IMG/VR virus record: IMGVR_UViG_3300012996_000001 | Coordinates: 1-64,000 of that record | Length of the DNA stretch: 64,000 nucleotides | Source of the DNA: a virus | Taxonomy: Duplodnaviria; Heunggongvirae; Uroviricota; Caudoviricetes | Direction: 5' to 3' (one strand) | In this document: positions 1 to 64,000 of the stretch, piece by piece | Layout: each line of letters begins with the position of its first letter | Position numbering within the stretch: position 1 is the first letter of the stretch | Program-made: the position numbers and the translations under genes | The notes under the pieces: model-generated | Databases searched by the model: none | What the model saw: the letters and a program-made list of their open reading frames with translations, nothing else | Told to the model about the DNA's origin: nothing

Positions 1-47
1 CCCGGTCACCACGGGAAGAGGCGGCTATGCCTGTACCTGCTAACTTC

Positions 48-122
<75 letters not shown>

Positions 123-126
123 AATT

Positions 127-801
127 TTACTCTACCAGTTCTAAAACTGGTCGCCAACCCATGTTGTTGTATGTGTTGGACTGGTTCTGGAAAACACCTG
201 CTGCACTGTTTACAGAGTTGTATCCTCGCATCCATACACGGTTGCTAAGATCGGTGTTAACCTCTTGACAGATTACGTAATCTCCATTCCCTTGGTTAAA
301 GCCAAGCTGAGAAGGTGTGAAAAGGTTACTACCCCACTTCCCACCTTCTTGGCGAGGAAGATTTGTTTCTGTGCAAATATTACTAAGCAGCCTGTCCCAC
401 TCATTACCTGCTGTTACGCTTGCCGCCTGGCTCTGTCCCGGAGGTAGAGTTTTGAAAGATCGGCACTTATACTTCTTACCTTTGATAGTGACAACTTTCT
501 GACCAAAAATAAGCCCCTGAGCATTCAAAGAGTCCCAGTTACCAGAGTAAGTCAGAGATAGCCGACTAACGAAAAGAGTTTTTCCATCGAGGGTGAATTT
601 TAACCAAGAGGTATTAGCGTTGACCGCAGTTCCTGCCGGGTTGAGCATAGATCGAAGATCGTTTGCACTGATGAATCCTGATTCAGGTACTTCACCATAA
701 TAGCCAGCCAACTGACCCTGAGCACGACTATAACTGCCTACAAGAGTTGTTGGACCGGGTGGTAAAGGGTTTGCCTTAGCCATCGCTAAAATTTCTAACA
801 T
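127..801 (-). CDS. hypothetical protein (224 aa)
   Basis: Long ORF immediately upstream of tRNA-Gly on the same strand. No motif recognised. Confidence 0.5.
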   Translation of the reverse strand: MLEILAMAKANPLPPGPTTLVGSYSRAQGQLAGYYGEVPESGFISANDLRSMLNPAGTAVNANTSWLKFTLDGKTLFVSRLSLTYSGNWDSLNAQGLIFGQKVVTIKGKKYKCRSFKTLPPGQSQAASVTAGNEWDRLLSNICTETNLPRQEGGKWGSNLFTPSQLGFNQGNGDYVICQEVNTDLSNRVWMRGYNSVNSAAGVFQNQSNTYNNMGWRPVLELVE

Positions 802-823
802 CTCTTCACCTTAGGCTTATAAT

Positions 824-900
824 TGGTCTCCGCAGGGCGACTCGAACACCCGACCCCCTGGTCCCAAACCAGGTGCTCTACCAAGCTGAGCTATGCGGAG
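824..900 (-). tRNA. tRNA-Pro (anticodon UGG)
   Basis: GCTCAGCTTGGTAGAGC D-arm, anticodon loop TTTGGGA and GGTTCGAGTCG T-arm. The C1-G72 acceptor pair is typical of tRNA-Pro. 3' CCA is encoded. Confidence 0.7.
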
Positions 901-906
901 AAAATA

Positions 907-983
907 TGGCAGTCCCGACGGGTATCGAACCCGCGACCTCTCCCGTGACAGGGGAGTATTGTAACCGTCTCAACTACGGGACT
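907..983 (-). tRNA. tRNA-Asp (anticodon GUC)
   Basis: Anticodon stem-loop CTCCC-CTGTCAC-GGGAG, GGTTCGATACC T-arm and a CCA end. Confidence 0.65.
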
Positions 984-987
984 AAGA

Positions 988-1072
988 TGGTGCTTGCGAC
1001 AGGAGTTTAACCTGCAAGGTCACTGACCGTAGGATACTTCCGTACCAACGCGTTTATTTTCGCCACGCAAGC
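988..1072 (-). ncRNA. tRNA-like element / possible pseudo-tRNA, no canonical anticodon arm
   Basis: Has a perfect 7-bp acceptor stem (GCTTGCG/CGCAAGC), a discriminator A plus CCA, and a T-like arm GCAGG-TTAAACT-CCTGT. It is wedged 4-5 nt from tRNA-Asp and tRNA-Trp. I could not find a 5-bp anticodon stem; the best candidate has a C-C mismatch and loop GAAGTAT. Confidence 0.3.
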
Positions 1073-1077
1073 ATAAT

Positions 1078-1154
1078 TGGCAGGGATACTAGGATTCGAA
1101 CCCAGAACCTATGGATTTGGAATCCATTGCACTAGCCGATTGTGCTACATCCCT
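1078..1154 (-). tRNA. tRNA-Trp (anticodon CCA)
   Basis: Anticodon stem-loop ATGGA-TTCCAAA-TCCAT, GGTTCGAATCC T-arm and a CCA end. Confidence 0.7.
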
Positions 1155-1353
1155 AAATGTCTTTTTCTGCCTTTCTTTCGGCCCTTGCTCCTGCATAAGC
1201 AGAGAGGTGACCAACAAAATTGGCATACAAGCTTAAAAATATTACCCAAAGAATGCTGTCTTTCCACCAGATCACTGATGGTATTAAAAGCACAGCCCAG
1301 AGAATCATCATGAAGATGTGAAATCTCTTCATACCCTTCGCAGTTATTTTCAA
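1153..1353 (-). CDS. small hydrophobic membrane protein (66 aa)
   Basis: ORF with two predicted TM helices sitting between tRNA genes. Weak. Confidence 0.25.
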   Translation of the reverse strand: MKITAKGMKRFHIFMMILWAVLLIPSVIWWKDSILWVIFLSLYANFVGHLSAYAGARAERKAEKDI

Positions 1354-1521
1354 TCTATCACCTTCTGATCGTCCTGCCAGGCTGGTGAATTTTACCAGTT
1401 TTCTACCAAGACTTAACGAATAGCCATCAGAGATGACTATTGATTAAGCAAGGGTATGTGTTCGATGGCTTGCATTTTTCAGCGTCGCAGGGAGAGTGCC
1501 GTCTCTTGTTCCCTACCGAAT

Positions 1522-1695
1522 TTACAACGGTGTACGAGGTCCACGACCAGTGAAAAAGCTTATGATCCAGATGATTAGTGCAACCACGAAAATTATTTTA
1601 GCTGCCGCCATTGCAGTACCTACCAAGAGGCCACCGAAGCCTAAAAAGGCAGCGACGATTGCAATCAGCAGAAATGCCAATCCCCAACTAAGCAT
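1522..1695 (-). CDS. YtjA/DUF1328-like small membrane protein (57 aa)
   Basis: Not in the ORF track because it is under 60 aa. Translation is [57 protein letters not shown], which matches the UPF0391/YtjA pattern (AAxLGFGGxAGxAAxIAKI). An AAAGGAG RBS lies 6 nt upstream. The opposite-strand ORF 1496..1714 is probably spurious. Confidence 0.55.
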
Positions 1696-1850
1696 ACCTA
1701 CTCCTTTCGGTTAAGTTGTTGGTGCCACACTAACGCAGTGGCCTCGGGGCTTTAACGTCTTCCGAGTACCGACATCTCTCGCCATTATTTTTGGCTCCTT
1801 GACCCCGCGCTTTTCATGGCGCAGGCGGGCACCTCACACGACTCTGGATT

Positions 1851-1926
1851 TGGCGACTCCACGAGGGTTCGAACCTCGGACCTGCGACTTAACGGGACGC
1901 CGCTCTACCTACTGAGCTATAGAGTC
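1851..1926 (-). tRNA. tRNA-Asn (anticodon GUU), one T-T mismatch in the anticodon stem
   Basis: GCTCAGTAGGTAGAGC D-arm, loop CCGTTAA, GGTTCGAACC T-arm and CCA. Confidence 0.55.
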
Positions 1927-2107
1927 AATTATAGGGTGCGCCCCTTCGGGTGATGAGATGAACAAGCCTTAAACCGGACATTTCTGTACGAATTAAGACA
2001 AACGCCAAATCAGGGACCTTCAGTTGGACGACTTACGGTTGGCCTGTTGTCTGGGCTGAGGGCTACCTGATGGCTACCGCATTTACCAGTTCAACACCGC
2101 TTCTTTA

Positions 2108-2184
2108 TGGTCGCCCCTGCTGGAATCGAACCAGCTACCTCCCGATTATGAGTCGGATGCTCTAACCAAATGAGCTAAGGGGCA
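2108..2184 (-). tRNA. tRNA-Met or tRNA-Ile2 (anticodon CAU)
   Basis: GCTCATTTGGTTAGAGC D-arm, anticodon stem-loop TCCGA-CTCATAA-TCGGG, GGTTCGATTCC T-arm and CCA. Confidence 0.65.
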
Positions 2185-2187
2185 ATT

Positions 2188-2261
2188 GGTTGGGGATGAT
2201 GGGCTTGAACCAGCGACCTAACGGTTATCGACCGTTTGCTCTGCCACTGAGCTAATCCCCA
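2188..2261 (-). tRNA. tRNA-Ile (anticodon GAU)
   Basis: GCTCAGTGGCAGAGC D-arm, anticodon stem-loop AACGG-TCGATAA-CCGTT, TTCAAGC T-loop and CCA. Confidence 0.6.
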
Positions 2262-2319
2262 TTTGTCATAACATCTCTGTCATGACAGGTCAGGTTGAAT
2301 CAGAGCCTAACCTTTTGTT

Positions 2320-2395
2320 TGGTCGGTTGTACAGGGATCGAACCTGTGACCTCGATATTAAAAGTATCTTGCTCTACCGTCTGAGCTAACAACCG
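2320..2395 (-). tRNA. tRNA-Lys (anticodon UUU)
   Basis: GCTCAGACGGTAGAGC D-arm, anticodon loop CTTTTAA, GGTTCGATCCC T-arm and CCA. Confidence 0.65.
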
Positions 2396-2399
2396 TGAA

Positions 2400-2493
2400 T
2401 GGCAGTAGAAGAGAGATTCGAACTCTCGGGCCACGGAGACCGCAGCCGACGCCTTTCCAAGGCGCTGCCTTAAACCACTCAGCCATTCTACTA
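2400..2493 (-). tRNA. tRNA-Ser (anticodon GGA), type II with a long variable arm
   Basis: Anticodon stem-loop GCGCC-TTGGAAA-GGCGT, variable-arm hairpin CGGCTGCGGTCTCCG, GAGAGTTCGAATCTCTC T-arm and CCA. Confidence 0.6.
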
Positions 2494-2611
2494 GTCAGCC
2501 TGCAACCGCAGGCATTATCACTGGTCCTCTCCGGTCCTACCTTCAACGAGGAAATCAGTGCCTTAATAAATCCCTTCCCTAATGCGCCGTTAGGCGGGGA
2601 AGGTGTACTTA

Positions 2612-2694
2612 TGGTGGGGCCGGGTGGATTCGAACCACCGTGTGATATACATGATTTACAGTCATGCGCCTTCAACCGCTCGGCCACGTCCCCT
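2612..2694 (-). tRNA. tRNA-Tyr (anticodon GUA), type II
   Basis: Anticodon stem-loop CATGA-CTGTAAA-TCATG, a long variable arm, GGTGGTTCGAATCCACC T-arm and CCA. One A-G mismatch in the acceptor stem. Confidence 0.6.
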
Positions 2695-2882
2695 TAAATC
2701 TCTCGCCACATAGTCTATTCGGAATACGGAGCCTATGCGCACCGCTTACAGCTTTTGATCTCGGTTTGAGGTCATCAGATTCCTTATTCGACGAGTTAAA
2801 ACTTTTCTTCAATGCTCCAACGAGCACTCAAGAAAAGCCCCGTGGCGAACAGGCTCTAATTGCCATATCGCCCGGGACATCA

Positions 2883-3263
2883 TTAATCATCGTCCTCTGT
2901 TCCGGTCATCTTATATTCACGAATCTCGGTTGTCAAAGGGATAGCCCTTTTAACTTCCTCAGAGGATCCTGAATGAGCCGGAGCATTTGCAGAAGCAGTA
3001 CCGCCAGCAGCCGTGTCTTCGTTATCTTCCTGAGTGTAGAGGTTGTTGGCCTCTTTTGCTTGCTCAAGAATATACTTGGCTGTTGTCTCTTTTACCTTTT
3101 CGGTCCCTGTTTGCAGAAGACCTTCCAGGGTTGCGACAGCTTTAGGGGTTAGCCTGGCTAAATCTCCCCTCAGCGAGATCATCGCTTTTTCAAGAGCAAT
3201 CGCTGTACTTTCTTCTGAAGTAGGACGGCCCCGCTTACGAGTAACAATCGCAGCCTTAGTCAT
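2883..3263 (-). CDS. hypothetical protein with AT-hook-like RKRGRP motif and acidic tail (126 aa)
   Basis: ORF; RKRGRPTSE near the N-terminus. Confidence 0.45.
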   Translation of the reverse strand: MTKAAIVTRKRGRPTSEESTAIALEKAMISLRGDLARLTPKAVATLEGLLQTGTEKVKETTAKYILEQAKEANNLYTQEDNEDTAAGGTASANAPAHSGSSEEVKRAIPLTTEIREYKMTGTEDDD

Positions 3264-3565
3264 AAAGCCTCCTATCGAATCAGTGCAACCATCTTAACAT
3301 TTAAGTTGCACTATGTCAATAGGTTACATAGTTGGGCAGAGGACGTATGCCCGTGGGTTGACTTCCCTTAACGTTCAGAATAGACCTGTTTCGCGTCACG
3401 GGTGGACTAATCTAATCCAAAAGCAACCGCCGCTATTCCGAGGTCAGTCGATGGAGCCGCTGTCGCATCCGGCTGAACTGAACAACATTAAAAAATCGTC
3501 CACTTTATCCATCCCCCTACTAGATTGTCATCTCGTTCGGTACATTTCAAAGATTACAGATGAAC

Positions 3566-3754
3566 CTATTCTTTGTCAACAGTCTTTTTGCCTTTTAAAC
3601 AAGAAAAACATGCAACGCTGAACTTAGGTCCTGAGAAACCCTTGCCGCATCCATAGCACTTCTGTGAATAAGGACTTTTTACGTTTGGATGATCTCTTTC
3701 CGAGCCTTCAAAGGCTTCCTTGACTTGGTCGGAAGTTAGCATCAAACTAACCAA
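3566..3754 (-). CDS. small zinc-ribbon protein (62 aa)
   Basis: Two cysteine pairs, CYGC...CFSC. Confidence 0.4.
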   Translation of the reverse strand: MVSLMLTSDQVKEAFEGSERDHPNVKSPYSQKCYGCGKGFSGPKFSVACFSCLKGKKTVDKE

Positions 3755-3907
3755 TCTTCTTCATTGGCTAGCAGATCAAAGTCTTCTTGATTTACCATCC
3801 CCAATCCTCTTCATTACGAATAAAGTCCGGATGTTCATCGAAAAAATCTACGTCTTCCGCTTGGCGGATACCTTCGCCATAGCCGATCTCAATGCAACCT
3901 GAATTGA

Positions 3908-4159
3908 TCATGCTGACTCCTTTACGATTGAAAGTTTATAACGTGAGGTCTTGTCGGCCTCATTAGGGTAAAACGAGTATAAGTGGTTACCTTCGCCGAA
4001 GTCAACATTATTCCAGTCTTCGATTGGGAAACCTACGGTAGTGAAAGCCAAATCATCAGCCTCTTCGATAGCATCTTCTAAGTTGTCAAAATAGTTGATG
4101 CATTCTTCGGAGGTATATTCAGGGGTTATGTAGCTGAGGGTGATTTTGAAATTATCCAT
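3908..4159 (-). CDS. hypothetical acidic protein (83 aa)
   Basis: ORF on the operon strand. Confidence 0.4.
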   Translation of the reverse strand: MDNFKITLSYITPEYTSEECINYFDNLEDAIEEADDLAFTTVGFPIEDWNNVDFGEGNHLYSFYPNEADKTSRYKLSIVKESA

Positions 4160-4218
4160 AAGTCCAACAGTAAGTTAATGAGGGTTAATCATCATTTTAC
4201 TGGAGGACTGTATGATAG

Positions 4219-4581
4219 TCAACGATGGGCTAGCGCTTCCATGAGTTCGTCTAGCGCAGTATTCTGAGGGGTAAATATAATCTCAAAGCGAAGGATACGA
4301 TCTTTCTTATCCTGCTCGGTAAGTTCGACAGGTATTATGTCGACAGGAGTCATAGGTAAGATATAGGAATCGTCCGGCATCATTCCAACCACATGGTTAT
4401 CACTATTGCGAGAAAGTACGACTCTATCACACGTATCCTTGTAAACCTCCTGTGCGACGTTGTGAGCGTTTTCCGCGTAGTAGTCGAGCAAACCCTCCTC
4501 TACGCTTGTCTGTGGCATCTTAGAGCGATCTGGATGCACTGCTGCACGGTTATGATTGTGCTTGGCAACTGGATTTCTCAT
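4219..4581 (-). CDS. hypothetical protein (120 aa)
   Basis: ORF on the operon strand, downstream of nadV. Confidence 0.45.
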   Translation of the reverse strand: MRNPVAKHNHNRAAVHPDRSKMPQTSVEEGLLDYYAENAHNVAQEVYKDTCDRVVLSRNSDNHVVGMMPDDSYILPMTPVDIIPVELTEQDKKDRILRFEIIFTPQNTALDELMEALAHR

Positions 4582-4695
4582 CTTCTTTCTCCTTGCGGTA
4601 AATTTCTTGCTTAGCCAAGATTACGTCCATAGCATAGATGGGTTTATTTGTACCCTGATACTCTAAAGGCTTAATACTCATCATATCTCCGTTAA

Positions 4696-4722
4696 ATAAA
4701 CCGCCCCGGAGGGCGGCTGTTG
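4696..4722 (-). terminator. rho-independent terminator after nadV
   Basis: On the minus strand: stem CCGCCC/GGGCGG with loop TCCG, followed by TTTAT. Confidence 0.5.
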
Positions 4723-6528
4723 TTATTTAAGGTTGGCTGTAACACGTTCACGAATTTCTGTGAGCGTCTCATCAACCAACAGTTTTCCGTCACGGAATAC
4801 CGGACGAAGTTCGTTGTCGGCATCATTAACCTGCTCCAGTGACAGGTTATCAACCAGTTTAAGTACGCCGTCTTCGCCACGAACAACCTTGAGGAAGCCT
4901 TGTGCAGATTTCTTACCAAGGTCGGTCTTCGGCTCTTTGACGACCATAATCTGCTGACCATCGATAACTGCGCCAGTTGCTTTCACAGCCATCCCCAGTG
5001 AATCACGGGTGGTGTACTGGGTAGTATAAGAGCCAACACCATACACAATGTTGCTGGATGCAAAGCCCTTGGCCTCCAGGCGCTCAAAGATCTCTTTGGC
5101 ACGAGCAACAGTGATGGAGTCACCATAGATAAGGCCAACATGACTGTCGAGGGTACGGTAACCCTTAGAGTTCACGTCACCACCGAAAACATCCCAAAGG
5201 AGTTCAACCGAGCCTTTCTGCTCGTTATTAAGTTCAGCCTTCTCGTAAGAGATTACGCCGCTACCGTCAATGTAGTAGTACGTCTTGTCGTGGCGGTTCC
5301 ACTCAATCTCTCCCTTCATCAGGTACAGTTCACCGTCAAACAGGAAGTAGCGCTCAACTTCCGTCTCGCCACGCTCACCGTGCGGAGTTTCTTTGCTGAC
5401 TTTCTCCACTGCACTTTCCAGTGCCCAGTCAGCCGCTGCGTACAGATTGCCAGCTTTGTCGAGGTTCTCGACTTCACGCCAGTCCAGTGTGCCGCAGATA
5501 ATGTCTTCCGGTACGCCGGAGTCCGGGCGGAACACTACACGACCATCACGGGCCATGATTTCGTCTTTCAGGGTACTAACACCCTCGGTGATCAGACGGA
5601 ACCAGTCGTAGCTGTCTCCAACATAAGATACGAAACCTTTTGGGAAAAATTCCGTAATGTAGCGGTACAGGAACTCGACCTCCGCATGGAAACGAAGATC
5701 ATCTAAAGACATCCCCGGATGTTCATAACGAAGACGACCGATGATGAAGCCGATGTTGGTTGTTGCAACACTATGCTCCGATGCTGGGATTGACCCGGCA
5801 ACAAACTTACCCTTCATACCGTAATAGCGGTTAGCATACAAAATGGCCGGGATAGTGTCGGTGCCCTGTGAGTTGATCAGTTGACCAAATTCAGACTGAG
5901 CGGCATCGTGTGTACCTGCCTGACCACGATAAGCGAAACAGTGGATCTGGAATGGTACATGGAGGTTGTTGTCACAGGTTTTCTCCGCCCAAGCCTCGGC
6001 CAGCTTACGGTACTGCCAAAAAACAGTCGCTGTTGTAATGGTCTTCCAGTTCTCAGCAGAGATCACAGACTCCAGATAGTTAGGGAGCCAGTAGAAATCC
6101 TTGTGAGTGTTCTGGATGGTAAATACCGGGACCTGCACTGGAGAAAGAGTACCTTCTGGCAGAGCGCGGATTTCAACAGGCAGGTATCCGAGGTCATGGA
6201 GCTTTTCAAAACCCCAAGTTTCTACCATGTCAGGACCGATAGCCAGATCACAAGTTTCTTTGAACTCACCAATGACTTCATGTTTAGGACGACCGAAGAA
6301 TTCACGATTAAAGTGTTCGATCAGGAACCATTTGATGAAGCCTTGCAGGCCAGCAGACATCACGTTATTCTCATCATCACTGAAATGAGTGAAGTATTTG
6401 CTGGAGCGGGGTGTCATATTGTCCTGAACGATTTCAGATTTTTTGCTGTACATCGAGATATGTGCGGGCTTATAGAAATCCGCGAATAAGGTAGGGGATT
6501 CATTATGTAACATATCATTCTCCTTCAA
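4723..6528 (-). CDS. nadV: nicotinamide phosphoribosyltransferase (NAMPT/NadV family)
   Basis: 601 aa, the full-length NAMPT size. The family pattern is recognised across the protein, for example ...FHAEVEFLYRYITEFFPKGFVSYVGDSYD... and GSIPASEHS. Confidence 0.8.
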   Translation of the reverse strand: MKENDMLHNESPTLFADFYKPAHISMYSKKSEIVQDNMTPRSSKYFTHFSDDENNVMSAGLQGFIKWFLIEHFNREFFGRPKHEVIGEFKETCDLAIGPDMVETWGFEKLHDLGYLPVEIRALPEGTLSPVQVPVFTIQNTHKDFYWLPNYLESVISAENWKTITTATVFWQYRKLAEAWAEKTCDNNLHVPFQIHCFAYRGQAGTHDAAQSEFGQLINSQGTDTIPAILYANRYYGMKGKFVAGSIPASEHSVATTNIGFIIGRLRYEHPGMSLDDLRFHAEVEFLYRYITEFFPKGFVSYVGDSYDWFRLITEGVSTLKDEIMARDGRVVFRPDSGVPEDIICGTLDWREVENLDKAGNLYAAADWALESAVEKVSKETPHGERGETEVERYFLFDGELYLMKGEIEWNRHDKTYYYIDGSGVISYEKAELNNEQKGSVELLWDVFGGDVNSKGYRTLDSHVGLIYGDSITVARAKEIFERLEAKGFASSNIVYGVGSYTTQYTTRDSLGMAVKATGAVIDGQQIMVVKEPKTDLGKKSAQGFLKVVRGEDGVLKLVDNLSLEQVNDADNELRPVFRDGKLLVDETLTEIRERVTANLK

Positions 6529-7168
6529 GTAAAGTTAAGACAGGCTCTCTGTCGTTCAATTTCTTCTCTAGCATGGCAACTATGTTTTCCAGTCTTACCG
6601 ATAGAGTTGAACCATCGTAATCTATGTGTTCCTTCAATGCAACAACTTTTTCTTCAACCCAGCGAAGATGTGCATCAAGCTCTGTGTCAAACTGGCCGAG
6701 AGTCTTTTTCTTTCCGTTCATAGTAATCTGAGAAGTAACTCTGTGACCACGCTGGTGAGGATAAGCACCCGGGAGGTATTTCCTTCCACGATTTCCATGC
6801 ATGTTAAAAAACTTATTCAATTCCTGACTCACGAAAACACACTTCTCTGGACCATACTCCTTGTTACCCGGGATAAGGATGTCTTTATCCAATTGCTTCC
6901 CTACATAGTCCTGCTTAATCATCCACGCACGAAAATTACTAAACTTCAACCACTCTTCACAAACAGTCGGGTAATATCTGTATGTATACTTACGTCGATA
7001 TGCCTCACTGTAACAACGATACATCATCTGGAACCAAGTCTTATAGAATGGACAACCCCATACTTCCACGGTCTTTCCATTTACCGTGGTTGTCTCTCTA
7101 ACAGGGGTTTTGGAGTCGTTAATGCCGACCCCATACACTACCCCTTTAACCTCAGCCGAACGAGACAC
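6515..7168 (-). CDS. HNH homing endonuclease (AP2/NUMOD-type), free-standing
   Basis: N-terminus GKTVEVWGCPFYKTWFQM.. is typical of phage HNH_3 plus AP2-like homing endonucleases. It is inserted between nadV and prs. Confidence 0.55.
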   Translation of the reverse strand: MSRSAEVKGVVYGVGINDSKTPVRETTTVNGKTVEVWGCPFYKTWFQMMYRCYSEAYRRKYTYRYYPTVCEEWLKFSNFRAWMIKQDYVGKQLDKDILIPGNKEYGPEKCVFVSQELNKFFNMHGNRGRKYLPGAYPHQRGHRVTSQITMNGKKKTLGQFDTELDAHLRWVEEKVVALKEHIDYDGSTLSVRLENIVAMLEKKLNDREPVLTLLEGE

Positions 7169-8027
7169 TGGTATCTACCATTTTGAAAATGCCTTTTTCA
7201 TTTCGACCCTGAATATTCTTCTGCCAAGGATATGCACAATAGACCTCGTCAACCGAACCGTCGAATACGTCAACGCCGTAGGAGAAAATACCGTGGGTTG
7301 CGTAAAGAATAATTTCAGAAGCTCCAGATGTTCTCAGTACACGACCCAGTTCAATAAACGTGCGTCCCCCGTCGATCAGATCATCTGTCATGATAACCCG
7401 CTTACCTTCAACACTCGGACCACTGTAAGTGGTATTGGTGATCTCGTTGGTTACGAGATTCCTTTGTTTAGCGCCAACACCGACAGTCTCATGACCAACA
7501 ATCTGAGCCAGCTTTGTAACTTTCTTAACAGCCCCCGCGTCCGGGGCAACAATAACAGCGTCTTTGAAAAAGCCCTCTCCCAGAATCTTCAGTGCCAGTT
7601 CGTGTTGCTGATAGATTCGCACATTGTTGATATGGGAGGGTGCGACATCCGAATGAGGATCGCAAACAATCACCTCATCAAAGCCGCAGAGGTTAATAAG
7701 CTTACCAAACAGAGCAGATGACAAAGCCTCTCCGTTGACCATTACACGATCCTGGCGAGCATATGGGATGTAGGGCAGGTAGAGAGTCTTTTCGACTTTA
7801 TGCCCTGTACCACGTCCCATGCGATTAAACGCATCGATAAATAATAAAAGGTCAATGGGGTCCTGTGGACTATCCATATGGGCATGAACAGTCAAACCAC
7901 CGACACTCGTAATATTATGCTCCAATGAAACCGGAGAATTAGAGCCGATGCGAACATTGCGCTCACCACCTGCAAAGGTTTTAAATTCGATATCCAGGCG
8001 GTGACCGCCTAAAGATGCTCTGATCAT
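7152..8027 (-). CDS. prs: ribose-phosphate pyrophosphokinase (PRPP synthetase)
   Basis: 291 aa. Carries the PRPP-binding loop VIMTDDLIDGGRT and the motif VIVAPDAGAVKKV. Confidence 0.8.
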   Translation of the reverse strand: MIRASLGGHRLDIEFKTFAGGERNVRIGSNSPVSLEHNITSVGGLTVHAHMDSPQDPIDLLLFIDAFNRMGRGTGHKVEKTLYLPYIPYARQDRVMVNGEALSSALFGKLINLCGFDEVIVCDPHSDVAPSHINNVRIYQQHELALKILGEGFFKDAVIVAPDAGAVKKVTKLAQIVGHETVGVGAKQRNLVTNEITNTTYSGPSVEGKRVIMTDDLIDGGRTFIELGRVLRTSGASEIILYATHGIFSYGVDVFDGSVDEVYCAYPWQKNIQGRNEKGIFKMVDTSVSFG

Positions 8028-8410
8028 TTTATCTCCTCGTTGAAGTTAGAAAATTTTAAAATATTAGGGTCATTGACCGTTATGTAGAGTCGGGTCTTGA
8101 CCTTTTCACCTGTACCAATGTTTTCCTTGATGGTGGATATGTATCCCATTTCCTCCATACGCTTAAGAAACTGCCCTACCTTGGTTCTTGAATTCACAGA
8201 CATACCGAATAGCTCAGCCAGCTTAGCTTGCGACTCATAGTAGCATCTGTCAAGAGGATCACCATTCCGTACAGCCTTTCTTGCAAAGAAACCATACCTC
8301 CAGTGAAGAATTATCATCTTCTTCACATCATCAGTCCGCATTCTCACCACCCACTGCATCGGGAACTGTGTGAATGATCCCTCAGGGATGGAAATACCAT
8401 ACTCTTCCAC
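8024..8410 (-). CDS. winged-HTH DNA-binding protein (putative transcription regulator)
   Basis: GTG start with an AAGGAGGG RBS. Helix-turn-helix segment SQAKLAELFGMSVNSRTKVGQFLKRMEEMGYI. First gene of the leftward operon. Confidence 0.45.
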   Translation of the reverse strand: MEEYGISIPEGSFTQFPMQWVVRMRTDDVKKMIILHWRYGFFARKAVRNGDPLDRCYYESQAKLAELFGMSVNSRTKVGQFLKRMEEMGYISTIKENIGTGEKVKTRLYITVNDPNILKFSNFNEEIK

Positions 8411-8705
8411 TCACCCTCCTTACGAAAACCACCAGAGTCTCTCACCTAAAAACAGCCCTGTCAACCCATGTGTCCTAAAAGGCACACAAGAGTATATAAA
8501 ACATAAACCCCTCACTCCGTTCGCCCTCCGGGTCCGGGTTTATTAATCTTATAATTTATTCGTTACACTCATAAATTATTATATTTATAACTATTATTCA
8601 TATCCATTCATAATAGTTATTAAAACAATATGATCTTATAGTCTACGCCTATTAAAACAAAGATCTTTATATAGATCTTATCCTAAAAATTCAAAATTTA
8701 AAGTA

Positions 8706-8734
8706 TTGACATGCATTTTATGATCAACTAAACT
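8706..8734 (+). promoter_or_regulatory. sigma70-type promoter TTGACA-N17-TAAACT for the rightward gene block
   Basis: Lies in the AT-rich divergent intergenic region 8411-8772, which also contains the 10-bp inverted repeat ATAACTATTA/TAATAGTTAT (8590-8623) and AAGATCT/AGATCTT (8660-8680). Confidence 0.35.
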
Positions 8735-8772
8735 CCCACCTATAAAGTAAGAGACTAAGAGGATACTTTATA

Positions 8773-9054
8773 ATGTTATCGAATAAGAAAAGAACTGAAA
8801 TGAATGAACTGGAATTAGAGCATCTCCAAGCTGTACGTGAGGCATGGCGTTCAGCCAAAGCTGGTATGGTGGTGTGTATGGTTTCTGTCTATGAATGTGG
8901 ATGGGAGACTCTACTAGGTCGCTATTATGATGTGGTGATCAAATATGTGGAAGAGGGCCTGATCTACCACCGTGTGGAAAACAGTGATCAACCCGGCCTC
9001 AAGTTGGAGACTTCCGACTTAGATAATAAATTTATTGAAATGGGGATGATTTGA
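8773..9054 (+). CDS. hypothetical protein (93 aa)
   Basis: First ORF of the rightward block. RBS GAGGA. Confidence 0.45.
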   Translation: MLSNKKRTEMNELELEHLQAVREAWRSAKAGMVVCMVSVYECGWETLLGRYYDVVIKYVEEGLIYHRVENSDQPGLKLETSDLDNKFIEMGMI

Positions 9055-9195
9055 TGGACACGTTTATTCGTCTGGGGTACTATACCCTCTGGATCTTCTT
9101 GGTAGTCAAGTATGGGCTTCCTTGGCTATCTGCTAACCTTTGGGACAAGGGCGAAGATCGTTACAGTTACAGAAAATCAAGCAAAGGAGAATGAA

Positions 9196-9399
9196 ATGAA
9201 AGATTGTGTAAATAGCATAGTGGCCTTTGGGATGAATCAAAAAGAACTCGACATTGTCTGTTTTGTGGCATTCGTCACAGGAATCGTCCTGTTTGGTCGT
9301 TGGATGATCAACTATCTTAACGCCCCTGTTGGAAAAGAGATGGATCGTTCATTCTTATCTGTTGACTTGGAGAGAGAAAATGCATCTCGTCGTAAGTGA
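9196..9399 (+). CDS. small membrane protein
   Basis: Internal ATG preceded by a GGAGA RBS. One TM helix. Confidence 0.35.
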   Translation: MKDCVNSIVAFGMNQKELDIVCFVAFVTGIVLFGRWMINYLNAPVGKEMDRSFLSVDLERENASRRK

Positions 9400-9685
9400 A
9401 AATTTGGCCGAACATTTAGAAAAAATATACCTGGCACAGCCTAAACCTCGTTTCTACGGCTGGTGCTTGGATATCAATAACCAACTGGAGTTCTTAGAGA
9501 GCAAACTCAAGCAGTTTGACTTGGAATTCACAGTTGAAGATTTCACTCAAGACGGCGATAGCCTGCGTGTTACAGTGTCAGGCGATCCTGACCAAGTATC
9601 TCGTATGGATATGGCTCTTCTTGTCTACTCAAATGCAAAGTCAATGCAATACTTGGTTACTTTGCGACATATGGATAAGGAATAA
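9380..9685 (+). CDS. hypothetical protein
   Basis: ATG with a GGAGAGAGAAA RBS. The ORF track starts it at 9329. Confidence 0.4.
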   Translation: MHLVVSENLAEHLEKIYLAQPKPRFYGWCLDINNQLEFLESKLKQFDLEFTVEDFTQDGDSLRVTVSGDPDQVSRMDMALLVYSNAKSMQYLVTLRHMDKE

Positions 9686-9686
9686 C

Positions 9687-10442
9687 ATGCCAAGACGTTT
9701 AATCATTATCTCTGGGGCGGGCACGGGTGCGGAGAGTGGTATCCGTACTTTCAGGACCGACGAAGTTTCGGGCAAGTCGCTGTGGGACGAGTACGATGTT
9801 GAAGAAGTCTGCAACATCCACTCATTCAATGTGGGTTTTTACTCAAAAACCCATGAGTTTTATAATGACCGCCGTGTAGAGTTAGCCGGGGTGCAGCCTA
9901 ATGCTTTCCACCACCAAGTTGCGGAGTGGTACAAGTCTTACCCGGGGCTTGTTAAGAACATCACGACGAACGTCGATGATCTTCTTGAGCGGGCCGGAAT
10001 ACCTGCCCCTGCTATCCTGCATGTTCATGGATACCTACCTGAGGTAATTTTGCAAAAGGGGCCGGGCGATCCTAAAAAGATCGTAGATATAGGATACTCT
10101 CGCCTTAACCCTGAGGATTACCACTGGTGTAAACCCAACGTGGTATTTTTCGGAGAGTATCCTCCTCAGTACGCAGAAATGAACCGGGAACTTAGCGATC
10201 TTAGTGGTCAAGATTTGGTGATTGTGGTAGGTTGCAGTGGTGTGGTTATAGATTTTATCTATGAGCTTGTAACCTACCAGCACTACGGCAATTACAAGAT
10301 CTGGTGTGTTAATCCCAAGCCGAGCAATTATGAAGTGCAAAAAGGGGAGGATGGGGATATCGTCCTTTGGAAAGGAACGGCTGTTGAGGTTTTTGAGAGT
10401 AAAAACTTCATTGCGGCGGTAGAGAAACATATGGAGGGCTAA
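9687..10442 (+). CDS. Sir2-family NAD-dependent protein (deacylase / ADP-ribosyltransferase-like)
   Basis: N-terminal Rossmann motif IISGAGTGAESGIRTFR matches the sirtuin GAGISAESGIPTFRG motif. ATG at 9687 is in the 9516 ORF frame. Confidence 0.7.
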   Translation: MPRRLIIISGAGTGAESGIRTFRTDEVSGKSLWDEYDVEEVCNIHSFNVGFYSKTHEFYNDRRVELAGVQPNAFHHQVAEWYKSYPGLVKNITTNVDDLLERAGIPAPAILHVHGYLPEVILQKGPGDPKKIVDIGYSRLNPEDYHWCKPNVVFFGEYPPQYAEMNRELSDLSGQDLVIVVGCSGVVIDFIYELVTYQHYGNYKIWCVNPKPSNYEVQKGEDGDIVLWKGTAVEVFESKNFIAAVEKHMEG

Positions 10443-10867
10443 TGAGTAATAAAGAGTTAAGTTCTTTCCTTGAGCGGTTGAAGGAAACTTCTGCCATTGT
10501 GGAAACGTGGCCGGATTGGAAGAAAAATCAGTTAGGTGCTGAATATGTTACAAGGAACCATCAAGAAGAATTAGATCCTGACGAAATGGAGTTTGAAAGT
10601 CCCGAGGGTAGCGTATGGATCGTTGCTGTAGACATACAGGGCCTGGTTACTATTCTTAAAGCACCCAATATCCATTACAGTTATTTTGATAATGGTAAAA
10701 GTGCGGAAGACATTGGTTTGCCTTGCGAAGTGGAAGATGTTGGCCCTGGCGTATATCGCTGGACTTGCGACTTGATTTCAAGCAAAGACTGGGAAACTGG
10801 GATTGTGGACGACTACGAGTTCCAAGTAGAAAAGCAAGAGCTGTTGTGGTCACCGGAAAGTGCTTGA
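10442..10867 (+). CDS. hypothetical protein (141 aa)
   Basis: ATGA overlap with the Sir2 stop, suggesting translational coupling. Confidence 0.45.
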   Translation: MSNKELSSFLERLKETSAIVETWPDWKKNQLGAEYVTRNHQEELDPDEMEFESPEGSVWIVAVDIQGLVTILKAPNIHYSYFDNGKSAEDIGLPCEVEDVGPGVYRWTCDLISSKDWETGIVDDYEFQVEKQELLWSPESA

Positions 10868-10953
10868 CGTCTTAAATTTTATTGCGGTATTCTTAATCGG
10901 CAGCGGGCTTTCTCTCGCTGCCTTGACAATAGTTGCTTTACGAAGGAGAAACA

Positions 10954-12321
10954 ATGTCCAATGTGACAAGTATTATCGCCCAACTGGCGGCGACACGATC
11001 ACCCAAAGAGAAAGAAGTAATTCTCCGGGCTAACCAAGACAACGCAGTTTTACGCGAGGTGTTTCGCCTGGCGTACTCTAAAGAGATGAATTTCTTTGTC
11101 AGAAACTTCAAAGTGGTCCCTATTGCAACACCGGGACTGAATACGCTGGCAGAATCTCTGGACATGCTGGTAGAGAACATTGCTGGCCGTGTTTACACGG
11201 GCGATGATGCACGCTCTTTTCTGACACAACTTGTACAGACCTGCTCAGAGCCGGACACCCTGCTAAAAGTTATCAATCGTGACTTAGAATGCGGGATCCA
11301 AACCACGCTGACTAACAAGGTCTGGAAGGATTTGGTCACCGAACCTCCATACCAGAGCTACACCCTGTTCAAAGAGGATCTGCTGCGTAAGTTCAACTAT
11401 GTCGGTGCTTTCTCCGACGAAAAGATGGACGGCCTGTATGCGGACATCATGGTGTGGCCTGAGCAGGTGATCTATCGCTCACGTTCAGGCAAGGAACTTA
11501 ACTTCCGAGTCCCTTCTGTCGTAGAAGATGAATTACGTCAAGCCGCTGTTGGATTAGGCCCTTTCGTAGTTCACGGAGAGGGTCTTGTTATCGACGATAG
11601 CCCTAATGGTTTCATGGAGAGGGCAGAGGGCAACGGTTACCTTAATCAAGACTCTGATGAAATAGACCGTGATCGTGTCTGCCTGGTGGTTTGGGATATG
11701 GTATCGATGGAAGAATATATCTCTCGAAAATCAAAAACACCCTACTCCGAGCGCAGAACAAATACCCGAGCCTTGGCTGCTGGTGTCTTTCAATATCGTC
11801 ACTTCAAGATGGTCAAGGGTCGCGAGATTAACAGCCTCAAAGAGGCTATCGAGCACTTCATCGAGATGCGTCTCCAGAAGAAGGAAGGGACTGTACTTAA
11901 AGAGGCAGCTATGCCTTGGGGAGACAACAAAACCAAGAAAGGTGTCAAGCTGAAGAATGAGTTTGACGTTGACCTGGAAGTTGTAGCCACTTTGCCACAC
12001 AAGAAGGATCCTTCTTTGGTCGGGGCTCTTATTTGCCAAACCCGTGATGGTCTCTTGGAAGTTGGTGTTGGATCAGGTCTGACTGATGCTCTTCGTAAGC
12101 AGCCTCCTGAGTATTTTATCGGTCAGATTATCACAATCAAGGCTAACGATATTACGAAATCTGAGACCAAGTTGTTGCAGTCTTTGTTCCTGCCGCGCCT
12201 GAACTACAAGTTTGTTGAGATCCGCCGGGACAAGTCGGTGGCTAACAGCTTAGAGGAAGTGATTGAGGCTTCGGATTCTCTGCTGGAACTGCTTCGTAAA
12301 ATTGCGGAGGAGATTGTATGA
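10954..12321 (+). CDS. ATP-dependent DNA ligase, T4 gp30-like
   Basis: Aligns by eye with T4 ligase: N-terminal ...KEKEVIL..NAVLREVFRLAYS, RDLECGI, motif I KMDG (T4 has KADG) and C-terminal LPHKKDPSLVGALIC (T4: HRKDPTKAGGFILE). Confidence 0.75.
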   Translation: MSNVTSIIAQLAATRSPKEKEVILRANQDNAVLREVFRLAYSKEMNFFVRNFKVVPIATPGLNTLAESLDMLVENIAGRVYTGDDARSFLTQLVQTCSEPDTLLKVINRDLECGIQTTLTNKVWKDLVTEPPYQSYTLFKEDLLRKFNYVGAFSDEKMDGLYADIMVWPEQVIYRSRSGKELNFRVPSVVEDELRQAAVGLGPFVVHGEGLVIDDSPNGFMERAEGNGYLNQDSDEIDRDRVCLVVWDMVSMEEYISRKSKTPYSERRTNTRALAAGVFQYRHFKMVKGREINSLKEAIEHFIEMRLQKKEGTVLKEAAMPWGDNKTKKGVKLKNEFDVDLEVVATLPHKKDPSLVGALICQTRDGLLEVGVGSGLTDALRKQPPEYFIGQIITIKANDITKSETKLLQSLFLPRLNYKFVEIRRDKSVANSLEEVIEASDSLLELLRKIAEEIV

Positions 12322-12743
12322 GTCCGGGAGGTGTATTGTGGTTAGTTTTAGCTGCGTTGGCGTTGTTTGGGTGGACTTATATCAGTAAAATACACCCGCT
12401 AGTTATGACTCGACCTCCGGTGAAGAAAATTCTCGAATTGGTTTCTTGCCAGGATGGTTTTTGCATTGATGATAACCCAGCAGACAAGAGTTGTGATTTC
12501 ATCTTGCACGACACGGTGACCGCCGCTAAGACAGAGATAACGCGAGATTGTTTTTCTGGACATATTCTTTTCGAAGGTGACTTTGATTGGATGAACCAGT
12601 TCGAAAGAAAACGGCTGCATGATGTTCTGTGCAAAATCCATAAGGATCGCGTTTCAAAATACCAAGAAGCTTGTCGTGTGGAGAAAAAGGCCAGCGATGA
12701 AAGAAATCGTGAGGCTGCAATTAAAATTTACGAAAACCGTTGA
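12318..12743 (+). CDS. hypothetical membrane-anchored protein (141 aa)
   Basis: N-terminal TM segment; overlaps the ligase stop. Confidence 0.4.
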   Translation: MSPGGVLWLVLAALALFGWTYISKIHPLVMTRPPVKKILELVSCQDGFCIDDNPADKSCDFILHDTVTAAKTEITRDCFSGHILFEGDFDWMNQFERKRLHDVLCKIHKDRVSKYQEACRVEKKASDERNREAAIKIYENR

Positions 12744-12767
12744 CAGTTTGAAGGGGTCGTGTAGAAT
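12740..12767 (+). promoter_or_regulatory. promoter TTGACAGT-N16-TAGAATGA
   Basis: Nearly identical to the nrdB promoter at 27558-27585. Confidence 0.45.
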
Positions 12768-12796
12768 GACCCCTACCACAACAGAAGGAGTTATTG

Positions 12797-13210
12797 ATGT
12801 CAAAGCAGTTCATTAAAGATGCAATCCGTACCGAGTCACCAAATTTCTTTATCGAAAAGGTCGACCCGCGTCTTCTCCATGCCGCAATTGGATTGGGGAC
12901 TGAAGCAGGAGAGATCCAAGACGCTCTTAAAAAGACTATCTATTACGGCAAAGACCTCGACTTAGTTAACCTGAAAGAGGAAGTCGGCGACATTTTGTGG
13001 TACTTAGCAATTGCAATGGATGTTCTCAACACAGATTTCGATAGTGAGCAGGACCGTGTTATCCGCAAGCTGAAGGCTCGTTACCCGAGTAAGTTCGAGA
13101 ACGACCTGGCGGAAAACCGCGACATTGCAGCCGAGCGCAAGATTCTGGAAACTGAATCCAAAGGATTCAACAAAGGTCATCCCGCATATGTTCCGGGAAT
13201 TGACGATTAG
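12797..13210 (+). CDS. MazG-like nucleoside triphosphate pyrophosphohydrolase
   Basis: All-alpha NTP-PPase pattern HAAIGLGTEAGEIQD ... EEVGDILWYL. Confidence 0.6.
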   Translation: MSKQFIKDAIRTESPNFFIEKVDPRLLHAAIGLGTEAGEIQDALKKTIYYGKDLDLVNLKEEVGDILWYLAIAMDVLNTDFDSEQDRVIRKLKARYPSKFENDLAENRDIAAERKILETESKGFNKGHPAYVPGIDD

Positions 13211-13275
13211 AAGTTGTTGACACACTAATATTTAACGGGCACAATGGCCCTACTTTAAACAAAGAGGAGATTAAG

Positions 13276-13605
13276 ATGTCTAAGCAAGACCTGATTAACA
13301 CCATCCCTTCAGACGAAGTGGCTCGTAAAAAGCTGGTGAACACTGTTAACGCGGCGGTCCAGTTAATGAAGGATATCAAAGGTTCTCAGGAAGACCTGAA
13401 AACCGTAATCGCGGTGGCGAAAGAGGATCAGAACATCGATCCTAAGTTCCTGAAGACACTTGTCAAGTTTGAATTTGACACCCAAGTGACAGCCGAGAAG
13501 AAGCGTGCTGAACTGGAGGCCCAAGTCGAACAGGTTAATGAACTGGACATCCTGATGGGACGTTCTGATATTGCAAAAACTGCCGTATTCGGCGGCGCTG
13601 AGTAA
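13276..13605 (+). CDS. hypothetical coiled-coil protein (109 aa)
   Basis: RBS AGGAGA. Confidence 0.45.
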   Translation: MSKQDLINTIPSDEVARKKLVNTVNAAVQLMKDIKGSQEDLKTVIAVAKEDQNIDPKFLKTLVKFEFDTQVTAEKKRAELEAQVEQVNELDILMGRSDIAKTAVFGGAE

Positions 13606-13796
13606 TGAAAATCCTGATCAATGTCTTACTGATGTTGATCTTCGCGGCAACGATGGTGGGATTTGTAATCCCACCTCTAATCTCCGGGGATACAATCAGC
13701 GCTATTCTGGGTGTTGTCTTACTGTTCGCGACTATCGTAGCTGAAGCGTACTGGGGCAAAAAGGTTTTCAAAAACGTCGTTAAGGAGAAACAATGA
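13605..13796 (+). CDS. small 2-TM membrane protein (63 aa)
   Basis: Directly upstream of the SPFH gene and overlapping it. Confidence 0.4.
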   Translation: MKILINVLLMLIFAATMVGFVIPPLISGDTISAILGVVLLFATIVAEAYWGKKVFKNVVKEKQ

Positions 13797-14635
13797 AATT
13801 TTTAAAAGGTATTCTGCTCACTGTAGCAATGATCTTCGCAGCTTCCGCACTAACTGGCTGCGACCGTGTAGTACCTGGTGAAGTAGGTATCAAGGTTAAC
13901 AAGCTGGGCGACGACAAAGGTGTGGGTGAGGTGGTTGGTGTAGGCCGATACTGGACCGGGTGGAACACCGAAGTATACACCTTCCCAACTTTCAAACAGA
14001 TGAAAACTTACGACGAACCCTTTAGTTTTCAGATGAGTGATGGTACGGCAATTGGTCACAAAATTGGTGTTGCTTACCGCGTAGATCCGGCTAAAGTTGC
14101 CACTGTTTTCCAAACCTACCGTAAAGGTGTTGATGACATTACGGAATCAGATTTGCGACAGAAGATTGCGGATAGTCTCAACCGTCTTGCATCCCGAATG
14201 ACGACAGACAAGTTCATCGACGGTGGTAAGGCAGACGTATTATCGGATGCGCTTAAAGATATTCAACGCGAGATGGGTCCGGTAGGTATTGATATTATCA
14301 GCCTGTCTTGGGTAGATAAGCCGATTTATCCAGATACAGTCATTGCTTCTATCAACGCAAAGGTAACGGCCAACCAGACTACATTGCAGCGTATTCAGGA
14401 AGTCCAACAGTCTAAGGCTGAGGCGGACAAAAAGATTGAAGAGGCCCGTGGTGAAGCTGAGTCTACCAAGCTGAAAGCACAGGCAGAAGCTGATGCAATT
14501 AACATTCGTGGTAATGCTTTACGATCAAACCCCGAGGTTCTGAAGCTTAACCTAATTGATAAGTGGGACGGTAAGCTGCCTGTGTACCAAGCAGGTGATG
14601 CACAGAATATTATTTCTCTGCCCTCTTCAAAATAA
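13793..14635 (+). CDS. SPFH/Band-7 (stomatin/prohibitin-like) lipoprotein
   Basis: Signal peptide with lipobox LTGC, followed by an SPFH-like core (GEVGIKVNKLG..., coiled-coil Q/A/E-rich C-terminus). Confidence 0.6.
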   Translation: MKFLKGILLTVAMIFAASALTGCDRVVPGEVGIKVNKLGDDKGVGEVVGVGRYWTGWNTEVYTFPTFKQMKTYDEPFSFQMSDGTAIGHKIGVAYRVDPAKVATVFQTYRKGVDDITESDLRQKIADSLNRLASRMTTDKFIDGGKADVLSDALKDIQREMGPVGIDIISLSWVDKPIYPDTVIASINAKVTANQTTLQRIQEVQQSKAEADKKIEEARGEAESTKLKAQAEADAINIRGNALRSNPEVLKLNLIDKWDGKLPVYQAGDAQNIISLPSSK

Positions 14636-14719
14636 GTCTTTACTTGTCGTAAAGAAAGCTGTAAATTGTAATCAAGCCGGGGATATTCCCCGGTATATAA
14701 TAATCAAAGGAGACCTTTT

Positions 14720-14956
14720 ATGAACATCAACTTCAACGACTCAACTTACGAGAAACTGCGCTTCCTGGCTGATAAAGAAGGCCGCTCAGTTGCTGCATTC
14801 GTCTCCATGCGTATGGATGAACTGACAGGCCAACTGGTCAATGTCGAATTTTCTCTGAATGATCTTCCCGAGGGTGTTCTCCCGGCGCACATGGACCCAA
14901 CCCCTCGCCCAGCGCCGAAGAATAAAGACCCGGTAACGTTCGACCCTTACCAGTAA
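14720..14956 (+). CDS. hypothetical protein (78 aa)
   Basis: RBS AAGGAG. Preceded by the palindrome CCGGGGATATTCCCCGG. Confidence 0.45.
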   Translation: MNINFNDSTYEKLRFLADKEGRSVAAFVSMRMDELTGQLVNVEFSLNDLPEGVLPAHMDPTPRPAPKNKDPVTFDPYQ

Positions 14957-14963
14957 AATAACA

Positions 14964-14985
14964 GCCGCCTTACGGCGGCTTTTTA
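14964..14985 (+). terminator. rho-independent terminator
   Basis: Stem GCCGCC/GGCGGC with loop TTAC, then a T5 run. Confidence 0.6.
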
Positions 14986-14986
14986 G

Positions 14987-15014
14987 TTGACAGCCTAAAA
15001 TTATCATGTATGCT
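14987..15014 (+). promoter_or_regulatory. promoter TTGACA-N16-TATGCT
   Basis: Immediately after the terminator. Confidence 0.4.
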
Positions 15015-15040
15015 GAAAATACCAAGCAAAGGAGATCATT

Positions 15041-15244
15041 ATGAACAATACTAAACTGATTGTAGCGAGTGTTCTGGCAGGATTATTTTTATCCTTTTCT
15101 GTGGCAGCGGCCAATACGTTGGACTTGGAAGACAGCTACCGAGATGGTGATCAGACTGTTTGCGTTTACAGCGATGGCCGACACACAGCGGTAGTTTACA
15201 AAGATGGCGCGGGTTCATGTCCTTCTAAGCATACGACGCACTGA
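15041..15244 (+). CDS. small secreted protein with signal peptide (67 aa)
   Basis: N-terminal signal peptide, AAA cleavage site and paired cysteines. Confidence 0.45.
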   Translation: MNNTKLIVASVLAGLFLSFSVAAANTLDLEDSYRDGDQTVCVYSDGRHTAVVYKDGAGSCPSKHTTH

Positions 15245-15250
15245 GGTAAT

Positions 15251-15625
15251 ATGGATTTTTTGGAAAAACCTATCCCCGAAAACCTGCCGGAAGTTTGCTA
15301 CAAAGTGGCAGATTGGTGGGATGGTCGAAAATTGCAAAGACGTATTGTGTGCGCCGCTAACCGCTTTAAACTGAAAGCGGGAGGTTTTGTTGTTGTACCT
15401 GGTGCAAGGCACTACTCGCCAGATATGGCTGCGGTTATTGACCTTATTGAAGGTCAGTTGGATACTCGCCACGTCTATGACGTAAACCAAGGATTCATCG
15501 ATCAATGGGGTGATTACCATACCCGGAAAGATGCTTTAGTTATCGCTACATACGCGGGCCAAATAAACACGGTAAGGCAGAAAGGTGCCCCTTATGATGA
15601 ACTTTTTAGTGAGGATCTGTACTGA
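15251..15625 (+). CDS. hypothetical protein (124 aa)
   Basis: ORF. No confident motif. Confidence 0.4.
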   Translation: MDFLEKPIPENLPEVCYKVADWWDGRKLQRRIVCAANRFKLKAGGFVVVPGARHYSPDMAAVIDLIEGQLDTRHVYDVNQGFIDQWGDYHTRKDALVIATYAGQINTVRQKGAPYDELFSEDLY

Positions 15626-15966
15626 TGAAAAAAGCCATATTGGAAGTGTCGGCAGTTGATGAGGAATCCCTTGTTGGTTTCCGAAAGATTGAACCCACAG
15701 GGCCCGCAGGGGAGAGGTTCGGCCTTTTCTTGCCTTCCTCTAAGGTGGGGTTAGAAAATATTGCTTTCGGGGAGCTTGCGACAATCGTCGAGAACAATAT
15801 TGGATTTGGAAGTAAATTCGATTATAAATTTAGCTATATCCATATTGGACAGGATCGGTTTAACCAAGACTCTATCGATCTTATCGTCGGGTGGATTAAT
15901 GATTTCCCGAGGACTGCGGATTGCCGCATAAGCCTGCCATTCTCACTTCTTTATGGGGAAGATTGA
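15625..15966 (+). CDS. hypothetical protein (113 aa)
   Basis: ORF. Confidence 0.4.
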   Translation: MKKAILEVSAVDEESLVGFRKIEPTGPAGERFGLFLPSSKVGLENIAFGELATIVENNIGFGSKFDYKFSYIHIGQDRFNQDSIDLIVGWINDFPRTADCRISLPFSLLYGED

Positions 15967-16537
15967 AATGAAAGTAACTGACAAACACGTCTTGTTCTAC
16001 TCTTACCAGGATATTTTTAGCAACCATTTCCGTTGTAAAAAGCCATTTGCCCTCCCTCGTCAAGAACAGGAGGGTGCCCAGTTTTACACGGGCGAACACT
16101 TCATGATGTACGAGAAGGCTAAACTTTTCGCGGATGATGACATCGCCCAAAAGATCCTGAAAGTTTGGCACCCGATGGAGGCTAAAAAACTTGGCCGACA
16201 GGTCCAGGGTTTCAAACAGGGGCTTTGGGAAGAGGTCCGTGAGAATGTCATGCAAGATCTGGTTTACTGCCGGATGCTCTATGATGATGTGGTTCGTAAG
16301 CAAGCGATAGAGCATCGCCTGGCGGGCCGCTCCTTCGTAGAAGCTTCTGACCGCGACCTTATCTGGGGTGTGGGTCTGTCAGAAAATAACCCGCTTATCC
16401 ATGATGAGCGTAACTGGCGCGGATTGAATCTTCTAGGCAAGTCTTGGGACAAATCAACAGATAAGCTGATGAATATGTATGGAGGCTATGATCGAGTAAG
16501 GAAACAGTTTGAAATAGCCGACATTATTCGAGGTTAA
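15953..16537 (+). CDS. NADAR-domain protein (YbiA/DUF1768-like)
   Basis: Core pattern FSNHF...EHFMMYEKAKLFADDDIAQKI...AKKLGR..W...V.....Y..V..KF.Q.P.L...L..T....L.E.S..D..WG.G...N..G.NLLG..LM matches the NADAR family signature. An alternative start at 15968 is possible. Confidence 0.6.
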   Translation: MGKIEMKVTDKHVLFYSYQDIFSNHFRCKKPFALPRQEQEGAQFYTGEHFMMYEKAKLFADDDIAQKILKVWHPMEAKKLGRQVQGFKQGLWEEVRENVMQDLVYCRMLYDDVVRKQAIEHRLAGRSFVEASDRDLIWGVGLSENNPLIHDERNWRGLNLLGKSWDKSTDKLMNMYGGYDRVRKQFEIADIIRG

Positions 16538-16540
16538 ATT

Positions 16541-17044
16541 TTGAAGATTAAACATAAGATTTGTCTGATACCCCAAACCGCATGGGACAATAACCTGCGC
16601 TCTTATCTTACAAAAGCGGGTTGGGATAAAGTCCGGCGTAAGTGCTATGCCGAACACAACCACACCTGCCAGATATGTGGGGGACAGGGGGGCAATGGAA
16701 GAAAACATCCGGTAGAGTGTCATGAGGAGTGGACATTCTCTGATGGTGAGGTTAAGCTGGTTGGCTTAATGTGTTTATGCCCTCCATGCCATGAATTTCA
16801 CCACCCCGGTCTTGCCCAAGTGAACGGTAAGCTTGACAGGGCTATCCGTCAGTTTATGAAGGTTAATAACATCAGCCGAGAAGAGGCTATTAGTTACTTC
16901 AAGGCTGAGTTTACCCTTTGGAGGGCAAGAAGTAACCAAGATTGGTCATTAAATATCGACTACTTGAGTGAGTACATGGGGGCGGATTTTAAGTACAAGC
17001 GCCCAGTTAAGGAAGACAAAGACGACTTTGGTGATGCGTTTTAA
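16541..17044 (+). CDS. HNH/zinc-binding nuclease-like protein
   Basis: Cys/His cluster CQICGG...HPVECHEEW...LCPPCHEFHH. Confidence 0.4.
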   Translation: MKIKHKICLIPQTAWDNNLRSYLTKAGWDKVRRKCYAEHNHTCQICGGQGGNGRKHPVECHEEWTFSDGEVKLVGLMCLCPPCHEFHHPGLAQVNGKLDRAIRQFMKVNNISREEAISYFKAEFTLWRARSNQDWSLNIDYLSEYMGADFKYKRPVKEDKDDFGDAF

Positions 17045-17055
17045 TAGGAGCGAGT

Positions 17056-18168
17056 ATGCCTTATCCGGTTGTTGAAAACTGGCGAGATATTGTTGCAAGT
17101 GATGCCACGATTGTTTTAGACTTAGACCAGACCTGTTATGTAGCAGCGGCGGGAGCGGAGAAGAGAACAATCATAGTCAAACACCTTAAATCAGGCCGGG
17201 AAATGGAGTTTAAGAACCGTACTGATTTTTATGGCCGTCAGAAAAACGTAGTTGGTGGGTGGCTAAAGGATCAGAACACCAACATGGAAGCGAAGGCGGT
17301 TGCCGCAGGAAAAACCTTCACACCTTGGACCCGAGATGATTTTGTAATCACGGACAAACAAGAGGCTGAGCCTGTAGAAAATTGCCTTCACCTGTTGAAG
17401 ATCAAGATCAATGCTATCCTTGAGCACATGGAATCCTCAAATGGCTTGGGTGTTCTTGGTGGTGATAATAATTTCCGCCTGGTTCTTCCTACCCCTGAAA
17501 TTTATAAGGGGAACCGTGAAGATACCATCCGACCTCTTCTTTTGGCAGAGACTCGTGCTTACGTTCAGAGGAAATACGGTGCGATTGTGATTGACGGCAT
17601 TGAAGCCGATGACTACCTGACGATGAAACAGTATCAGGGTTGGTTGGATTACAAGAAAACAGGTAAATTCAGTCATGTTGTTGCATCGTTCGATAAGGAT
17701 CAGGTGCAGTGCCCCGGGCTCATCTTCAATACGATGCGGGATTCCACTGAAAAGAACTGGAAGCATCCTTTACCTTGGATGATCGACGAGTCTATGGGTG
17801 AGATCTGGATGGAGAAGAGTAAGGTCAAGGGTTGGGGTAAGAAATTCTTTGGCTACCAGATGTTGTTTGGTGATACATCAGATAACGTGAAGCCATACCA
17901 GAACTTTGATAAGATCAAATTCGGTGAGACAGCGGCTTTCAAGGTTATTTCTCCTTGCCAAGATGAGAAGGAGATGTGGACTGCGATTGTCGATCAGTAC
18001 AAGAAATGGTTCCCTGACGGTGTTGAGTTTACTGACCACATGGGGATCGCTCGTAAGTTCACCCCCGGTCAGTGGGCTTCGGTTATTTTCCAGGCTGTCT
18101 ATATGAAGCGCACGGAAAAAGACTCAACAACACTGGCGAAGGTTCTCAGAAAACAAGGCGTGGTCTAA
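17056..18168 (+). CDS. 5'-3' exonuclease / flap endonuclease, T4 RNase H / T5 D15-like
   Basis: YKGNRED (T4 RNase H YKKNRG, T5 D15 YKGNRDE) and GIEADDYLT (T4 YEADDHIA, T5 GVEADD) acidic metal-binding motifs, plus N-terminal LDLDQ. Confidence 0.65.
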   Translation: MPYPVVENWRDIVASDATIVLDLDQTCYVAAAGAEKRTIIVKHLKSGREMEFKNRTDFYGRQKNVVGGWLKDQNTNMEAKAVAAGKTFTPWTRDDFVITDKQEAEPVENCLHLLKIKINAILEHMESSNGLGVLGGDNNFRLVLPTPEIYKGNREDTIRPLLLAETRAYVQRKYGAIVIDGIEADDYLTMKQYQGWLDYKKTGKFSHVVASFDKDQVQCPGLIFNTMRDSTEKNWKHPLPWMIDESMGEIWMEKSKVKGWGKKFFGYQMLFGDTSDNVKPYQNFDKIKFGETAAFKVISPCQDEKEMWTAIVDQYKKWFPDGVEFTDHMGIARKFTPGQWASVIFQAVYMKRTEKDSTTLAKVLRKQGVV

Positions 18169-18488
18169 TGACTAAATTTTTGGACGCAGATATTGAAAAA
18201 ATGATGCGTGCAGACGCTATAAGGGCAGCTATGCTGCCCGGTAAGCGTAAGACGTTCTATCTGGTTGAGCAACCTTGGACAATGCGGGAGGAGCCTTGGA
18301 GGATTCAGTGGACAGATCCTAAGTCGAAAGAACTTTGCGAGGTTACTCCGGTTGGTGTTCCGGTTACCGGGGATCGTTACTGCATGTTCACTACGTTCTC
18401 CAAAGAGGAGAATGTAGTACGTAATTACGTGTTTTTGGCAGACCAATACCATTTTAGTGGAGAATCAGATGCGCCTGTTGACGATTGA
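18168..18488 (+). CDS. hypothetical protein (106 aa)
   Basis: ATG overlaps the upstream stop (TAATG). Confidence 0.4.
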   Translation: MTKFLDADIEKMMRADAIRAAMLPGKRKTFYLVEQPWTMREEPWRIQWTDPKSKELCEVTPVGVPVTGDRYCMFTTFSKEENVVRNYVFLADQYHFSGESDAPVDD

Positions 18489-19065
18489 TCAGAGTATGGC
18501 ATCTTGTGCCTATGTTGTACTTGAGGATGGTGTACCTATCTTTAAGGAGGTATTACACACCACAGGCTCCGACAAGGCTAAAGACTGGCAGCGTCGCTTT
18601 GATAATCCGGTAGAGCAGATGGCTTTTATTAGCGGTAACATTTCAGGGGTTTGTGAATCATTCAAAGTTGACCACATTGTCTTAGAATCACTCAGCTTCG
18701 GATCGGCAGGAAATGCCACAAGGGACTTGGCAGGATTATTTTTCTGTATCCAGTTGACCTTGTTGCGGGACGGGTATACGATGGACCAGATTCATACAGT
18801 GGCCCCAACCTCTGTTAAATCTTGGGCAAGAAAGCAGTTGCCTGGGGAAGAGCAGGAGGTCATGAATGAGAAGGGTACTAAAATGGTACTCATAAAAATG
18901 GGCAAAGACGAAATGATGAGGGTCTGCGAGCAACTGCAACCGGGATTCCTAGCCGGATATACTAAGTCAGGAAAGAACGGTGGAGCAACTGACCTTGCGG
19001 ATGCCTACCTGATCGGGAGGTGTTTCCTTGAAAGAAATGGGAGTCGACTGGGATTCAGTAGTTAA
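18469..19065 (+). CDS. RuvC-like Holliday-junction resolvase (tentative)
   Basis: N-terminus MRLLTIDQSMASCAYVVLEDG resembles the RuvC/YqgF first acidic motif (IDPG..GYAV). GGAGA RBS. Confidence 0.4.
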   Translation: MRLLTIDQSMASCAYVVLEDGVPIFKEVLHTTGSDKAKDWQRRFDNPVEQMAFISGNISGVCESFKVDHIVLESLSFGSAGNATRDLAGLFFCIQLTLLRDGYTMDQIHTVAPTSVKSWARKQLPGEEQEVMNEKGTKMVLIKMGKDEMMRVCEQLQPGFLAGYTKSGKNGGATDLADAYLIGRCFLERNGSRLGFSS

Positions 19066-19678
19066 CAGTGCAAATCGTAAAATTGTACTGTGTTACGACA
19101 GGGGAGAAAAACAATCTTGGCTCTGGTTTATTAAAGGGATTATTGAGCGAGATCAGACTTATCAGTACCCACAAATGGCTGACAGGTCTGAATGGCTAGT
19201 GTTAAGAGATTCCCTGCTGGGAACCAGTATGGTTATAAATTTTTATTGTACTAACCAGTGGTCTTGGTTGGATAAGGTGAGGGGCAGGATTTATGACGAG
19301 GTTATTGTTACCCGCCAGGCTTTAAGTAAGATGGAATATCCTGAAAACCTGCCCTCTGCTTTATCCGGTTGTCGATTATCGGGGGATATTTCAGACAGCG
19401 CCTTGTTCTTATTGACACAAAATGACGAGAGGGCAATGGATACCACAGGTTCGTTTATTGGAAAAACAAGCAGGGGTGGTGAAAGATCCGCGTCTGAAGA
19501 TTTCGATTTCCCTATATCTCTTTTCAGACGTCGGATGGTTGATTATTTCGTCAACTGGAAGAAACCCACCCGTGAAGAATTTATCTTCGCTCTTACAATG
19601 GAGGGGATTAGTGGCAGTACGGACAGGGAGAAAAAGGCGATCGAGGAGGCCAAGCTTTACCTCGAAAGCCAAAAGTGA
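19028..19678 (+). CDS. hypothetical protein (216 aa)
   Basis: ORF. Confidence 0.4.
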   Translation: MKEMGVDWDSVVNSANRKIVLCYDRGEKQSWLWFIKGIIERDQTYQYPQMADRSEWLVLRDSLLGTSMVINFYCTNQWSWLDKVRGRIYDEVIVTRQALSKMEYPENLPSALSGCRLSGDISDSALFLLTQNDERAMDTTGSFIGKTSRGGERSASEDFDFPISLFRRRMVDYFVNWKKPTREEFIFALTMEGISGSTDREKKAIEEAKLYLESQK

Positions 19679-19706
19679 CCAGGCAACAAAACCTATCCGA
19701 GTTACG

Positions 19707-20195
19707 TTGGACAAGGTTAAGTGGGTAAATGGCTCTAAGAGTATAGCAGCCTATCGAGATCAGCTTATTGCCGAACAAGGCGGTGTGTGCGCGATACTTG
19801 GTGAGCCTATGGAAAAGCCATGCTTGGATCACGACCATATAGAAGGAAAATGCAGGGGTGTTATTGGTTCTGAAATAAACATGTTTGAAGGCCAAGTGCA
19901 AAAGCTTTGGGGAAAGCATGTTGAGGGAAAAACGCAGTTGACAATGACAGAGGTGTTGCGTAGACTGGCTGACTATCTTGAAGAGGACAAAAAACACTTT
20001 AAGTTTCATGCCGGGGTTATCGCCGAAGTCAAGTCCGCCCTAAAAAGAAGGACCAAAGAAACAATAGCGAGGAACGCTCTTTTTCACTTAAATTTGGTTA
20101 TTGACCAGGATCTCGATAAAGGGGATATGATTGCTATCTACCTGCGAGAGTTTGTTAAGCAACTTGAGGAGAGCTACAGCAGTGAGTTTGATTGA
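19707..20195 (+). CDS. endonuclease VII (T4 gp49)-like recombination endonuclease, start codon uncertain
   Basis: LIAEQGGVCAILGEPMEKPCLDHDHIEGKCRGVIGSEINMFEGQ matches the T4 endo VII zinc/HNH motif (GGKCLIC....HLDHDH..G...G.VRGLLCNLCN..EG). There is no in-frame ATG after the upstream stop. Candidates are the TTG at 19707, or translation entering from frame 19028 via the 256-nt overlap. Confidence 0.5.
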   Translation: MDKVKWVNGSKSIAAYRDQLIAEQGGVCAILGEPMEKPCLDHDHIEGKCRGVIGSEINMFEGQVQKLWGKHVEGKTQLTMTEVLRRLADYLEEDKKHFKFHAGVIAEVKSALKRRTKETIARNALFHLNLVIDQDLDKGDMIAIYLREFVKQLEESYSSEFD

Positions 20196-20214
20196 CCGAA
20201 GTCTGTACGCAGGA

Positions 20215-20415
20215 ATGGATTGCCCAACCATTCGATTTTTCTATCGCAACTGGCGAGGTGAGCAGGGTTATCGGACCATCAGTGGTGTCCCTATGTTCTG
20301 GTATGGCGAAAGTCAGTACCACAAGGGTGCTCAGTGGTTCATCAAGGCGCATGATGTCGACAAAGACGATATTCGTGACTTCGCATTGGTAGATATTATC
20401 GAATTTTGTAAGTAA
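20215..20415 (+). CDS. hypothetical protein (66 aa)
   Basis: AGGA RBS. Confidence 0.35.
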   Translation: MDCPTIRFFYRNWRGEQGYRTISGVPMFWYGESQYHKGAQWFIKAHDVDKDDIRDFALVDIIEFCK

Positions 20416-20429
20416 CTGGAGAGTCAATT

Positions 20430-21506
20430 TTGTCAAATGTATCTTTCACACTAGAGCAGGTTATTGCACTTCTGAAAGCTGGCCTGTCTCAACGTGAAGT
20501 GGCCCGTAAACTGGGCCGTGAATCTCAAGAGTCTACAGTCCGCAGTATGCTTCGTCGTGAAGCGCAAGATCGTGGTTTTGAAAAGGTAAGCGACATGCTT
20601 GACAGTATTCCTGTCCCGGAAGGTTATGATGCCTTTATGCAGGGACTGGAGACTGGAGACATCGAGCAAGCGCAGGAATCTTTCATTGAAAGTATTCGCA
20701 ACAACAACCCGGGGGCGAAGGTTTTCCTCGGGGATGTTGAGACTTCATACACGATCTCTTATCACTTTGGCCGTTTTAAACAGTTCATCAGTCCAACACA
20801 GGTTATTCAAGAGCCTTATCTGTTGACTTTTGCTGGGAAGTGGTTGCACAACACAGCGATCTTCAGCCGTAAGCTTCCTGACTATCCGCAGGAATTTGAA
20901 AGGGATCACACATCCGATCGTCTTCTGGTAGAAGACCTGTGGAAAGTGTTGGACGAGTGCGACATCTTCATCGCACATAATGCACGTTTTGACCGTGGTT
21001 GGGCCAATCAGCGATTCGCTTTCTATGGGATGCAGCCACCAAGCCCTTATATCACTATCGACACGCTGGCGGCTTTGAAAGAGGCTTTCTCTTTACCATC
21101 TAACTCGCTAGAGGCGGCATGTAATTACTTTGAACTGGAGAGCCGCAAACTGTCCAATGAAGGTGCCCGCCTGTGGAAGCGTTGTATGGAAGGTGAAGTG
21201 GCCGCTTTTGAAGAGATGGAAGAATACAACATCGGGGATATCCCTACCCTAGAAGAGATGTACCTGACGGTGCGGCCTTTCATGCGTAAACACCCCAACA
21301 TTGCTCTGTTCCACCCGGATCAGTCAGTGATGCGTTGTGTTCGTTGTGGTTCCGATGATTTGGAAGAAGAGGTTGGCAAGACTGCCCATACTTTCCTCTC
21401 CAAATTCAAAGTTTACCGCTGCATGGAATGCGGATCTTGTGCTCGTGATCGTAAGAATATCCGTGACAAGGTAGCAATGAAGTTTACACTGGCAAACATT
21501 CTGTAA
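20430..21506 (+). CDS. DEDDh 3'-5' exonuclease (DnaQ/RNase T-like) with N-terminal HTH and C-terminal zinc ribbon
   Basis: Exo III motif FIAHNARFD, HTH LSQREVARKLG and a CxxC...CxxC tail. Confidence 0.55.
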   Translation: MSNVSFTLEQVIALLKAGLSQREVARKLGRESQESTVRSMLRREAQDRGFEKVSDMLDSIPVPEGYDAFMQGLETGDIEQAQESFIESIRNNNPGAKVFLGDVETSYTISYHFGRFKQFISPTQVIQEPYLLTFAGKWLHNTAIFSRKLPDYPQEFERDHTSDRLLVEDLWKVLDECDIFIAHNARFDRGWANQRFAFYGMQPPSPYITIDTLAALKEAFSLPSNSLEAACNYFELESRKLSNEGARLWKRCMEGEVAAFEEMEEYNIGDIPTLEEMYLTVRPFMRKHPNIALFHPDQSVMRCVRCGSDDLEEEVGKTAHTFLSKFKVYRCMECGSCARDRKNIRDKVAMKFTLANIL

Positions 21507-21511
21507 TTTAT

Positions 21512-21533
21512 CCGCCCTTCGGGGCGGTTTTTA
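21512..21533 (+). terminator. rho-independent terminator (CCGCCC-TTCG-GGGCGG-T5)
   Basis: An identical hairpin recurs at 27524 and, as a variant, at 43898 and 4696(-). Confidence 0.65.
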
Positions 21534-21544
21534 GCGAGAGCGAT

Positions 21545-22204
21545 ATGATCCTGATTAATCTGAACGCCCCGCCAGGGGCTGGAAAGGACACTCTGTGCGG
21601 TGGTGTGCATGACTACATTAACCACCCTGATTACGAAGTGGTTCATATGGAGTTTAAGAACCTGCTTTTCGATATTGCGATCCGGGCATCCGGGCTGAGC
21701 GAAAAAGTCTGGTTTGCCCATTACGAGAGAGAGTATAAAGAAAAACCGTGCCCTTACTTAATGGTAAACGGTGTGAATGTCAGTCCTCGTGACTGGATGA
21801 TCCATTGCTCTGAAAACCTGATGAAACCTGTTTTTGGTAACGATGTATTTGGGCAGGCTTTCCGTAAAAGGCTTGAAAGGATCCGAGAAGAGACGGATGC
21901 CAGCAAGGAATTGGTCATCATCGTCAGTGACGGAGGTTTTCTTGAAGAGTCGATTCCTGTTGTCAGCTTGGTAGGTCCGGAAAATTACTTTTTGGTACGT
22001 ATCCACCGACTCAAAGCTGATGGCACAGAATACGACTTTGCCGGGGATTCTCGTAGATATCTGTATGCCAAAGAGTTTCCTGCGGGACTAATCCCCCATG
22101 AAACGGATATCCTTAACGAAGAGGGTAAGGTAAACCAGACGGTTGAGCAGATTGTTGACTTTGTCAAAAGTTTAAAAGGGGATACCTTCAATGGGCACGT
22201 ATAA
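21545..22204 (+). CDS. deoxynucleoside monophosphate kinase (T4 gp1 / T5 Dnk-like)
   Basis: P-loop NLNAPPGAGKDT (T4 gp1 SGKDT). Confidence 0.55.
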   Translation: MILINLNAPPGAGKDTLCGGVHDYINHPDYEVVHMEFKNLLFDIAIRASGLSEKVWFAHYEREYKEKPCPYLMVNGVNVSPRDWMIHCSENLMKPVFGNDVFGQAFRKRLERIREETDASKELVIIVSDGGFLEESIPVVSLVGPENYFLVRIHRLKADGTEYDFAGDSRRYLYAKEFPAGLIPHETDILNEEGKVNQTVEQIVDFVKSLKGDTFNGHV

Positions 22205-22805
22205 TAAAACTCCGATCATTATCGACGTGGATCTGACGGTAGTTGATTCTGGCTGGCCTTGGATGGACTGGATGGCAACAGTGTATGACATGCCGCCAAA
22301 TCAAGAAATGTTGGACAAAGATAGTGCCAACGGAGGTTTGATTAATTATAACCTTTCGGTTTATTTTCCGGATCGTTGCAAAGAGGCCATCCCTCCTTAC
22401 GAGTTCTGGGAAGATCCTCACCTGTATGATAAGCTGCGGCCTATCCCGGGTGTTGTCGAAGCAGTCAAGGCATTGCATGAGGCAGGTCACCCTATTCGCT
22501 TCGTGTCTTACTGTAAGAAAGGTCACTTTAGCAGTAAGGTCCGCTTCCTCAAGCGCTTGTTCCCTTTCTTGGATTTGGATGGGGGATCCGATGGCTGCGG
22601 GTTCTGGGCAACAAAGAATAAGGCCGGAGTTAAGGGCGGTGTCATCATTGATGATCGACATCAATTCCTGAATCAGTTTGAAGATGACGTGATTAAGATT
22701 AAATTCGACACGCCGTTTACTCAGGACGAAGCGCCTCGTGTGAAATACGATTTGGTTTCATCTTCTTGGGGTGAAATCAAAGACTACCTGCTAGAAACTT
22801 TGTAA
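22191..22805 (+). CDS. HAD-family 5'(3')-deoxyribonucleotidase (NT5C-like; T5 Dmp analogue)
   Basis: HAD motif I IIIDVDLTVV (DxDxT/V) and a C-terminal IIDDR acidic motif. Confidence 0.5.
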   Translation: MGTYNKTPIIIDVDLTVVDSGWPWMDWMATVYDMPPNQEMLDKDSANGGLINYNLSVYFPDRCKEAIPPYEFWEDPHLYDKLRPIPGVVEAVKALHEAGHPIRFVSYCKKGHFSSKVRFLKRLFPFLDLDGGSDGCGFWATKNKAGVKGGVIIDDRHQFLNQFEDDVIKIKFDTPFTQDEAPRVKYDLVSSSWGEIKDYLLETL

Positions 22806-22987
22806 TGAAATGCCGAAAAGGTGAATGGATAGTCAGGTATGGTGAGCATGTAGAGGTTTATTCGGAGGAGGGCAACCTCCTCGCCTCTTTCAGGGTGACA
22901 AAAGATATGTGCAAAGAGATGTTTGACATATACTTGGCCGTCCGTCATGATATCGAAGGACCTTATAGGATTAGGAGATTGAAATGA
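22805..22987 (+). CDS. hypothetical protein (60 aa)
   Basis: ORF overlapping the upstream stop. Confidence 0.3.
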   Translation: MKCRKGEWIVRYGEHVEVYSEEGNLLASFRVTKDMCKEMFDIYLAVRHDIEGPYRIRRLK

Positions 22988-23214
22988 TAGTCACTGTTTT
23001 CTTAGGTGAAGATTGGCAAGGGCTGTATATCGATGGCGAATTACAACAACAGGGCCATCGATTAGACCTTCTCCGTGTACTACACAACCTGAAAGATCAT
23101 GGTGGTGAGAGTATAACCGCCATTGAGGAAGTAGAAGAAGAGGGGGATTGGTTGGTGTATGAAGGTTATCTCCCCGAAACTACCAAAGAACTATTTGAAA
23201 AGAACAAGGAGTAA
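22984..23214 (+). CDS. hypothetical protein (76 aa)
   Basis: ORF, ATGA overlap. Confidence 0.35.
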   Translation: MIVTVFLGEDWQGLYIDGELQQQGHRLDLLRVLHNLKDHGGESITAIEEVEEEGDWLVYEGYLPETTKELFEKNKE

Positions 23215-23215
23215 T

Positions 23216-24259
23216 ATGAGCCAGGTTTTCAGTAAGGGTAACATCGAAGTTCAAATCATTGCGGATTCCGTTGGGCAGCGTAGTGGTCGTATTACGACTT
23301 TTGAATTGACTTATCCTCGCATCATTCATAGCGAGTTTATGACTCACCGTTTATTCAGCCGTAACGCGATGTCATCCCGTGCGGTTCCGATCAAGAAGAT
23401 GGTCGAGTTGATCCGTACCAACATGGCGATGCCTGTACGCTTCGGCTCTAACCAGCCGGGTATGCAGGATAAAGGCACCGAACACAACGGCCAGGTTTGG
23501 TACGATTGGGTGGAAGTTAACGGGGAGTTCAAAGAACTTTATTGTTCAGGGCGAGAAGCATGGGCCAAGGCTGCGGAGGACGCTTGTTCGTGGGCAGAGC
23601 GCTTTGACACCGCCGGGTATCACAAGCAGATTGCTAATCGTCTGATCGAGCCGTTCCAGATGATGAAGACGGTTATGACCACAACTGAAATGGAAAACTT
23701 CCTGTGGTTACGTGTTGATGCAGACGCCGATCCAACAATCGAAGTGCTGGCTAACCTCATGAAAGAGGCGCTGGAAAACTCCGAACCTGAATGGCTGCAA
23801 CCAGGTACGTGGCATACGCCTTATGTTGACCACGTTTATGGATTCGGTCCGGAGGGTGAAGGACATATCTTCGAGGGTTACTGTGTTCTGGATGAGAATA
23901 ATTGTCCGGTGATGCTGACTGAAGAAGAGGCTCTGCGGATCTCGGCTTCTTGCTGCGGCCAGGTAAGTTACCGTCGTCTTAACAGCACCAAGGACAAAGC
24001 TCTGGACATCTATACTCGCCTGGTGGCGGGTAAGAAAGTACACGCCTCTCCTTTCGAGCACCAAGCGAAAGAAATTGCTGAGGAATATCACAAAACTAAT
24101 GAATATGGTGAGGTATTGTGGTCGATTAACCTACCTACCAATTTCAGATCTTGGGAAAATGGAATTACACACGTCGATCGTGAAGGCAACTTCTGGTCAG
24201 GTAATTTCAAAGGATATATTCAGCACCGCCAGTTAATTCCGGGCCACGTTGCTAAATAA
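23216..24259 (+). CDS. thyX: flavin-dependent thymidylate synthase ThyX
   Basis: ThyX signature region EFMTHRLFSRNAMSSRA aligns with QWFRHRIASYNELSGRY. C-terminal HASPFEH matches the ThyX HxSPFEH motif. AAGGAG RBS. Confidence 0.65.
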   Translation: MSQVFSKGNIEVQIIADSVGQRSGRITTFELTYPRIIHSEFMTHRLFSRNAMSSRAVPIKKMVELIRTNMAMPVRFGSNQPGMQDKGTEHNGQVWYDWVEVNGEFKELYCSGREAWAKAAEDACSWAERFDTAGYHKQIANRLIEPFQMMKTVMTTTEMENFLWLRVDADADPTIEVLANLMKEALENSEPEWLQPGTWHTPYVDHVYGFGPEGEGHIFEGYCVLDENNCPVMLTEEEALRISASCCGQVSYRRLNSTKDKALDIYTRLVAGKKVHASPFEHQAKEIAEEYHKTNEYGEVLWSINLPTNFRSWENGITHVDREGNFWSGNFKGYIQHRQLIPGHVAK

Positions 24260-24261
24260 GT

Positions 24262-24290
24262 TTGACAAAGTTAGGGCCTTGCCCTATTCT
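24262..24290 (+). promoter_or_regulatory. promoter TTGACA-N17-TATTCT, followed by palindrome CCGGGGAAATTCCCCGG (24297-24313)
   Basis: Same palindrome as at 14672-14688. Confidence 0.35.
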
Positions 24291-24333
24291 GATGTTGCCG
24301 GGGAAATTCCCCGGTTTAAGCGAGGATATGTAA

Positions 24334-24828
24334 ATGGCGTTTGGTAAGACTCTGAAGTATGGCTCGGTTACATTGGACTTCGTGGTTGAGTGTGCGAAGA
24401 TGTTGGGTGTAGATCTCCAGAAGAAAGAAAATTTCCGTCAGGTGATGTTCCTGATCGGTTTTGAAGTTTCAGTCCTGAATGAAGAGACTGGATTGTACGT
24501 CCCTTGCAAGATTGACCAGATGAATAACGTGAATGTTCGCTGTGTCGGTGCGCCTTACAAGTGCCGCCCAACCACTGTTTTTTCAGGGCGAGTCCGAGAC
24601 GTCCGGGACTTCCCGAATGCCTCGATTTATGATAAAGTAGATATCCTTGATGTTGGTGACTCCGTAGGAAAAACGATGGTTAACTCTCTCCCTTACGACA
24701 TCCCGTCAGTAGAGAAAGTGAACACTCGTAAGTACACCAAACAAGAGAATCGTAGCGACGTTGTTATCCTGGACCTTCCAGAAATTGACGACATGGGACA
24801 GATCTTCAACCTGGGTGCAGGGGTTTAA
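24334..24828 (+). CDS. hypothetical protein (164 aa)
   Basis: RBS GAGGA. Confidence 0.45.
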   Translation: MAFGKTLKYGSVTLDFVVECAKMLGVDLQKKENFRQVMFLIGFEVSVLNEETGLYVPCKIDQMNNVNVRCVGAPYKCRPTTVFSGRVRDVRDFPNASIYDKVDILDVGDSVGKTMVNSLPYDIPSVEKVNTRKYTKQENRSDVVILDLPEIDDMGQIFNLGAGV

Positions 24829-24829
24829 T

Positions 24830-25060
24830 ATGGCTAAGAAAAATAGTGCTGTTCCGGATGAGCAGACTAAGTGGTTTCAACGTGGCTTCGAAGGTAAGGC
24901 AGATTATATTGGTTGGTTGCGGTTCAATGATCTTTGTGATGAGTCAATGGATTATGATGACACTTATCACGACCCTTACTTGGGTAAAACTATCCGTTTA
25001 GGTCAGGCTCCTGTCGAAGACATTGAGCAGTACGACACCACAGTTGAAATTAAGCAGTAA
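24830..25060 (+). CDS. hypothetical protein (76 aa)
   Basis: ATG immediately after the upstream stop. Confidence 0.4.
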   Translation: MAKKNSAVPDEQTKWFQRGFEGKADYIGWLRFNDLCDESMDYDDTYHDPYLGKTIRLGQAPVEDIEQYDTTVEIKQ

Positions 25061-25074
25061 ATAAGGAGTTATAC

Positions 25075-27333
25075 TTGACCAGCATTTCTGTTGTAAAATC
25101 TTCCGGCAAGAAAGAACCTTTCATCGCGGAGAAAGCGAATCGTGTTGTAGAGTGGGCCTGTGAAAATCTGGATGCCAGTCCTTCTGAAGTTCTGATGAAG
25201 GCACACCTGCAACTGTTCGATGGTATTACAACTAAAGAGATCCACGAGACACTGATCAAAGCGGCGGCGGACCTTATTTCAGTTTCCGCACCTGACTACC
25301 AGTATGTCGCAGCACGTCTCCTGCTGTTCAAGATTCGTAAAGAAGCTTACGGGGATTTCACTCCCCGTTCGCTAAAAAGTCAAATCTCAAGCATGGTTGC
25401 CATTGGTAAGTATGACAGGCACCTGCTCGATGATTACGCGGATCATGAATTGGATCTGCTGGATAGTGCGATCGATCACGACCGTGATTTCGATTACACA
25501 TATGCAGCAATGCGGCAGTATGAGGACAAATACCTCGTGCAAGACCGTATTACTCGGGAGATCTATGAATCTCCGCAAATGGCACTCATGCTGATCGCAA
25601 TGGGGCTGATGTCCAAGGAAGACAAAAAGACCCGACTGAGTAAGGTTGTGGAACTGTACGAGAGCGTTTCTAGCATGGCCCTCTCCCTGCCAACACCTAT
25701 TATGGCGGGAGTTCGTACGCCTACTCGCCAGTTCAGTTCTTGTGTACTGATTGAGGCAGGAGATAGCATTGATCAAATCTTCAATGCGAATACTGCCCAA
25801 GGTAAGTATGCAGCACAGCGTGCAGGGATCGGTCTCAACTTTGGCCGAATTCGTGGTCAGGATGCACCTATCCGTGGTGGAGAGGTTAAACATTCCGGCA
25901 CTGTGCCTATCGTACGTATGTATCAGGAATCGTTAGGCTGGACATCTCAGGGCGGGGTACGCAAGGCTGCGGCAAACTATTTCTATCCAATGTGGCATTG
26001 GGACTTTGAGTCACTGATCGTCATGAAGAACAACCGGGGTTCAGAAGAGACCCGTGCTCGTCATGTCGACTACGGCCTTCAAATTAACAAATTGCTGTAC
26101 ACCCGTTTGCAGAAAGGGCAGAATATCGCGTTGTTCCACCCGAATGTTGCCGACGGTAAGCTTTATGATTACTTCTTCTCTAACCAAGAGAAGTTCCAAG
26201 AGCTTTACGAAGCCCTTGAGAACGATCCAAAGGTGCCGAAGAAGACAATCTCGGCAGTGGATGCCTTCTCTGTGTTTGCTCAAGAGAGATCACAGACTGG
26301 GCGTATTTATCTACAGAACGTAGACCACTGCAACACGAACAGCCCATTTGACCAGGAAGTTGCCCCGGTTAAGCAGTCTAATTTGTGTATGGAGATCGCA
26401 TTACCTACCCATCCTATTGATGATATCAACGATCCGGATGACAAAGGTGAGATTGCGCTGTGTACGCTGTCGGCGATTAACCTGGGGAAGGTCGAGAAGG
26501 TTGAGGATATGCGAGCGCCTATCCGTATTGCGGTAAGGGCCCTTGATGACCTCTTAGACTATCAAGATTACCCAGTCATGGCTGCGGAGAAAACAAAACT
26601 TCGCCGTACTTTGGGTATTGGATGGACTAACCTGGCTTACTACCTGGCTAAACGTGGTGTAAAGTATAGCGATCCTGCGGCGGCTAACTTAGTGCACGAG
26701 TTGGCAGAGGCTTTCCAATTCTATTTGCTGGAAGCTTCGGTTGATTTAGCTAAAGAGCGCGGGGCTTGTGAGTTATATCACGAGACCAGCTACTCGAAAG
26801 GGATTCTGCCAATTGATCGGTATAAGAAAGAGGTTGATAATCTCCACACAACAGATTTAAAGATGGATTGGGAATGGCTGCGTGTGCAAATTGCTCTGCA
26901 TGGCCTGCGGAACTCAACTCTGTCAACAATGATGCCGTGTGAGACTTCTAGCCAGATAACTAACTCAACTAACGGATTTGAGCCGCCACGCGATGCGATT
27001 TCATTTAAGAAGTCCAGCGCAGGTATGCTGCCTGTATTGGTGCCCGGCGTTGGTGAGGAGGGTGTAGTCTACGAGTTCAAATGGGATATGGATTCACCTA
27101 TCCCTTACCTGAACTTGGTAGCCCTGATGCAGAAGTTTATCGACCAGGCAGCGTCCGCCAACACTTTCTACAAACCTTGGAATTTCCCGGGTGGGAAACT
27201 GCCAATGAAAGTGGTATTGCGGGATATCCTCTATGCGTACAAGCACGGCGTCAAGACTCTTTATTACCAAGAGACTAAAGACGGCGAAGAAGAGGAAGAT
27301 GACGGTTGTGAGTCAGGTGCCTGCAAGCTGTAA
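25075..27333 (+). CDS. nrdA: ribonucleoside-diphosphate reductase alpha subunit (class Ia)
   Basis: TTG start with an AAGGAG RBS. Collinear with E. coli NrdA from the ATP-cone (FDGITTKEIHETLIKAAADLIS) to the C-terminal DDGCESGACKL (E. coli DDGCESGACKI). Confidence 0.9.
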   Translation: MTSISVVKSSGKKEPFIAEKANRVVEWACENLDASPSEVLMKAHLQLFDGITTKEIHETLIKAAADLISVSAPDYQYVAARLLLFKIRKEAYGDFTPRSLKSQISSMVAIGKYDRHLLDDYADHELDLLDSAIDHDRDFDYTYAAMRQYEDKYLVQDRITREIYESPQMALMLIAMGLMSKEDKKTRLSKVVELYESVSSMALSLPTPIMAGVRTPTRQFSSCVLIEAGDSIDQIFNANTAQGKYAAQRAGIGLNFGRIRGQDAPIRGGEVKHSGTVPIVRMYQESLGWTSQGGVRKAAANYFYPMWHWDFESLIVMKNNRGSEETRARHVDYGLQINKLLYTRLQKGQNIALFHPNVADGKLYDYFFSNQEKFQELYEALENDPKVPKKTISAVDAFSVFAQERSQTGRIYLQNVDHCNTNSPFDQEVAPVKQSNLCMEIALPTHPIDDINDPDDKGEIALCTLSAINLGKVEKVEDMRAPIRIAVRALDDLLDYQDYPVMAAEKTKLRRTLGIGWTNLAYYLAKRGVKYSDPAAANLVHELAEAFQFYLLEASVDLAKERGACELYHETSYSKGILPIDRYKKEVDNLHTTDLKMDWEWLRVQIALHGLRNSTLSTMMPCETSSQITNSTNGFEPPRDAISFKKSSAGMLPVLVPGVGEEGVVYEFKWDMDSPIPYLNLVALMQKFIDQAASANTFYKPWNFPGGKLPMKVVLRDILYAYKHGVKTLYYQETKDGEEEEDDGCESGACKL

Positions 27334-27523
27334 GGAGCTTTTGTGAGTAAAACGGTTATCTGGTGGTTTATTTATCGGCGCTGGCGTCTGATAGCTTGGA
27401 CGAAAAGTTATGACAAAGTAGCAAGGCGGACATTGGTGGCTAATGCCTATCTTGTTAACCTATGCTACTGTCGTGATCACAGGCTGATATACAAAGACAT
27501 GCAGAGAATCCTAAAGTAATAAA

Positions 27524-27546
27524 CCGCCCTTCGGGGCGGTTTTTCT
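27524..27546 (+). terminator. rho-independent terminator (CCGCCC-TTCG-GGGCGG-T5)
   Basis: Identical to the terminator at 21512. Confidence 0.65.
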
Positions 27547-27557
27547 TTCTGAGACTA

Positions 27558-27585
27558 TTGACAGTCTTCAGGATAGTTGTAGAAT
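27558..27585 (+). promoter_or_regulatory. promoter TTGACAGT-N16-TAGAATGA upstream of nrdB
   Basis: The -10 overlaps the track's ATG at 27584, so the real nrdB start is 27614. Confidence 0.5.
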
Positions 27586-27613
27586 GAGTGTAAGTTTAAC
27601 AAGGGAGATTAAG

Positions 27614-28714
27614 ATGTCGTCATACAGTACCTTCAACCGTAACGAGTTCGATTTCATGACTCAACCTATGTTTTTGGGAGAGACCCCAAATGTATCTCGT
27701 TATGACAAACAAAAACATGCCAAATTCGAAAAGCTAATTGAAAAGCAGCTAGCATTTTTCTGGCGTCCGGAAGAGATTAACGTGACACGGGATCGCGGTG
27801 ATTACCTCAATCTGCCCGACCATGAAAAGCACATTTTCACAAGCAATCTGAAATATCAGATCCTTTTGGATTCTGTACAGGGTCGTGGACCAAATGCTGT
27901 TCTTTTGCCAATTGCCTCTGATACTTCTTTGGAGACTTGGATCGAGACATGGGCGTTTAGTGAGACGATCCACAGCCGTTCCTATACGCATATTATTAGA
28001 AACATCCTGGCAGACCCGAGTCTGGTATTTGACAACATCATGCAGACTCCCGAAATCGTGAGCCGTGCAGAGTCGGTGACCAAGCTATATGATGAGCTTT
28101 ACGAGTTAAACTGCCGCAAGGCTCTGAACTTACCTGTTGACCCTTACGAGCACAGCCGGGCGCTGTACCTGTGCCTGCATAACGTGAATGCTCTTGAGGC
28201 AATCCGCTTCTATGTCAGCTTCGCCTGCTCATTTGCTTTTGGTGAGCGCGGTGTGATGATGGGTAATACCGGGATTATTGAACTGATTGCCCGTGATGAA
28301 GCCTTGCATTTGTCAGGTACTCAGTATATGCTGAAAGAGATGCAGAATGGTAACGAAGGCGATCTGCTGGCCCGTGTGGCGGAGGATTGTTACGAAGAGG
28401 CCCGCCAAGGCTTCATCGATGTTCGTAACCAAGAAAAAGATTGGGCAGAATTCCTGTTCAAAGACGGCGCAATGCTCGGCCTGAATAAGAAAATGCTGGA
28501 CGAGTACATTGATTACATTACAGATCAGCGTATGCGTGCAGTAGGGATTGGTAATTTGCTCGAAAAGCCGGGTAAAAACCCGATCCCTTGGATCAATAGC
28601 CACCTGGCGACGGCGAATGTCCAAGTTACTCCTCAAGAGATTGACAATGGTCAGTATCTGACGGGACAGGTTGATTCGGCTATCTCTTCTGATGATTTTA
28701 GTATGGATCTGTAA
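27614..28714 (+). CDS. nrdB: ribonucleoside-diphosphate reductase beta subunit
   Basis: Collinear with E. coli NrdB (FEKLIEKQL.FFWRPEE, WAFSETIHSRSYTHIIRNI, NPIPWIN, C-terminal DDFS). GGGAG RBS. Confidence 0.9.
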   Translation: MSSYSTFNRNEFDFMTQPMFLGETPNVSRYDKQKHAKFEKLIEKQLAFFWRPEEINVTRDRGDYLNLPDHEKHIFTSNLKYQILLDSVQGRGPNAVLLPIASDTSLETWIETWAFSETIHSRSYTHIIRNILADPSLVFDNIMQTPEIVSRAESVTKLYDELYELNCRKALNLPVDPYEHSRALYLCLHNVNALEAIRFYVSFACSFAFGERGVMMGNTGIIELIARDEALHLSGTQYMLKEMQNGNEGDLLARVAEDCYEEARQGFIDVRNQEKDWAEFLFKDGAMLGLNKKMLDEYIDYITDQRMRAVGIGNLLEKPGKNPIPWINSHLATANVQVTPQEIDNGQYLTGQVDSAISSDDFSMDL

Positions 28715-28722
28715 GGAAGGTT

Positions 28723-28944
28723 ATGAGTTCTACAATCGTATGCCGGAAGGTTGGTAAAACCAAAGACAACCCTTTCATTGCTGGCGAGTCTTATCGCTAT
28801 AGTGAAAATTTGAATTTGGTATTTGATAGTGAAGATATACCTTGGGCTCTAGGAACTTTTGAAAATACAGGCCCGCTTGTGGCCTATTCAGACTACTACG
28901 ACCCAAAATCCAAAGTTGTTGCCATGTTTGAGAAAGGAGAGTAG
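28723..28944 (+). CDS. hypothetical protein (73 aa)
   Basis: ORF. Confidence 0.4.
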   Translation: MSSTIVCRKVGKTKDNPFIAGESYRYSENLNLVFDSEDIPWALGTFENTGPLVAYSDYYDPKSKVVAMFEKGE

Positions 28945-29232
28945 ATGTATTATACGGTTTATGGTAAGCAAGACTGCAACTACTGCAAGAAGGCTTTACA
29001 ACTACTCCAGAGTAAGATGTTAGAGTTCGGGTATTACGACATTCTCGCAGACCAACAGGTTTACAAGTTGATGCAGGATGCGGTGGAAAAAGCCACCGGA
29101 CGTTTTGCCGAAACTGTTCCACAGATCTTTGTTGACGGAGCATATGTGGGAGGATACACTGAACTTGCAGCCTCTTTTGAGGCGAAGAAAGAGGTCGTTA
29201 GTCCAGACGATTTCAATATTGGCGAACTGTAA
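28945..29232 (+). CDS. glutaredoxin (NrdH/Grx-like)
   Basis: CNYC active site (CxxC) and TVPQIFVDG..GGY. Confidence 0.65.
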   Translation: MYYTVYGKQDCNYCKKALQLLQSKMLEFGYYDILADQQVYKLMQDAVEKATGRFAETVPQIFVDGAYVGGYTELAASFEAKKEVVSPDDFNIGEL

Positions 29233-29241
29233 GGAGTAGTT

Positions 29242-29646
29242 ATGACCGAAGTTAAAAAGCAATCCGCTCAGGTTGCACGCACCACCGTACTGCATGGCAT
29301 CGTGTCGTATCTTTCCAACGCCGTCCTTGAGGACGCCTTAGACTCAGCGGAGCAATTGCTTGAGTTCTTAGAGGCTATCGAGGACAAAACTGCGGATGAC
29401 CTCCGTAAGGTAAAAGATCAGAAGAAATTTATCGAACGTCTTGGCGGTGAGGGTTATCGTTCCCGTTTGGAACTACTCTACACTGAGGCTTTAGATAAAA
29501 TGTCTGATGAGCACTTGGTACGGTATTACCAAGATCTTCTCTACGAGCAAGCCCTTCGTGAACTCGATTTTAATCTGGCGGTCCCTCTGCAAGAATTGAA
29601 TGAAGAACTCGTGGAGGGCGAAATCGCCAAACCCACACTACAGTAA
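29242..29646 (+). CDS. hypothetical acidic protein (134 aa)
   Basis: ORF. Confidence 0.4.
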   Translation: MTEVKKQSAQVARTTVLHGIVSYLSNAVLEDALDSAEQLLEFLEAIEDKTADDLRKVKDQKKFIERLGGEGYRSRLELLYTEALDKMSDEHLVRYYQDLLYEQALRELDFNLAVPLQELNEELVEGEIAKPTLQ

Positions 29647-29655
29647 GGAGCCGTA

Positions 29656-30213
29656 ATGGAATTGACGCTTGACAAGTTGAACAAAATATTCCCCAATGGA
29701 GCTAAATCGGGCAGGAACCTAAAGTTCTTACCCGGGATCAATGCGACAATGCGGGATTATGAAATCAACACGGTTAATCGTCTCGCAGGATTCCTCTCTC
29801 AGATTGGAGTGGAATCCGAAGAGTTTCTTTATGTTCGGGAACTCGGGAACGATGCTTACTTTAACAAGTATGACATCCGGTTTGCACCGCAAAAAGCCCG
29901 GGAACTCGGAAATACCCAACCTGGCGACGGCGCTAAGTACAAAGGTCGTGGTCTGATACAGGTTACAGGTCGTGCCAACTATCTCGCTTGCGGGAAAGCG
30001 CTGGACCTGGATCTTATCAACAAGCCCGAGCTTTTAGAACAGCCTGTTTATGCTGTGGAAAGTGCCGGGTGGTACTGGGGAATGCGAAAAATCAATGCCG
30101 CTGCTGATGCTGACGATATCGTTAAGATCACTAAGCTGGTAAATGGTGGCCGGATGCACCTTGATCGACGTACTGCCTATTACAATCTGGCAAAGAGCGT
30201 TCTCAAAAACTAA
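29656..30213 (+). CDS. glycoside hydrolase family 19 (chitinase-like) endolysin
   Basis: GH19 lysozyme pattern FLSQIGVESEEF ... YKGRGLIQVTGRANY ... AGWYW ... VNGG. Confidence 0.6.
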   Translation: MELTLDKLNKIFPNGAKSGRNLKFLPGINATMRDYEINTVNRLAGFLSQIGVESEEFLYVRELGNDAYFNKYDIRFAPQKARELGNTQPGDGAKYKGRGLIQVTGRANYLACGKALDLDLINKPELLEQPVYAVESAGWYWGMRKINAAADADDIVKITKLVNGGRMHLDRRTAYYNLAKSVLKN

Positions 30214-30223
30214 GGAGTACCCT

Positions 30224-30973
30224 ATGCGTCATAACAATCGTCAAGAGCGTCAAAGCCGCCGTGAGAAGAAAGTTAGTCGTGGGCGTGAGGTTAATCGCCA
30301 TGCGTTCGTAGAGGTAGAACTGGCACCATCAGTTCGTCCTCAGACTCACTTTCAAACCTTACTGCTGAATGCTATTAACCAGAAAGATGCCGTGTTCGTA
30401 AATGCCCCGGCAGGTACTGGTAAGACTTTCGTTGTGATGAGTACAGTGGTCGACTGGCTGAAGGAGGGTAAGATTGATAAAATCATTCTCTCTCGTCCAA
30501 CTGTCGGGATGGGTCAGAGTATCGGCTTACTTCCGGGAACCATCCGGGAGAAGTTTGAGCCTTACCTAGCGGCGCTGGTTCAGGTAATTGTTGAACGGTA
30601 CGGCGCGGGCTACTATGAGACGCAGTTGTCTAACAAAAACATTGAGTTTGTTCCTCTGGAATATGTCCGAGGGCGGTCATTTGAAAATGCTGTGGTAATT
30701 ATCGATGAGTTCCAAAACACCGATAAGGAAACTGCGTATACAATCATGACCCGATTGGGCGAAGGTTCTAAGATGTTCTGCTTAGGGGACATCACTCAGA
30801 ACGATCTCAAGGTTGCTTCTGGTCTTGACTGGGCCATTGATTTCATTGACCGCCACAATCTGCTGCACCTTGCTGATTATGTGGAAGGAACCAGTGACGC
30901 AATTGTCCGCAGCCCTTTCTGTAAGGCTGTTGTTAAGGCTCGTGAAAAAGACAAGGCACAAGGTAACGACTAA
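30224..30973 (+). CDS. phoH: PhoH-like ATPase
   Basis: Walker A NAPAGTGKTF and Walker B/DEFQN VVIIDEFQN. Confidence 0.65.
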   Translation: MRHNNRQERQSRREKKVSRGREVNRHAFVEVELAPSVRPQTHFQTLLLNAINQKDAVFVNAPAGTGKTFVVMSTVVDWLKEGKIDKIILSRPTVGMGQSIGLLPGTIREKFEPYLAALVQVIVERYGAGYYETQLSNKNIEFVPLEYVRGRSFENAVVIIDEFQNTDKETAYTIMTRLGEGSKMFCLGDITQNDLKVASGLDWAIDFIDRHNLLHLADYVEGTSDAIVRSPFCKAVVKAREKDKAQGND

Positions 30974-30974
30974 T

Positions 30975-31589
30975 ATGGCGGCATACTCAGGGATAGGTTC
31001 CCGAGAAACCCCAGATGAAGTCTTAGGCGTCATGGAGGACGCCGCTTTTCGTCTGGCAAGAATTGGTTTTACATTACGTTCTGGCAAGGCCGCCGGGGCT
31101 GATGCGGCATTTCAACGAGGCGCTGAGAAATATCATGCGCTATTCCCAAGTACACCTTCGCCGTGGATTGCGGAGATATACATACCTTGGCGCGGATTCA
31201 AGGGCGGGGAGGGTCTGTCAGACATTTATGACATCCTGCCAGACGTTCTTGATAAGCAGTACCCGGGATATGACGATATGCGTTGGGAATGGGTCAAGGA
31301 AGTACACGGGGGCTGGGAGAAGCTTTCTCAGGGTGCCCGAAAGCTTCATGAAAGGAACATTCACCAATTGTTTGGACCTAACTTAGGAAATGCCTATGTC
31401 AACCAGAGCAAATTTGTGCTGTACTACGCGCCAGAAACGCGGACAGGCAATCCTAAGGGAGGTACGGCGACGGCGGTGAATCTGGCAAAGAAACAGGGGA
31501 TACGGACTCTCAATCTGTTGAAAGAAGATAATTGGGTTGTATTGGAAAACTTTCTAGTGAGTCTGGAGAAAAAACGTGGCATTAGATAA
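30975..31589 (+). CDS. SLOG/DprA-like Rossmann-fold nucleotide-binding protein
   Basis: LRSGKAAGADAAFQRGA resembles the DprA/SLOG motif (SGxAxGxDxxAHxGA). Confidence 0.35.
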   Translation: MAAYSGIGSRETPDEVLGVMEDAAFRLARIGFTLRSGKAAGADAAFQRGAEKYHALFPSTPSPWIAEIYIPWRGFKGGEGLSDIYDILPDVLDKQYPGYDDMRWEWVKEVHGGWEKLSQGARKLHERNIHQLFGPNLGNAYVNQSKFVLYYAPETRTGNPKGGTATAVNLAKKQGIRTLNLLKEDNWVVLENFLVSLEKKRGIR

Positions 31590-31890
31590 AGACAGCCTGA
31601 ACAGCGTGTATTCGCTGGTTCGTGACGGTAAGAATGGGGAGTGGGTTCTCGGGGAATGGGTAAACCAATCTCTTTGGTCAACTGACGGAACTAATCGTCG
31701 GCTATGTAAGTTCAAGGATCTGGTCATGTGGAAATACTTGACCGAGGTTCGTGAGTACACCTCCGAAGTTACGCTTGTACGCGGTCAGCGTGTGGCGGTG
31801 GAGGTTAAGAAAGGTGTCACCATTTGGCATTTCGTCCTTGCCAACATTAGTGCGGCGGATGGGAAGTTTAGTTACGTAGTCGGTGTGTAA
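31576..31890 (+). CDS. hypothetical protein (104 aa)
   Basis: GTG start overlapping the upstream stop. Confidence 0.35.
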   Translation: MALDKDSLNSVYSLVRDGKNGEWVLGEWVNQSLWSTDGTNRRLCKFKDLVMWKYLTEVREYTSEVTLVRGQRVAVEVKKGVTIWHFVLANISAADGKFSYVVGV

Positions 31891-31899
31891 GGGGTTTTC

Positions 31900-32373
31900 A
31901 TGGATTCAGGTATTTTTGCAACAGTAGAGCACCGCAAGCTGATGGAACTCAAGAACTGTGGGGCCGTGTGCCCTACGGAACTGGAAGACAAAGCACAACT
32001 GACCTTTATCGATGTGAAGGATAAAATCAAAGAGGTCCGTAAAGAGTCTAATAACAAAAAGCATTTTCTAATCCGGCTTGTGCAGCCAACAATGCCTGTT
32101 GAGAGGGAAGTCGACCTAATGTTCGAAACCCGACAGGAATTGATTGATCACTTGGTAATGGTAGACGTTCCTACGGAACTTTGCCCTATCAATCAAGAAC
32201 AAAAAGAACATCTGATCTTTCTTGACAGAGCAGCACGGTATGCGGCAGAGGGTCAGAAAATCTTAGACATGTTTAAGCGCCATCATGATGTTATCGTGGA
32301 CAGCGACAGGTCTTTGATTGTTGAGTGGTTGCTGCAAAATAGTCAGAAAATCCGTTTGTCTTTGGCAGCTTAA
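31900..32373 (+). CDS. hypothetical protein (157 aa)
   Basis: ORF. Confidence 0.45.
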   Translation: MDSGIFATVEHRKLMELKNCGAVCPTELEDKAQLTFIDVKDKIKEVRKESNNKKHFLIRLVQPTMPVEREVDLMFETRQELIDHLVMVDVPTELCPINQEQKEHLIFLDRAARYAAEGQKILDMFKRHHDVIVDSDRSLIVEWLLQNSQKIRLSLAA

Positions 32374-32382
32374 GGGGGTTTT

Positions 32383-33249
32383 ATGGAAGAAGATGATGTA
32401 ATGCTTGATCCGGTGTACAAAGGTAATGTTTGGTGTACACCTCAGGAGAGGAAAGACTGGAGAGTATACCTGACTGATCTTGTTAGTGACCCGCGAAATC
32501 ACATAGAAGGTTTGGATATCATCCGCCAGGCGGGTGAAGATGACGTCGTCGAGATCCTGATAACTTCCCCAGGCGGTAATATCGACCTGGCGGACATGTA
32601 CGTGGCGGCTATGGCAGACAGTAGAGCGAAGATCATTACCCGGGCGATTGGCCTGTGTGCTAGTGCCGCTACTACTATCTTTTTATCGGGCGATGAAAGG
32701 GTGTGCGATCCCGGCTGCTATTTCATGTTCCACAATGTGCAATTCACCAACTCAGGCGGCGATGCGGCCAACGTCTTTGGCAGCGCGAAGTTTTACGAGC
32801 GTCTTTTCAAAGAGAAGTATTACGGGCTTATGTCAGAAGTCCTTACCGAGGATGAGCTTTCTGAGTTATTCGACAGGGCAGGGGAGATTTATCTGACAGG
32901 TCGAGAAATGGAAGAACGATTTACTGCTGTTGACACAGCAAGTCAAACTCCGTCCTATACGGACATTGTTCTGGGAAATGTCGAAAGCCCGGTAACTCTG
33001 CCTTTCAAGCAGATAGAAGTTCCTTTGGCTACGCAGTTTGAATCGAGAGACGACTTCGATATTACGTTAGAGTGTGGGTACAGTAAAACTCTACGTCTAG
33101 GGTCTATACATCCGAAGGATTTTGATGAGTTTAACATGGAAGAGATCCTAGAGATTGGAGACTGCTTTGGTATCGACCTCGACGGATTGACTAGGTCGCA
33201 GGCACTTGAAGATCTGGTCAGCGCAATCCTGAATGGAGGTGGTCGTTAA
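32383..33249 (+). CDS. ClpP-family (S14-like) serine protease homologue
   Basis: ITSPGGNIDLADMYV...GLCASAATTIF...MFHNV matches the ClpP pattern (NSPGG...G.AASMG...MIHQP). Candidate Ser and His catalytic residues are present. Confidence 0.5.
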   Translation: MEEDDVMLDPVYKGNVWCTPQERKDWRVYLTDLVSDPRNHIEGLDIIRQAGEDDVVEILITSPGGNIDLADMYVAAMADSRAKIITRAIGLCASAATTIFLSGDERVCDPGCYFMFHNVQFTNSGGDAANVFGSAKFYERLFKEKYYGLMSEVLTEDELSELFDRAGEIYLTGREMEERFTAVDTASQTPSYTDIVLGNVESPVTLPFKQIEVPLATQFESRDDFDITLECGYSKTLRLGSIHPKDFDEFNMEEILEIGDCFGIDLDGLTRSQALEDLVSAILNGGGR

Positions 33250-33759
33250 GTGGTAGGACTGAAATCTAAGGCAGAAAGAGCACCCTACGACCTGTACGAA
33301 ACACCAGCTTGGGCGGTGAAAGCTTTTCTTGAGCTATCTCCTATCCGACAGGACTGGAAATATTTAGAACCTTGCCGGGCATCTGGCAGGTTTTACAACG
33401 AGATGCCTCTCGGATCGGCCTGGGGAGAGATTAGAGAAGGCGTTGATTACCTGAGCACCAAATATGGCCGGGTAGATTGTATCCTGACTAATCCACCATT
33501 TTCTTTGGCTAAAGAGTTTGTGGAAAAGGCCCACTTAGATGCTGACGTGGTGATCATGTTGCTCCGTTTGGGTTTCTTAGAGAGTATGCGGAGATATGAC
33601 TTTTGGGAGAAATATCCTCTTGATCATTTGGTCACTCTTTCCAAGAGACCCTCGTTTACTGAGGATGGTAAAACAGACGGTGCAGGGTACGCTTATTTTG
33701 TATGGGATAAGCAAGGTAAGCTTGGTTTGAAAAAACCGTTCTACTGGCTGAGTCCGTAA
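33250..33759 (+). CDS. small DNA N6-adenine/N4-cytosine methyltransferase
   Basis: GTG start. Motif I-like EPCRASG and motif IV TNPPF. Confidence 0.45.
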   Translation: MVGLKSKAERAPYDLYETPAWAVKAFLELSPIRQDWKYLEPCRASGRFYNEMPLGSAWGEIREGVDYLSTKYGRVDCILTNPPFSLAKEFVEKAHLDADVVIMLLRLGFLESMRRYDFWEKYPLDHLVTLSKRPSFTEDGKTDGAGYAYFVWDKQGKLGLKKPFYWLSP

Positions 33760-33765
33760 TTTAAA

Positions 33766-33791
33766 AGGTCACCTTCGGGTGGCCTTTTTTG
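33766..33791 (+). terminator. rho-independent terminator
   Basis: AGGTCACC-TTCG-GGTGGCCT followed by T6. A TTGACA-N16-TATACT promoter follows directly at 33792-33819. Confidence 0.6.
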
Positions 33792-33840
33792 TTGACAGGG
33801 CTAACTGGCCGTGTATACTTCTCTCAACAAAGGAGATTAC

Positions 33841-34176
33841 ATGCTGATTTACATATACCACCTACCTGTTTTCGAAAAGCGGAGCAAGAAACTCTCTGGC
33901 TGGGAGATGTTGGTATCTGTCAAAGCCAACGATCCGATTTGCCAGGGAATGGATGTTTTAAGTTTCGAAGGTAACGAGAGCCATCTGGTAAGGTTAAGGC
34001 AGATGTTTCGGCAGCAATATGAATACTACCGAGACAGTGCAGAATTTGTTGAAAAAAGCCCTGTGCAGATAATGAGGTATGTGTTAGGATTGCCGGAAAT
34101 AAAACCACCAAAAGACGATGCGTGGGAAGTCAGCATAGCTGAATGGACAGTAAACTACAGAGCGGAGAAAATATGA
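33841..34176 (+). CDS. hypothetical protein (111 aa)
   Basis: AAGGAG RBS. Confidence 0.45.
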   Translation: MLIYIYHLPVFEKRSKKLSGWEMLVSVKANDPICQGMDVLSFEGNESHLVRLRQMFRQQYEYYRDSAEFVEKSPVQIMRYVLGLPEIKPPKDDAWEVSIAEWTVNYRAEKI

Positions 34177-34319
34177 CAAAAGAATATATGGAGGGGCACC
34201 ACTGGGGCTTTAAACACGGTATGTTTGAAAACAAAAATCCCTACCGTCCAGGATCTCTCCAGTTTGAACACTGGGAGTTAGGCTTTAAAAAAGGTTATCA
34301 ATCTAAGGGGTGGTTATGA
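34173..34319 (+). CDS. RMF (ribosome modulation factor)-like mini-protein, 48 aa
   Basis: Not in the track because it is under 60 aa. MTKEYMEGHHWGFKHGMFENKNPYRPGSLQFEHWELGFKKGYQSKGWL parallels E. coli Rmf (..RGYQAGIAGRSKEMCPYQ...QRSQWLGGWREA), with the pattern G[FY].xG......PY......W..G[FW]..G. ATGA overlap on both sides. Confidence 0.35.
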   Translation: MTKEYMEGHHWGFKHGMFENKNPYRPGSLQFEHWELGFKKGYQSKGWL

Positions 34320-34537
34320 GCGGAGGTATAGAAAAAACGTACCTGTTCGAAGGTGGCACAGTACCAGGTAAATTTTTTGATGATGTCTATAAACCGCCTT
34401 GTGGTGAGAAACATCTCCGGGTTTTTGAGTCCGGTGTAACCAACTGGGGTGATGATACCGAGGTGGTTGTGTCGGGAGATTGCGAAGAGACCTTTGACGA
34501 ATATATGTCAAACTGGGCAGGGAATATTAAAAAATGA
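34316..34537 (+). CDS. hypothetical protein (74 aa)
   Basis: AAGGGG RBS. Confidence 0.4.
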   Translation: MSGGIEKTYLFEGGTVPGKFFDDVYKPPCGEKHLRVFESGVTNWGDDTEVVVSGDCEETFDEYMSNWAGNIKK

Positions 34538-35778
34538 AAGTTTACTTAGTCGGTGGTGCAGTACGTGACGAGATCATGGGTGTAAAAAGTAAAGATCGAG
34601 ACTACGTTGTTGTAGGGTCAACCCATGAAGAGATGATTTACTTAGGTTACACCCAAGTTGGTGCAGCGTTTCCTGTTTATCTTCATCCTGAGACCAAAGA
34701 GGAGTATGCCCTCGCCCGAACTGAGAAATCAACCGGACCAGGATACCACGACTTTGAGGTAGTCTTTGGACCTGAGGTGACTATCGAAGAAGACCTTTAT
34801 CGCCGTGATCTCACGATCAATGCCATCGCCAAAGATTTAGATACCGGAGAGTACATCGATCCTTTCTTCGGTGAGGCGGATATCCAAAATCGCAGCCTAC
34901 GCCCTGTGTCGGAAGATTCTTTCAAAGAGGATCCTCTCCGCATTTATCGCTTGGCTCGGTTTGCGGCCCGATATTCGGATTTCTCTATTACAGATGAGGC
35001 TTACCTGTTGTGCCGAAAGGCAAGCGCGGGATTACCCCATCTGCCCAAAGAGCGGAAATTTGCAGAGATCAATAAATGTTTCTCAGACACGAGTGTTGCC
35101 AACAAGCCCTCTAAGATGATCGAGCTTTTGGTAAATCTTGGTGAATTCCCTGAACTCCGGGCTTTGGTGGGTATTCCTCAGCCGGAAAAATATCACGCGG
35201 AAGGCGACCCGTTTACTCATACACTGATGGTATTGGATGCTGCAAACGACAAAGGATGCCACCCTGAAACGCAGTGGGCGTGCCTGTGTCATGATTTAGG
35301 TAAGGTTTGCTACGACACGTTTGGTAATCTGCACGGACATGAGTCCTATGGCGTTCCTATCGCAGAGCAAATGTGTGATCGATACGGAGTACCTAAGTAT
35401 TGGAAACGTCTTGCCTTGGTTGTGACTGAGAACCACGGTCGTATGCACAAAGTCTTGGAGATGACTCCTAAAAAGGTGTACAGTCTGATGCAACGGATCT
35501 CTGCTGAAAAAGATAGTGATTTCGCTCATAAGGTTATGGATGTGTCTGTTGCGGACAGTCAGGGGAGAATCCCAAGTGTGCAAAACTACCCGCAGGCATT
35601 TGTTATGACCCAGTGCATGTCAGAACTGAAAAAGAATATCGATGAGATTTCGGATGAGTGTTCGAAGATTGCTAAAAAATATGCTGGACGACCCGAACTA
35701 ATTCGTGATAATGTTACTGCGTTGAAGGTAAGGTATGTTGCCAAGGCGCTTAAAGAAGCGAAAAACCTAATAAACTAA
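34534..35778 (+). CDS. cca: CCA-adding tRNA nucleotidyltransferase with HD domain
   Basis: Very close to E. coli Cca: MKVYLVGGAVRDEIMGVKSKDRDYVVVGST...FPVYLHPETKEEYALARTE...RRDLTINA...EDPLRIYRLARFAARY, plus HD motif CHDLGK. Confidence 0.85.
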   Translation: MKVYLVGGAVRDEIMGVKSKDRDYVVVGSTHEEMIYLGYTQVGAAFPVYLHPETKEEYALARTEKSTGPGYHDFEVVFGPEVTIEEDLYRRDLTINAIAKDLDTGEYIDPFFGEADIQNRSLRPVSEDSFKEDPLRIYRLARFAARYSDFSITDEAYLLCRKASAGLPHLPKERKFAEINKCFSDTSVANKPSKMIELLVNLGEFPELRALVGIPQPEKYHAEGDPFTHTLMVLDAANDKGCHPETQWACLCHDLGKVCYDTFGNLHGHESYGVPIAEQMCDRYGVPKYWKRLALVVTENHGRMHKVLEMTPKKVYSLMQRISAEKDSDFAHKVMDVSVADSQGRIPSVQNYPQAFVMTQCMSELKKNIDEISDECSKIAKKYAGRPELIRDNVTALKVRYVAKALKEAKNLIN

Positions 35779-35787
35779 GGAGACGAC

Positions 35788-36114
35788 ATGACAATTTATT
35801 TGGTAGGGGCGATTGTAAGCTGCATTGTCTGGTTTTTGCTGACAAAGGCACGTATCCGTGGATTTTATATCCCCGGTCCTAATATCCTTGATTTAGAGGG
35901 GCCGATCCTACCACCCCTCGGAGTAAAAGATCGATTTGAATTACGTGCGGTGATGGTGGTTTGGCTACTTTTTACTTTCGCTTGGCCTTTATGCTGGGCT
36001 TGGCTAATTTTCTTCACAACGGTAGTTTGGTTGGCGTATGCAATTGTGAAACTTTGGTCAGTTACGTTGGGAAATGAAAAGCTTTTGCGTAAAATCTTTG
36101 GGGTGGAAAAATGA
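35788..36114 (+). CDS. membrane protein (108 aa, 3 TM)
   Basis: Hydrophobic ORF. Confidence 0.4.
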   Translation: MTIYLVGAIVSCIVWFLLTKARIRGFYIPGPNILDLEGPILPPLGVKDRFELRAVMVVWLLFTFAWPLCWAWLIFFTTVVWLAYAIVKLWSVTLGNEKLLRKIFGVEK

Positions 36115-36578
36115 AAAGCCGTATGTATTTCTTGGTCAATCAGTATATTCTAGGTATCCAAGCCGGGATTCAGGCAGGTCATGCGGCTGTTGAACTTTTA
36201 AACGACTACCGGGACGCTGATCCGGGCTTGTGCCCAAAGAAGAGGCTGATCGATGACTGGGCAGATAACCACAAGACCTTTATCCTCTTGGAGGGTGGTT
36301 ATCAGCAAAGAATGTACGATTTTGTGGAAGATGTTTTGTTACCTGTTAACGAAATAATTCCCTACGCCACGTTCAAAGAGGAAGTTGATGCTTTGAACGG
36401 TGCATTAACGGCTGTAGCCTTTGTACTACCTGAGTACATCTATAACTGTACGGTGTTTGATGACGGGACGGCACCTTTGCACTACTGGCATCCGGAGACA
36501 GATCATCTTGCTGAGTTCACACAGGAAGAAAGAACGTTAATCAGTGAACTTAAAAAGTTCCGTTTAAAAGGGGGTTGA
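36111..36578 (+). CDS. hypothetical protein, weak PTH2-like (peptidyl-tRNA hydrolase 2) resemblance
   Basis: N-terminus FLVNQYILGIQAGIQAGHAAVELL loosely parallels Pth2 [25 protein letters not shown]. Unverified. Confidence 0.3.
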   Translation: MKSRMYFLVNQYILGIQAGIQAGHAAVELLNDYRDADPGLCPKKRLIDDWADNHKTFILLEGGYQQRMYDFVEDVLLPVNEIIPYATFKEEVDALNGALTAVAFVLPEYIYNCTVFDDGTAPLHYWHPETDHLAEFTQEERTLISELKKFRLKGG

Positions 36579-36579
36579 T

Positions 36580-36876
36580 ATGTTAGAGTATTTTGAACAC
36601 GCGGCGACAGCAAGTATATTTCTGAGGGATCTCGTGGCCCACTGGTATGTTTGGTGGCCCGTTGGGATAGTGATCTTCGTTATCATGGTGAGGTGTTGTC
36701 GAGATGAGTTCTGCGATGCTTTTTCAGGGACCGTAGCCGGGGCGGTGATGGGTTCAGTTCTTGGATTTATTTGGCCCGGTATCGTTGTTACTGCACCCTT
36801 TTGGTTGCCTATCCTGTTGGTAATGGTGATCGCAGTAGTTGCGGCATGTATCGTTAATAAAGTATGGAGTCGTTAA
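36580..36876 (+). CDS. membrane protein (98 aa)
   Basis: Hydrophobic ORF. Confidence 0.4.
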   Translation: MLEYFEHAATASIFLRDLVAHWYVWWPVGIVIFVIMVRCCRDEFCDAFSGTVAGAVMGSVLGFIWPGIVVTAPFWLPILLVMVIAVVAACIVNKVWSR

Positions 36877-37259
36877 TGAAAGTAAAAGACTTGATCGCTG
36901 AATTAGAGCAATGTAACCCTGAGGATAATGTGGTTATCCCGGTGGAACTCGGATACCCGACACTGGGTGGACATCCGATTGTTAATGTTACCCGGATTCA
37001 GCGAGGTTTTGACTGGGATAGCCGTAAAGTATTTTTGTATCCTGACGAAGGAAATAGTTTGACACCTATGTCGAAGGATCAGTATACTTCCCTCATCCAA
37101 TACAAACAGCTTGTAATGGGTATGCGTGGGAAGGAAGAACTGGCGGGTCTGTCGGACATCTTTGTCCGGAAAGAGTTTGTTATTAATCTGCTTAAGACAC
37201 TTAGCGAAGTACCTTTCGACACTGAAATCATGACTGCAATCAAAGAGGAACAACTGTAA
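36876..37259 (+). CDS. hypothetical protein
   Basis: GGAG RBS. Confidence 0.4.
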   Translation: MKVKDLIAELEQCNPEDNVVIPVELGYPTLGGHPIVNVTRIQRGFDWDSRKVFLYPDEGNSLTPMSKDQYTSLIQYKQLVMGMRGKEELAGLSDIFVRKEFVINLLKTLSEVPFDTEIMTAIKEEQL

Positions 37260-37657
37260 TGGAACCTATCTGGCAATATGTGACGCTGACTGTATTTTTC
37301 TCCTTGGGTGTTATTCTGCACATCCTTGGGGTGGGGATTATCGCTGCGGCAAACAGCGTCAAAGCCAACATGGAGAAAAAACCTATTGAACCGCTGACGA
37401 GTAATGGGCTATTTTTCAAACTGCTCATCGGTTCTTTCGCGATGTACTTGTCCTACAGCCTGTATGTTTGGTCACCAGGATTTTTAGGTACAACTATCTT
37501 GATTATTCACTGGGCATCTGTGATCTCTTCCTTCTTGGGTCAGTTACTTTCCGCAGGCCGCTATCCTAAGTATAGCGTAGCTAAAGAAGTTTTCGGTCTG
37601 CTACGTTCACTGTTCATGTTAGGCTTGATTATTAGTTACGGTGTTGTATGTCTCTAA
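37259..37657 (+). CDS. membrane protein (132 aa, 4 TM)
   Basis: Hydrophobic ORF. Confidence 0.4.
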   Translation: MEPIWQYVTLTVFFSLGVILHILGVGIIAAANSVKANMEKKPIEPLTSNGLFFKLLIGSFAMYLSYSLYVWSPGFLGTTILIIHWASVISSFLGQLLSAGRYPKYSVAKEVFGLLRSLFMLGLIISYGVVCL

Positions 37658-37744
37658 CAAGAGACTGTACTAATTGTGACAACTTCATCCGGGTGAAAAA
37701 GCCCGGGTGGGTTGGTCTCTGCGATTTGCACGACTGGAGGATTG

Positions 37745-38239
37745 ATGGAAAACTTGATGATCCCGGGTGAGTTGGCCCGGGCATTGAGCATAGACTACCA
37801 CAGGACTTTCCTGTGTGTACGTTGGGCAGAATCGCATATCGCGGAAGGGAAGATAGACGACTATGGAGGACAGGCTAAGGAGGTTGTTGAGGGAATTTAT
37901 GTCCGGCTAGAGTCTAATCACTTGGAGTACGATGTCAAAGAAGGTAAAATTATAAATTTAAGCCAAGGGATTTTAAAGAATTATCTTGAGGATATCTCCA
38001 AGCCAAAGGGAGAAGAATTGTCACTCTTCCGATTGTGTGAACCTCAGGAATATGATAGACTTTGTAAAGAAGCATCAAAGTACAGTATGATTTTTAGTAG
38101 GCCCCACAGTTGTATGTTGCATTACATAATTCAAGAGAAGCTTTGTTCGGGTTGTAATTCGATCCGCAGTCGTGTTAACTACGATACGGGAAGTGAGTGG
38201 AAATATTTTTGCGGACGAGGCCCACGCTGCTGTCCGTAA
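37745..38239 (+). CDS. hypothetical Cys-rich protein
   Basis: GGAGG RBS. C-terminal CSGC...CGRGPRCC. Confidence 0.4.
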   Translation: MENLMIPGELARALSIDYHRTFLCVRWAESHIAEGKIDDYGGQAKEVVEGIYVRLESNHLEYDVKEGKIINLSQGILKNYLEDISKPKGEELSLFRLCEPQEYDRLCKEASKYSMIFSRPHSCMLHYIIQEKLCSGCNSIRSRVNYDTGSEWKYFCGRGPRCCP

Positions 38240-38248
38240 GGAGGATTA

Positions 38249-38509
38249 ATGGACAGTAAGAAAGGTTATCATTTAGCAGATATAGAAAAAAGGCGTTACG
38301 GATCTCTTGGCAAAATCCAAGAAGAAGCCGAGGAGCTACTCGATGCTCATCGCCAAGGGTGCCACATCATGGTGCTGATTGAACTGGCGGATCTTTACGG
38401 GGCCATTGAAGGTTTCTTGGCCGAAAATTATCCAGACAGGACTATGGCGGACTTGAAAAAGTTCTCCGACATAACCCGAAGAGCATTTGTCAACGGGCAC
38501 AGGCAGTAA
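38249..38509 (+). CDS. small MazG/HisE-like NTP pyrophosphohydrolase (86 aa)
   Basis: EEAEELLDAH....VLIELADLYGAIEGF matches the all-alpha NTP-PPase EExxE / ELADL pattern. Confidence 0.4.
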   Translation: MDSKKGYHLADIEKRRYGSLGKIQEEAEELLDAHRQGCHIMVLIELADLYGAIEGFLAENYPDRTMADLKKFSDITRRAFVNGHRQ

Positions 38510-38527
38510 TAACCCAACGGAGAAGTT

Positions 38528-39127
38528 ATGAAACACCCGGTAGATTTGAAACTGATAACGGATGCAGCTTTCTGGTGGTCTTCTCGTGGGTTCAGGGAAA
38601 CCGCTGTGCCTGCAATGGTATGCAAAGAGGTGATGGACCATACGGTTCCGCCTGGCGCTGTTGACCTTCGACTAGAAGGTTTTGATCGTGATTGCGTGGT
38701 GGCATCGGCTGAGCAGTCTTTTCTCCAGTTAGAGCTTGACGGGGAGTTGAGCTACGGTGACTGGATGGCACTCACCCCGTGCTACCGCTATGAAACCAAC
38801 CATGACGAGATTCACTTACCCGTTTTCCTCAAGCTGGAGTTATTCTCGCTTCCGGAGGGGCCGGATGAGAAAGAGATGCAGACAGCAGCACTACGTCTTG
38901 CCACCAAATTCCAAGATATGTTTTTTGATATCCGAGGCATCCCGACGGAGATTAAAGAGACAACCGAAGGTTGGGATGCATATTACCGTGGTATTGAACT
39001 CGGATCCTTCGGTGTAAGACGTACCTTACGCAATCAACTCTACCTTTATGGCACAGGGATCGCGGAACCGAGAGCATCTTTTGTGATCCAAAAACACTCG
39101 GAAGGTGAAATAGCTAATTTTGCATAA
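38528..39127 (+). CDS. minimal class II aminoacyl-tRNA synthetase-like catalytic core (EpmA/LysRS/AsnA-like), 199 aa
   Basis: Motif 2-like CYRYETNHDEIHLPVFLKLELF (class II FRNE...H.PEFT.LE). YYRGIELGSFGVRR parallels EpmA/LysRS EVYYKGIELANGF. Motif 3-like YGTGIAEPRASF (GLGIDRL). Confidence 0.45.
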   Translation: MKHPVDLKLITDAAFWWSSRGFRETAVPAMVCKEVMDHTVPPGAVDLRLEGFDRDCVVASAEQSFLQLELDGELSYGDWMALTPCYRYETNHDEIHLPVFLKLELFSLPEGPDEKEMQTAALRLATKFQDMFFDIRGIPTEIKETTEGWDAYYRGIELGSFGVRRTLRNQLYLYGTGIAEPRASFVIQKHSEGEIANFA

Positions 39128-39330
39128 ATTTGCACTGCAAGGCATAACCTATCGTAACGATCTGTGCGATAGGTATTTTCGATGCATTTAAATTGATTTA
39201 AGCGTATTAATTGTGAAAAGGGTATTTTGTTGTGTAAATTGACAACATCTTAACTTTGTCAATAGTCTTCTGTTGTATTTTTGCATAACATGGTAAAATG
39301 GTTGCGCAGAAACTACAACGGGAGAAAGCT

Positions 39331-39774
39331 ATGTTTTACACATATGTTAATCAACTTCCGATGGTGGAGGGAAACCTCCGGTTGAGCCGGGGTGACCGCT
39401 TGAATTATTCTTGTGGGATCCTGAGGAAATCGAAGCCGGACTCCGAGGGCTTTCGAGCTTTTGTGCTGTATGACAAAGCCCGAGGGGTAGGTTATCGCAT
39501 AAACCGTAATGGTATGATGGTGGAATACCCTGATCACCAGGTTTTTGTAGGTAACCCGGAGGAACTGAAACACACCCCTTTTGCTGTGACTGGAGACGAG
39601 GCTGAGATTAACTCCTTCCTTCTGCTCTGCGGTAGAATAACTGAAGAGCACAAGCATAGACAATCTTTCGTTAACAGATTACGGTATTACACAACAGAGC
39701 CTGTCGGCAAGTTAATCCTTGCAGGCGGGATCATTTACGCCATTATCACACTTATAGTGCTGATCTTTGGGTGA
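39331..39774 (+). CDS. hypothetical protein with C-terminal TM anchor
   Basis: GGGAGAAAG RBS. Preceded by AT-rich promoter region 39135-39300. Confidence 0.4.
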   Translation: MFYTYVNQLPMVEGNLRLSRGDRLNYSCGILRKSKPDSEGFRAFVLYDKARGVGYRINRNGMMVEYPDHQVFVGNPEELKHTPFAVTGDEAEINSFLLLCGRITEEHKHRQSFVNRLRYYTTEPVGKLILAGGIIYAIITLIVLIFG

Positions 39775-39779
39775 CACAG

Positions 39780-39814
39780 GTCGGCTACCGTAAGGTGGTC
39801 GGCCTTTTTCTTTG
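39780..39814 (+). terminator. rho-independent terminator
   Basis: An 11-bp stem with three G-U pairs, GTAA loop and a TTTTTCTTT tail. Confidence 0.5.
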
Positions 39815-39822
39815 GGGGTTTT

Positions 39823-40167
39823 ATGACTCAGGTGGGTATTTTCTTTAAGGGTGCGTTACCGGATGTGACTAAACTACCGCCCAGTGCAGAGAGAGGAGAT
39901 GCCTACTTGGTCGGCGGGGTGACCTACGCCTACATGAACGGAACGTGGTTGCAACTAGGGGCTCAATTGAACAATTTTTTCCAAAACAATTTGTGTTACT
40001 CAGGGGTAGCTGTTACTCTACTTTCAGAAAATGACTTAGAGTCTTTGTTCATCTGCCCAATCGATTTGTCGGAAGAAGATCTGGAGTTTTTCAAGATCAC
40101 CTACCCGGAAGATTACCGTACATTTGAGTATCTCTGGAAAGGGGCGGATAAGGTAAGGGTTGCATAA
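39823..40167 (+). CDS. paralog family member 1 (114 aa)
   Basis: C-terminal module EDLEFFKITYPEDYRTFEYLW. Confidence 0.45.
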   Translation: MTQVGIFFKGALPDVTKLPPSAERGDAYLVGGVTYAYMNGTWLQLGAQLNNFFQNNLCYSGVAVTLLSENDLESLFICPIDLSEEDLEFFKITYPEDYRTFEYLWKGADKVRVA

Positions 40168-40189
40168 AACATAAAGAGGGTAACGGTAA

Positions 40190-40702
40190 GTGAGAAAATC
40201 AACTGAAGAGATATCGAGAGAAGTCTTTGGAAAGGGAGCCAGGATGCTGGGATGGAAAAGTTGGTTCGTATTCCAGCCTTTTTTCAAAGAGATAGAAAAA
40301 CATGTTGCCAAGTCTAAAGAAGTAGGTTCCAGAAAGGACATGCTGATGAAAGGTGGCGTCAGCGCCAGCCACTTCGATGGAAAAGGTATTTATCTCAAAC
40401 TAGATAGCGAAAACGGGGACCTCGTATACTTCTCATTACCGGGGTCGTACAATGCCGAATTGTTAGTATATGCAGAGGATAGTGTTTATTGTCCAAGTAA
40501 AGACATTAAAAAGCCCTTGGGTAATATTTTCGATGACCCTCAGAAACCCAGCTTTGAAGAGTTGGATGCTTTCACCGTAATCTACGGGAATGAAGATGTA
40601 TTGTTGGACATCGCTCATGAATTTTTACCTGCAATAATTGCATTCAATAAATCGGCTGTTAAAAACAGCTTGTCTGTACAGTGGCTGGAGAAATGGTTCT
40701 GA
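40190..40702 (+). CDS. paralog family member 2 (170 aa)
   Basis: GTG start. C-terminal EELDAFTVIYGNEDVLLDIAHEF. Confidence 0.4.
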   Translation: MRKSTEEISREVFGKGARMLGWKSWFVFQPFFKEIEKHVAKSKEVGSRKDMLMKGGVSASHFDGKGIYLKLDSENGDLVYFSLPGSYNAELLVYAEDSVYCPSKDIKKPLGNIFDDPQKPSFEELDAFTVIYGNEDVLLDIAHEFLPAIIAFNKSAVKNSLSVQWLEKWF

Positions 40703-41151
40703 TGACGGATATCAAAGAGACTATCGAGAAGTTAGCTACAGATTGGACTTGGACTGCTGTAAAGGAACATAGAAATCGACATGTGCTGATAAAGGTGCGG
40801 CGTTTCAGAAGCTTGACGGTTAAAGTACCCCATGAGTTTGGGGAGCAGCACTTCGATATTCGGCATGAACCCGAGAAAGGGAAGCATGACCTTAGGATAT
40901 GGACAAAAACTCAAGGTGGCCTTTTGCAGTGGAGGACATGCCCGGTAAAAGGAGATAGATTAGTGTACGTTAAATTTGGGGGACAACCTGAGAAAGAAAA
41001 GGTCGCCTTGGAGGACATCTTCTTGGATCCTCTGCATGTCGACGAAGGTGAGGTGGAGTTTTTCAAGGTCATGTACCCTGACTTGGTAAAACTCCTTCGA
41101 CTTTTTTCTCAGGCTGTTGATTTGGTAGATCAAAAAATAGAGGACGACTAA
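40702..41151 (+). CDS. paralog family member 3
   Basis: N-terminal LATDWTW. C-terminal EGEVEFFKVMYPDLVKLLRLF. Confidence 0.45.
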   Translation: MTDIKETIEKLATDWTWTAVKEHRNRHVLIKVRRFRSLTVKVPHEFGEQHFDIRHEPEKGKHDLRIWTKTQGGLLQWRTCPVKGDRLVYVKFGGQPEKEKVALEDIFLDPLHVDEGEVEFFKVMYPDLVKLLRLFSQAVDLVDQKIEDD

Positions 41152-41179
41152 ATGAACAGTAATATTCTTGTAAAATCTC

Positions 41180-41452
41180 TTGACGGAACGGTGCACAGGG
41201 CCTGTTGGAACACCAGGTCCGCCCGGCAGGGAAACAGTCTACTGTTCTATGGTTTACTGTGGTATAGAATTCGAAGTGAGGATATATCCGGCAAGTAAAC
41301 AATATTTCGAGGACCTTGATAACATAACCGGTGACGAGTTGGACTTCTTAAAGGTCATGTGTCAAGAAGATTTTGACGCCATACGTGAATCGTGGGCGGT
41401 AGCTTGGACAAAGAAGAAAGCCTTTGAGGCTTTTGATAGAGGGGAATTTTAA
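41180..41452 (+). CDS. paralog family member 4, collagen-like GPVGTPGPPGRE
   Basis: TTG start. C-terminal GDELDFLKVMCQEDFDAIRESW. An ATG at 41152 lies in another frame. Confidence 0.4.
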   Translation: MTERCTGPVGTPGPPGRETVYCSMVYCGIEFEVRIYPASKQYFEDLDNITGDELDFLKVMCQEDFDAIRESWAVAWTKKKAFEAFDRGEF

Positions 41453-41453
41453 G

Positions 41454-41879
41454 ATGGGTTGGATTAATAGTCATAATCCCAATCAGATCGTGGTCCCTTA
41501 CTTGCCGACCCCTGCGGATCCGGTGTCACTTTATCAGCAGAGAAAAAAGATTGAGGAAGCTATGTCAGCGACAAGTATAAGCACCGGGCTTGTTAGAAAC
41601 GCACCTGATGTAAGGACTGCGATGGAATCTTGGAATGACATTGTCAAAAAAGTAAATGGTGACAGAAACACACCCAAGAAAAGATCTCTAACTTACAAAG
41701 GTCTGACTTTCTTCCCCCAGTTGAAAGAAGACTCTATGGAGTTCTTCGAAGAAAAGGAAATAAAAACAGAAGAAATTCAACTGCTTGAGATAACATTCCC
41801 GGAAGAGTATACCAAGCTTAAGAAAGCCTGGATGGAGGTTTACCTCCTTAAAATTGCATCGGAAGCTTTCGATAATTGA
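41454..41879 (+). CDS. paralog family member 5
   Basis: C-terminal EEIQLLEITFPEEYTKLKKAW. Confidence 0.4.
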   Translation: MGWINSHNPNQIVVPYLPTPADPVSLYQQRKKIEEAMSATSISTGLVRNAPDVRTAMESWNDIVKKVNGDRNTPKKRSLTYKGLTFFPQLKEDSMEFFEEKEIKTEEIQLLEITFPEEYTKLKKAWMEVYLLKIASEAFDN

Positions 41880-41936
41880 TTGACAGGGGTGTAGGTCGAC
41901 TGCTACAGTTAGCCTACACAAATTAAAGGGGGTTTT

Positions 41937-42098
41937 ATGGACAGATTTTGGATAATCTCGCTTTGTGGAGTATTAGCAGGGGCATTTGCAGCAGGCTTTG
42001 GAATGAATCTGTGGCAGTCTTGTGTAAATGGCCTTGTATTCGGCGCGATAGCTGTCTTAGCCATCTGGATCAAACGGAGGAGAAAGATTAATGGGTAA
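41937..42098 (+). CDS. small membrane peptide (53 aa)
   Basis: AAGGGGG RBS. Two TM segments. Confidence 0.3.
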   Translation: MDRFWIISLCGVLAGAFAAGFGMNLWQSCVNGLVFGAIAVLAIWIKRRRKING

Positions 42099-42384
42099 AT
42101 ACACACGCTGGTCAAGTCTGTTGGTGGAAGCTATGCGGCTCGACCTGCGGGAACAGTTCTTTTCCGGTAAAGAAGAATCACTTGACGAAGAGTGGGATTT
42201 GTTTGAAACTGTCGAGCCTGAAGCAGCGAGAATCCTATACGAGGACGTTTTGAAACCGAAGCTTGATGATCTGATTGAAGACCTCAAGTTCCAAAGAGTA
42301 ATGAACGCTTTCGCAGAGAAAAACGATCATCGTAAAGCCACGATGATGAAAATACAGCATAGTGCTGAAAAACTTAAATGGTAG
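42091..42384 (+). CDS. hypothetical protein (97 aa)
   Basis: ORF. Confidence 0.4.
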   Translation: MGKYTRWSSLLVEAMRLDLREQFFSGKEESLDEEWDLFETVEPEAARILYEDVLKPKLDDLIEDLKFQRVMNAFAEKNDHRKATMMKIQHSAEKLKW

Positions 42385-42394
42385 GAGACAAGAG

Positions 42395-42658
42395 ATGCAA
42401 CAAGGTACAAGAGAGTACACACTGATGATTGGTCAGCCTGCGTATGAAAAATCCGGGGAACGCTTTGCTGTATTTATGCACGATACGTATTATCCTAGCG
42501 GCGGGGCCAAAGATTTTATTGGCTTCGCAGACACACTGGCAGAAGCTTTAGAAATGGTTGAACAAAACAAAGACAATGTGGTATTAGGGCAGTACCATAT
42601 CGCCTCCTCCTCCACGATGAAAATTGTGGCTGAAGGCCAACTTGGGTGGGAAAACTGA
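42395..42658 (+). CDS. hypothetical protein
   Basis: ORF. Confidence 0.4.
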   Translation: MQQGTREYTLMIGQPAYEKSGERFAVFMHDTYYPSGGAKDFIGFADTLAEALEMVEQNKDNVVLGQYHIASSSTMKIVAEGQLGWEN

Positions 42659-42930
42659 TGGGCAAATTCTCATCCGTCTGCTTCATGGTGGTTGATCCTG
42701 ACACAGGCTTAGCCTCGAATGTTGGTTTTGCACCAGATTCAAAGGCCATGCTTAAGCTGGCCTATCCCGGTCTTCCTCGTGAGGTTTTCACAAGGCCAGA
42801 AATTATCAAAATGATGGACGAGTGCGATAACTTAACGGGCGCTCTCTATGTCATTGAGCCAAAAGAGGGTCTTCCTCTTATGGTAAATTCAACGCTCGAA
42901 AAGTTACTTGAGGAGTTAGAAAGTGAATAA
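42646..42930 (+). CDS. hypothetical protein (94 aa)
   Basis: ORF. Confidence 0.4.
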   Translation: MGKLMGKFSSVCFMVVDPDTGLASNVGFAPDSKAMLKLAYPGLPREVFTRPEIIKMMDECDNLTGALYVIEPKEGLPLMVNSTLEKLLEELESE

Positions 42931-43150
42931 GCTGATTGCTGTCTTTACACTGATTTTCCTGTTGGCGTTTAATGCCTCTGCGGCAGAAGAGAAACCAAAA
43001 GAGGCTTGTGCTGTCAGTTCCCCTGTCGCAGGGACTACAGTAATAGCTTGCCCGACGTACATCCTGACAAGAGACCCCGATGGGACGACCATTTGCCGGA
43101 TCATCCCTAGCAACCCTAACGTGTTCTGTAGCAAGGTAGAGGTAAAATAA
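42923..43150 (+). CDS. small secreted Cys-containing protein (75 aa)
   Basis: GTG start with signal peptide. Confidence 0.4.
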   Translation: MNKLIAVFTLIFLLAFNASAAEEKPKEACAVSSPVAGTTVIACPTYILTRDPDGTTICRIIPSNPNVFCSKVEVK

Positions 43151-43746
43151 TGCCTCAGAGCGATTCTAAGGCCCTTGGTCCTCTAGGCAAGGTGTTTGGA
43201 TGGCTTGGCCGTAAAAACCTCTTAAACTCGCGTATAGGGGCCTTACAGGGCGATCCTGAACCAGAGCCTGAGGTAAAGGTAGAAAAGAACTTGTTTCAAT
43301 CCTTCCGAGAGGCTTGTAACTCTGCCGGGTATGCAGGAAGCGATGTAAAGTTTACTGAAGACTTAAGATCGCTTTTTATCCGGTTTAGCCCTCCCTCTAA
43401 AAAGGGTGATACGGGGGCAACTGGGTCTCCGGGGGCACAAGGTTCCCGAGGTAAAGATGCCTTCGATAAGTTTGCTGTAAACTCTCGGGAAGAAACGATG
43501 ATGGCATTCTCTTGGAAGGGTGTGAGATTCGAAGCTCCGATCCCAAATGAGCATGTAGAAGGTTTCCCACACGGACCCCTTAAGCAGGACGATATCGATT
43601 TTATTGAGGTGGTCTATGGGACTAAGGTAATATCCCGGATGGCTACCTTCTGGCGTCGTGAATACGACTACAACGAAGACGTTAGTCTTTTTAAAGGAGA
43701 AAAGCGTGTCTCAAGAAAAAGAAATTCAGCCGTATCAACAGATTAA
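43150..43746 (+). CDS. paralog family member 6, collagen-like GDTGATGSPGAQGSRGKD
   Basis: C-terminal QDDIDFIEVVYGTKVISRMATFW. Confidence 0.45.
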   Translation: MPQSDSKALGPLGKVFGWLGRKNLLNSRIGALQGDPEPEPEVKVEKNLFQSFREACNSAGYAGSDVKFTEDLRSLFIRFSPPSKKGDTGATGSPGAQGSRGKDAFDKFAVNSREETMMAFSWKGVRFEAPIPNEHVEGFPHGPLKQDDIDFIEVVYGTKVISRMATFWRREYDYNEDVSLFKGEKRVSRKRNSAVSTD

Positions 43747-43897
43747 GTTCGTATCTGGAGACTTTGAAGGTCTTCTCGGCAAGACATTAGGCCCGGTATC
43801 TGCCGACGATGACGGTTGTAACTGGTACGTCGAAGTCTACATGGGGCAGAACAGGGTAGTTCGTGAAGTGGCCTTGGAAGATATTGCACCTCTTTAA
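43706..43897 (+). CDS. hypothetical protein
   Basis: GTG start with AGGAGAAAAG RBS. Confidence 0.35.
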   Translation: MSQEKEIQPYQQIKFVSGDFEGLLGKTLGPVSADDDGCNWYVEVYMGQNRVVREVALEDIAPL

Positions 43898-43918
43898 CCG
43901 CCTCCGGGCGGTTTTTTG
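43898..43918 (+). terminator. rho-independent terminator (CCGCC-TCCG-GGCGG-T6)
   Basis: Variant of the recurring terminator at 21512 and 27524. Confidence 0.6.
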
Positions 43919-43970
43919 TTGCATTCTGTTTTTGACAGGTGTAATCTTAGAAAATAACTAAGGAGGACTT

Positions 43971-44159
43971 ATGAGAGATCCAGAAGACATGCATTATCCC
44001 ATGTGGGAAGCTATCCGTATGGAGGCCAATCACTTGGTAGTTTTTGAAGGTATGCCCGCCCGGGTTAAGATGGACATAAGCTTTGTCGATACAGCTATCC
44101 GTAGGACAGGGGTGTTCTCAAAACCGTTGCGAACTATGGCGTGCTGGATTGAAGAATAA
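43971..44159 (+). CDS. hypothetical protein (62 aa)
   Basis: AAGGAGG RBS. Confidence 0.4.
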   Translation: MRDPEDMHYPMWEAIRMEANHLVVFEGMPARVKMDISFVDTAIRRTGVFSKPLRTMACWIEE

Positions 44160-44193
44160 GTTGAAGAATTCAAGAAATACCAAGGGGTGAAAG

Positions 44194-44415
44194 GTGAAGC
44201 TTAAGTGTGTGCGTGTGATAAGCGATTACAACAAGGTTTTCCCGGTAGGCGAGGTATACGAAGCCAGTGAGCTTAAGCATGGCTTCTGCGACGTGACGGG
44301 ATACCGACCCAAACGTAACGGATCCTGTTGGACAGGTGTACTGTCCTTGGGCCATGTGGTTGTATTGGGCGTGGCTAAATTCGAAATCGTGCCGGAGGTT
44401 CAGGATGCAGGTTGA
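44194..44415 (+). CDS. hypothetical protein (73 aa)
   Basis: GTG start. Confidence 0.35.
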   Translation: MKLKCVRVISDYNKVFPVGEVYEASELKHGFCDVTGYRPKRNGSCWTGVLSLGHVVVLGVAKFEIVPEVQDAG

Positions 44416-44941
44416 AGACTTTAAAAGAGAGCAGTTCAAGTCTCTCATGAAGGAACTTACCACCGACTGGACTTGGGCAAATATCCAGCAGCTACCTGGA
44501 GTAGAGAAGCTGGTACGTACAGAGACTGGCCGTTACCGCCGGGACATGCGGACTTCTTTTACTCCGAAGGCGGGATACACCCTTAAATTTGAACTGGGGC
44601 ATGGATCGATGGCTAGCTCGTGCAGTGACAACAAACCCCGTATGGTTATTCGCCGACGGGCCAAAAACCAATATGATGAAAAACTCGTGGTGCAGTGGGA
44701 GGCCGACCACGACAAGGGCCTTTGGATACGCGTCCATAATGAGTTCGTATCAAAGCCTCATCGCTGTCTGGTAAACGTCCAAGAATTCTTTATGGACCCT
44801 TGCGATGTGCAGGATTCCGAGATAGACTTCATGAACACACTATACCCAGACATCTTTTACGCTTTGCCGTACCTGAGTGATTGGATCGCAGAATTGCCGG
44901 GTAAGCTGAGGTATGATGCAACCAAGGGTATTATTCTATGA
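44405..44941 (+). CDS. paralog family member 7
   Basis: N-terminal LTTDWTW (compare member 3). C-terminal DSEIDFMNTLYPDIFYALPYLSDW. Confidence 0.45.
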   Translation: MQVEDFKREQFKSLMKELTTDWTWANIQQLPGVEKLVRTETGRYRRDMRTSFTPKAGYTLKFELGHGSMASSCSDNKPRMVIRRRAKNQYDEKLVVQWEADHDKGLWIRVHNEFVSKPHRCLVNVQEFFMDPCDVQDSEIDFMNTLYPDIFYALPYLSDWIAELPGKLRYDATKGIIL

Positions 44942-45165
44942 AAGCCTGTAGAAGCGCTGAAAGATGGAAGGGCGATCAATACGGCATGGTACTTATGATA
45001 GTCAAAACCCCGCTTCTAAACCGGGCCATCCTCGTGCCAGCAGCGGTAAGGGACTTCCTGAAGGATGAAGACCCGGATTACTGGGTGCAGGGAGATTTCT
45101 CACTCTTACAGGTCGTGTTCCCAGAGTGGCACGACTACATTTTAAAAGAACTTGAAATAATTTAG
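44938..45165 (+). CDS. hypothetical protein (75 aa)
   Basis: ORF. Confidence 0.35.
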   Translation: MKACRSAERWKGDQYGMVLMIVKTPLLNRAILVPAAVRDFLKDEDPDYWVQGDFSLLQVVFPEWHDYILKELEII

Positions 45166-45173
45166 GAGGTTAT

Positions 45174-45359
45174 ATGCAGCATTTGCCAAAACACATCACT
45201 GAGATCGCTCTCAAGTCGCTGACAAACGAGGCGCTGGTAGAGCGCATGTGGGAAGTCCGCGCCCAACTAATGCGGGATCCTCACAATGGCCTGGTCAGGA
45301 ACTTGCTTAAGAATTTCACCAAAGAAATGACACACCGGGGAATGTTGAATGCTGAGTGA
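45174..45359 (+). CDS. hypothetical protein (61 aa)
   Basis: ORF. Confidence 0.35.
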   Translation: MQHLPKHITEIALKSLTNEALVERMWEVRAQLMRDPHNGLVRNLLKNFTKEMTHRGMLNAE

Positions 45360-45534
45360 AAAAGAACTCCAAGAGCGCTACGAGGAGGAAATGGAGAAGA
45401 ACATACAAATGCTGGAACGTCGTAACGCCGGGGAGTGTGAAGGCTGCGGCGGTAAACCTGATCCTGGTGAACCCACTGAAGAAGAGCCTTATCTTCTTTG
45501 TCACTCCTGCTATGTAAAGGCGTTTTGCTTATGA
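45349..45534 (+). CDS. hypothetical Zn-ribbon protein (61 aa)
   Basis: CEGCGG...CHSC. Confidence 0.35.
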   Translation: MLSEKELQERYEEEMEKNIQMLERRNAGECEGCGGKPDPGEPTEEEPYLLCHSCYVKAFCL

Positions 45535-45764
45535 AAAAGTATGTGTATGAATTGTATAACGAAAAGGCAGACTGCCTCGACGGTGTCAAGCGACTGTCGG
45601 TAGGGTACTTCACAAGTTTACCCGAGGTGAGGGCCTACGTTGAAGGTAGTCGGCCCGATTTCAGTCCGGAAGACTTCTCTTGTTTCCGGTACGGTTTCAA
45701 TCCAAAACCTAACGACAAGATTTATGCCGGGATCCGTGTCGATATCTACTCGGAGGTTAAATAA
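45531..45764 (+). CDS. hypothetical protein
   Basis: ORF. Confidence 0.35.
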   Translation: MKKYVYELYNEKADCLDGVKRLSVGYFTSLPEVRAYVEGSRPDFSPEDFSCFRYGFNPKPNDKIYAGIRVDIYSEVK

Positions 45765-46072
45765 TGGGCTGTTTTATTTTCCTTGTGTTGGCGATAATCC
45801 TCGGCTATATTGCATGTATAGCTATTGCGAAGAAAAAGCCTAAGAAGACCCTGATCATGTATGGCTATCCGCCGTACGGTAAGGTCTGGCTATCCATCTA
45901 CCACCGCAGGAAGACTGATGAGTGGATATTTGAATGGGATGACCTGTTTGATGACGGACGCCCCAGCGACTGGGGACACATCAGTGAAGACTTCATGTTT
46001 GCGGACAAGGCGGCAACGAAAGAAGAAATTCAGAGTGCCCGTAAAAAACTGAAAAAGAGAGGATATTACTAA
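45764..46072 (+). CDS. hypothetical membrane-anchored protein (102 aa)
   Basis: ORF. Confidence 0.4.
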   Translation: MGCFIFLVLAIILGYIACIAIAKKKPKKTLIMYGYPPYGKVWLSIYHRRKTDEWIFEWDDLFDDGRPSDWGHISEDFMFADKAATKEEIQSARKKLKKRGYY

Positions 46073-46500
46073 TGACTTACACAATGCAAAAGTACCTGAA
46101 GGACTGGCTATGGTGGGCAACCGCAAGTGAAAAAGATTGCGGCACACTTCGCTACAAACTCCTGTCTACGCGGCTAGTCGGTGGTGTCGGGTTGTGTGAC
46201 AACCCTATTTTCTGGGCTGCGGATCCGGAGACAGCGGAAGGACTGAAGAGGGAGATGGATGCGATGCTGGCAAAAGAGTTTCCAGGCAAGGCTTTCCCTT
46301 TCAATATCGATACCCGTCACTATATTTCAGAGGCGAGCTTCAGCATTTGCCACAAAAATGCAAAGCGTGTTTCTTGGGTACGTGAAAAACTGGCCGAAAT
46401 GGATACTCAGTTGGCGGCAATGCAGGAACTCACTGACTTAGGGCAGGAGATTCAAAAATCAGCCGAAATGCACAATATTTCAGTTAAAATGCAGAAATAG
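46072..46500 (+). CDS. hypothetical protein (142 aa)
   Basis: ORF. Confidence 0.4.
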   Translation: MTYTMQKYLKDWLWWATASEKDCGTLRYKLLSTRLVGGVGLCDNPIFWAADPETAEGLKREMDAMLAKEFPGKAFPFNIDTRHYISEASFSICHKNAKRVSWVREKLAEMDTQLAAMQELTDLGQEIQKSAEMHNISVKMQK

Positions 46501-46558
46501 CTGAAAAATTAGCAAAAATTGCAGGTATTCTTCAAGTTTTAGGCCAAAAAGAGGATTT

Positions 46559-46939
46559 ATGATACCTTTTACTGCAAGGATTGGGCACATAACCGAGATG
46601 TGCCGCACGAAAGAAAACCCCGATACGAGAGCATTCCGCTGGAATACCCCGGGTCCTAAATGGGTTTTACTGCACAGTTCCGCAGAGGAAGCTACCATTT
46701 GTGAGAAAAGGCATGAGCGCAGATGCCGCCTGATGATAAGGGCTATAATAGCGGCACAGGATATTTTCCGGCAGAGAAGGGAGGGAGGAGATTTCCTTTG
46801 CACATACCGCCAACTTAGGCGAATGCTAATTGAACTTGGTAATTTGAAAAAGCCGGAGAGAGAATATCTGCACCACTCGTTTCATGTCGTATCTTTTGGA
46901 GCGACTGCTATCCCTTGGGGATTGGAGAGAATGTCATGA
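46559..46939 (+). CDS. hypothetical protein (126 aa)
   Basis: ORF. Confidence 0.4.
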   Translation: MIPFTARIGHITEMCRTKENPDTRAFRWNTPGPKWVLLHSSAEEATICEKRHERRCRLMIRAIIAAQDIFRQRREGGDFLCTYRQLRRMLIELGNLKKPEREYLHHSFHVVSFGATAIPWGLERMS

Positions 46940-47163
46940 TCAAGAGTTTCATCCTCTGGATGATTTTTGCACCGTTCGGCCTCATGCTAGCTGGGCTTAT
47001 CGCGGCTTGTATGGGGGTTGGTTTGGTTTGCTTTTTGACTTGGGATCCTGAACCTTTTAGAATTTTCCTTGATGGGTTTGATAATGTACCCTGGATGAGT
47101 GTACGACTAGCTTACCTTGTTTCATTTGTCTTATCTGTGGCTGTATGGCCTTTTGGAGACTGA
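46936..47163 (+). CDS. membrane protein
   Basis: ORF. Confidence 0.35.
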   Translation: MIKSFILWMIFAPFGLMLAGLIAACMGVGLVCFLTWDPEPFRIFLDGFDNVPWMSVRLAYLVSFVLSVAVWPFGD

Positions 47164-47167
47164 TCGA

Positions 47168-47548
47168 ATGTCTGATTACCGATACAAAAACCCTCAAGCC
47201 GAGGGCTACGTGAAGTTTATAGTGCCAGTAAAGACTCATAAAAAGTTCTTCCCTAAAAGTGTTACACGCCGGGGATCTTTAATTGAGTATTACTACAATC
47301 CTGAAACAGAGACCCTTAAAATACAACGCTTTACAAAGGCTTGGGCCAGAGTTTTGCTTATACTGCTGTTGTTTATCCCGGCGATTTTTATGCAGGGGAT
47401 CCCTGAGACGATCAAGGACACGAAGGAATTGTTCTTTGAACGCAAGTATGGAAAGTTCGTTGAAGACATTGTCTTCATGAACTACAATGACAACGCAGAC
47501 CTGGAAAAGTTAGTCAAGGCGGAATACTCAAAAAGGAAGGTGATGTAG
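47168..47548 (+). CDS. hypothetical membrane-associated protein
   Basis: ORF. Confidence 0.35.
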   Translation: MSDYRYKNPQAEGYVKFIVPVKTHKKFFPKSVTRRGSLIEYYYNPETETLKIQRFTKAWARVLLILLLFIPAIFMQGIPETIKDTKELFFERKYGKFVEDIVFMNYNDNADLEKLVKAEYSKRKVM

Positions 47549-47805
47549 TGGACTACGTTATTGTAAAGAAAGAAATTTATGAGGGGACGCGGCTGGTAGA
47601 GAAGCGGTATTATATCAAGCGGCGATTTGGTGGTATATTTTACAGATTCCTGACTCAATATGACCACGAAACAGAAAAGCAACTACCTTTGTATTACAAC
47701 GACTTCTCCGATGTGGAAAATCACATCAAAGAAGACCGAAAAAAGCGTAAGATTTTTCGCACAGAGACAACACTACTGGATGAGGTGGGGAGGCCATTGA
47801 AATGA
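47548..47805 (+). CDS. hypothetical protein (85 aa)
   Basis: ORF. Confidence 0.35.
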   Translation: MDYVIVKKEIYEGTRLVEKRYYIKRRFGGIFYRFLTQYDHETEKQLPLYYNDFSDVENHIKEDRKKRKIFRTETTLLDEVGRPLK

Positions 47806-47990
47806 CAACAACCAATAAACTGCCGCTGGTTCCTGACAGCCCTGAAGAAGAGGAACTGGAACAGCGAGTCTTTGATTTCCTTTACAACCAAGAGGATGTC
47901 CGTGTACCTCCGGAGGCAGAAGAGATTATCAAAGAACTGTGGGCTGAGGTTGTCAAGCGCCAGGTTTGGTACGAAGAAAAAACGGAGTGA
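47802..47990 (+). CDS. hypothetical acidic protein (62 aa)
   Basis: ORF. Confidence 0.35.
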   Translation: MTTTNKLPLVPDSPEEEELEQRVFDFLYNQEDVRVPPEAEEIIKELWAEVVKRQVWYEEKTE

Positions 47991-48196
47991 TGATGAAAAA
48001 TTTCCGAGTAGTCCGGGTTGAATACGACCATTTCCTGTGCGGAACCAAGGAGACCTACGCCCTCCAGCGCCGCATCGGTATATTCTTTTGGTACACCGTT
48101 TACCATTGCGACAGCGTGACGCAGTGTATGACCTGTTATCGCAACGTCAAGAATAAGAAGGAGCGTATCATTCGTGTCCTCCATAAGCACCCCTGA
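47990..48196 (+). CDS. hypothetical protein
   Basis: ATGA overlap with the upstream stop. Confidence 0.35.
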   Translation: MMKNFRVVRVEYDHFLCGTKETYALQRRIGIFFWYTVYHCDSVTQCMTCYRNVKNKKERIIRVLHKHP

Positions 48197-48641
48197 GGTA
48201 AACTACGAAGTATGGAATCAGGCCCTTCGTAGAAGTCGCCGGAGAGGTAAAATACTGGTTATCTACCAGGCAGGTAGCTTGTCCCACGCAGAGCTTTGCA
48301 AAAAAGACAAACTGAAGGAATTTTATTTCTTAGGGGGCGATAAAGATCCTGTCCGGTGTGTGTCGGGTATGGAGTTGAGCGGCCTGATCATGGAGCCGGG
48401 GACTGTTTTTAACAGGGACCAGATGGGTTACATCCTTGGCCGGATGAAAGCGCCGGATGATGAGTGGATATTTATTCTTGACGAAAATCAATGGCTAGCC
48501 ACAGCCAGTTATCTCCAAGAGGCTCAGGAGATACTGAACAACAAGGAGAGAATAGCTAAGTTTATGAAAGATATAGACATTGCCCTTGACAGGGGAGAGT
48601 ACCTTAAACGTTGCTGGGGGTATGAAAAATGGCAGCAATAA
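48174..48641 (+). CDS. hypothetical protein (155 aa)
   Basis: ORF. Confidence 0.4.
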   Translation: MSSISTPEVNYEVWNQALRRSRRRGKILVIYQAGSLSHAELCKKDKLKEFYFLGGDKDPVRCVSGMELSGLIMEPGTVFNRDQMGYILGRMKAPDDEWIFILDENQWLATASYLQEAQEILNNKERIAKFMKDIDIALDRGEYLKRCWGYEKWQQ

Positions 48642-48910
48642 AGTTAGACCAGATGACTACTTTACAGATGTTAGCAGCAGAGGCTCTCTATAGGAAATGT
48701 TGTAGCCAGAAAGAAAGTAATTTTTACGCAACAGGTCTTGTGCGTATCTATTACAAGGCATCTATGAATGTGCGTAAGAGATGTTTGCCCCGGGGTAAAG
48801 CTTATGCAAGAGCATACCGCAGAGAAATGAACCCGAACATAGACTTCAGTTTGCCCGTGGGAGACCCGGAAAGATATAGCCACATGAAGAAAAGGTTGTG
48901 GAGTAAGTGA
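48629..48910 (+). CDS. hypothetical protein (93 aa)
   Basis: ORF. Confidence 0.35.
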   Translation: MAAIKLDQMTTLQMLAAEALYRKCCSQKESNFYATGLVRIYYKASMNVRKRCLPRGKAYARAYRREMNPNIDFSLPVGDPERYSHMKKRLWSK

Positions 48911-48955
48911 TCGCCTGATATACTCTTCGTAACCTAAATAAAAAGGAACGCGATC

Positions 48956-49150
48956 ATGACAAAAAACTACGATGCCCCAGACTTGCCTTTCACTCGTGAG
49001 CAAGTCCAAGACATGCTTACTTGGGAACCTTTCGAATCTTTAGATCGGTGCTACAGGAGCTTGGAAAGGAACGGTAGGCTCATGGGAGAGGTACAAAGAT
49101 ACCGCATCCTACTGGTCCTTGGTGTGATAGAGGAGAACATAAGACTATGA
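48956..49150 (+). CDS. hypothetical protein (64 aa)
   Basis: ORF. Confidence 0.35.
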   Translation: MTKNYDAPDLPFTREQVQDMLTWEPFESLDRCYRSLERNGRLMGEVQRYRILLVLGVIEENIRL

Positions 49151-49332
49151 CTTTATCATCTGATTTCAAATCGAGGGTAGATCGTAAAACCAAGGAAATG
49201 TCGGACGAACAAATCCTCCTGATGATAAATTGTTCAAGCAAGATCGCGAATGAGCGACCGGACCTTTTTACTGTGGCTTACGCACTGGTCCACTTTGTAG
49301 AAGAAGCCGAGAAGAGAGGTTTACTGAAATGA
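49147..49332 (+). CDS. hypothetical protein (61 aa)
   Basis: ORF. Confidence 0.35.
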   Translation: MTLSSDFKSRVDRKTKEMSDEQILLMINCSSKIANERPDLFTVAYALVHFVEEAEKRGLLK

Positions 49333-49772
49333 GCATTTACCATCGCACCCAGCCAACTAAAGACTCTTGCATGGCGACCTGCATCGCAATGTTGGCAGAT
49401 TTAGATGTTGACTTTGCCTACGGGCGCTGGCACAAGAAGTTTCAGAACAGGAGCGCCTGGTTAGACACGGCGCTGGATGTGTATAACATCCCGTACTTTT
49501 ACGGCAGTCCTCGCGAAGCTCGTCTGAACAAAGGCTTCGCCTATTTGCTGTGCGTGCCGAGCCTGAACATCCGTGGTGGTCTGCATCAAGTGGTGGCGCT
49601 GTACCCGCACAACGCTGAACCGGGAAAAGTTACGATCCTCGATCCTGTAAAGGGCCGTGGAGGATTTCACTACATATACCATCAAGAACCGAATGAGGAA
49701 GATAAAGAGGTTGAGTTAATATCCTGGACTATCGACCTCGCAATTCCTCTTTGTGAAGGAGCGGCATCATGA
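49329..49772 (+). CDS. papain-like (C39-like) cysteine peptidase candidate
   Basis: N-terminal QPTKDSCMATCIAM resembles the C39 Q...CG.A motif. A later LHQVVALY supplies a candidate catalytic His. Confidence 0.3.
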   Translation: MSIYHRTQPTKDSCMATCIAMLADLDVDFAYGRWHKKFQNRSAWLDTALDVYNIPYFYGSPREARLNKGFAYLLCVPSLNIRGGLHQVVALYPHNAEPGKVTILDPVKGRGGFHYIYHQEPNEEDKEVELISWTIDLAIPLCEGAAS

Positions 49773-49966
49773 GCAATATGGAAAATTCAAGAGTTGAAGA
49801 CGTCCCTCACGTCATAAAGGACTCTGATGGGACAGTTGTAGCTATCGCACGCAATCTCGACATGGCCGAGAGTTTAGCTTCTGCCAGTCGGGAAGGATTC
49901 TGTGTGATAAGGGAAGCGGACGAAGATGACATAGCGGCGTTTGGACGCCGTCTGGTGGACGCATGA
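49769..49966 (+). CDS. hypothetical protein (65 aa)
   Basis: ORF. Confidence 0.35.
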   Translation: MSNMENSRVEDVPHVIKDSDGTVVAIARNLDMAESLASASREGFCVIREADEDDIAAFGRRLVDA

Positions 49967-50118
49967 CTCTCGGCATCGTAATCCTCGGCGGGTTCCTGCT
50001 GATAATAGCGGCGGGGGTGGTTGGGTATTACTTCGAGCGTTACCTAGATAGACGCTGGGCCAAGCAGGCCACAGAACGTATCTGGGAAAAACGCGATCAA
50101 TGGCTAAAGAGGGGCTAG
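49963..50118 (+). CDS. small membrane peptide (51 aa)
   Basis: ATG overlapping the upstream stop. One TM helix. Confidence 0.3.
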   Translation: MTLGIVILGGFLLIIAAGVVGYYFERYLDRRWAKQATERIWEKRDQWLKRG

Positions 50119-50119
50119 T

Positions 50120-50353
50120 ATGACGGAAGTTTACCGCACGATCACCTTTATGAACGATACCCCTGGTGCCGGGCTGGAAGTGGGAATAAAATACCCGATT
50201 ATCGAAATAAATGGGATTAATACGATAGTCGATCAGAACGGGAATTATCACAATGAACCGAAAGATTCTAAGTTTTTAGACTATTGCCAGCCCTACTACT
50301 CTTTGCAAATAGTTAAATACGATGCCGAGACTCGGCTGTGGACGATGGTTTAG
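50120..50353 (+). CDS. hypothetical protein (77 aa)
   Basis: ORF. Confidence 0.35.
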   Translation: MTEVYRTITFMNDTPGAGLEVGIKYPIIEINGINTIVDQNGNYHNEPKDSKFLDYCQPYYSLQIVKYDAETRLWTMV

Positions 50354-50368
50354 GACAGGAGATATACT

Positions 50369-50707
50369 GTGGTAAAAGAAGATGACTGGCTGAAGGGACC
50401 TTTAGGTGTGCAGGAGTACCGCTTGAAAGAAGAGCCGGATTTTCGCGCTAACCTTTCATTCAAGCCGGACGAGAATGGTATTTTCTACGCAACACCGGAG
50501 TTCAGGACGCATGAGGACAGCGAGGATTGTTTCGGATGGTGGGCTTCTTACGGAGGTACGCTGTACGGCCCTGGTCCCAGAGGCCGCACCTTTTTGATTT
50601 CAAAAGAGGGCTTGTCTGAAAAGGAAATGGCATACCTGATCAAAGGCTTCAGTGGATTCGGAGAATTCAAGGAGAGAGGGGATATCCTGATGTGGACCTT
50701 TAAATAA
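50369..50707 (+). CDS. hypothetical protein (112 aa)
   Basis: ORF. Confidence 0.4.
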   Translation: MVKEDDWLKGPLGVQEYRLKEEPDFRANLSFKPDENGIFYATPEFRTHEDSEDCFGWWASYGGTLYGPGPRGRTFLISKEGLSEKEMAYLIKGFSGFGEFKERGDILMWTFK

Positions 50708-50743
50708 AGGTTGGGAGTTGACTCTGAAAAAGGAGATAAAATC

Positions 50744-51028
50744 ATGACACACAAAGACTGCGAGATTTGCCAAGAACAGGAAGACACAGTTAAAGGTATT
50801 CGACTGCTCCAACGGGCCATCGAAACCAGCATCTACCTCATGGTGGATAGGTCGGATAAAGCCGTTAAAGAAGAGCGGGATGCTCGGGCAGCGTTCGAAG
50901 CTTTCGTTGCTGAATTCCCACACTTGGCCCCAACAATAAAGGACTCTCCTGAAGAGTCCCAACAGGAAGAACCGCCTGAAGAGGCTAACCAGTCGTCTGC
51001 CTTAAGAGTCGGACCTGTTCTGTATTGA
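50744..51028 (+). CDS. hypothetical protein
   Basis: AAAGGAGA RBS. Confidence 0.4.
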   Translation: MTHKDCEICQEQEDTVKGIRLLQRAIETSIYLMVDRSDKAVKEERDARAAFEAFVAEFPHLAPTIKDSPEESQQEEPPEEANQSSALRVGPVLY

Positions 51029-51040
51029 GGATTTTGTTAA

Positions 51041-51568
51041 ATGGTAGATTTGATAGAGTTGGTGCTACAGGAGCTGGACAAACAAGGGCTTATGGCGTAT
51101 GTTGCTGGAGGTTTTGCACGGGACATGTTCTTCGGCACAAGCTTTGCCAAGGATGTCGACATAGCTTGTGTTTCGGTCAGTGATCGCGGACGGGCTGCGG
51201 CATTCCTAGAGCAGGCACTCCCTTTAAAAACGGGGTTGATTTTCCAGTCTTCAAGGACACTTCCACTGTCATGTTGCCAAGGGATTACTGACATATTCAA
51301 ATTCAAAAGTAAGTCTGGGTTTGGGTTGGATATCCTGTTGAAGAATAACTGTCAGACATTGCAGCAGGTTATGGATAACGTTGATTATAATCTCTCTCAG
51401 TTTGCATTGGTTGAGGGGACACCTAGATACTTAGGTAAAACCGATCTGAGGGTTCTGCACAAAGTAAGGACTTACGTCAGCGATCCCCGTGAAATAAAGA
51501 TGCAGCAAAGGCACACAGAGTTGTTACCCACAATACGGTCTTGGTATGATAGTGGATTACTGATCTAA
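51041..51568 (+). CDS. minimal Pol-beta-superfamily nucleotidyltransferase (CCA/poly(A)-polymerase head-domain-like), 175 aa
   Basis: AYVAGGFARDMFFGTSFAKDVDIA matches the G[GS]x9-13DxD NTase signature and the Cca head GGAVRDxxxGxxxxDxD. Confidence 0.45.
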   Translation: MVDLIELVLQELDKQGLMAYVAGGFARDMFFGTSFAKDVDIACVSVSDRGRAAAFLEQALPLKTGLIFQSSRTLPLSCCQGITDIFKFKSKSGFGLDILLKNNCQTLQQVMDNVDYNLSQFALVEGTPRYLGKTDLRVLHKVRTYVSDPREIKMQQRHTELLPTIRSWYDSGLLI

Positions 51569-52302
51569 GAAAGACGGGCCCACGGTGGCCCCACCCTTCC
51601 CAACATTCCCAAAATATCTCGCTACGCAGTCACGCCTGTTACCCACACAGCCCTACCTGAAGAGTCATACCTGTACCACTACGTGACCTGCACCTGGCGA
51701 CGCCAGAGTCTGACCTACCTCAAATATCCTGTGTCTACACTGTATGAATATCCAGTCCACTTTTTAGTGAAAATTCCCTCCCGCCAAAATTTTTGATCAC
51801 CGATCTACGGGGGTGGTCTATTCTGTGCATCTCCCAAAATATTTAAGGGCACACCTGAAGGTTCCCGCGTAGCGTGGGCCCTGTGGCGTAGCCTGTCCCA
51901 ACAGTGAAGGTTGTGTCGTGTCTCGTCTGAAGAGACTGAAGAGTCCCGTCTGTTACTTTGCCCAACATAACGAGAGCCTGAAGAGGCAGACTTGCCTCTG
52001 TCCCGATGTCAGATGCCCTGGCCTTGCCCTTGGTCGACGAAGACGGATTTTCAGTCAGTACGTTGGCAGTGGTGTTAGGCACGGCGATCAGGGGTGGGGT
52101 GGGGCCCTATCGATCTTTTGAAAATATCATAACAATCAATGGGTTAGCCTGCATCGCGTAGCTGTTGACACAACGATGATTCTATGATTCTTTTCCTTTT
52201 GGGCCAACATTTGTTTGACAAAGTGACCAACTTTACACTGCTCTGATTGACAGACCACTTCGACTGTGATCCCAACGTGAATACGCATTTAACATAACAT
52301 AC

Positions 52303-52466
52303 CTTATACGCACTCTCTTGAATGAGAATCATTCGCACAGCACACACAACCCGGGCCCGAAGGGCCTCGGGGTGAGAATGGTTATCATTTCCCAACATGA
52401 ATACGAATGATAATGAGTCCCAAGTGCAGATGAGATTCATTCTCCGATGAGAACCATTATCGTTTA
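52303..52466. repeat. array of five 17-19-bp Fur-box-like imperfect palindromes (ATGAGAATnATTATCATT family)
   Basis: Copies: aATGAGAATCATTCg, gTGAGAATGGTTATCATTt, GAATGATAATGAGtc (inverted), gATGAGATTCATTCtc and gATGAGAACCATTATCgt. Confidence 0.5.
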
Positions 52467-52984
52467 CGCAAAAGAAAATAAAAATAAAAATTTCTGTTGA
52501 CACGAAGACCGAATTTTGTCTAGCAAACCATACCCAAACCATACCTGTTAGCGCATTTTGTGAGCAAACACAGCCCTGCACAGGCTTACGGTGCCCTTCA
52601 CCCTGGCCGGGTAGTCACCCGGCACAGGTCCGCCTGTTTACGTATCTATGCACAGAACGCGATTCTTTATTCATGAAATAAACTCTTGACTTTCAAGGCT
52701 TACAGCCTCAATAAAGACCAATAGAAAAAGGGGGTAAAGCACTCAACACAAGTTAAACATAGTTTAACGTTGAGCGCTGGGAACAAGCTGAGACATTTTG
52801 CGTAAACTCAGCTTTTCACGTAGTGGAAAAGTGAATCTACGATTCATCGCTTTAGCGACAGTGTAGCAAAATGGGGCGGGTTGGTTACCCTTTTTCTATT
52901 GGTCGCTCCCTACGGTCGCGCCCTCAACACTCTGAGCGCTGGGAACGAAAGACTAAGGAAAAATTTTGTAAATTGTTGATTTAG

Positions 52985-53000
52985 TTAATGATAATCATTA
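52985..53000. promoter_or_regulatory. perfect Fur-box core AATGATAATCATTATC
   Basis: 16/16 identity to the centre of the E. coli Fur consensus GATAATGATAATCATTATC. Confidence 0.45.
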
Positions 53001-53355
53001 TCGTATGCACAGAAATGCATAAGTATTGTAAAGATTATTCAGGATTTCATGAGTTTACTGATTTAGACTTTATGCACATTTTATAGGTTGAGTCAACAGG
53101 GTTAAATCCTTCGTATAAGCCATCCTGAGCACAGTTAGGGTTGGGCAGTACCCTAGCCCATTTTGGCGGATATGTCGTTAATAAGCACTTTGCTGCATAG
53201 AATTGGATGAGAATAGATCGCATTTCCACAAAAGGGTAGTTTTAGGTTGGATTGTTGAATGATGGGTTACTACAGGTTGGGGGTGGCTGATCTGCCCACT
53301 TACCGTAGGCAAAGAAAAGCCCGCTCAAGGCGGGCCAGTCTCAGTATCTAATCTT

Positions 53356-53505
53356 TTATTCTTTAACTTCCTTTACCTCATACCCTCTCACACCGCGTAT
53401 TTGAGCAAACATGAACTTGCCTGTTTCCGAGGCGTCTTTGTATGTGTTATAAGTACCTTCTAACTCGATTTCGCCATCAAAGTGTTTTACGTAAAGTTGA
53501 AACAT
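53356..53505 (-). CDS. small hypothetical protein (49 aa)
   Basis: Not in the track. AAGGG RBS. Followed on the minus strand by terminator 53305-53340 (GGCCCGCCTTGAGCGGGC plus T-run). Confidence 0.35.
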   Translation of the reverse strand: MFQLYVKHFDGEIELEGTYNTYKDASETGKFMFAQIRGVRGYEVKEVKE

Positions 53506-53565
53506 AATTAAGCCCTTTTAGATCTGGGTTAGCGTTATTGCCTCCCGATGAAAAGATTATACGAC

Positions 53566-53590
53566 AAAAGCCCCTTTCGGGGCAAGTGTT
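53566..53590 (-). terminator. terminator hairpin GCCCC-GAAA-GGGGC, overlapped by the next minus-strand promoter (TTGCCC-N18-TATAAT, 53556-53585)
   Basis: Hairpin followed by TTTTGTCG on the minus strand. On the plus strand it also precedes a T-run. Confidence 0.45.
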
Positions 53591-53605
53591 TTTATGCTTT
53601 TACTG

Positions 53606-53791
53606 TTATTTTCTTTCACCTTCTATTGCGTCAATAAACGCGCTAACGTCCATTGTAAAACTTAAAGCGCCTGACCGCTTACAAGGAAGATCCCGCAAAT
53701 ACTCAATATTTCCTTGCATTACAATGGCTGTTTCTAGGTATCTTAACGCTTTATGTAAAATGTGTGCATTCGGGTAGTTTTCTTTTTTCAC
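53606..53791 (-). CDS. hypothetical protein (61 aa)
   Basis: ORF in the leftward early cluster. Confidence 0.35.
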   Translation of the reverse strand: MKKENYPNAHILHKALRYLETAIVMQGNIEYLRDLPCKRSGALSFTMDVSAFIDAIEGERK

Positions 53792-54003
53792 TCTATCACC
53801 TGATAGCCGATTGTTTCACACCAAGAGAGCGCTTGCTCTTTCGTGTCAAATCTGCATTTCTCTATTGCCTCGTTAGCCCGATAACCTGACTTTATTTTCA
53901 GAGTGTAATCAACTCTGTGACGATAACGATTAGTGATTATCTTAACTTTCATGGCGTTACCCTCATTTATTTTTACTTTCTTTTCACAAGATAGTCTGCC
54001 CAT
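53788..54003 (-). CDS. hypothetical protein (71 aa)
   Basis: ORF with ATGA overlap. Confidence 0.35.
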   Translation of the reverse strand: MGRLSCEKKVKINEGNAMKVKIITNRYRHRVDYTLKIKSGYRANEAIEKCRFDTKEQALSWCETIGYQVIE

Positions 54004-54221
54004 TCGAAAGACAAACTTAAGTTTTCGCCTGTTTCATCACCCACCCAAACCCCGTCGCCTTTGTATGTTGCTGTTGCCTTAAGGAAGTAATCTTCTCTGG
54101 CAACTGACCACTGGAAAGCGTGATAGACACAACCAATCTCAGCACAATAGGCCGGGCCCAATTTTTCAATGTCATTCACGATAGCCAATCTTGACTTAGC
54201 AAAGTAGTATTTTGGTTCCAT
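53973..54221 (-). CDS. hypothetical protein (82 aa)
   Basis: ORF. Confidence 0.35.
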   Translation of the reverse strand: MEPKYYFAKSRLAIVNDIEKLGPAYCAEIGCVYHAFQWSVAREDYFLKATATYKGDGVWVGDETGENLSLSFEWADYLVKRK

Positions 54222-54321
54222 GATTTTTACCTTTTGATTAGTAGATATTTACCCTATAGGAGAAATAATAGCAAAAAGGCCCACACCATGCAAGAGTGTA
54301 GGCCAATTATTTTTGTAAAGA

Positions 54322-54630
54322 TTAGCGGCTATTCGCCTTGAGCCAACGGCGCATAAAGCGATAAGCATTGTCTTTGTGTGGGCCTTCCCGTAGGCTTACC
54401 CTTTCCAGGTAATCAATAGACAATTCTCCGCGCTTACGGACTAAGCGCAAAAGGGACAAAGTGTTGGCTACCTTATGCCGGGGATCGTGCCTGATGCCGC
54501 CTGCATTCAGATTTACGACGCTGTGAATAGTCACTTTAGCCATCTTATCAAAAGCGCCATGAAACAGCTTTAAAGGCGGGGCCTTTCGTTGTTGATACCA
54601 GGCCAACACGGTTAAGGAAGTATTGATCAT
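54322..54630 (-). CDS. hypothetical basic protein (102 aa)
   Basis: ORF. Confidence 0.4.
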   Translation of the reverse strand: MINTSLTVLAWYQQRKAPPLKLFHGAFDKMAKVTIHSVVNLNAGGIRHDPRHKVANTLSLLRLVRKRGELSIDYLERVSLREGPHKDNAYRFMRRWLKANSR

Positions 54631-54800
54631 ATTTCACCCATGCATGATTGTTTGGTAGCAATAGTGTATGACCGGAATCAGGACAATGATCACGGCGTAG
54701 TCGACAACATCAAAAAACTCTTTTAAATCACGGATAACGTTTTTCATCTTTTCACCTGGCTGTAAGGAAGTTATTTCCGGGTCTCTTGCCCGATGAAAAG

Positions 54801-54829
54801 ATTATAGGTTATAACGTGAACCGATGCAA
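54801..54829 (-). promoter_or_regulatory. sigma70 promoter TTGCAT-N17-TATAAT (leftward)
   Basis: Reverse complement of ATGCAAgcgaattttatagctcaATTATA. Downstream 5' leader TCTTTTCATCGGG is shared with the promoters at 53556 and 55730. Confidence 0.5.
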
Positions 54830-54836
54830 GCGAATT

Positions 54837-55181
54837 TTATAGCTCAATGTTGTTTAGGTAAGCTAACATCTGGAAGTGTGATTTTGCCCGGTTTTCACCT
54901 TTGCGGAAACTACCAAAACCAGAGTTGATGATCTTGCTCATTTCCGTGATTTCGTACATTTCACCGCCAATGTGGCGTAGTGTAATGATAGTTGTTTCAT
55001 TCTGTACTTGGGCAATCACACCTTTTGCAGGGGTAAAGTCATTTGCACAGACACGGGGAGCAAAGCAGTTTTTAAGCCATTCAAAAATACACAATACAGA
55101 CCAAACCAGCAAGCACACAACGATAAGCACAAGAAACATTGAGACAATCGGATTTTTGATGATTTCGATTAGTGTGTTCAT
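54837..55181 (-). CDS. membrane protein (114 aa)
   Basis: N-terminal TM helix. Confidence 0.4.
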   Translation of the reverse strand: MNTLIEIIKNPIVSMFLVLIVVCLLVWSVLCIFEWLKNCFAPRVCANDFTPAKGVIAQVQNETTIITLRHIGGEMYEITEMSKIINSGFGSFRKGENRAKSHFQMLAYLNNIEL

Positions 55182-55227
55182 TTTCTATTCTCTGTTGGGT
55201 TGGCTTTATTGCCTGATAAATAATTTA

Positions 55228-55258
55228 TCAAAAGCGCCTGATGAAAGCAAGCGCTTTT
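55228..55258 (-). terminator. bidirectional hairpin terminator AAAAGCGC-CTGATGAAAGCAA-GCGCTTTT
   Basis: Perfect 8-bp stem flanked by A-run and T-run. Confidence 0.5.
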
Positions 55259-55268
55259 ACTAATTATT

Positions 55269-55592
55269 TTAATTTTCCCGACAATCGCAACAATCACAAT
55301 GATCATCGATTATTCTTTTCCGCATCGCCGCCGGGGATAACTCCGCTATAGCATCCTGCATCGCAAAGATCGTTTCCAAGTCCTGGCGATGTTCCGCAAT
55401 GTAATCAAAGGTGCGCTGTTTGTCTCTGAATAGGTTCCCGGTATGGTTACTGTGGAGACCATCAACGAAAGCGCCTAAAACATCATCGCCGTGCTGTTTG
55501 AGTTTTTCGTAGCCTTTGATTTCAATTTCGCCGTGTTTACTTTTAACAGTGTACACAACAACAGATTCGATAGTGAATTTTTCAGTGCTCAT
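55269..55592 (-). CDS. hypothetical protein with C-terminal HCDCCDC cysteine cluster (107 aa)
   Basis: ORF. Confidence 0.4.
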   Translation of the reverse strand: MSTEKFTIESVVVYTVKSKHGEIEIKGYEKLKQHGDDVLGAFVDGLHSNHTGNLFRDKQRTFDYIAEHRQDLETIFAMQDAIAELSPAAMRKRIIDDHCDCCDCREN

Positions 55593-55729
55593 ATTTGATT
55601 ACCATCCGCAAAGAATGCATATTGAGGCTGCACAGACAACAGCGATTAAGGCAGAAATTACGAAGATAGCGAACATGATTTTTACCTCTCTGTCATCTGT
55701 GTGTTTTGGCCTTCTGGCCCGATGAAAGA

Positions 55730-55759
55730 AGTATAGGTCATTTCACTATCTGCCGTCAA
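55730..55759 (-). promoter_or_regulatory. sigma70 promoter TTGACG-N18-TATACT (leftward)
   Basis: Reverse complement of the + strand AGTATAggtcatttcactatctgcCGTCAA. Confidence 0.5.
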
Positions 55760-55931
55760 TAGTTATTTTAGCGATTCCTCAAATGTTTTTTAGCCATAAG
55801 CCGCGCCGTTACTTTACTATGCCCGGCTTCCATGTAATAACGAACCAGGCGATCAAGATTGTGCCGCTTTTCTGCTTTGGTCTCTCCGGTTGGTATCCAT
55901 CCACCCCAATCACTGAATAGCTTACGATCAT

Positions 55932-56234
55932 TCATACTTGAGCCTCTTCCGCTATGGCATCATTAACGATACGGGCAATGACGCCGGGAATCCGGTCCGC
56001 TGCCAAAGGATAGCTTTTCACATGTTCAATAACACCATGCCCTTTAATACTGACCCGATAAGCAACTTGAAAAAAGCCAGGTGACGAACAAGTGACAGCA
56101 AGTTCAATACCGCTGCCGCTATGATCATCCTTATGGCGGAAATTGATCAACGTCTCCGCGTCAAAACGGGAAAAGTCGGTCACAATGTAAGGGTTAACAG
56201 CGGACAGGAAGAAAAATTTATTTGCTTGTTCCAT
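55932..56234 (-). CDS. hypothetical protein (100 aa)
   Basis: ORF. Confidence 0.4.
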   Translation of the reverse strand: MEQANKFFFLSAVNPYIVTDFSRFDAETLINFRHKDDHSGSGIELAVTCSSPGFFQVAYRVSIKGHGVIEHVKSYPLAADRIPGVIARIVNDAIAEEAQV

Positions 56235-56278
56235 TTTGGAGCCTCATTAGGTTTGTGTTTCATCTGTTGATAGCCCGT

Positions 56279-56308
56279 ATTCTACAACGAGCTATCCGCC
56301 GATGTCAA
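56279..56308 (-). promoter_or_regulatory. sigma70 promoter TTGACA-N18-TAGAAT; -10 flanked by IR GATAGC/GCTATC
   Basis: Reverse complement of + ATTCTAcaacgagctatccgccgaTGTCAA. Confidence 0.5.
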
Positions 56309-56484
56309 CGCTTAATTGTAACTTTATCCGCCTCTTTGAAGTAGGCGCGGATCTGTCCCGGCAACAATCGTAAGTCGGCTTGCAGGTGTGACAGACGATA
56401 GGACCGCCCGGCGGTTAAAACATGTTGACCGCAACCATTGCCAATAACGATGTTTACAGTGCATACTAACAGGGAGGCTCTCAT
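56305..56484 (-). CDS. hypothetical protein (59 aa), alternative to track ORF 56324..56527
   Basis: ATGA overlap with the stop of the upstream gene and an AAGGTGG RBS. Frame choice is uncertain. Confidence 0.3.
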   Translation of the reverse strand: MRASLLVCTVNIVIGNGCGQHVLTAGRSYRLSHLQADLRLLPGQIRAYFKEADKVTIKR

Positions 56485-56876
56485 GCTGCCACCTTTGAAC
56501 GGGGGTCATTAGTGACACGGTAGACAAATCGGTAACCTGTGGGGATCTCCACCCGGCGGGCCTCTTTCAATTCATAGCCTAATTGCCCGAGCTTAAATAA
56601 AGGCGTTTCCACACCACGGTTAACAGACTGTTCACGGCGGTAAGGGGAAGTCAAAACAACCGGGCCAAATGCGTTAAGATAACCGTTAGCGGCTGCATCT
56701 TCTGATCCGCCACTGACCAGCCAGGCGGAATATTTGTTGATACTGTTGCCGTTCACGTCGCGGCCAAAATCGAAAGTTTCAAGGACAATGAACAGATCAC
56801 CATCTTGGAAAGCTTCGACGTTCTGCATTGCTGATACTGCATCTTTGAGAGTGTGCTTGATGTTTAACATTTTCAT
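56481..56876 (-). CDS. hypothetical protein (131 aa from MKMLNIK)
   Basis: The track extends it to 56951, but that would run through a consensus promoter. Internal ATG 56876 has an AAAAGG RBS. Confidence 0.4.
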   Translation of the reverse strand: MKMLNIKHTLKDAVSAMQNVEAFQDGDLFIVLETFDFGRDVNGNSINKYSAWLVSGGSEDAAANGYLNAFGPVVLTSPYRREQSVNRGVETPLFKLGQLGYELKEARRVEIPTGYRFVYRVTNDPRSKVAA

Positions 56877-56922
56877 AATGTGTGTACCTTTTAAGGGTTG
56901 ATTTCGTTTGTCTGTAGGCCCT

Positions 56923-56951
56923 ATTATGCAGGACCTACAAACCAGCGTCAA
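56923..56951 (-). promoter_or_regulatory. sigma70 promoter TTGACG-N17-CATAAT; -10 inside IR GTAGGTCC/GGGCCTAC
   Basis: Reverse complement of + ATTATGcaggacctacaaaccagCGTCAA. Confidence 0.5.
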
Positions 56952-57281
56952 TCAATTTAATTCTAAACGCTGCATTTTATCTTTAAAACTGTCGTCTGCG
57001 TCTTGCAGGTTTTGCAAGTAAACTTCTTTCGAAGATAAACCGACCCATTGACCAGGCAACACACGGTAACAACCTGCGATCAAAAACTTGTTGCGATCAT
57101 TGGGCACTAATGTAACCTCTTCTGGATAACGCTGGTTAAGCAGGGTTACACAATCCGCTGCATCGCGGCGATATTCGGAGGCGCTGCCTGCGTAAACCTC
57201 TTCATAAGCAACTTCACATTTTTCAGCGTTGTTGCTGTCTACTGTGCAAAGGAATGAAGCGAGTACGATAGTTGCGATCAT
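56952..57281 (-). CDS. secreted protein with signal peptide (109 aa)
   Basis: N-terminal hydrophobic signal plus cysteines. Confidence 0.4.
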   Translation of the reverse strand: MIATIVLASFLCTVDSNNAEKCEVAYEEVYAGSASEYRRDAADCVTLLNQRYPEEVTLVPNDRNKFLIAGCYRVLPGQWVGLSSKEVYLQNLQDADDSFKDKMQRLELN

Positions 57282-57335
57282 GATATTTTACCTTTATCGG
57301 TTGTTGGTTGATTACTTTCGTTTGTCTATGCCGTC

Positions 57336-57365
57336 ATTATAGGCGACGGCATAACCTAACGTCAA
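57336..57365 (-). promoter_or_regulatory. sigma70 promoter TTGACG-N18-TATAAT; -10 in the loop of 9-bp IR TATGCCGTC/GACGGCATA
   Basis: A 50-nt block is near-identical to the one at 59555-59604. Confidence 0.55.
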
Positions 57366-57369
57366 GCGG

Positions 57370-57681
57370 TTAACGATTATTTTTCAGTTTCCAATCTTCA
57401 TATTGAGAAGGGGATATCATGCAGACCGTCTCACCAACCGGGAAATGATCCCAACCTGTGACGTAGTCTGTTGACAGAAGAATAGCCACACACTGCACAT
57501 TTTCCACTTCATCCTCGGTAACCATAAGATGCGGCGATGGTGCTTCAATTTCTTGCACGGTGATTGCAGTTTCACCCTTGTAAAATACGTCGCCGGGGAC
57601 AAGGTCTAAAACATTTTTAGTGAATTGCATATCAGATACCCCAACGACGAAAAGTGGATGATTTATTAGCCTTAAGTTCAC
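57370..57681 (-). CDS. hypothetical protein (103 aa)
   Basis: ORF. Confidence 0.4.
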   Translation of the reverse strand: MNLRLINHPLFVVGVSDMQFTKNVLDLVPGDVFYKGETAITVQEIEAPSPHLMVTEDEVENVQCVAILLSTDYVTGWDHFPVGETVCMISPSQYEDWKLKNNR

Positions 57682-57874
57682 GCTTAAGACGGTTACAGCG
57701 GTTTGACATTGCGAAGTGTGACGGGGTTACAATCGTTGCGCCCGTGTTAGTGTGGATTTTCATTACTTGCTGTTTCATGATTCGATTCCTGTTTGTTGGC
57801 GTTTCGTCGCCCTGTGATTGCATTATGTATCAACCAAACCAGGGCGTCAATAGCCTAAAACAAAAATATTTAAA

Positions 57875-58111
57875 TTATTTTACTGTGACTCGGACAGCCT
57901 CTAAAGTTGAGAGTGTCGCCGGGTCTGTGACCAGCGCTTGCCCCGTAGAGATCTTGACAGATTCACGGATCGCCGTGGCGGCCAGAGCCTTGCAGGTGGA
58001 GCGATAATTTTTACCATCTGTTACCAGGTACAGGGCAGAAAATCCACGGGGTTTAGTGGCAAGTAAGCGGGTAAACTCGGTAAGGCTGAAAAGGTTTTGC
58101 ATGGTGTACAC
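57875..58111 (-). CDS. hypothetical protein (78 aa)
   Basis: GTG/ATG start with a GAGGTG RBS. Preceded by hairpin GGGCCCATTTAGGGCCC plus T-run. Confidence 0.35.
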   Translation of the reverse strand: MYTMQNLFSLTEFTRLLATKPRGFSALYLVTDGKNYRSTCKALAATAIRESVKISTGQALVTDPATLSTLEAVRVTVK

Positions 58112-58325
58112 CTCAAATCAAAAATAAGGGCCCTAAATGGGCCCGTGTGCGGTTTAAAGTTTTTAGCCTTGTGTTGACCTGGTTCGGAGTTACTCCCAGT
58201 TATAGCGCGTTTTGCGGCGCTGTTGCTTGTTGCTCTTTTCCCGTGGCTGGCGGTCCTGTGCTTCGCTGTAGGACAAGCGGGCCCGGTGTGTTACTTTACT
58301 ACGATTTGCGTTTGTATGTAACATG

Positions 58326-58640
58326 TTAACCTCTGCGTCGTTGGGTTTGTTGTTGGTGCATATGTTGTCGCTGATCGATGATATCACAGATATCATCTTC
58401 ATTACTTTTGTAAACTTCATACACGATAGTAGCGCCCATCTCTTGACGATAGCGGATTGCGCCAACCATATCGATCTCTAGCATGGGGCCGTAATCACGA
58501 GATGATCCGATTTCGCCCCGATAATCATATTCAAAGTAACCGAACATTTTTTGAGCCTTTAACCAATTATGATGTGTTGCTGTCTTCATGCACCAAACAG
58601 CAAACACAACAAGGATGATGATAACGATTATTAAGTACAT
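58326..58640 (-). CDS. membrane-anchored protein (104 aa)
   Basis: N-terminal TM helix. Confidence 0.4.
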   Translation of the reverse strand: MYLIIVIIILVVFAVWCMKTATHHNWLKAQKMFGYFEYDYRGEIGSSRDYGPMLEIDMVGAIRYRQEMGATIVYEVYKSNEDDICDIIDQRQHMHQQQTQRRRG

Positions 58641-58648
58641 AATCAGCC

Positions 58649-59053
58649 TTAATCGATGATCTTATTACGGCGTGCAAGTGTAATCAATGCCATAGCCAGC
58701 ATGGGAAAATAGTTGTCGATAGCGTCGCTAACCTTCTGGATACCTGCTACAGTATTGCTTTCTAAATCCTTTTCTGTCAAGTATTCCCACTTGATCAGCA
58801 ATTCCTGGATTTCATGATTAGTGAAAGCATGGTTGATAGTGCTTGGCAACCCTTGCAGGTAAGAAGTTAAGGACTTTTGAATACCTTTTCGCGGGTTTTC
58901 CCAACCGTATTCGGATTCAAAAGTTTCAAAGAAAAACTTGAGTTTTTCAAAGGTAGAACCCTCGTGATCGATAACAGAAACGGCGTAATCACGGACGGCG
59001 TGAATGTGGATCAGTTTTGCGGAAGTGTTGACAGTATTTGATTTGATAGTCAT
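58649..59053 (-). CDS. hypothetical protein (134 aa)
   Basis: ORF. Confidence 0.4.
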   Translation of the reverse strand: MTIKSNTVNTSAKLIHIHAVRDYAVSVIDHEGSTFEKLKFFFETFESEYGWENPRKGIQKSLTSYLQGLPSTINHAFTNHEIQELLIKWEYLTEKDLESNTVAGIQKVSDAIDNYFPMLAMALITLARRNKIID

Positions 59054-59136
59054 AGTCTTTATCTCGTTTGGTTTGGTAGTGTTTCTCTTAATGGATAGCC
59101 CACTGTAAAGGGCTATCGGTTAAGAGTCAACAAATA

Positions 59137-59541
59137 TTATAAATCTTTTTTGCGTGGAACGTCATACACGTTTTCACTGTAAGGTATTTTCAATTCCTGC
59201 GCTACTTGACAAATGTAGGCAAAGTTACGCCACTCTTTGGGACAATCTTGCACAGCCTCAATGAACAGGACTAAGGCTGTATTCTCAAAATGCCTTTCAT
59301 AGCCGTAAACGTCGGACACATAGGCCAGGTCTATCCAAACATCGCCTACTTTATTGCCGTAAGTGTTGGCGTTTAACCGATCTGCAACTTCGACAGATAC
59401 CAGGACACCAACAGAAACACTATGATAAGTATTCCCGGCGCTGCGTTGGAACCAACGTTTACCAGTGATCGAAATTTCTTTAATGTCTTTTGTCTGGAGT
59501 TCTGTTTGAAAAATCGCGAAATTTTTGCTCATTTTGGTCAT
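59137..59541 (-). CDS. hypothetical protein (134 aa)
   Basis: ORF. Confidence 0.4.
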   Translation of the reverse strand: MTKMSKNFAIFQTELQTKDIKEISITGKRWFQRSAGNTYHSVSVGVLVSVEVADRLNANTYGNKVGDVWIDLAYVSDVYGYERHFENTALVLFIEAVQDCPKEWRNFAYICQVAQELKIPYSENVYDVPRKKDL

Positions 59542-59578
59542 TCCTGTATGTTGATTACTTTCGTTTGTCTATGCCGTC

Positions 59579-59608
59579 ATTATAGGCGACGGCATAACCA
59601 CACGTCAA
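59579..59608 (-). promoter_or_regulatory. sigma70 promoter TTGACG-N18-TATAAT with IR TATGCCGTC/GACGGCATA (duplicate of 57336)
   Basis: Reverse complement of + ATTATAggcgacggcataaccacaCGTCAA. Confidence 0.55.
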
Positions 59609-59610
59609 GC

Positions 59611-59820
59611 TTAAATTACGTCGGTATATAAATTTTCAAGTTCTCCAGAAAAAACAGCTACCGATCCGTAAGCAGACAGATCAAAATCTTCCAGGTCGCC
59701 AAAATCATTTTGGTAATCTTCTTTCGCCGCTGCTACAAAAGCGGCGTGGGGGCCTTCAGCCTCGATACGATAGATTGGGTTCGTATTGTCAATGCTTAAA
59801 ACCACGGTGAATTTTTTCAT
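59611..59820 (-). CDS. hypothetical protein (69 aa)
   Basis: ORF. Confidence 0.35.
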   Translation of the reverse strand: MKKFTVVLSIDNTNPIYRIEAEGPHAAFVAAAKEDYQNDFGDLEDFDLSAYGSVAVFSGELENLYTDVI

Positions 59821-59863
59821 TTTGTTTCCTTTATTTGGGTAATTTTATTTGTCTATGTCGGTT

Positions 59864-59892
59864 ATTATGAAGACAGTGTGCAATGAAGTCAA
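59864..59892 (-). promoter_or_regulatory. sigma70 promoter TTGACT-N17-CATAAT
   Basis: Reverse complement of + ATTATGaagacagtgtgcaatgaAGTCAA. Confidence 0.45.
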
Positions 59893-60125
59893 GCGGTTTT
59901 TACCAAATTATTAAAAAATTCCTGTGGCTTAACATGGGCGTTTTTGCCACCATTACCCAACCAAGCGTTAAGATGGCGGGTTGTCGTGGTGCTATACTTA
60001 CGATCTACCTTGTAGCTGATTCCGCCGATGACCGCCGCCACTGGTGTGCTGTAAGAATAGAAAACCTGTGAGCCGTCGGCCAGGGTGATCATGGTTTGGT
60101 TTGCGCCGATAGTAGTCAGATTCAT
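59889..60125 (-). CDS. hypothetical protein (78 aa)
   Basis: ORF. Confidence 0.4.
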   Translation of the reverse strand: MNLTTIGANQTMITLADGSQVFYSYSTPVAAVIGGISYKVDRKYSTTTTRHLNAWLGNGGKNAHVKPQEFFNNLVKTA

Positions 60126-60177
60126 TTTGTAGCCCCGTTTGTTTGATTGTTGTTACTGTTTCGTTTGCATATGCCGC

Positions 60178-60207
60178 TATTATATGTGGCGGCATAAACC
60201 AACGTCA
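60178..60207 (-). promoter_or_regulatory. sigma70 promoter TTGACG-N18-TATAAT with IR TATGCCGC/GCGGCATA
   Basis: Reverse complement of + ATTATAtgtggcggcataaaccaaCGTCAA. Confidence 0.55.
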
Positions 60208-60217
60208 ACAATTATTT

Positions 60218-60457
60218 TTAGCAAACTGTAACTTTTTCGCCGTCTACCATTATGTAAGTGTGCCCGGCGTTGCTGTACTGGTCAACATAAATCCGGCGGC
60301 GCTTTCCTTGATAGTTAAGCATATAAGAGGTAGGGATCTTTGTGCCATAGCCCGTAGCGGTTTTTTGTAGGCCCTGGCGTTGCCATTCAAGCGGTGCGTA
60401 GATCGGAGCGTAGAAGTCTGAGGCATGATCGGGGTGGCTAATCATTACGGTTTTCAT
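60218..60457 (-). CDS. hypothetical protein (79 aa)
   Basis: ORF. Confidence 0.4.
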   Translation of the reverse strand: MKTVMISHPDHASDFYAPIYAPLEWQRQGLQKTATGYGTKIPTSYMLNYQGKRRRIYVDQYSNAGHTYIMVDGEKVTVC

Positions 60458-60511
60458 TTACGGTTACCTTTTCAGTTTTGGCGGCGGTCATTCCGTCGCT
60501 CTATGGGATAC

Positions 60512-60540
60512 ATTATGGATAGTATCGGGGCCGGAGTCAA
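60512..60540 (-). promoter_or_regulatory. sigma70 promoter TTGACT-N17-CATAAT
   Basis: Reverse complement of + ATTATGgatagtatcggggccggAGTCAA. Confidence 0.45.
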
Positions 60541-60560
60541 TACCCCAAAACAAAAATAAT

Positions 60561-60950
60561 TTAAATATTTATGCCGCTGTCTTTTGGGTCTATAGTACCG
60601 CCGTTGTCGATGATGCAGCGGATCACGGCATCACCCATTGCCTTGCATTCTGCCCAAGTGGGGGCCAGTATTTCAATATAGGGAAAGCAGGCAGCGCCGC
60701 CAGGGAATTGATTGATATCGGCTTGACCGCTCGTTTCTGCATTTGAGGCGGCAACATGAACGGCATTATTTAATTCGTCCCATTCCAGATAGGGAAACTT
60801 TTGATCGCTTTCGTCGTTGATGAACTCCCCGGCCTTATCGTGGGAATCGTAGGATACGTAACAACGAAACATAGGTTGCACAACAACAGAAGGGATTTTG
60901 TTTTTCATGGGACGGACTCCAAAATAAAATAGCCCGGCATCGCCGGGCAT
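60561..60950 (-). CDS. hypothetical protein (129 aa)
   Basis: ORF. Confidence 0.4.
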   Translation of the reverse strand: MPGDAGLFYFGVRPMKNKIPSVVVQPMFRCYVSYDSHDKAGEFINDESDQKFPYLEWDELNNAVHVAASNAETSGQADINQFPGGAACFPYIEILAPTWAECKAMGDAVIRCIIDNGGTIDPKDSGINI

Positions 60951-60956
60951 ATTGTG

Positions 60957-61247
60957 TTAAACTACGGCTTCCCAGGCGGATTTACCAGTATTGGCAACTT
61001 TCACCACGTCACCGCTAGTCACCTGCACATTGTAGAGCGGGTTACCGTCTTTGCCTGTCTCTTTGTCAGAGTACACAGCAACGATTTTATCAAACGGGCT
61101 CAGTGCACCCTTTTTGATGCGTTTGCCGTTACCATCGGTAATGAAACCAATATGCACAGAATCGCCAACCTTTGGATCACGCAATTCAGGGTTAGTTTTT
61201 GCACGATGAGCATTGATCATTTGGGTAGCTGTGGTTTCTTTTTTCAT
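60957..61247 (-). CDS. hypothetical protein (96 aa)
   Basis: ORF. Confidence 0.4.
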   Translation of the reverse strand: MKKETTATQMINAHRAKTNPELRDPKVGDSVHIGFITDGNGKRIKKGALSPFDKIVAVYSDKETGKDGNPLYNVQVTSGDVVKVANTGKSAWEAVV

Positions 61248-61315
61248 CTGTAAATCTCCTCTTGGGTTTAAAGTAGGGCTATCTTAGCACAGCCCTGTTC
61301 ACGGGTAAATAAATA

Positions 61316-61531
61316 TTAACGCTTTTTGATAGATAAAGTGCCGCCAACATGCTTAGCAGTGACGCGCCAACCGGATTCGGTTTTTACTGGCGCTGTCGGC
61401 GTGATACCGCTTTGGCGAAGGCGCTTAGCGATAGCGCGGGCATCGTCCCGAGTACGGAAAGCGGGCATAGTTACAACAGCCGCCAGGTTTACAGCCGGGG
61501 TCGGACGTTTCTTAATCTTAACTGTAGCCAT
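61316..61531 (-). CDS. small basic protein (71 aa), possibly DNA-binding
   Basis: ORF rich in K/R. Confidence 0.35.
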   Translation of the reverse strand: MATVKIKKRPTPAVNLAAVVTMPAFRTRDDARAIAKRLRQSGITPTAPVKTESGWRVTAKHVGGTLSIKKR

Positions 61532-61578
61532 GATATCACCTTTGTTTAGTGGGTTTGTTTCTTCTCTTGATAACCCAT

Positions 61579-61608
61579 ATTCTATTATGGGTTATCCGGC
61601 GAAGTCAA
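61579..61608 (-). promoter_or_regulatory. sigma70 promoter TTGACT-N18-TAGAAT flanked by 10-bp IR ATAACCCATA/TATGGGTTAT
   Basis: Reverse complement of + ATTCTAttatgggttatccggcgaAGTCAA. Confidence 0.5.
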
Positions 61609-61611
61609 CAA

Positions 61612-62052
61612 TTATTTTACGACACGTACATATTTATATTGCTGCTCTGCACTGATGCCGCCCGTACTGTTGGCGCGTGGTACTTCCAGGTGAGACGGTA
61701 ACCAACCTGTAGACACACCTACATTGAAGCGGCGGATCTCACCGTACAAAGTTTCAACCTCAACGCGGCGGCCCTCTAAGCCTTTAAGCTGTGGCGATAG
61801 TTGAACCGGGCACTTAATTTTCTTGTGGTTGCAATAGCGTGAAACCTGAGAGATCACTTTTTGGCAAGCCTCAAAGTGCTTCTTAGTTCCAACACGGGCC
61901 GGGATTTGTGGGATAGCTTGCGGGTCCTGTTTAAAGAGCCAATCACGCAAGGCAATAGCCTGTTTGTTTAAGTAATCGAAACCGTTACAGGTGTAACCTG
62001 TGCCGTGGTTGAGAACATAAAGGCGGCGTGCTTTGTCGATTGAATGTAACAT
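61612..62052 (-). CDS. hypothetical protein (146 aa)
   Basis: ORF. Confidence 0.4.
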   Translation of the reverse strand: MLHSIDKARRLYVLNHGTGYTCNGFDYLNKQAIALRDWLFKQDPQAIPQIPARVGTKKHFEACQKVISQVSRYCNHKKIKCPVQLSPQLKGLEGRRVEVETLYGEIRRFNVGVSTGWLPSHLEVPRANSTGGISAEQQYKYVRVVK

Positions 62053-62104
62053 TTTACTGTCTCTCTTTGTTTGTGGTCGACGTTGTGTCGTCCTGTTGAG
62101 ATGA

Positions 62105-62134
62105 ATTATAGGCCGGGAGGATTCCCGGCGTCAA
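62105..62134 (-). promoter_or_regulatory. sigma70 promoter TTGACG-N18-TATAAT; spacer contains IR CCGGGAATCCTCCCGG
   Basis: Reverse complement of + ATTATAggccgggaggattcccggCGTCAA. Confidence 0.55.
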
Positions 62135-62153
62135 TACAATTTTTAAATTATTT

Positions 62154-62477
62154 TTACTTTTCGTCTAAGCCTTTGTAAATATAAGGCTTTCCGTCGACTA
62201 GGCTATACACAACATAGTTACCCTGGCGATCTTTATTCTTAAGAGTGATCGCTTTTGCTTCACATTGGGACAGGTTGCCAACATAAGCGGGGTCCAAGTC
62301 TGCAATGGTGACGGGACCAGGGGAAGGAAGAATTTTAAAGACAGCATAATCCCGGCTTACACTGTCATAACCTGCGAACCATTCCCCCTGGTTAGCATCG
62401 GATTTGTAACGGCAAGCGCGGATTGATCCTTTATGTGCTGCCTCTTGCCCTTCGATAAAATATTTTGTGTGCTGCAT
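62154..62477 (-). CDS. hypothetical protein (107 aa)
   Basis: First ORF of the leftward cluster. RBS AAGAGGAGG. Confidence 0.45.
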   Translation of the reverse strand: MQHTKYFIEGQEAAHKGSIRACRYKSDANQGEWFAGYDSVSRDYAVFKILPSPGPVTIADLDPAYVGNLSQCEAKAITLKNKDRQGNYVVYSLVDGKPYIYKGLDEK

Positions 62478-62547
62478 AGTAACCTCCTCTTATATAGGTG
62501 TGTTAAGTATGCGCCGAAAATATTGTTTTTGCAACTGTTGACACGCC

Positions 62548-62576
62548 GCTAAGATCTGCCCATAATAGAGACATAA
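62548..62576 (+). promoter_or_regulatory. promoter TTGACA-N17-CATAAT (rightward)
   Basis: Upstream of ORF 62595..62861. Confidence 0.45.
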
Positions 62577-62594
62577 ACAAACGAGGGCAATACG

Positions 62595-62861
62595 ATGAAA
62601 ACAAATACGGAATTATTAATACAGGCGTTAGGCTGGCAAAGCGGCACCGTTCACGAGGTGGCACAGCAGACCGGAATGACTGTCAGTCAAGTGTCAGAAC
62701 TGCACACTTTTGGCGACAGTGTTTACAATACCCCGCGCCGCCGGGGTCACTGGGACGCCAGCCAGGGTACTATCGCCGCTGCACCGTCTGACTTGAACGA
62801 CGCAAGCGGGTTAATCTCTTATTGGTACGGGGTTATCCAATTCCACAGGGGTTATTTTTAA
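62595..62861 (+). CDS. hypothetical protein (88 aa)
   Basis: RBS ACGAGGG. Confidence 0.4.
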   Translation: MKTNTELLIQALGWQSGTVHEVAQQTGMTVSQVSELHTFGDSVYNTPRRRGHWDASQGTIAAAPSDLNDASGLISYWYGVIQFHRGYF

Positions 62862-62868
62862 AATCCTA

Positions 62869-62898
62869 TTGACGGCCCGGAGCAAGGCGGGCTATATT
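62869..62898 (+). promoter_or_regulatory. promoter TTGACG-N18-TATATT driving a non-coding structured region
   Basis: No ORF follows. See the ncRNA candidate at 62905-63060. Confidence 0.4.
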
Positions 62899-62904
62899 AT
62901 TGGA

Positions 62905-63060
62905 ATAAAGAGAGTAAAAGCCACCCACGGCGCTAAACGGGGCTAGCATACCAGGGCACTGGTTGTAAGGTGGATCGCCGGTAGTTCGTCCTTACAAAAC
63001 TTGTGGGCGGTGTGTTATTAAATGGCGCTCGCCCCGTCGCCCCATAGGTGGCACACTAGA
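62905..63060 (+). ncRNA. candidate structured ncRNA
   Basis: Long-range helix GCCACC..CGGCG..ACGGGG (62928-62955) pairs with CCCCGTCGCC..GGTGGC (63027-63052). It encloses hairpins CCAGGGCACTGG and TTGTAAGG...CCTTACAA (8 bp). Confidence 0.3.
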
Positions 63061-63104
63061 AAAATATTAGCGGCTATCTCGTGATCCATTTTTTAAAACT
63101 CCTA

Positions 63105-63290
63105 AACGGCCAGAAAAATTTTTTCCTCTTTCGAAATTTCACAGGAAAATTTTTTGTCATTAGATAATTTTCGCCACCGAAAAAATGCGAGCACATATTT
63201 TTCCCCGCCCGAAAAATCGTACCTCCAAATTTTTGGCGCAAGAAAAATTGGCTCAGGTGAAATGAGAAATCCAAAATTTTCCGGCTAATG
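63105..63290. repeat. phased A5/T5 tracts (GAAAAATTTTTTC / CCAAATTTTTGG-type), about 7 copies at roughly 30-bp spacing
   Basis: Centres near 63113, 63147, 63182, 63213, 63228, 63245 and 63268. Track ORF 63074..63274(-) is probably spurious. Confidence 0.45.
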
Positions 63291-63316
63291 AATTTTGTAA
63301 AGATTGAAATTCCCCA

Positions 63317-63346
63317 TTGACTACGGGCCGGGGTTGATGCATAATC
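63317..63346 (+). promoter_or_regulatory. strong promoter TTGACT-N17/18-CATAAT (rightward)
   Basis: Followed directly by four Fur-box-like repeats. Confidence 0.5.
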
Positions 63347-63404
63347 TTATACATGGCGAGGGGTGACGGGATTCGCGAGGCAAACACGGGAGGTGCCTGT
63401 CGTT

Positions 63405-63520
63405 TTGCAAATGAGAATGATTATCATTCAGCAATGTAAATGAGAAAGATTCGCATTCAAGGTCTCAAATGAGAATGATTATCATTTGACTTTTTAGAAA
63501 TGAGAATGATTCTGATTTGC
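63405..63520. repeat. four tandem Fur-box-like 19-bp repeats AAATGAGAATGATTATCATT (two perfect, two degenerate)
   Basis: Copies start at about 63410, 63437, 63467 and 63496. GAGAATGATTATCATT matches the Fur-box core GATAATGATAATCATT at 14/16 positions. Confidence 0.5.
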
Positions 63521-63569
63521 ATTTTTATTTTCACCTACCACGAGGATTTCGAATACGTTTTTGATTTTA

Positions 63570-63730
63570 AAATTTCGATCGAGACCCCGGCGCGAGACCT
63601 CTGTCGAGAAACCGAACACGATCGAGAAATTAAAAAAGCGATCGAGACCCCAGTTTTTATAGCTCGACTTCTTGCTTTTGCTCTGGAGATAGTTTACGAT
63701 TGCCAAGCTAAAAAGTCGATCGAGACCCTG
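63570..63730. repeat. iteron-like repeats CGATCGAGACCCC (three full copies plus partials)
   Basis: Full copies at about 63579, 63640 and 63716; partials CGATCGAGAAA (63614), GTCGAGAAACC and GCTCGAC. Confidence 0.45.
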
Positions 63731-64000
63731 TAAAATCATGAACGGATACTGTCCCGCGTCTACTACGCTGAAGGTGATTGGCTGTTTCGGTAGGTGGAGT
63801 GCGATGATGAAGGTTAACCCTTCCTCCATGCATCAACTGACATACTGCCTGACTTTTGCCGCCGCACGGAAGTTAGACAGAGAGTTTTCCATGCCCACCT
63901 AGAAATCTAAAATAGAATCTCGAATGGAATTTTGATTTGAAAACTGATTTCAAATATTGATACAAATATCATATCATCTCAATTAGAATTTGGTTTTGAA

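Follow-up and report, generated by a model that had tools for sequence, protein, structure and literature searches.

A probable NARP1 NAD+ reconstitution operon beside separate Sir2, MazG and NADAR genes in a Certrevirus-like phage genome

How would a phage rebuild NAD+ with a Nampt-like and a Prs-like gene but no NMN adenylyltransferase in view, and do the Sir2, MazG and NADAR genes nearby take part in the same task? The locus is located in a stretch of 64,000 nucleotides (hereafter the window), which is part of a Vequintavirinae (Certrevirus-like) myophage genome of ~148 kb. A preliminary description had placed a NadV/Prs pair on the minus strand and Sir2, MazG and NADAR on the plus strand; the strands are as claimed, and all the named ORFs are present, with boundaries that match the given coordinates or differ by a few codons, and each has a significant family match. 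The families to which the proteins belong, the residues they retain, the layout of the operon and the shared gene order make it very probable that the leftward operon encodes the NAD+ reconstitution pathway NARP1, and that Sir2, MazG and NADAR are independent genes in a divergent unit.

NARP1, described by Osterman et al. 2024 (10.1101/2024.02.11.579819), is a two-gene operon of a Prs-like (Adps) and a Nampt-like (Namat) enzyme; Adps converts ADP-ribose (ADPR) to ADPR-PP, from which Namat, with nicotinamide, produces NAD+ directly. It was found in 859 of 20,185 phage genomes (4.3%), and 97% of the Adps-clade genes have a Namat gene nearby (10.1101/2024.02.11.579819). Judging from experiments on homologues, from which the enzyme activities and anti-defence phenotypes are taken over here, a host NADase (SIR2, TIR or SEFIR effectors, as in Thoeris, DSR, SIR2-HerA and others) would cleave NAD+ to ADP-ribose and nicotinamide, Adps would move pyrophosphate from ATP onto the free ribose of ADPR, and nicotinamide would then replace the pyrophosphate of ADPR-PP via Namat, giving NAD+ in one step. 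Neither PRPP nor NMN nor an NMN adenylyltransferase would be needed in such a route, which bypasses all three and may thus account for the lack of an NMNAT in the window. The combination of Prs and NadV without NMNAT, earlier regarded as unusual, is diagnostic of NARP1 and does not represent a gap in a KVP40-type pathway, and the earlier assignment of the pair to counter-defence by NAD+ reconstitution agrees with the family placement.

The gene taken for a PRPP synthetase (7152..8027, minus strand) does belong to the Prs family, with matches to Pfam Pribosyltran (1.6e-11) and Pribosyl_synth (2.1e-9), and to this extent the first label stood; scores and motifs, however, put the protein with Adps, the first NARP1 enzyme, and not with Prs. 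Searched with a profile made from six non-Certrevirus Adps, it reached 222 bits versus 123 for E. coli Prs, and it remained far under the cut-off on all Prs equivalog models tested. The motifs DPHSDV (123), AK187QRN, whose lysine corresponds to the catalytic K162 of SPbetaL1 Adps, and DDLIDGGRTF (215) fit Adps, not Prs. In BLASTP the protein scored 122 bits with Bas63 Adps, 87 with SPbetaL1 Adps, 70.5 with E. coli Prs and 63 with FADO Adps; because in pairwise terms it is no closer to FADO Adps than to E. coli Prs, its placement rests on the profile, the motifs, the Adps of Gram-negative phages and the published tree. The CR3 orthologue is listed with Namat association "Yes" in the published Adps table. 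A role in PRPP supply, as first proposed, is at odds with the product of the NARP1 Prs homologue, which is ADPR-PP and not PRPP.

The second gene, described as NadV (NAMPT) at 4723..6528 on the minus strand, matches Pfam NAPRTase (3.6e-24) and NCBIfam PRK09198 (1.6e-139). Translation most likely begins at position 6513 (4723..6513, 596 aa), at an ATG that follows AAGGAG and yields MLHN... as in CR3. A gene of the Nampt-like family is thus present, but it groups with Namat, the second NARP1 enzyme, and not with KVP40 Nampt. The match to SPbetaL1 Namat (PDB 9W5W/9W5X) has E = 6.6e-122, compared with 7e-57 for Xanthomonas Nampt and ~1e-44 for human NAMPT; sequence identity amounts to 90.9% with P7_Pc, 88.4% with CR3, 39.7% with Bas63 Namat, 38.4% with FADO Namat and 29.7% with the KVP40-type ValKK3 Nampt, the BLASTP scores of the last three being 402, 381 and 120 bits. 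The catalytic residues H247 and R329 (the equivalent of R306) are retained, as is the aromatic selectivity-clamp pair Y496/Y500 (F392/Y396), the positions of which are occupied by Gly and Gln in ValKK3 Nampt. In the clamp loop, which is five residues longer, Lys39 stands in place of the Arg40 of the comparison protein, and an insertion of 87 residues (aa 344-430) is absent from the solved SPbetaL1 Namat. The Namat of CR3 is classed as "Adps-associated" in the table of the NARP1 authors, and the orthologues of CR3 (Cronobacter), phiTE (Pectobacterium) and CB7 already appear as NARP1 in their Adps and Namat tables. The pair is an ordinary further example of an already described phage pathway.

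A genuine PRPP synthetase might instead work with NadV to boost NMN, with host NadD/NadR or an unseen phage NMNAT completing the synthesis, in what would be a KVP40-type (NARP2-like) pathway, either incomplete or unusual. The Pfam and NCBIfam labels are Prs-like and NadV-like, and in vitro Namat homologues still form NMN when given PRPP (PMC12774641), so that the window Namat may likewise produce some NMN; moreover, with ~85 kb of the genome outside the window, an NMNAT could lie elsewhere. This alternative is nevertheless considered extremely improbable, since the window Namat is much nearer to Namats with established biochemistry than to Nampt of the KVP40 type and carries the clamp pair absent in Nampts, and since its partner exceeds E. 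coli Prs by ~100 bits on the Adps profile and stays under the Prs equivalog cut-offs. In the PRPP synthetase assay no product could be measured for purified SPbetaL1 Adps, and a KVP40-type Nampt is accompanied by Nmnat in 94% of the surveyed phages that carry one (10.1101/2024.02.11.579819), whereas CR3 is Adps-associated. Pfam scans of the 126 window ORFs returned no NMNAT (CTP_transf_like), NUDIX, Macro or RyR domain, in agreement with the earlier observation that no NMNAT is visible, which holds for these 64 kb.

The anatomy of the leftward operon is also in keeping with NARP1: a promoter would be followed by a small gene of winged-helix-like type, then by adps and namat with a homing-endonuclease-like insert between them, and finally by a terminator. 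A sigma-70-like promoter candidate, TGGATA-17-TATAAT (8578..8606, minus strand; 10/12 matches in a consensus scan, and a consensus match only), is located upstream of the operon in an AT-rich divergent intergenic region, and the same scan gave a rightward candidate, TTGACA-17-TAAACT, at 8706-8734 on the plus strand. The first gene (8024..8410, minus strand) encodes a protein of 128 residues with weak likeness to replication-initiator/winged-helix families; it matches PHROG 8453 (6.9e-43) and the "replication initiation" families phrog_270/678 (~1e-5), had no match in the Pfam scan of the window ORFs, and has counterparts of ~50% identity in CR3, P7_Pc and DU_PP_I, where they likewise precede adps. 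In Proteus phage Mydo the gene at this position, gp177, is annotated as "replication initiation protein", the correspondence being one of position and annotation only. The 128-residue ORF shares 4 nt with the start of adps, whose stop codon falls within the following ORF (6515..7168, minus strand), and the namat ATG is 1 nt from the stop of the latter. A terminator-like hairpin, CCGCCC-TCCG-GGGCGG followed by TTTATTT (4694..4716, minus strand; again a consensus match only), begins 7 nt past the namat stop, its palindrome being listed on the plus strand in the scan. P7_Pc has an annotated terminator at the corresponding place and likewise the layout adps-HNH-namat-terminator. Co-transcription of the pair, as first proposed, fits the sequence with its overlaps, the 1-nt gap, the promoter-like site and the terminator-like hairpin.

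The intervening ORF itself, introduced earlier as an HNH homing endonuclease, is indeed there and matches PHROG 953 "HNH endonuclease" (2.5e-70), but over profile positions 194-390 of 420 only; scans with Pfam and NCBIfam gave no match, Pfam HNH included, such that its support consists in family annotation. The insert is not present at the adps/namat junction of CR3, and in P7_Pc and DU_PP_I different HNH genes occupy this place, with no tblastn match to the window ORF in either locus.

Do the genes on the plus strand belong to the same system? It has been suggested that NADAR, Sir2 and MazG form one anti-DarTG/anti-NADase toolkit with the pair. In chemical terms this can be rationalized as an integrated NAD+ economy, in which Sir2 would yield nicotinamide and an ADPR derivative, NADAR would free ADPR from DNA, and NARP1 would recycle both. 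Accessories that feed ADPR into NARP1 have precedents in Macro Adpp and RyDEP, and NARP1, Sir2 and NADAR are found within ~12 kb both in the window and in Mydo. Such a coupling is still judged very unlikely. Of the known accessories, RyDEP is found inside the operon and Macro Adpp within two genes of it, whereas Sir2 and NADAR lie 1.3 kb and 7.5 kb from NARP1, on the opposite strand and in another transcription unit. Sir2 is missing from the closest relatives in which NARP1 and NADAR persist, and CR3, P7_Pc and DU_PP_I all have NARP1 without it (NADAR is kept in CR3 and P7_Pc); T5-like phages constitute the largest group among the 990 phage records of Sir2, the presence of NADAR follows genome size and myovirus lineage, and the ADPR from DNA adducts would be tiny relative to the NAD+ pool. 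The order of NARP1, Sir2, MazG and NADAR is the same in Mydo, which is accounted for by common descent; on the basis of the gene maps, the arrangement is inherited synteny, and Sir2, MazG and NADAR are separate genes, each common in phages.

The Sir2-family protein (9687..10442, plus strand; PF02146, 2.5e-22) is a CobB/Sirt5-like sirtuin outside NARP1, with E. coli CobB (1s5p, 3e-18) as its closest solved relative. The motif GAGxxAESGIRTFR and the residues N95, D97 and H114 are in place, the zinc ligands are absent, with C148 as the sole Cys in the region of the zinc module, and no match to the defence-associated Sir2 of PADLOC was obtained. It also contains Y59-x-x-R62, the class III acyl-recognition motif as in Sirt5/CobB. 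The protein is predicted to be an NAD+-consuming CobB-like enzyme, either a deacylase or an ADP-ribosyltransferase.

On the other hand, Sir2, the ligase and MazG may form a nucleic-acid end-repair module unrelated to NAD+ salvage, with a KptA/Tpt1-like sirtuin removing 2'-phosphates in an NAD+-dependent manner; this concerns Sir2 alone, is compatible with the NARP1 explanation, and is possible though rather doubtful. Iyer, Burroughs and Aravind predicted such a role for the rV5/Mydo-type sirtuin clade; in rV5 and Mydo the sirtuin is accompanied by an RNA ligase, a kinase, MazG and a phosphoesterase (PMC9503650). The Mydo row reads phosphoesterase, RNA ligase, ATPase, Sir2, DNA ligase, MazG, so that Sir2 immediately precedes the DNA ligase; the Sir2 proteins of the window and of Mydo share 55% identity, a ligase lies one gene further downstream in the window, and the loss of the zinc ligands speaks against a canonical protein deacylase. 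Near Sir2 in the window, however, no RNA ligase, phosphoesterase or kinase match was found, the neighbouring ligase is a DNA ligase according to Pfam, ligase and MazG remain in relatives that lack Sir2, the acyl-recognition motif is kept, and a literature search returned no experimental study on this sirtuin clade. The ligase is ATP-dependent (10933..12321, plus strand; DNA_ligase_A_M, 2.7e-11; DNA_ligase_OB_2, 2.9e-9), starts 490 bases downstream of Sir2, from which a 141-aa ORF (10442-10867, plus strand) separates it, and is 79% identical to the ligases of CR3, P7_Pc and DU_PP_I.

The MazG gene (12797..13210, plus strand, start at 12794 or 12797) is real (PF03819, 1.1e-7) and codes for a predicted nucleoside triphosphate pyrophosphohydrolase, presumably separate from the NAD+ pathway, with the acidic motifs TEAGEIQD and KEEVGD and 73-76% identity to MazG of CR3 and P7_Pc. 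The stand-alone NADAR ADP-ribosyl glycohydrolase (15953..16537, plus strand; PF08719, 8.1e-32) is found among DNA-handling genes, being followed at once by an HNH gene and an exonuclease, and aligns with the NADAR structure PDB 8BAU at 4.7e-14, its residues E48, K55 and E130 corresponding to the catalytic E43, K50 and E125 of PnNADAR. Phage NADARs, including one from the Vequintavirinae phages Bas60-62, reverse DarTG1 defence (PMC11257639, PMC11543638), and by analogy the window enzyme most likely strips ADP-ribose from guanine in phage DNA, acting against DarT1-type toxins; here the anti-DarT function first ascribed to NADAR is in line with both the conserved residues and these reports. NADAR occurs in 717 phage records; CR3 and P7_Pc have it in the same place (62-63% identity), and Mydo has a match at the corresponding position (gp152, 43% identity).

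The gene pair that the preliminary description had read as a PRPP synthetase (Prs) and NadV belongs to the known NARP1 family and comes from a new Certrevirus-like phage; its enzymatic activities are predicted from homologues. NARP1, a two-enzyme phage pathway that rebuilds NAD+ from ADP-ribose (ADPR) and nicotinamide, was found by Osterman et al. as Prs-like and Nampt-like genes in one operon without an NMN adenylyltransferase (bioRxiv 10.1101/2024.02.11.579819). In a PRPP synthetase assay no product of the first enzyme, Adps, could be measured; the enzyme instead converts ADPR and ATP to ADPR-pyrophosphate (ADPR-PP), from which the second, Namat, forms NAD+ with nicotinamide; the pathway defeats the defenses SIR2-HerA, type I Thoeris and DSR2, and a broad action against NAD+-depleting systems is claimed (10.1101/2024.02.11.579819). 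It was counted in 859 of 20,185 phage genomes, Namat being encoded nearby for 97% of the Adps-clade genes; the supplementary Adps table includes JQ691612_00276 of phage CR3 (Namat association 'Yes'), the neighboring JQ691612_00277 is tabulated as Namat, 'Adps-associated', and phages phiTE and CB7 are likewise catalogued as NARP1 (10.1101/2024.02.11.579819). All six open reading frames named in the preliminary description are present, each with a significant family match.

The source of the window is a Certrevirus-like myophage of the Vequintavirinae. The top nucleotide matches of a 13-kb query are the Cronobacter phages PBES02, CR8 and CR3 together with Pectobacterium and Enterobacter phages, at ≈ 78-80% identity over 18-26% of the query; no deposited phage covers at least 80% of it, the top coverage being 26% at ≈ 79% identity. 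The NARP1 genes of the Certrevirus relatives (CR3/CR8/PBES02, P7_Pc, DU_PP_I, phiTE) are direct orthologues, and the small upstream gene, the downstream terminator and the tRNA cluster are shared as well. This cluster of ten genes (Gly, Pro, Asp, Trp, Asn, Met, Ile, Lys, Ser, Tyr; 48-2693, minus strand) is found downstream of NARP1 here and also in CR3 and P7_Pc. Conservation within the operon is uneven, Adps being 68-70% identical to the Certrevirus orthologues, far below the 88-91% of Namat.

The adps gene (7152-8027, minus strand), matched by Pfam Pribosyltran and Pribosyl_synth, was compared with a profile derived from the Adps sequences of six unrelated phages (GAP31, P19, Bas63, a Pseudomonas phage, FADO and SPbetaL1), which were taken from the published table and include no Certrevirus member. 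The window protein scored 222 bits against this profile, compared with 123 bits for E. coli Prs, and it reached only 59-106 bits with the NCBIfam Prs equivalog models, whose cut-offs are 296-536. In the alignment its motifs DPHSDV, KQRN..T.EI and DDxxDGGRTF are of the Adps type: DPHSDV stands where Prs has DLHAEQIQGFF, DDLIDGGRTF stands where Prs has DDMIDTGGT, and the stretch AK187QRNLVTNEI contains Lys 187, equivalent to the catalytic Lys 162 of SPbetaL1 Adps. Identity to CR3 Adps is 67.8%. A weak point of the placement is the pairwise score, in which FADO Adps reaches 63 bits, no better than E. coli Prs with 70.5 bits. No solved Adps structure was found, and among PDB entries it is ordinary Prs enzymes that match best (5e-23 or weaker). 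Profile, motifs, cut-offs and the published table, rather than a tree, thus place the protein in the phage Adps clade and not with cellular Prs.

The namat gene was called as 4723-6528 on the minus strand (NAPRTase 3.6e-24; NCBIfam PRK09198 1.6e-139), but its start is better set at the ATG at 6513, which follows AAGGAG and yields a protein of 596 residues with the N-terminus MLHN, as in the CR3 orthologue (88.4% identity to the window protein). The closest solved relatives, both at E = 6.6e-122, are 9W5W and 9W5X, the NAD+ and nicotinamide complexes of SPbetaL1 Namat (PMC12774641), followed by Xanthomonas Nampt (7e-57) and human NAMPT (≈ 1e-44) as weaker matches. In BLASTP the Namat proteins of Bas63 and FADO score 402 and 381 bits, compared with 120 bits (29.7% identity) for the Nampt of phage ValKK3, an enzyme of the KVP40 type. 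The catalytic phospho-histidine (His 247) and Arg 329, equivalent to Arg 306 of SPbetaL1 Namat, are kept. In the selectivity-clamp helix Tyr 496 and Tyr 500 align with Phe 392 and Tyr 396, positions at which Gly and Gln are found in ValKK3 Nampt; the F392G/Y396K substitutions examined in Namat imply that human NAMPT carries Gly and Lys there (PMC12774641). In the clamp loop (SCL), Lys 39 aligns with the adenine-contacting Arg 40 of SPbetaL1, and the loop is five residues longer and rich in aromatic residues (YFTHF); it is described by the Namat authors as non-conserved (PMC12774641). The PDB and BLASTP scores and the aromatic residues of the clamp helix assign the protein to the Namat clade of the Nampt family.

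Following the RPDSG motif, window Namat also carries an insertion of 87 residues (344-430); a second, smaller insertion lies around residue 260 (258-277). Both are common to the CR3 and Bas63 proteins, and neither occurs in FADO or SPbetaL1 Namat or in KVP40-type Nampt; they are therefore not covered by the solved Namat structure. The larger insertion, without a counterpart in the only solved Namat, is among the least ordinary parts of this locus. Bas63 (JohannRWettstein) is a Felixounavirus according to its record, which rules out its placement among the Vequintavirinae phages.

In comparison with the NARP1 operons of Bas63, SPbetaL1 and FADO, the window shows the same two co-oriented genes, Prs-like followed by Nampt-like, no Nmnat, the Adps motifs with the catalytic lysine, and in Namat the catalytic histidine and arginine together with the aromatic clamp helix. 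It differs from these tested systems in that identity is only 32-39% for Adps and 38-40% for Namat, and in that an ORF resembling a homing endonuclease sits between the two genes.

The alternative of a NARP2 pathway of the KVP40 type (NadV-NatV) shares with NARP1 the use of a Nampt-fold enzyme and the restoration of NAD+ under NADase immunity; it uses PRPP, however, and needs a bifunctional Nmnat/Nudix enzyme (NatV). The observation in the preliminary description that no NMNAT is visible was borne out: a Pfam scan (E ≤ 0.01) of 126 window ORFs detected no CTP_transf_like/NMNAT (PF01467), NUDIX (PF00293), Macro or RyR domain, and four plausible plus-strand ORFs, scanned separately, held no NAD-related domain. 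None of the seven neighbors of the ValKK3 KVP40-type Nampt, examined for NatV, had a Pfam match. With Nmnat and Nudix absent from the 126 window ORFs, the Nampt-family enzyme only ≈ 30% identical to that of ValKK3 and the clamp residues of the Namat type, the pair is not assigned to NARP2. Since the window operon is NARP1, a NatV-type enzyme is not needed, and the pairing of Prs and NadV without NMNAT, taken as an oddity in the preliminary description, is simply the NARP1 layout, while the counter-defense reading of the pair stands. The correct annotation is Adps and Namat (NARP1) rather than PRPP synthetase and NadV, and the significance of the pair goes little beyond that. The case carries a caution: going by Pfam names only, one would take this complete but different pathway for a broken salvage route.

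Two extended forms share the core of adps and namat with the window operon, namely NARP1-AP, in which a Macro phosphatase (Adpp) is added and which acts against aRES (10.64898/2026.01.28.702374), and the operons that contain RyDEP (10.64898/2026.05.28.727677). Neither Macro (PF14519/PF01661/PF20016) nor RyR (PF02026) domains were detected in the neighboring ORFs 3908-4159, 4219-4581, 6515-7168 and 8024-8410 or in the rest of the window, and the operon is a plain two-enzyme NARP1. By analogy with the characterized pathways, the phage may be expected to resist NAD+ depletion by type I Thoeris, DSR, SIR2-HerA and SEFIR-type systems; because the Macro phosphatase is lacking, the operon is predicted to be ineffective against aRES, to which the phage should stay sensitive.

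Published NARP1 neighborhoods were defined by adps and namat lying within 10 genes of each other. Here the two are co-oriented on the minus strand with a single ORF between them, and the genes overlap or abut. Upstream of the leftward unit, the NARP1 operon, an AT-rich divergent intergenic region (8411-8772) holds two promoter-like sites, a leftward one at 8606-8578 and a rightward one at 8706-8734. The first gene of the leftward unit encodes a protein of 128 residues (PHROG 8453) with weak similarity to replication initiators and winged-helix proteins and overlaps adps by 4 nt; the HNH-like ORF in turn overlaps the adps stop codon, and namat lies 1 nt past the HNH stop. A hairpin (CCGCCC-TCCG-GGGCGG) followed by TTTATTT (4716-4694, minus strand) comes after namat.

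The intervening ORF (6515-7168, minus strand; 217 residues) had been described as an HNH homing endonuclease. The match to PHROG 953 'HNH endonuclease' (2.5e-70) supports this name at the level of family annotation, but it leaves the N-terminal half of the profile uncovered, a Pfam HNH match is absent, and a degenerate LDKD...N...N stretch is discernible by eye. The layout of adps, HNH, namat and terminator is found alike in P7_Pc; in CR3, by contrast, the junction carries no insert, and in DU_PP_I one HNH gene lies at the junction while a second one splits namat near window residues 264-272. The HNH-type ORFs of these relatives are located at 13475-13990 of the P7_Pc locus and at 5375-5929 and 6761-7345 of the DU_PP_I locus. 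A common insert in the window and P7_Pc or DU_PP_I was rejected, as tblastn revealed no similarity, and the window ORF has no detectable similarity anywhere in the CR3, P7_Pc and DU_PP_I loci. At their adps/namat junction, three related phages (the window, P7_Pc and DU_PP_I) thus have HNH-type ORFs that are unrelated to one another, from which it follows that unrelated mobile endonucleases landed at the same place. The junction, and with it the NARP1 operon, seems to be hit repeatedly by unrelated homing endonucleases, and as a repeated landing site it constitutes a minor lead.

Sir2, MazG and NADAR all belong to the rightward (plus-strand) unit, which also contains a DNA ligase. The comparable gene order of Proteus phage Mydo (Mydovirus, Vequintavirinae) shows leftward, like the window, a gene resembling a replication initiator, adps and namat, and rightward a phosphoesterase, an RNA ligase, an ATPase, Sir2, DNA ligase, HNH, MazG, NADAR, HNH, an exonuclease and EndoVII; of these, Sir2, DNA ligase, MazG, NADAR, HNH, exonuclease and EndoVII come in this order in the window too. 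Mydo differs in having the phosphoesterase, RNA ligase and ATPase upstream of Sir2 and in lacking an HNH gene between adps and namat. Its Sir2 and NADAR proteins are 55% and 43% identical to those of the window. The order of Sir2, MazG and NADAR, as matched in Mydo, is inherited, and these flanking genes are common phage genes in a lineage-typical arrangement: homologues of Sir2 occur in 990 phage records, mostly of T5-like and rV5-like phages, and those of NADAR in 717, and the presence of NADAR correlates with genome size and myovirus lineage (PMC9503650). In comparison with the Certrevirus NARP1 loci the window adds Sir2 and a Band_7 gene to the rightward unit; Sir2 is missing at the CR3, P7_Pc and DU_PP_I loci, which keep NARP1, ligase and MazG (in CR3 and P7_Pc also NADAR). 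The preliminary description was mistaken in taking the co-residence of Sir2 and NADAR as unusual.

The Sir2 gene (9687-10442, plus strand; family match 2.5e-22) lies no more than 1.3 kb from NARP1, and a single gene separates it from the DNA ligase downstream. Its product keeps the NAD+-binding Rossmann motif GAGTGAESGIRTFR (residues 10-23), the catalytic residues Asn 95, Asp 97 and His 114, and the class III motif Tyr 59-x-x-Arg 62. The best solved relative is E. coli CobB (PDB 1s5p, 3e-18); the Cys4 zinc module of CobB is not retained, as only Cys 148 remains of the four zinc-ligand cysteines and three are lost. A defense-type NADase (ThsA, DSR, SIR2-HerA) was rejected in the absence of a PADLOC match at E ≤ 0.001. 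For the sirtuin clade of rV5 and Mydo a role in RNA end repair was predicted by comparative genomics in 2022 (PMC9503650); the window lacks the RNA ligase and the phosphoesterase on which this prediction was built, and a literature search for experiments on phage-encoded sirtuins returned nothing relevant beyond it. A fixed module of Sir2, ligase and MazG was likewise rejected: three relatives have the ligase and MazG but no Sir2, so that any linkage is loose. This clade of zinc-less, CobB-like phage sirtuins without a published function is among the least ordinary parts of the locus, and the T5/rV5-type phage sirtuin makes a second minor lead.

A functional coupling, in which the products of Sir2 and NADAR feed NARP1, is conceivable but unsupported and is considered very improbable. 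Sir2 and NADAR are separated from NARP1 by 1.3 kb and 7.5 kb, respectively, and lie on the opposite strand, and the known NARP1 accessories are found inside the operon or within two genes of it (10.64898/2026.05.28.727677; 10.64898/2026.01.28.702374). The same very small chance is given to the reading that the phage runs a Sir2 modification or repair reaction of its own which consumes NAD+, with NARP1 as the recycling arm for the resulting ADPR and nicotinamide; if this were true, NARP1 would serve infection in a housekeeping role also in hosts that lack NADase immunity.

The NADAR gene (15953-16537, plus strand; PF08719, 8.1e-32) encodes a stand-alone domain in which Glu 48, Lys 55 and Glu 130 align with the catalytic Glu 43, Lys 50 and Glu 125 of the Phytophthora enzyme PnNADAR (PDB 8BAU). 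Phage NADARs, among them that of Bas60-62 (Vequintavirinae), strip ADP-ribose from DNA and defeat DarTG1 (PMC11257639). The anti-DarT role proposed in the preliminary description may therefore be regarded as reasonable in view of the aligned catalytic residues, but it is already published in kind (PMC11257639). A stand-alone domain with a triad of Glu, Lys and an acidic residue is shared with the orphan phage NADARs (AdfN of T4, Bas32 and Bas60-62) and with DarG1 and PnNADAR, and as in Bas60-62 the gene is encoded by a Vequintavirinae phage amid genes of DNA metabolism, with an HNH gene and then an exonuclease directly downstream. Identity to the Vequintavirus NADARs is ≈ 32%, and the third catalytic residue is Glu, as in YbiA and PnNADAR, not Asp (DarT1-associated) or His (T4-type phage). 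The HNH endonuclease directly downstream (16541-17044, plus strand; PHROG 5200, 3.2e-70), the second one of the window, shares 81% identity with its CR3 and P7_Pc counterparts, and an HNH gene occupies this place in Mydo as well. Two genes upstream of NADAR, an ORF of 124 residues (15251-15625, plus strand) that matches PHROG 839 (4.3e-56), spanning only positions 56-174 of the 253 of the profile, is kept in CR3 and P7_Pc.

MazG (12794-13210, plus strand; 1.1e-7) has its acidic motifs, and no evidence linking it to NAD+ was found. The gene of a Band_7/SPFH protein (13793-14635, plus strand; 280 residues, 2e-27), one member of the scanned set and assigned to this ORF from sequence and size, is a variable accessory gene that the CR3 and P7_Pc loci lack.

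Farther along the window, the 42 ORFs between 46000 and 64000, among which small minus-strand ORFs are numerous, had no significant Pfam match, which is typical uncharacterized early-gene content. The region 17000-46000 (plus strand) is a large block for nucleotide metabolism and replication, with families seen but not assigned ORF by ORF: the large and small subunits of ribonucleotide reductase, ThyX, an NT5C nucleotidase, Endo VII, an RNase T-type exonuclease, PhoH, a nucleotidyltransferase of the CCA-adding/PolyA_pol type, an HD domain, a Clp protease, a UvrD-type helicase and a second, weak MazG-like (PRA-PH) match. Within it, the ORF at 29656-30213 (plus strand) matches Glyco_hydro_19 (chitinase class I/lysozyme-like, 2.3e-9) and is probably an endolysin, and an ORF of 258 residues at 30813-31589 (plus strand) shows a weak, sub-threshold DNA_processg_A match (DprA-like Rossmannoid fold, E = 0.0026) that could represent a nucleotide-binding domain.

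Follow-up and report, generated by a model that had tools for sequence, protein, structure and literature searches.

In bacterial SerRS, a class IIa enzyme, the motif-2 loop contacts the acceptor stem and the tRNA binds across the dimer, while the coiled-coil arm, as Borel et al. are said to have found in 1994, is needed for efficient and specific charging of tRNASer. The aaRS paralogues Bll0957 (an amino acid:carrier-protein ligase), AsnA, EpmA/GenX and HisZ lack an anticodon domain and use other acceptors, and none of them, to our knowledge, needs a MazG-like partner. Free NTPs are the normal substrates of MazG-type enzymes, and MazZ (for PurZ) and T4 gp56 convert NTPs or dNTPs to monophosphates. 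Gene sets for tRNA repair and ribosome rescue are known from large phages, PTH2 having been noted in jumbo phages, and provide a conceptual precedent for the locus described here (PMC7824862).

Genome setting and enzymes of the auxiliary block

The window analyzed here comprises 64,000 nucleotides (IMG/VR record IMGVR_UViG_3300012996_000001) of a large enterobacterial-type, Vequintavirinae-like phage. Every ORF named in the initial annotation was present, in place or a few codons off (Table 1). The clustering proposed there is real and corresponds to a conserved auxiliary block at 33.2-39.8 kb, which is syntenic with Certrevirus and whose clustering is also conserved in other Vequintavirinae relatives; the nucleotidyltransferase (NTase) at 51 kb and the tRNA array, however, lie outside it. 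All 10 tRNAs were confirmed (Gly, Pro, Asp, Trp, Asn, Met, Ile, Lys, Ser-GGA, and Tyr), but ~31 kb separate them from the block, whose strand they do not share. Auto-annotation was already in place for the Certrevirus counterparts. In the closest relatives, Cca, PTH2, RlaP, and the MazG-like/mini-aaRS cassette occur together. Membrane proteins and proteins annotated without function are scattered through the block. With its Cca, PTH2-fold, and aaRS-like genes, and with RlaP in relatives, the block matches the gene sets of large phages.

Table 1. Features of the window, with the evidence for each
Feature	Position	Strand	Evidence or marks
10 tRNA genes	48..2693	-	ARAGORN; Rfam tRNA 52-66 bits
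Conserved 48-aa mini-protein, phrog_26347 (function-less family)	34173..34319	+	Weak RMF pattern resemblance
Complete class II enzyme of the E. coli Cca type for CCA addition/repair; HD domain at the C terminus	34534..35778	+	Pfam, NCBIfam, PHROG
PTH2-fold protein, divergent branch, phrog_3668	36111..36578	+	Fold shown; Q..HA motif kept
Cys-rich protein, phrog_12113	37745..38239	+	tblastn and direct sequence comparison
Probable MazG/HisE-like small all-alpha protein, 86 aa, phrog_6408	38249..38509	+	PRA-PH 0.008; adjacency statistics
Minimal class II aaRS catalytic core, SerRS-like, 199 aa, phrog_4806	38528..39127	+	Motifs 1, 2, 3
Terminator-like hairpin just 3' of the mini-aaRS gene	39147..39174	+	Consensus scan
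Head-only class II (CCA/PAP-type) NTase, 175 aa	51041..51568	+	phrog_1614 7e-20; family profile

In profile searches Cca was recovered solidly and the small NTase through its family profile, whereas the RMF, PTH2, and PRA-PH matches remained under the Pfam cut-offs. The Cca with HD domain was borne out by PolyA_pol (5e-18), HD (7e-9), and RNA-binding domain (5e-4) matches in Pfam, by phrog_2244 (3.5e-125), and by a full-length match to NF008137 (positions 1-406 of 409). It is collinear with E. coli Cca over the full length, including the head, neck, RNA-binding, and HD domains, but its 385 bits fall under the curated equivalog cut-off of 451. Motifs A-D are all held in one protein (GGAVRD...DRD, RRD, EDPLR, and HD read off the sequence), and identity to the Cca proteins of Certrevirus phages was ~57%. 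Given this full motif conservation, Cca would rebuild or repair the CCA end.

The ORF described as weakly PTH2-like has a PTH2 fold, although as a divergent branch whose Pfam score of 15.5 bits stays below the cut-off of 23. The 155-aa protein differs from archaeal and eukaryotic Pth2 by this score, by a C-terminal extension, and by Gln17 at the position of Lys18 in S. solfataricus Pth2, a lysine that we take to be catalytic in the archaeal enzyme. The canonical lysine is absent, and the predicted chemistry would most likely be hydrolysis of a 3'-terminal ester on tRNA, e.g., of peptidyl- or N-blocked aminoacyl-tRNA.

Judged by sequence comparison, the window phage has lost the RlaP RNA-repair nucleotidyltransferase carried in the block of its relatives (Pfam RlaP 6e-18 in PcCB7V), which had been missed before. 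The first three codons of the Cys-rich gene (MEN) and a conserved element upstream are those of the relatives' RlaP gene, so that the Cys-rich gene marks the site of the missing one. The hairpin behind the mini-aaRS gene may end the transcription unit; it counts as weak evidence because the total of such sites does not exceed that in shuffles.

The MazG-like/mini-aaRS cassette

The MazG-like and mini-aaRS genes form a near-obligate, phage-restricted, and sometimes fused two-gene cassette across unrelated lineages. The initial annotation had listed both genes but missed that they are one conserved cassette. Among IMG/VR loci, the partner was encoded on the same strand and at most 4 kb away in 77 of 80 (58 upstream, 9 downstream, and 10 fused), and 52 of the 67 unfused pairs overlapped or were at most 20 nt apart. 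The same pairing occurred in 14 of 16 MAG contigs, and the two genes were counted in 268 and 275 phage-genome records, with matching genus counts. The two stand side by side, or nearly so, in the window, in Certrevirus, and in phi92, the Acinetobacter T4-like phage PhT2, Caulobacter phage CcrColossus, and Stenotrophomonas phage RAS14, while the gene order is swapped in LR745206 and both genes are fused in Microcystis phage MaMV-DL01.

No other neighbor was conserved among the 80 loci, with no other family common to more than 8, and neither a carrier protein nor an EF-P-type target or HisG was encoded near the cassette. tRNA genes were located within 4 kb in 19 of 97 loci, and several cassettes were embedded in tRNA arrays. 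Accessory domains gave sporadic clues of 1-5 loci each. In phi92, a YqeY domain gene (PF09424, 5e-7) lies directly 3' of the cassette; the CcrColossus core carries a fused RNAP alpha-CTD HhH domain (3e-6), and the MazG-like partner at locus L072 a fused RF-1-like domain (9e-5). At five loci the partner has a cupin-like domain, possibly a dioxygenase, either as a fusion or in a neighboring gene. Outside Vequintavirinae, the cassette was not linked to Cca or PTH2 in the 80 loci, and the "module" may therefore be a lineage-specific juxtaposition.

The MazG-like protein, initially proposed as a HisE/MazG-like pyrophosphatase, probably has this fold but never reached a curated threshold. While the match of the window ORF to PRA-PH was sub-threshold, 7 of 9 divergent family members matched PRA-PH independently and 1 of 9 matched MazG. 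The family profile found no significant HisE or MazG in the PDB (best match 2a7w, E 0.44). Shared with MazG/HisE (PRA-PH), including phage MazG and MazZ, are the size of ~85 aa, the acidic signature EExxE...ExxD, which is invariant in the family alignment, and recurrent weak matches to PF01503 and PF03819; the annotators of phi92 and of Acinetobacter phages independently named the partner MazG-like. The linkage to an aaRS-like core, the N-terminal GYH, and the C-terminal TxRAFxxGxR set the family apart, its invariant residues being GYH, K22, E25, E26, E29, D32, E45, D48, T76, A79, F80, and R85.

The aaRS-like core proved to be SerRS-like, with profile and hhalign matches to the bacterial SerRS catalytic domain and motifs 1-3 aligned to E. 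coli SerRS. Mg and Ser-pocket residues are retained, as is the motif-1 helix-strand with its conserved VP, and TPCxRxE, FxKxE, the ExxS Mg ligands, and the G[ST]GxAxxR motif 3 all align as well. Throughout 37 sequences SAEQSF, PCxRxE, FxKxE, ExGSxGxR, and TGxxEPR are invariant, aligning to PTAEVPL, TPCFRSE, FDKVE, EISSCSN, and NGSGLAVGR in E. coli SerRS. Most members comprise 173-200 aa, against 430 aa in SerRS, and the N-terminal coiled-coil tRNA-binding arm of SerRS is missing; the core has no anticodon-binding domain either. Compared with E. coli SerRS, the loop of motif 2 has lost 7 residues and some of its basic character, and the insertion that precedes motif 3 is also reduced. The family is further set apart by being phage-restricted and by its MazG-like partner or fusion. 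It is nearer to SerRS in its sequence motifs than the aaRS paralogues that likewise lack an anticodon domain.

The mini-protein and the head-only nucleotidyltransferase

The 48-aa ORF had been called Rmf-like, but the likeness was one of pattern only (G..G..G..PY..W..G[FW]). It scored 15.8 bits against Pfam RMF (PF04957; GA cut-off 27.9), and 3 of 7 homologues matched RMF weakly with PF04957 on top. Comparison with E. coli RMF by hhalign aligned G..G..PY..W..G in register at a probability of 2.3%, BLASTP returned no alignment, and a PDB search gave no RMF match at E<=10; the pI was 9.1 versus ~10.9 for E. coli RMF. In Phapecoctavirus, the RMF-like gene lies elsewhere and not beside Cca. RMF identity was rejected on these scores, which removes the basis for the suggested control of ribosome hibernation.

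The second, minimal NTase was confirmed by its family profile (29 relatives of 138-223 aa), which matched a class II CCA-adding enzyme (6ibp, 6e-10) and poly(A) polymerase (6e-7) in the PDB, while the single-sequence Pfam match covered only 27 residues (E 0.028). The family HMM also matched the window's Cca (4.6e-5). The gene is the last of the plus-strand block and encodes a head and neck stub with the GGxxRD and KDxD catalytic motif. This motif, one further acidic residue (the third), and the remnant of a D..R neck are shared with the head domain of class II CCA-adding enzymes and poly(A) polymerases and with the small NTases of the T7-like Pseudomonas phages gh-1, Phi-S1, and Pf-10 (29-31% identity to gh-1-type proteins). 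Unlike class II CCA-adding and PAP enzymes, it lacks the body and tail domains for tRNA measurement and has FDxNxNQ in place of RRD. No homologue was found in Cca-bearing relatives, and 130 of 138 matching phage records were Pseudomonas phages, with ~40 kb among the matches listed. The one such relative inspected, gh-1, is T7-like with a 37-kb genome and presumably without tRNA genes; in its relatives the NTase gene is not linked to tRNA genes. Neither this NTase nor the mini-protein is counted in the tRNA 3'-end pathway proposed below.

Proposed function and alternatives

The tRNA 3'-end program initially suggested is supported in spirit by Cca, the PTH2 fold, and the aaRS-like core. We propose, with a probability of roughly 0.45, that the block is a tRNA 3'-end set of Cca, a PTH2-fold hydrolase, and a MazG-like/mini-SerRS two-component enzyme. 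The cassette would most likely be a serine-type amino-acid-activating enzyme working on tRNA or RNA ends, with the 86-aa and 199-aa proteins acting as one. Its core would bind ATP and a serine-like amino acid to form an aminoacyl-adenylate, as suggested by the intact motifs 2 and 3, Mg ligands, TxE-type loop, and Ser-pocket residues. The most likely acceptor would be a tRNA or RNA 3' end, while the partner would provide coupled pyrophosphohydrolysis, which may serve to free a blocked acceptor, to prepare it, or to remove a by-product nucleotide. As the core has neither arm nor anticodon-binding domain, substrate choice would depend on the partner, on accessory domains in other phages, or on host SerRS.

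An action on nucleotides or another non-tRNA acceptor appears rather unlikely. The MazG-like protein would then make a monophosphate from NTP or dNTP, and the core, behaving like AsnA, EpmA/GenX, or carrier-protein ligases, would charge a nucleotide, a small molecule, a protein, or a DNA base with the activated amino acid. The missing tRNA-recognition modules, the shortened motif-2 loop, and the cupin-like domains are consistent with this, and because free NTPs are the usual MazG-type substrates, a nucleotide-pool role fits better than one at RNA ends. Phage DNA hypermodification is also known to use activated amino acids, and Mom uses Gly-tRNA (PMC13219725). However, the cassette has no conserved neighbor that encodes a carrier protein or another acceptor, and the YqeY, alpha-CTD, and RF-1-like links, together with the cassettes lying inside tRNA arrays, suggest RNA or the ribosome instead. 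Moreover, we know of no DNA modification common to cassette-bearing phages. In another reading, the mini-aaRS is no independent enzyme: the core could heterodimerize with host SerRS through the motif-1 interface, giving a phage-controlled or toxin- or inhibitor-resistant active site served by the arm of the host subunit, or could be a regulator of the HisZ or GCN2 kind that senses tRNA or an amino acid. The preserved motif 1 and an active site intact despite the lost arm would suit these roles, which are nonetheless quite improbable: the hosts, as far apart as cyanobacteria and Acinetobacter, have divergent SerRS, intact catalytic residues speak against pure regulation, and the obligate partner is left unexplained.

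That the genes share no pathway and are independent auxiliary genes, merely syntenic in one phage subfamily, is improbable. Cca would then serve phage tRNA maturation, the PTH2-fold protein would be a hydrolase, the MazG-like protein would sanitize the dNTP pool, and the aaRS-like protein would have a separate function. The cassette's occurrence without Cca or PTH2 outside Vequintavirinae, the position of the RMF-like gene in Phapecoctavirus, the different phyletic pattern of the 51-kb NTase, and the membrane and function-less proteins within the block argue for it, as do genome papers in which MazG and "SerRS" are treated as unrelated functions (PMC8953757). It does not explain the near-obligate adjacency, the overlaps of translational-coupling type, or the repeated fusions across unrelated lineages, and RlaP adds a fourth RNA-end enzyme in relatives. 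The full initial model, in which tRNA repair was joined by an RMF-like hibernation factor and split CC- and A-adding NTases, is scarcely credible. The weak PF04957 matches, the in-register pattern, and the common class II head superfamily of both NTases favor it, but the RMF scores fail and Cca holds all its motifs, while the small NTase lacks body, tail, and RRD and has its phage kin mostly among T7-like Pseudomonas phages; the split-enzyme idea was dropped.

The MazG-like/mini-aaRS pair, which is undescribed as a pair in searchable papers, is the main new result. In the Vequintavirinae-like phage studied here it sits in a block in which every demonstrable member points to the 3' end of tRNA.

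The SerRS-like core and its MazG-like partner

All ORFs named in the initial annotation were present in the window, and its observation was partly confirmed and its interpretation partly supported. Single-sequence Pfam searches placed only Cca above the thresholds, with sub-threshold E-values for RMF (0.015), PTH2 (0.021), PRA-PH (0.008) and PolyA_pol (0.028, over 27 residues) and zero matches for the aaRS-like ORF. On these searches the proposed set of tRNA and ribosome genes would nearly have failed the initial annotation's own refutation criterion, and deeper tests altered the picture gene by gene. Cca, the PTH2 fold, a mini-SerRS core (mini-aaRS) together with a MazG-like partner, and a head-only nucleotidyltransferase (NTase) stand on solid ground.

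Positions of the features discussed, in the window unless another locus carrying the mini-aaRS is named
Feature	Position	Size	PHROG
tRNA array, ten tRNAs, minus strand	48-2693
Conserved block	33.2-39.8 kb
RMF-like mini-protein	34173-34319	48 aa	phrog_26347
Small ORF before Cca	34310-34537	75 aa	phrog_19442 (4e-36)
Cca	34534-35778
Predicted membrane protein	35788-36114
PTH2-like ORF	36111-36578		phrog_3668
Predicted membrane protein	36580-36876
Predicted membrane protein	37259-37657
Upstream element of RlaP	37689-37747
Cys-rich protein gene (ATG at 37745)	37745-38239
MazG/HisE-like ORF	38249-38509	86 aa	phrog_6408
Mini-aaRS	38528-39127	199 aa	phrog_4806
Predicted membrane protein	39298-39774
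Consecutive small ORFs (at least eight)	39823-45165
Minimal NTase	51041-51568	175 aa
ORF-poor strand-switch region	51569-53355	1.8 kb
Perfect inverted repeat	52716-52732 / 52888-52904	17 nt
YqeY-like gene, L007	5523-5957
Alpha-CTD domain, L009 (CcrColossus)	3243-3500
RF-1-like domain, L072	3576-3989
Cupin-like domain, L108	4516-5211		phrog_4784

The aaRS-like core was borne out as SerRS-type. A homologue search of the mini-aaRS found 240 sequences, nearly all of the 120 matches listed being 167-235 aa long, and SAEQSF, PCxRxE, FxKxE, ExGSxGxR and TGxxEPR were invariant in an alignment of 37 of these proteins. A single-sequence search of the PDB gave nothing significant, while the family profile recovered SerRS catalytic domains first (1.7e-5), followed by PylRS and AsnRS. 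Alignment to E. coli SerRS with hhalign (E 3.7e-7) paired SAEQSF with PTAEVPL, TPCYRxE with TPCFRSE and FLKLE with FDKVE. In the C-terminal part, ELGS..R aligned with EISSCSN and YGTGIAEPR with NGSGLAVGR. The mini-aaRS has the antiparallel-sheet catalytic fold of class II synthetases with all three motifs, and it keeps the Mg ligands and the residues of the serine pocket (the TxE loop, the Glu of FxKxE, ExxS, and the Thr/Ser in front of motif 3). In the Thermus thermophilus SerRS complexes, these positions are the loop that binds the amino group, the Arg/Glu of motif 2, the Glu and Thr/Ser at the serine hydroxyl, the Mg ligands and the motif-3 Arg. Unlike SerRS, the mini-aaRS lacks the N-terminal coiled-coil arm that binds the variable arm of tRNASer (its structural model is armless), begins some 10 residues ahead of motif 1 and has a motif-2 loop 7 residues shorter; all tRNA-recognising parts of SerRS are absent. 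As a natural class II synthetase, a core of about 185 aa would be the smallest known to us, near the size of an 'urzyme'.

The mini-aaRS family is essentially viral. It occurred in 275 phage records from many lineages and among 'uncharacterized' viral structures in BFVD, and a cellular search covering one genome of each of 185,579 species returned 16 loci, all on MAG contigs. Two contigs with a giant-virus MAG label (GVMAG-S-..., loci L067 and L083) carry the mini-aaRS fused to the MazG-like protein. They may be phage contigs that were binned wrongly, or else the fusion extends beyond tailed phages.

For the small ORF preceding the mini-aaRS, called HisE/MazG-like in the initial annotation, an acidic signature and family-wide PRA-PH matches were found, but the curated threshold was missed (PRA-PH 17.0 bits against a cut-off of 21.3; TIGR03188 0.013). 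Among nine divergent members, seven matched PRA-PH and one MazG. The metal-binding signature EExxE...ExxD (E25, E26, E29, D32 ... E45, D48) is invariant, as are the family-specific N-terminal GYH and C-terminal TxRAFxxGxR. Profiles of four and nine sequences matched the PDB only through chance coiled coils, with HisE (2a7w) at E 0.44, so the fold assignment draws on Pfam consistency and motifs. The protein is probably a MazG/HisE-like pyrophosphohydrolase.

Linkage of the two genes is obligate. Searched by tblastn, phage records carrying the mini-aaRS (275) and the MazG-like protein (268) matched in their genus counts (Escherichia 112/113, Acinetobacter 61/59, Caulobacter 13/13, Pectobacterium 10/10, Cronobacter 8/8, and others). 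When 80 IMG/VR loci were fetched by aaRS alignment alone and then scanned with the MazG-like HMM, 77 held a MazG-like gene within 4 kb on the same strand, 58 of them upstream, 9 downstream and 10 fused; 52 of the 67 unfused pairs overlapped (typically by 4 nt) or stood no more than 20 nt apart. The same pairing was found in 14 of the 16 MAG loci. In a T4-like phage of Acinetobacter and in Caulobacter phage CcrColossus the MazG-like gene comes before the core, and in Stenotrophomonas phage RAS14 one ORF separates the two. The gene follows the core in the 635-kb phage LR745206 and is fused to the C-terminus of the core in Microcystis phage MaMV-DL01. In phi92, a gene annotated with a MazG fold lies upstream of a 'histidyl tRNA synthetase', with a YqeY-like gene after it. 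Clustering of all neighbouring ORFs in the 80 loci placed no other family in more than 8. Gene order kept across unrelated phages, the occurrence of both orders and repeated fusions together make up the classical pattern of two subunits that serve a single function.

A reading of the pair as HisZ-HisE of the histidine pathway was rejected. HisZ lacks the catalytic motif 2 and 3 arginines, which the mini-aaRS keeps; SerRS gave the best alignment, and no third neighbour such as HisG is conserved. E. coli has a long-form HisG without HisZ. Among open-access papers and bioRxiv preprints, none was found that treats the pair as a unit. Genome papers name the two genes separately, and that on phage RXM lists neighbouring 'MazG' (g118, g119) and 'SerRS' (g121) genes under unrelated functions (PMC8953757).

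Genes of the surrounding block

The window comes from a Vequintavirinae-like myophage. Its only DNA-level match to known phages was one 250-bp stretch (82-85%), and its proteins were about 55-57% identical to those of Certrevirus phages (PcCB7V, CR3, KaOmega) and unclassified Vequintavirinae. Gene order throughout the block is kept in PcCB7V, KaOmega and the further relative LTH01: DNA methyltransferase, hypothetical, mini-protein, Cca, membrane protein, PTH2-like, membrane protein, hypothetical, membrane protein, RlaP (in PcCB7V and KaOmega), Cys-rich protein, MazG-like, mini-aaRS and membrane protein. The GenBank record of PcCB7V already names a 'CCA tRNA nucleotidyltransferase', 'peptidyl-tRNA hydrolase', 'nucleotidyltransferase', 'phosphoribosyl-ATP pyrophosphatase' and 'seryl-tRNA synthetase', so the gene list of the initial annotation is largely a rediscovery of automatic annotation. 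The tRNA array, which includes a tRNA-Ser (GGA) at 2400-2492, is real, but lies on the minus strand 31 kb from the block.

Several further features were observed. The 75-aa ORF between the mini-protein and Cca has no counterpart there in PcCB7V, KaOmega or LTH01, in which Cca directly follows the mini-protein, and probably arose by insertion in this lineage. Genes for four small membrane proteins, as predicted, stand between the tRNA-related genes and are kept in the relatives; one belongs to phrog_12909 ('membrane protein, host takeover'). Downstream of the block, the consecutive small ORFs share the C-terminal motif (D/E)(D/E)(L/I)(D/E)F(F/L)K(V/I)xYP(E/D), for example EDLEFFKITYPEDY, GEVEFFKVMYPDL, DELDFLKVMCQEDF and SEIDFMNTLYPDIF, and look like a tandem paralogue family; their PcCB7V homologues are annotated as hypothetical or 'tail fiber'. 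PADLOC returned no defence-system match except cross-hits of the HD domain to Cas3, and Rfam, run over the whole window, found only tRNAs.

The window's phage differs from its relatives by the loss of RlaP. In PcCB7V and KaOmega the genes for the third membrane protein and the Cys-rich protein flank an NTase gene of 372-383 aa (matched to RlaP by Pfam at 6e-18 in PcCB7V), and LTH01 has a 375-aa hypothetical gene at this position. In the window, the conserved upstream element of RlaP remains (CCGGGTGAAAAAGCCCGGG hairpin and GGAGG), and the first three RlaP codons (MEN) are joined directly to the Cys-rich gene; the phage is therefore without the RNA-repair NTase of its relatives, and carries an unrelated head-only NTase 13 kb downstream. 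Biochemical characterisation of RlaP is now under way (PMC12776372).

Cca was confirmed at full length, with an HD domain. Its head domain (PolyA_pol 5e-18) has GGAVRD, DRD, YRRDLTINA and KEDPLR readable in the translation, and the HD dyad is visible in the C-terminal phosphohydrolase domain (6.9e-9). The match to NF008137, the E. coli-type multifunctional CCA-adding and repair enzyme, covers positions 1-406 of 409 and scores 385 bits, where the equivalog cut-off stands at 451 bits. Judged by these motifs and domains, Cca is predicted to be a complete class II CCA-adding enzyme that needs no partner.

The 175-aa ORF, described in the initial annotation as a second, minimal NTase, is by its sequence a real head-only NTase, but nothing links it to Cca or to the block. 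A word-index homologue search returned the query alone and a single-sequence PDB search nothing significant, while an exhaustive HMMER search found 29 relatives, all of 138-223 aa. Their profile matched class II CCA-adding enzymes (6ibp, 6e-10), poly(A) polymerase (6e-7) and the window's own Cca (4.6e-5). Within the GGxxRD and KDxD motifs G23, G24, R27, D28, D38 and D40 do not vary, nor does a third Asp elsewhere in the protein. FDxNxNQ replaces the RRD of motif B, and the body and tail domains, which in class II NTases hold the tRNA, are missing. Of the 138 phage records matched, 130 are Pseudomonas phages, the listed ones of about 40 kb, and in the T7-like gh-1 the gene lies between lysozyme and primase. 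None of the records is a Certrevirus, and no homologue was found in the Cca-bearing relatives. The proposed split into a CC-adding and an A-adding enzyme was rejected, as Cca has every motif and the second NTase is head-only and absent from these relatives. The NTase is the last gene before the ORF-poor region, where plus-strand transcription gives way to minus-strand transcription and the GC skew reverses sign. This region holds the perfect inverted repeat and several short direct repeats, and may be a terminator, an origin or a regulatory region.

The PTH2-like ORF has the PTH2 fold, but misses the Pfam cut-off (PF01981, 15.5 bits against a gathering score of 23). No significant match was obtained in a single-sequence PDB search; the top match of a 29-sequence family profile was Sulfolobus solfataricus Pth2 (1xty, E 0.92). 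The AF2 model is confident (pLDDT 95), and on this model the PTH2 alpha/beta fold is established. Members of the family keep the helix motif Q..HA, and with Q21/H24 aligned to Q22/H25 of 1xty, a register taken from sequence alignment rather than structural superposition, the position of archaeal Lys18 is occupied by a nearly invariant Gln17. Lys18 lies in the GKGK loop of the S. solfataricus enzyme and is catalytic there. The family is filed as a divergent PTH2-fold family with putative peptidyl-tRNA hydrolase activity.

No RMF identity was found for the mini-protein, which belongs to a small phage family (78 phage records). It scored 15.8 bits against the RMF cut-off of 27.9 (PF04957), and three of seven homologues matched this profile weakly (best E 0.015). 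A profile of the seven homologues had no PDB match at E<=10 and no RMF chain; hhalign against E. coli RMF recovered the pattern alignment of the initial annotation at a probability of 2.3%, and BLASTP gave no alignment. RMF binds rRNA as a strongly basic peptide; the pI of the mini-protein is 9.1 (K+R 7, D+E 5) against 10.9 for E. coli RMF. In Phapecoctavirus the gene lies among unrelated small genes, away from Cca. RMF was rejected on the PDB profile, hhalign and BLASTP results, and the proposed control of ribosome hibernation falls with it.

Candidate acceptors and chemistry of the cassette

From its conserved active site, the mini-aaRS would make seryl- (or similar) adenylate, and the two cassette proteins may act as a complex. 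For the acceptor, a tRNA or RNA end is the main reading, with a probability of about 0.45. In phi92-type phages a YqeY (GatB-tail-like) gene lies directly downstream of the cassette (PF09424, 5e-7); in CcrColossus the core carries a fused HhH domain of the RNAP alpha-CTD (3e-6), and in one locus an RF-1-like domain, with GGQ not visible, is fused to the MazG-like partner (9e-5). tRNA genes occurred within 4 kb in 19 of 97 cassette loci, and the cassette lies within or at the edge of large tRNA arrays in L032, L035, L038, L040, L053, L058 and others. In Vequintavirinae it is co-located with Cca, the PTH2-fold protein and RlaP. Together these associations favour tRNA, RNA or the ribosome. The armless mini-aaRS with its shortened motif-2 loop argues against this, as does the normal use of free NTPs by MazG enzymes, and action on a nucleotide or other non-tRNA acceptor is an unlikely alternative that these points would fit. 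A third point against tRNA, RNA or the ribosome is a cupin-like HxH domain found in five loci, fused to the partner or beside the core (N-termini in L037, L039, L051 and L059; L108), which would suit small-molecule chemistry. The domain has only a weak 'cysteine dioxygenase' PHROG match, and its PDB matches, to designed repeat proteins, were rejected as spurious. No third universal neighbour of the cassette was found; all four accompanying domains (YqeY, alpha-CTD, RF-1-like, cupin-like) are sporadic.

With a tRNA or RNA end as acceptor, a more specific scheme can be drawn, which we consider quite improbable in its full form. The cassette would be a phage-specific two-subunit, sometimes single-chain, enzyme whose core of about 185 aa aminoacylates tRNA or RNA 3' ends without an arm or anticodon-binding domain, with the pyrophosphohydrolase partner unblocking, gating or proof-reading the 3' end. 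It would serve as a tRNA-rescue counter-defence against 3'-end-modifying toxins, possibly those acting by toxSAS/CapRel pyrophosphorylation or by MenT/AbiE nucleotidylation, the latter with a marked preference for tRNASer (PMC11541572). Such a mechanism would be one not seen in cellular aaRS paralogues.

The overall module is of a known kind. Large phages with CCA-adding enzymes, PTH2 and RlaP NTases have been described in terms of tRNA repair and ribosome rescue after host attack (PMC7824862), and Cca, PTH2 and RlaP fit this published idea of how phages survive translation-targeting defences. New and testable is the pairing: hundreds of phages, as different as enterobacterial myophages, cyanophages and jumbo phages, have the tiny SerRS-like core tied or fused to a MazG-like protein, while cellular genomes essentially lack it. 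The cassette is a variant of the aaRS-paralogue theme and the item that deserves experimental follow-up, while the RMF/hibernation and split-CCA ideas are to be dropped. The pairing defines a functional unit and corrects the routine split annotation as 'seryl/histidyl-tRNA synthetase' and 'MazG for dNTP scavenging'. As a natural minimal class II synthetase, the mini-aaRS itself can serve to ask how small a protein may be and still activate and transfer an amino acid.
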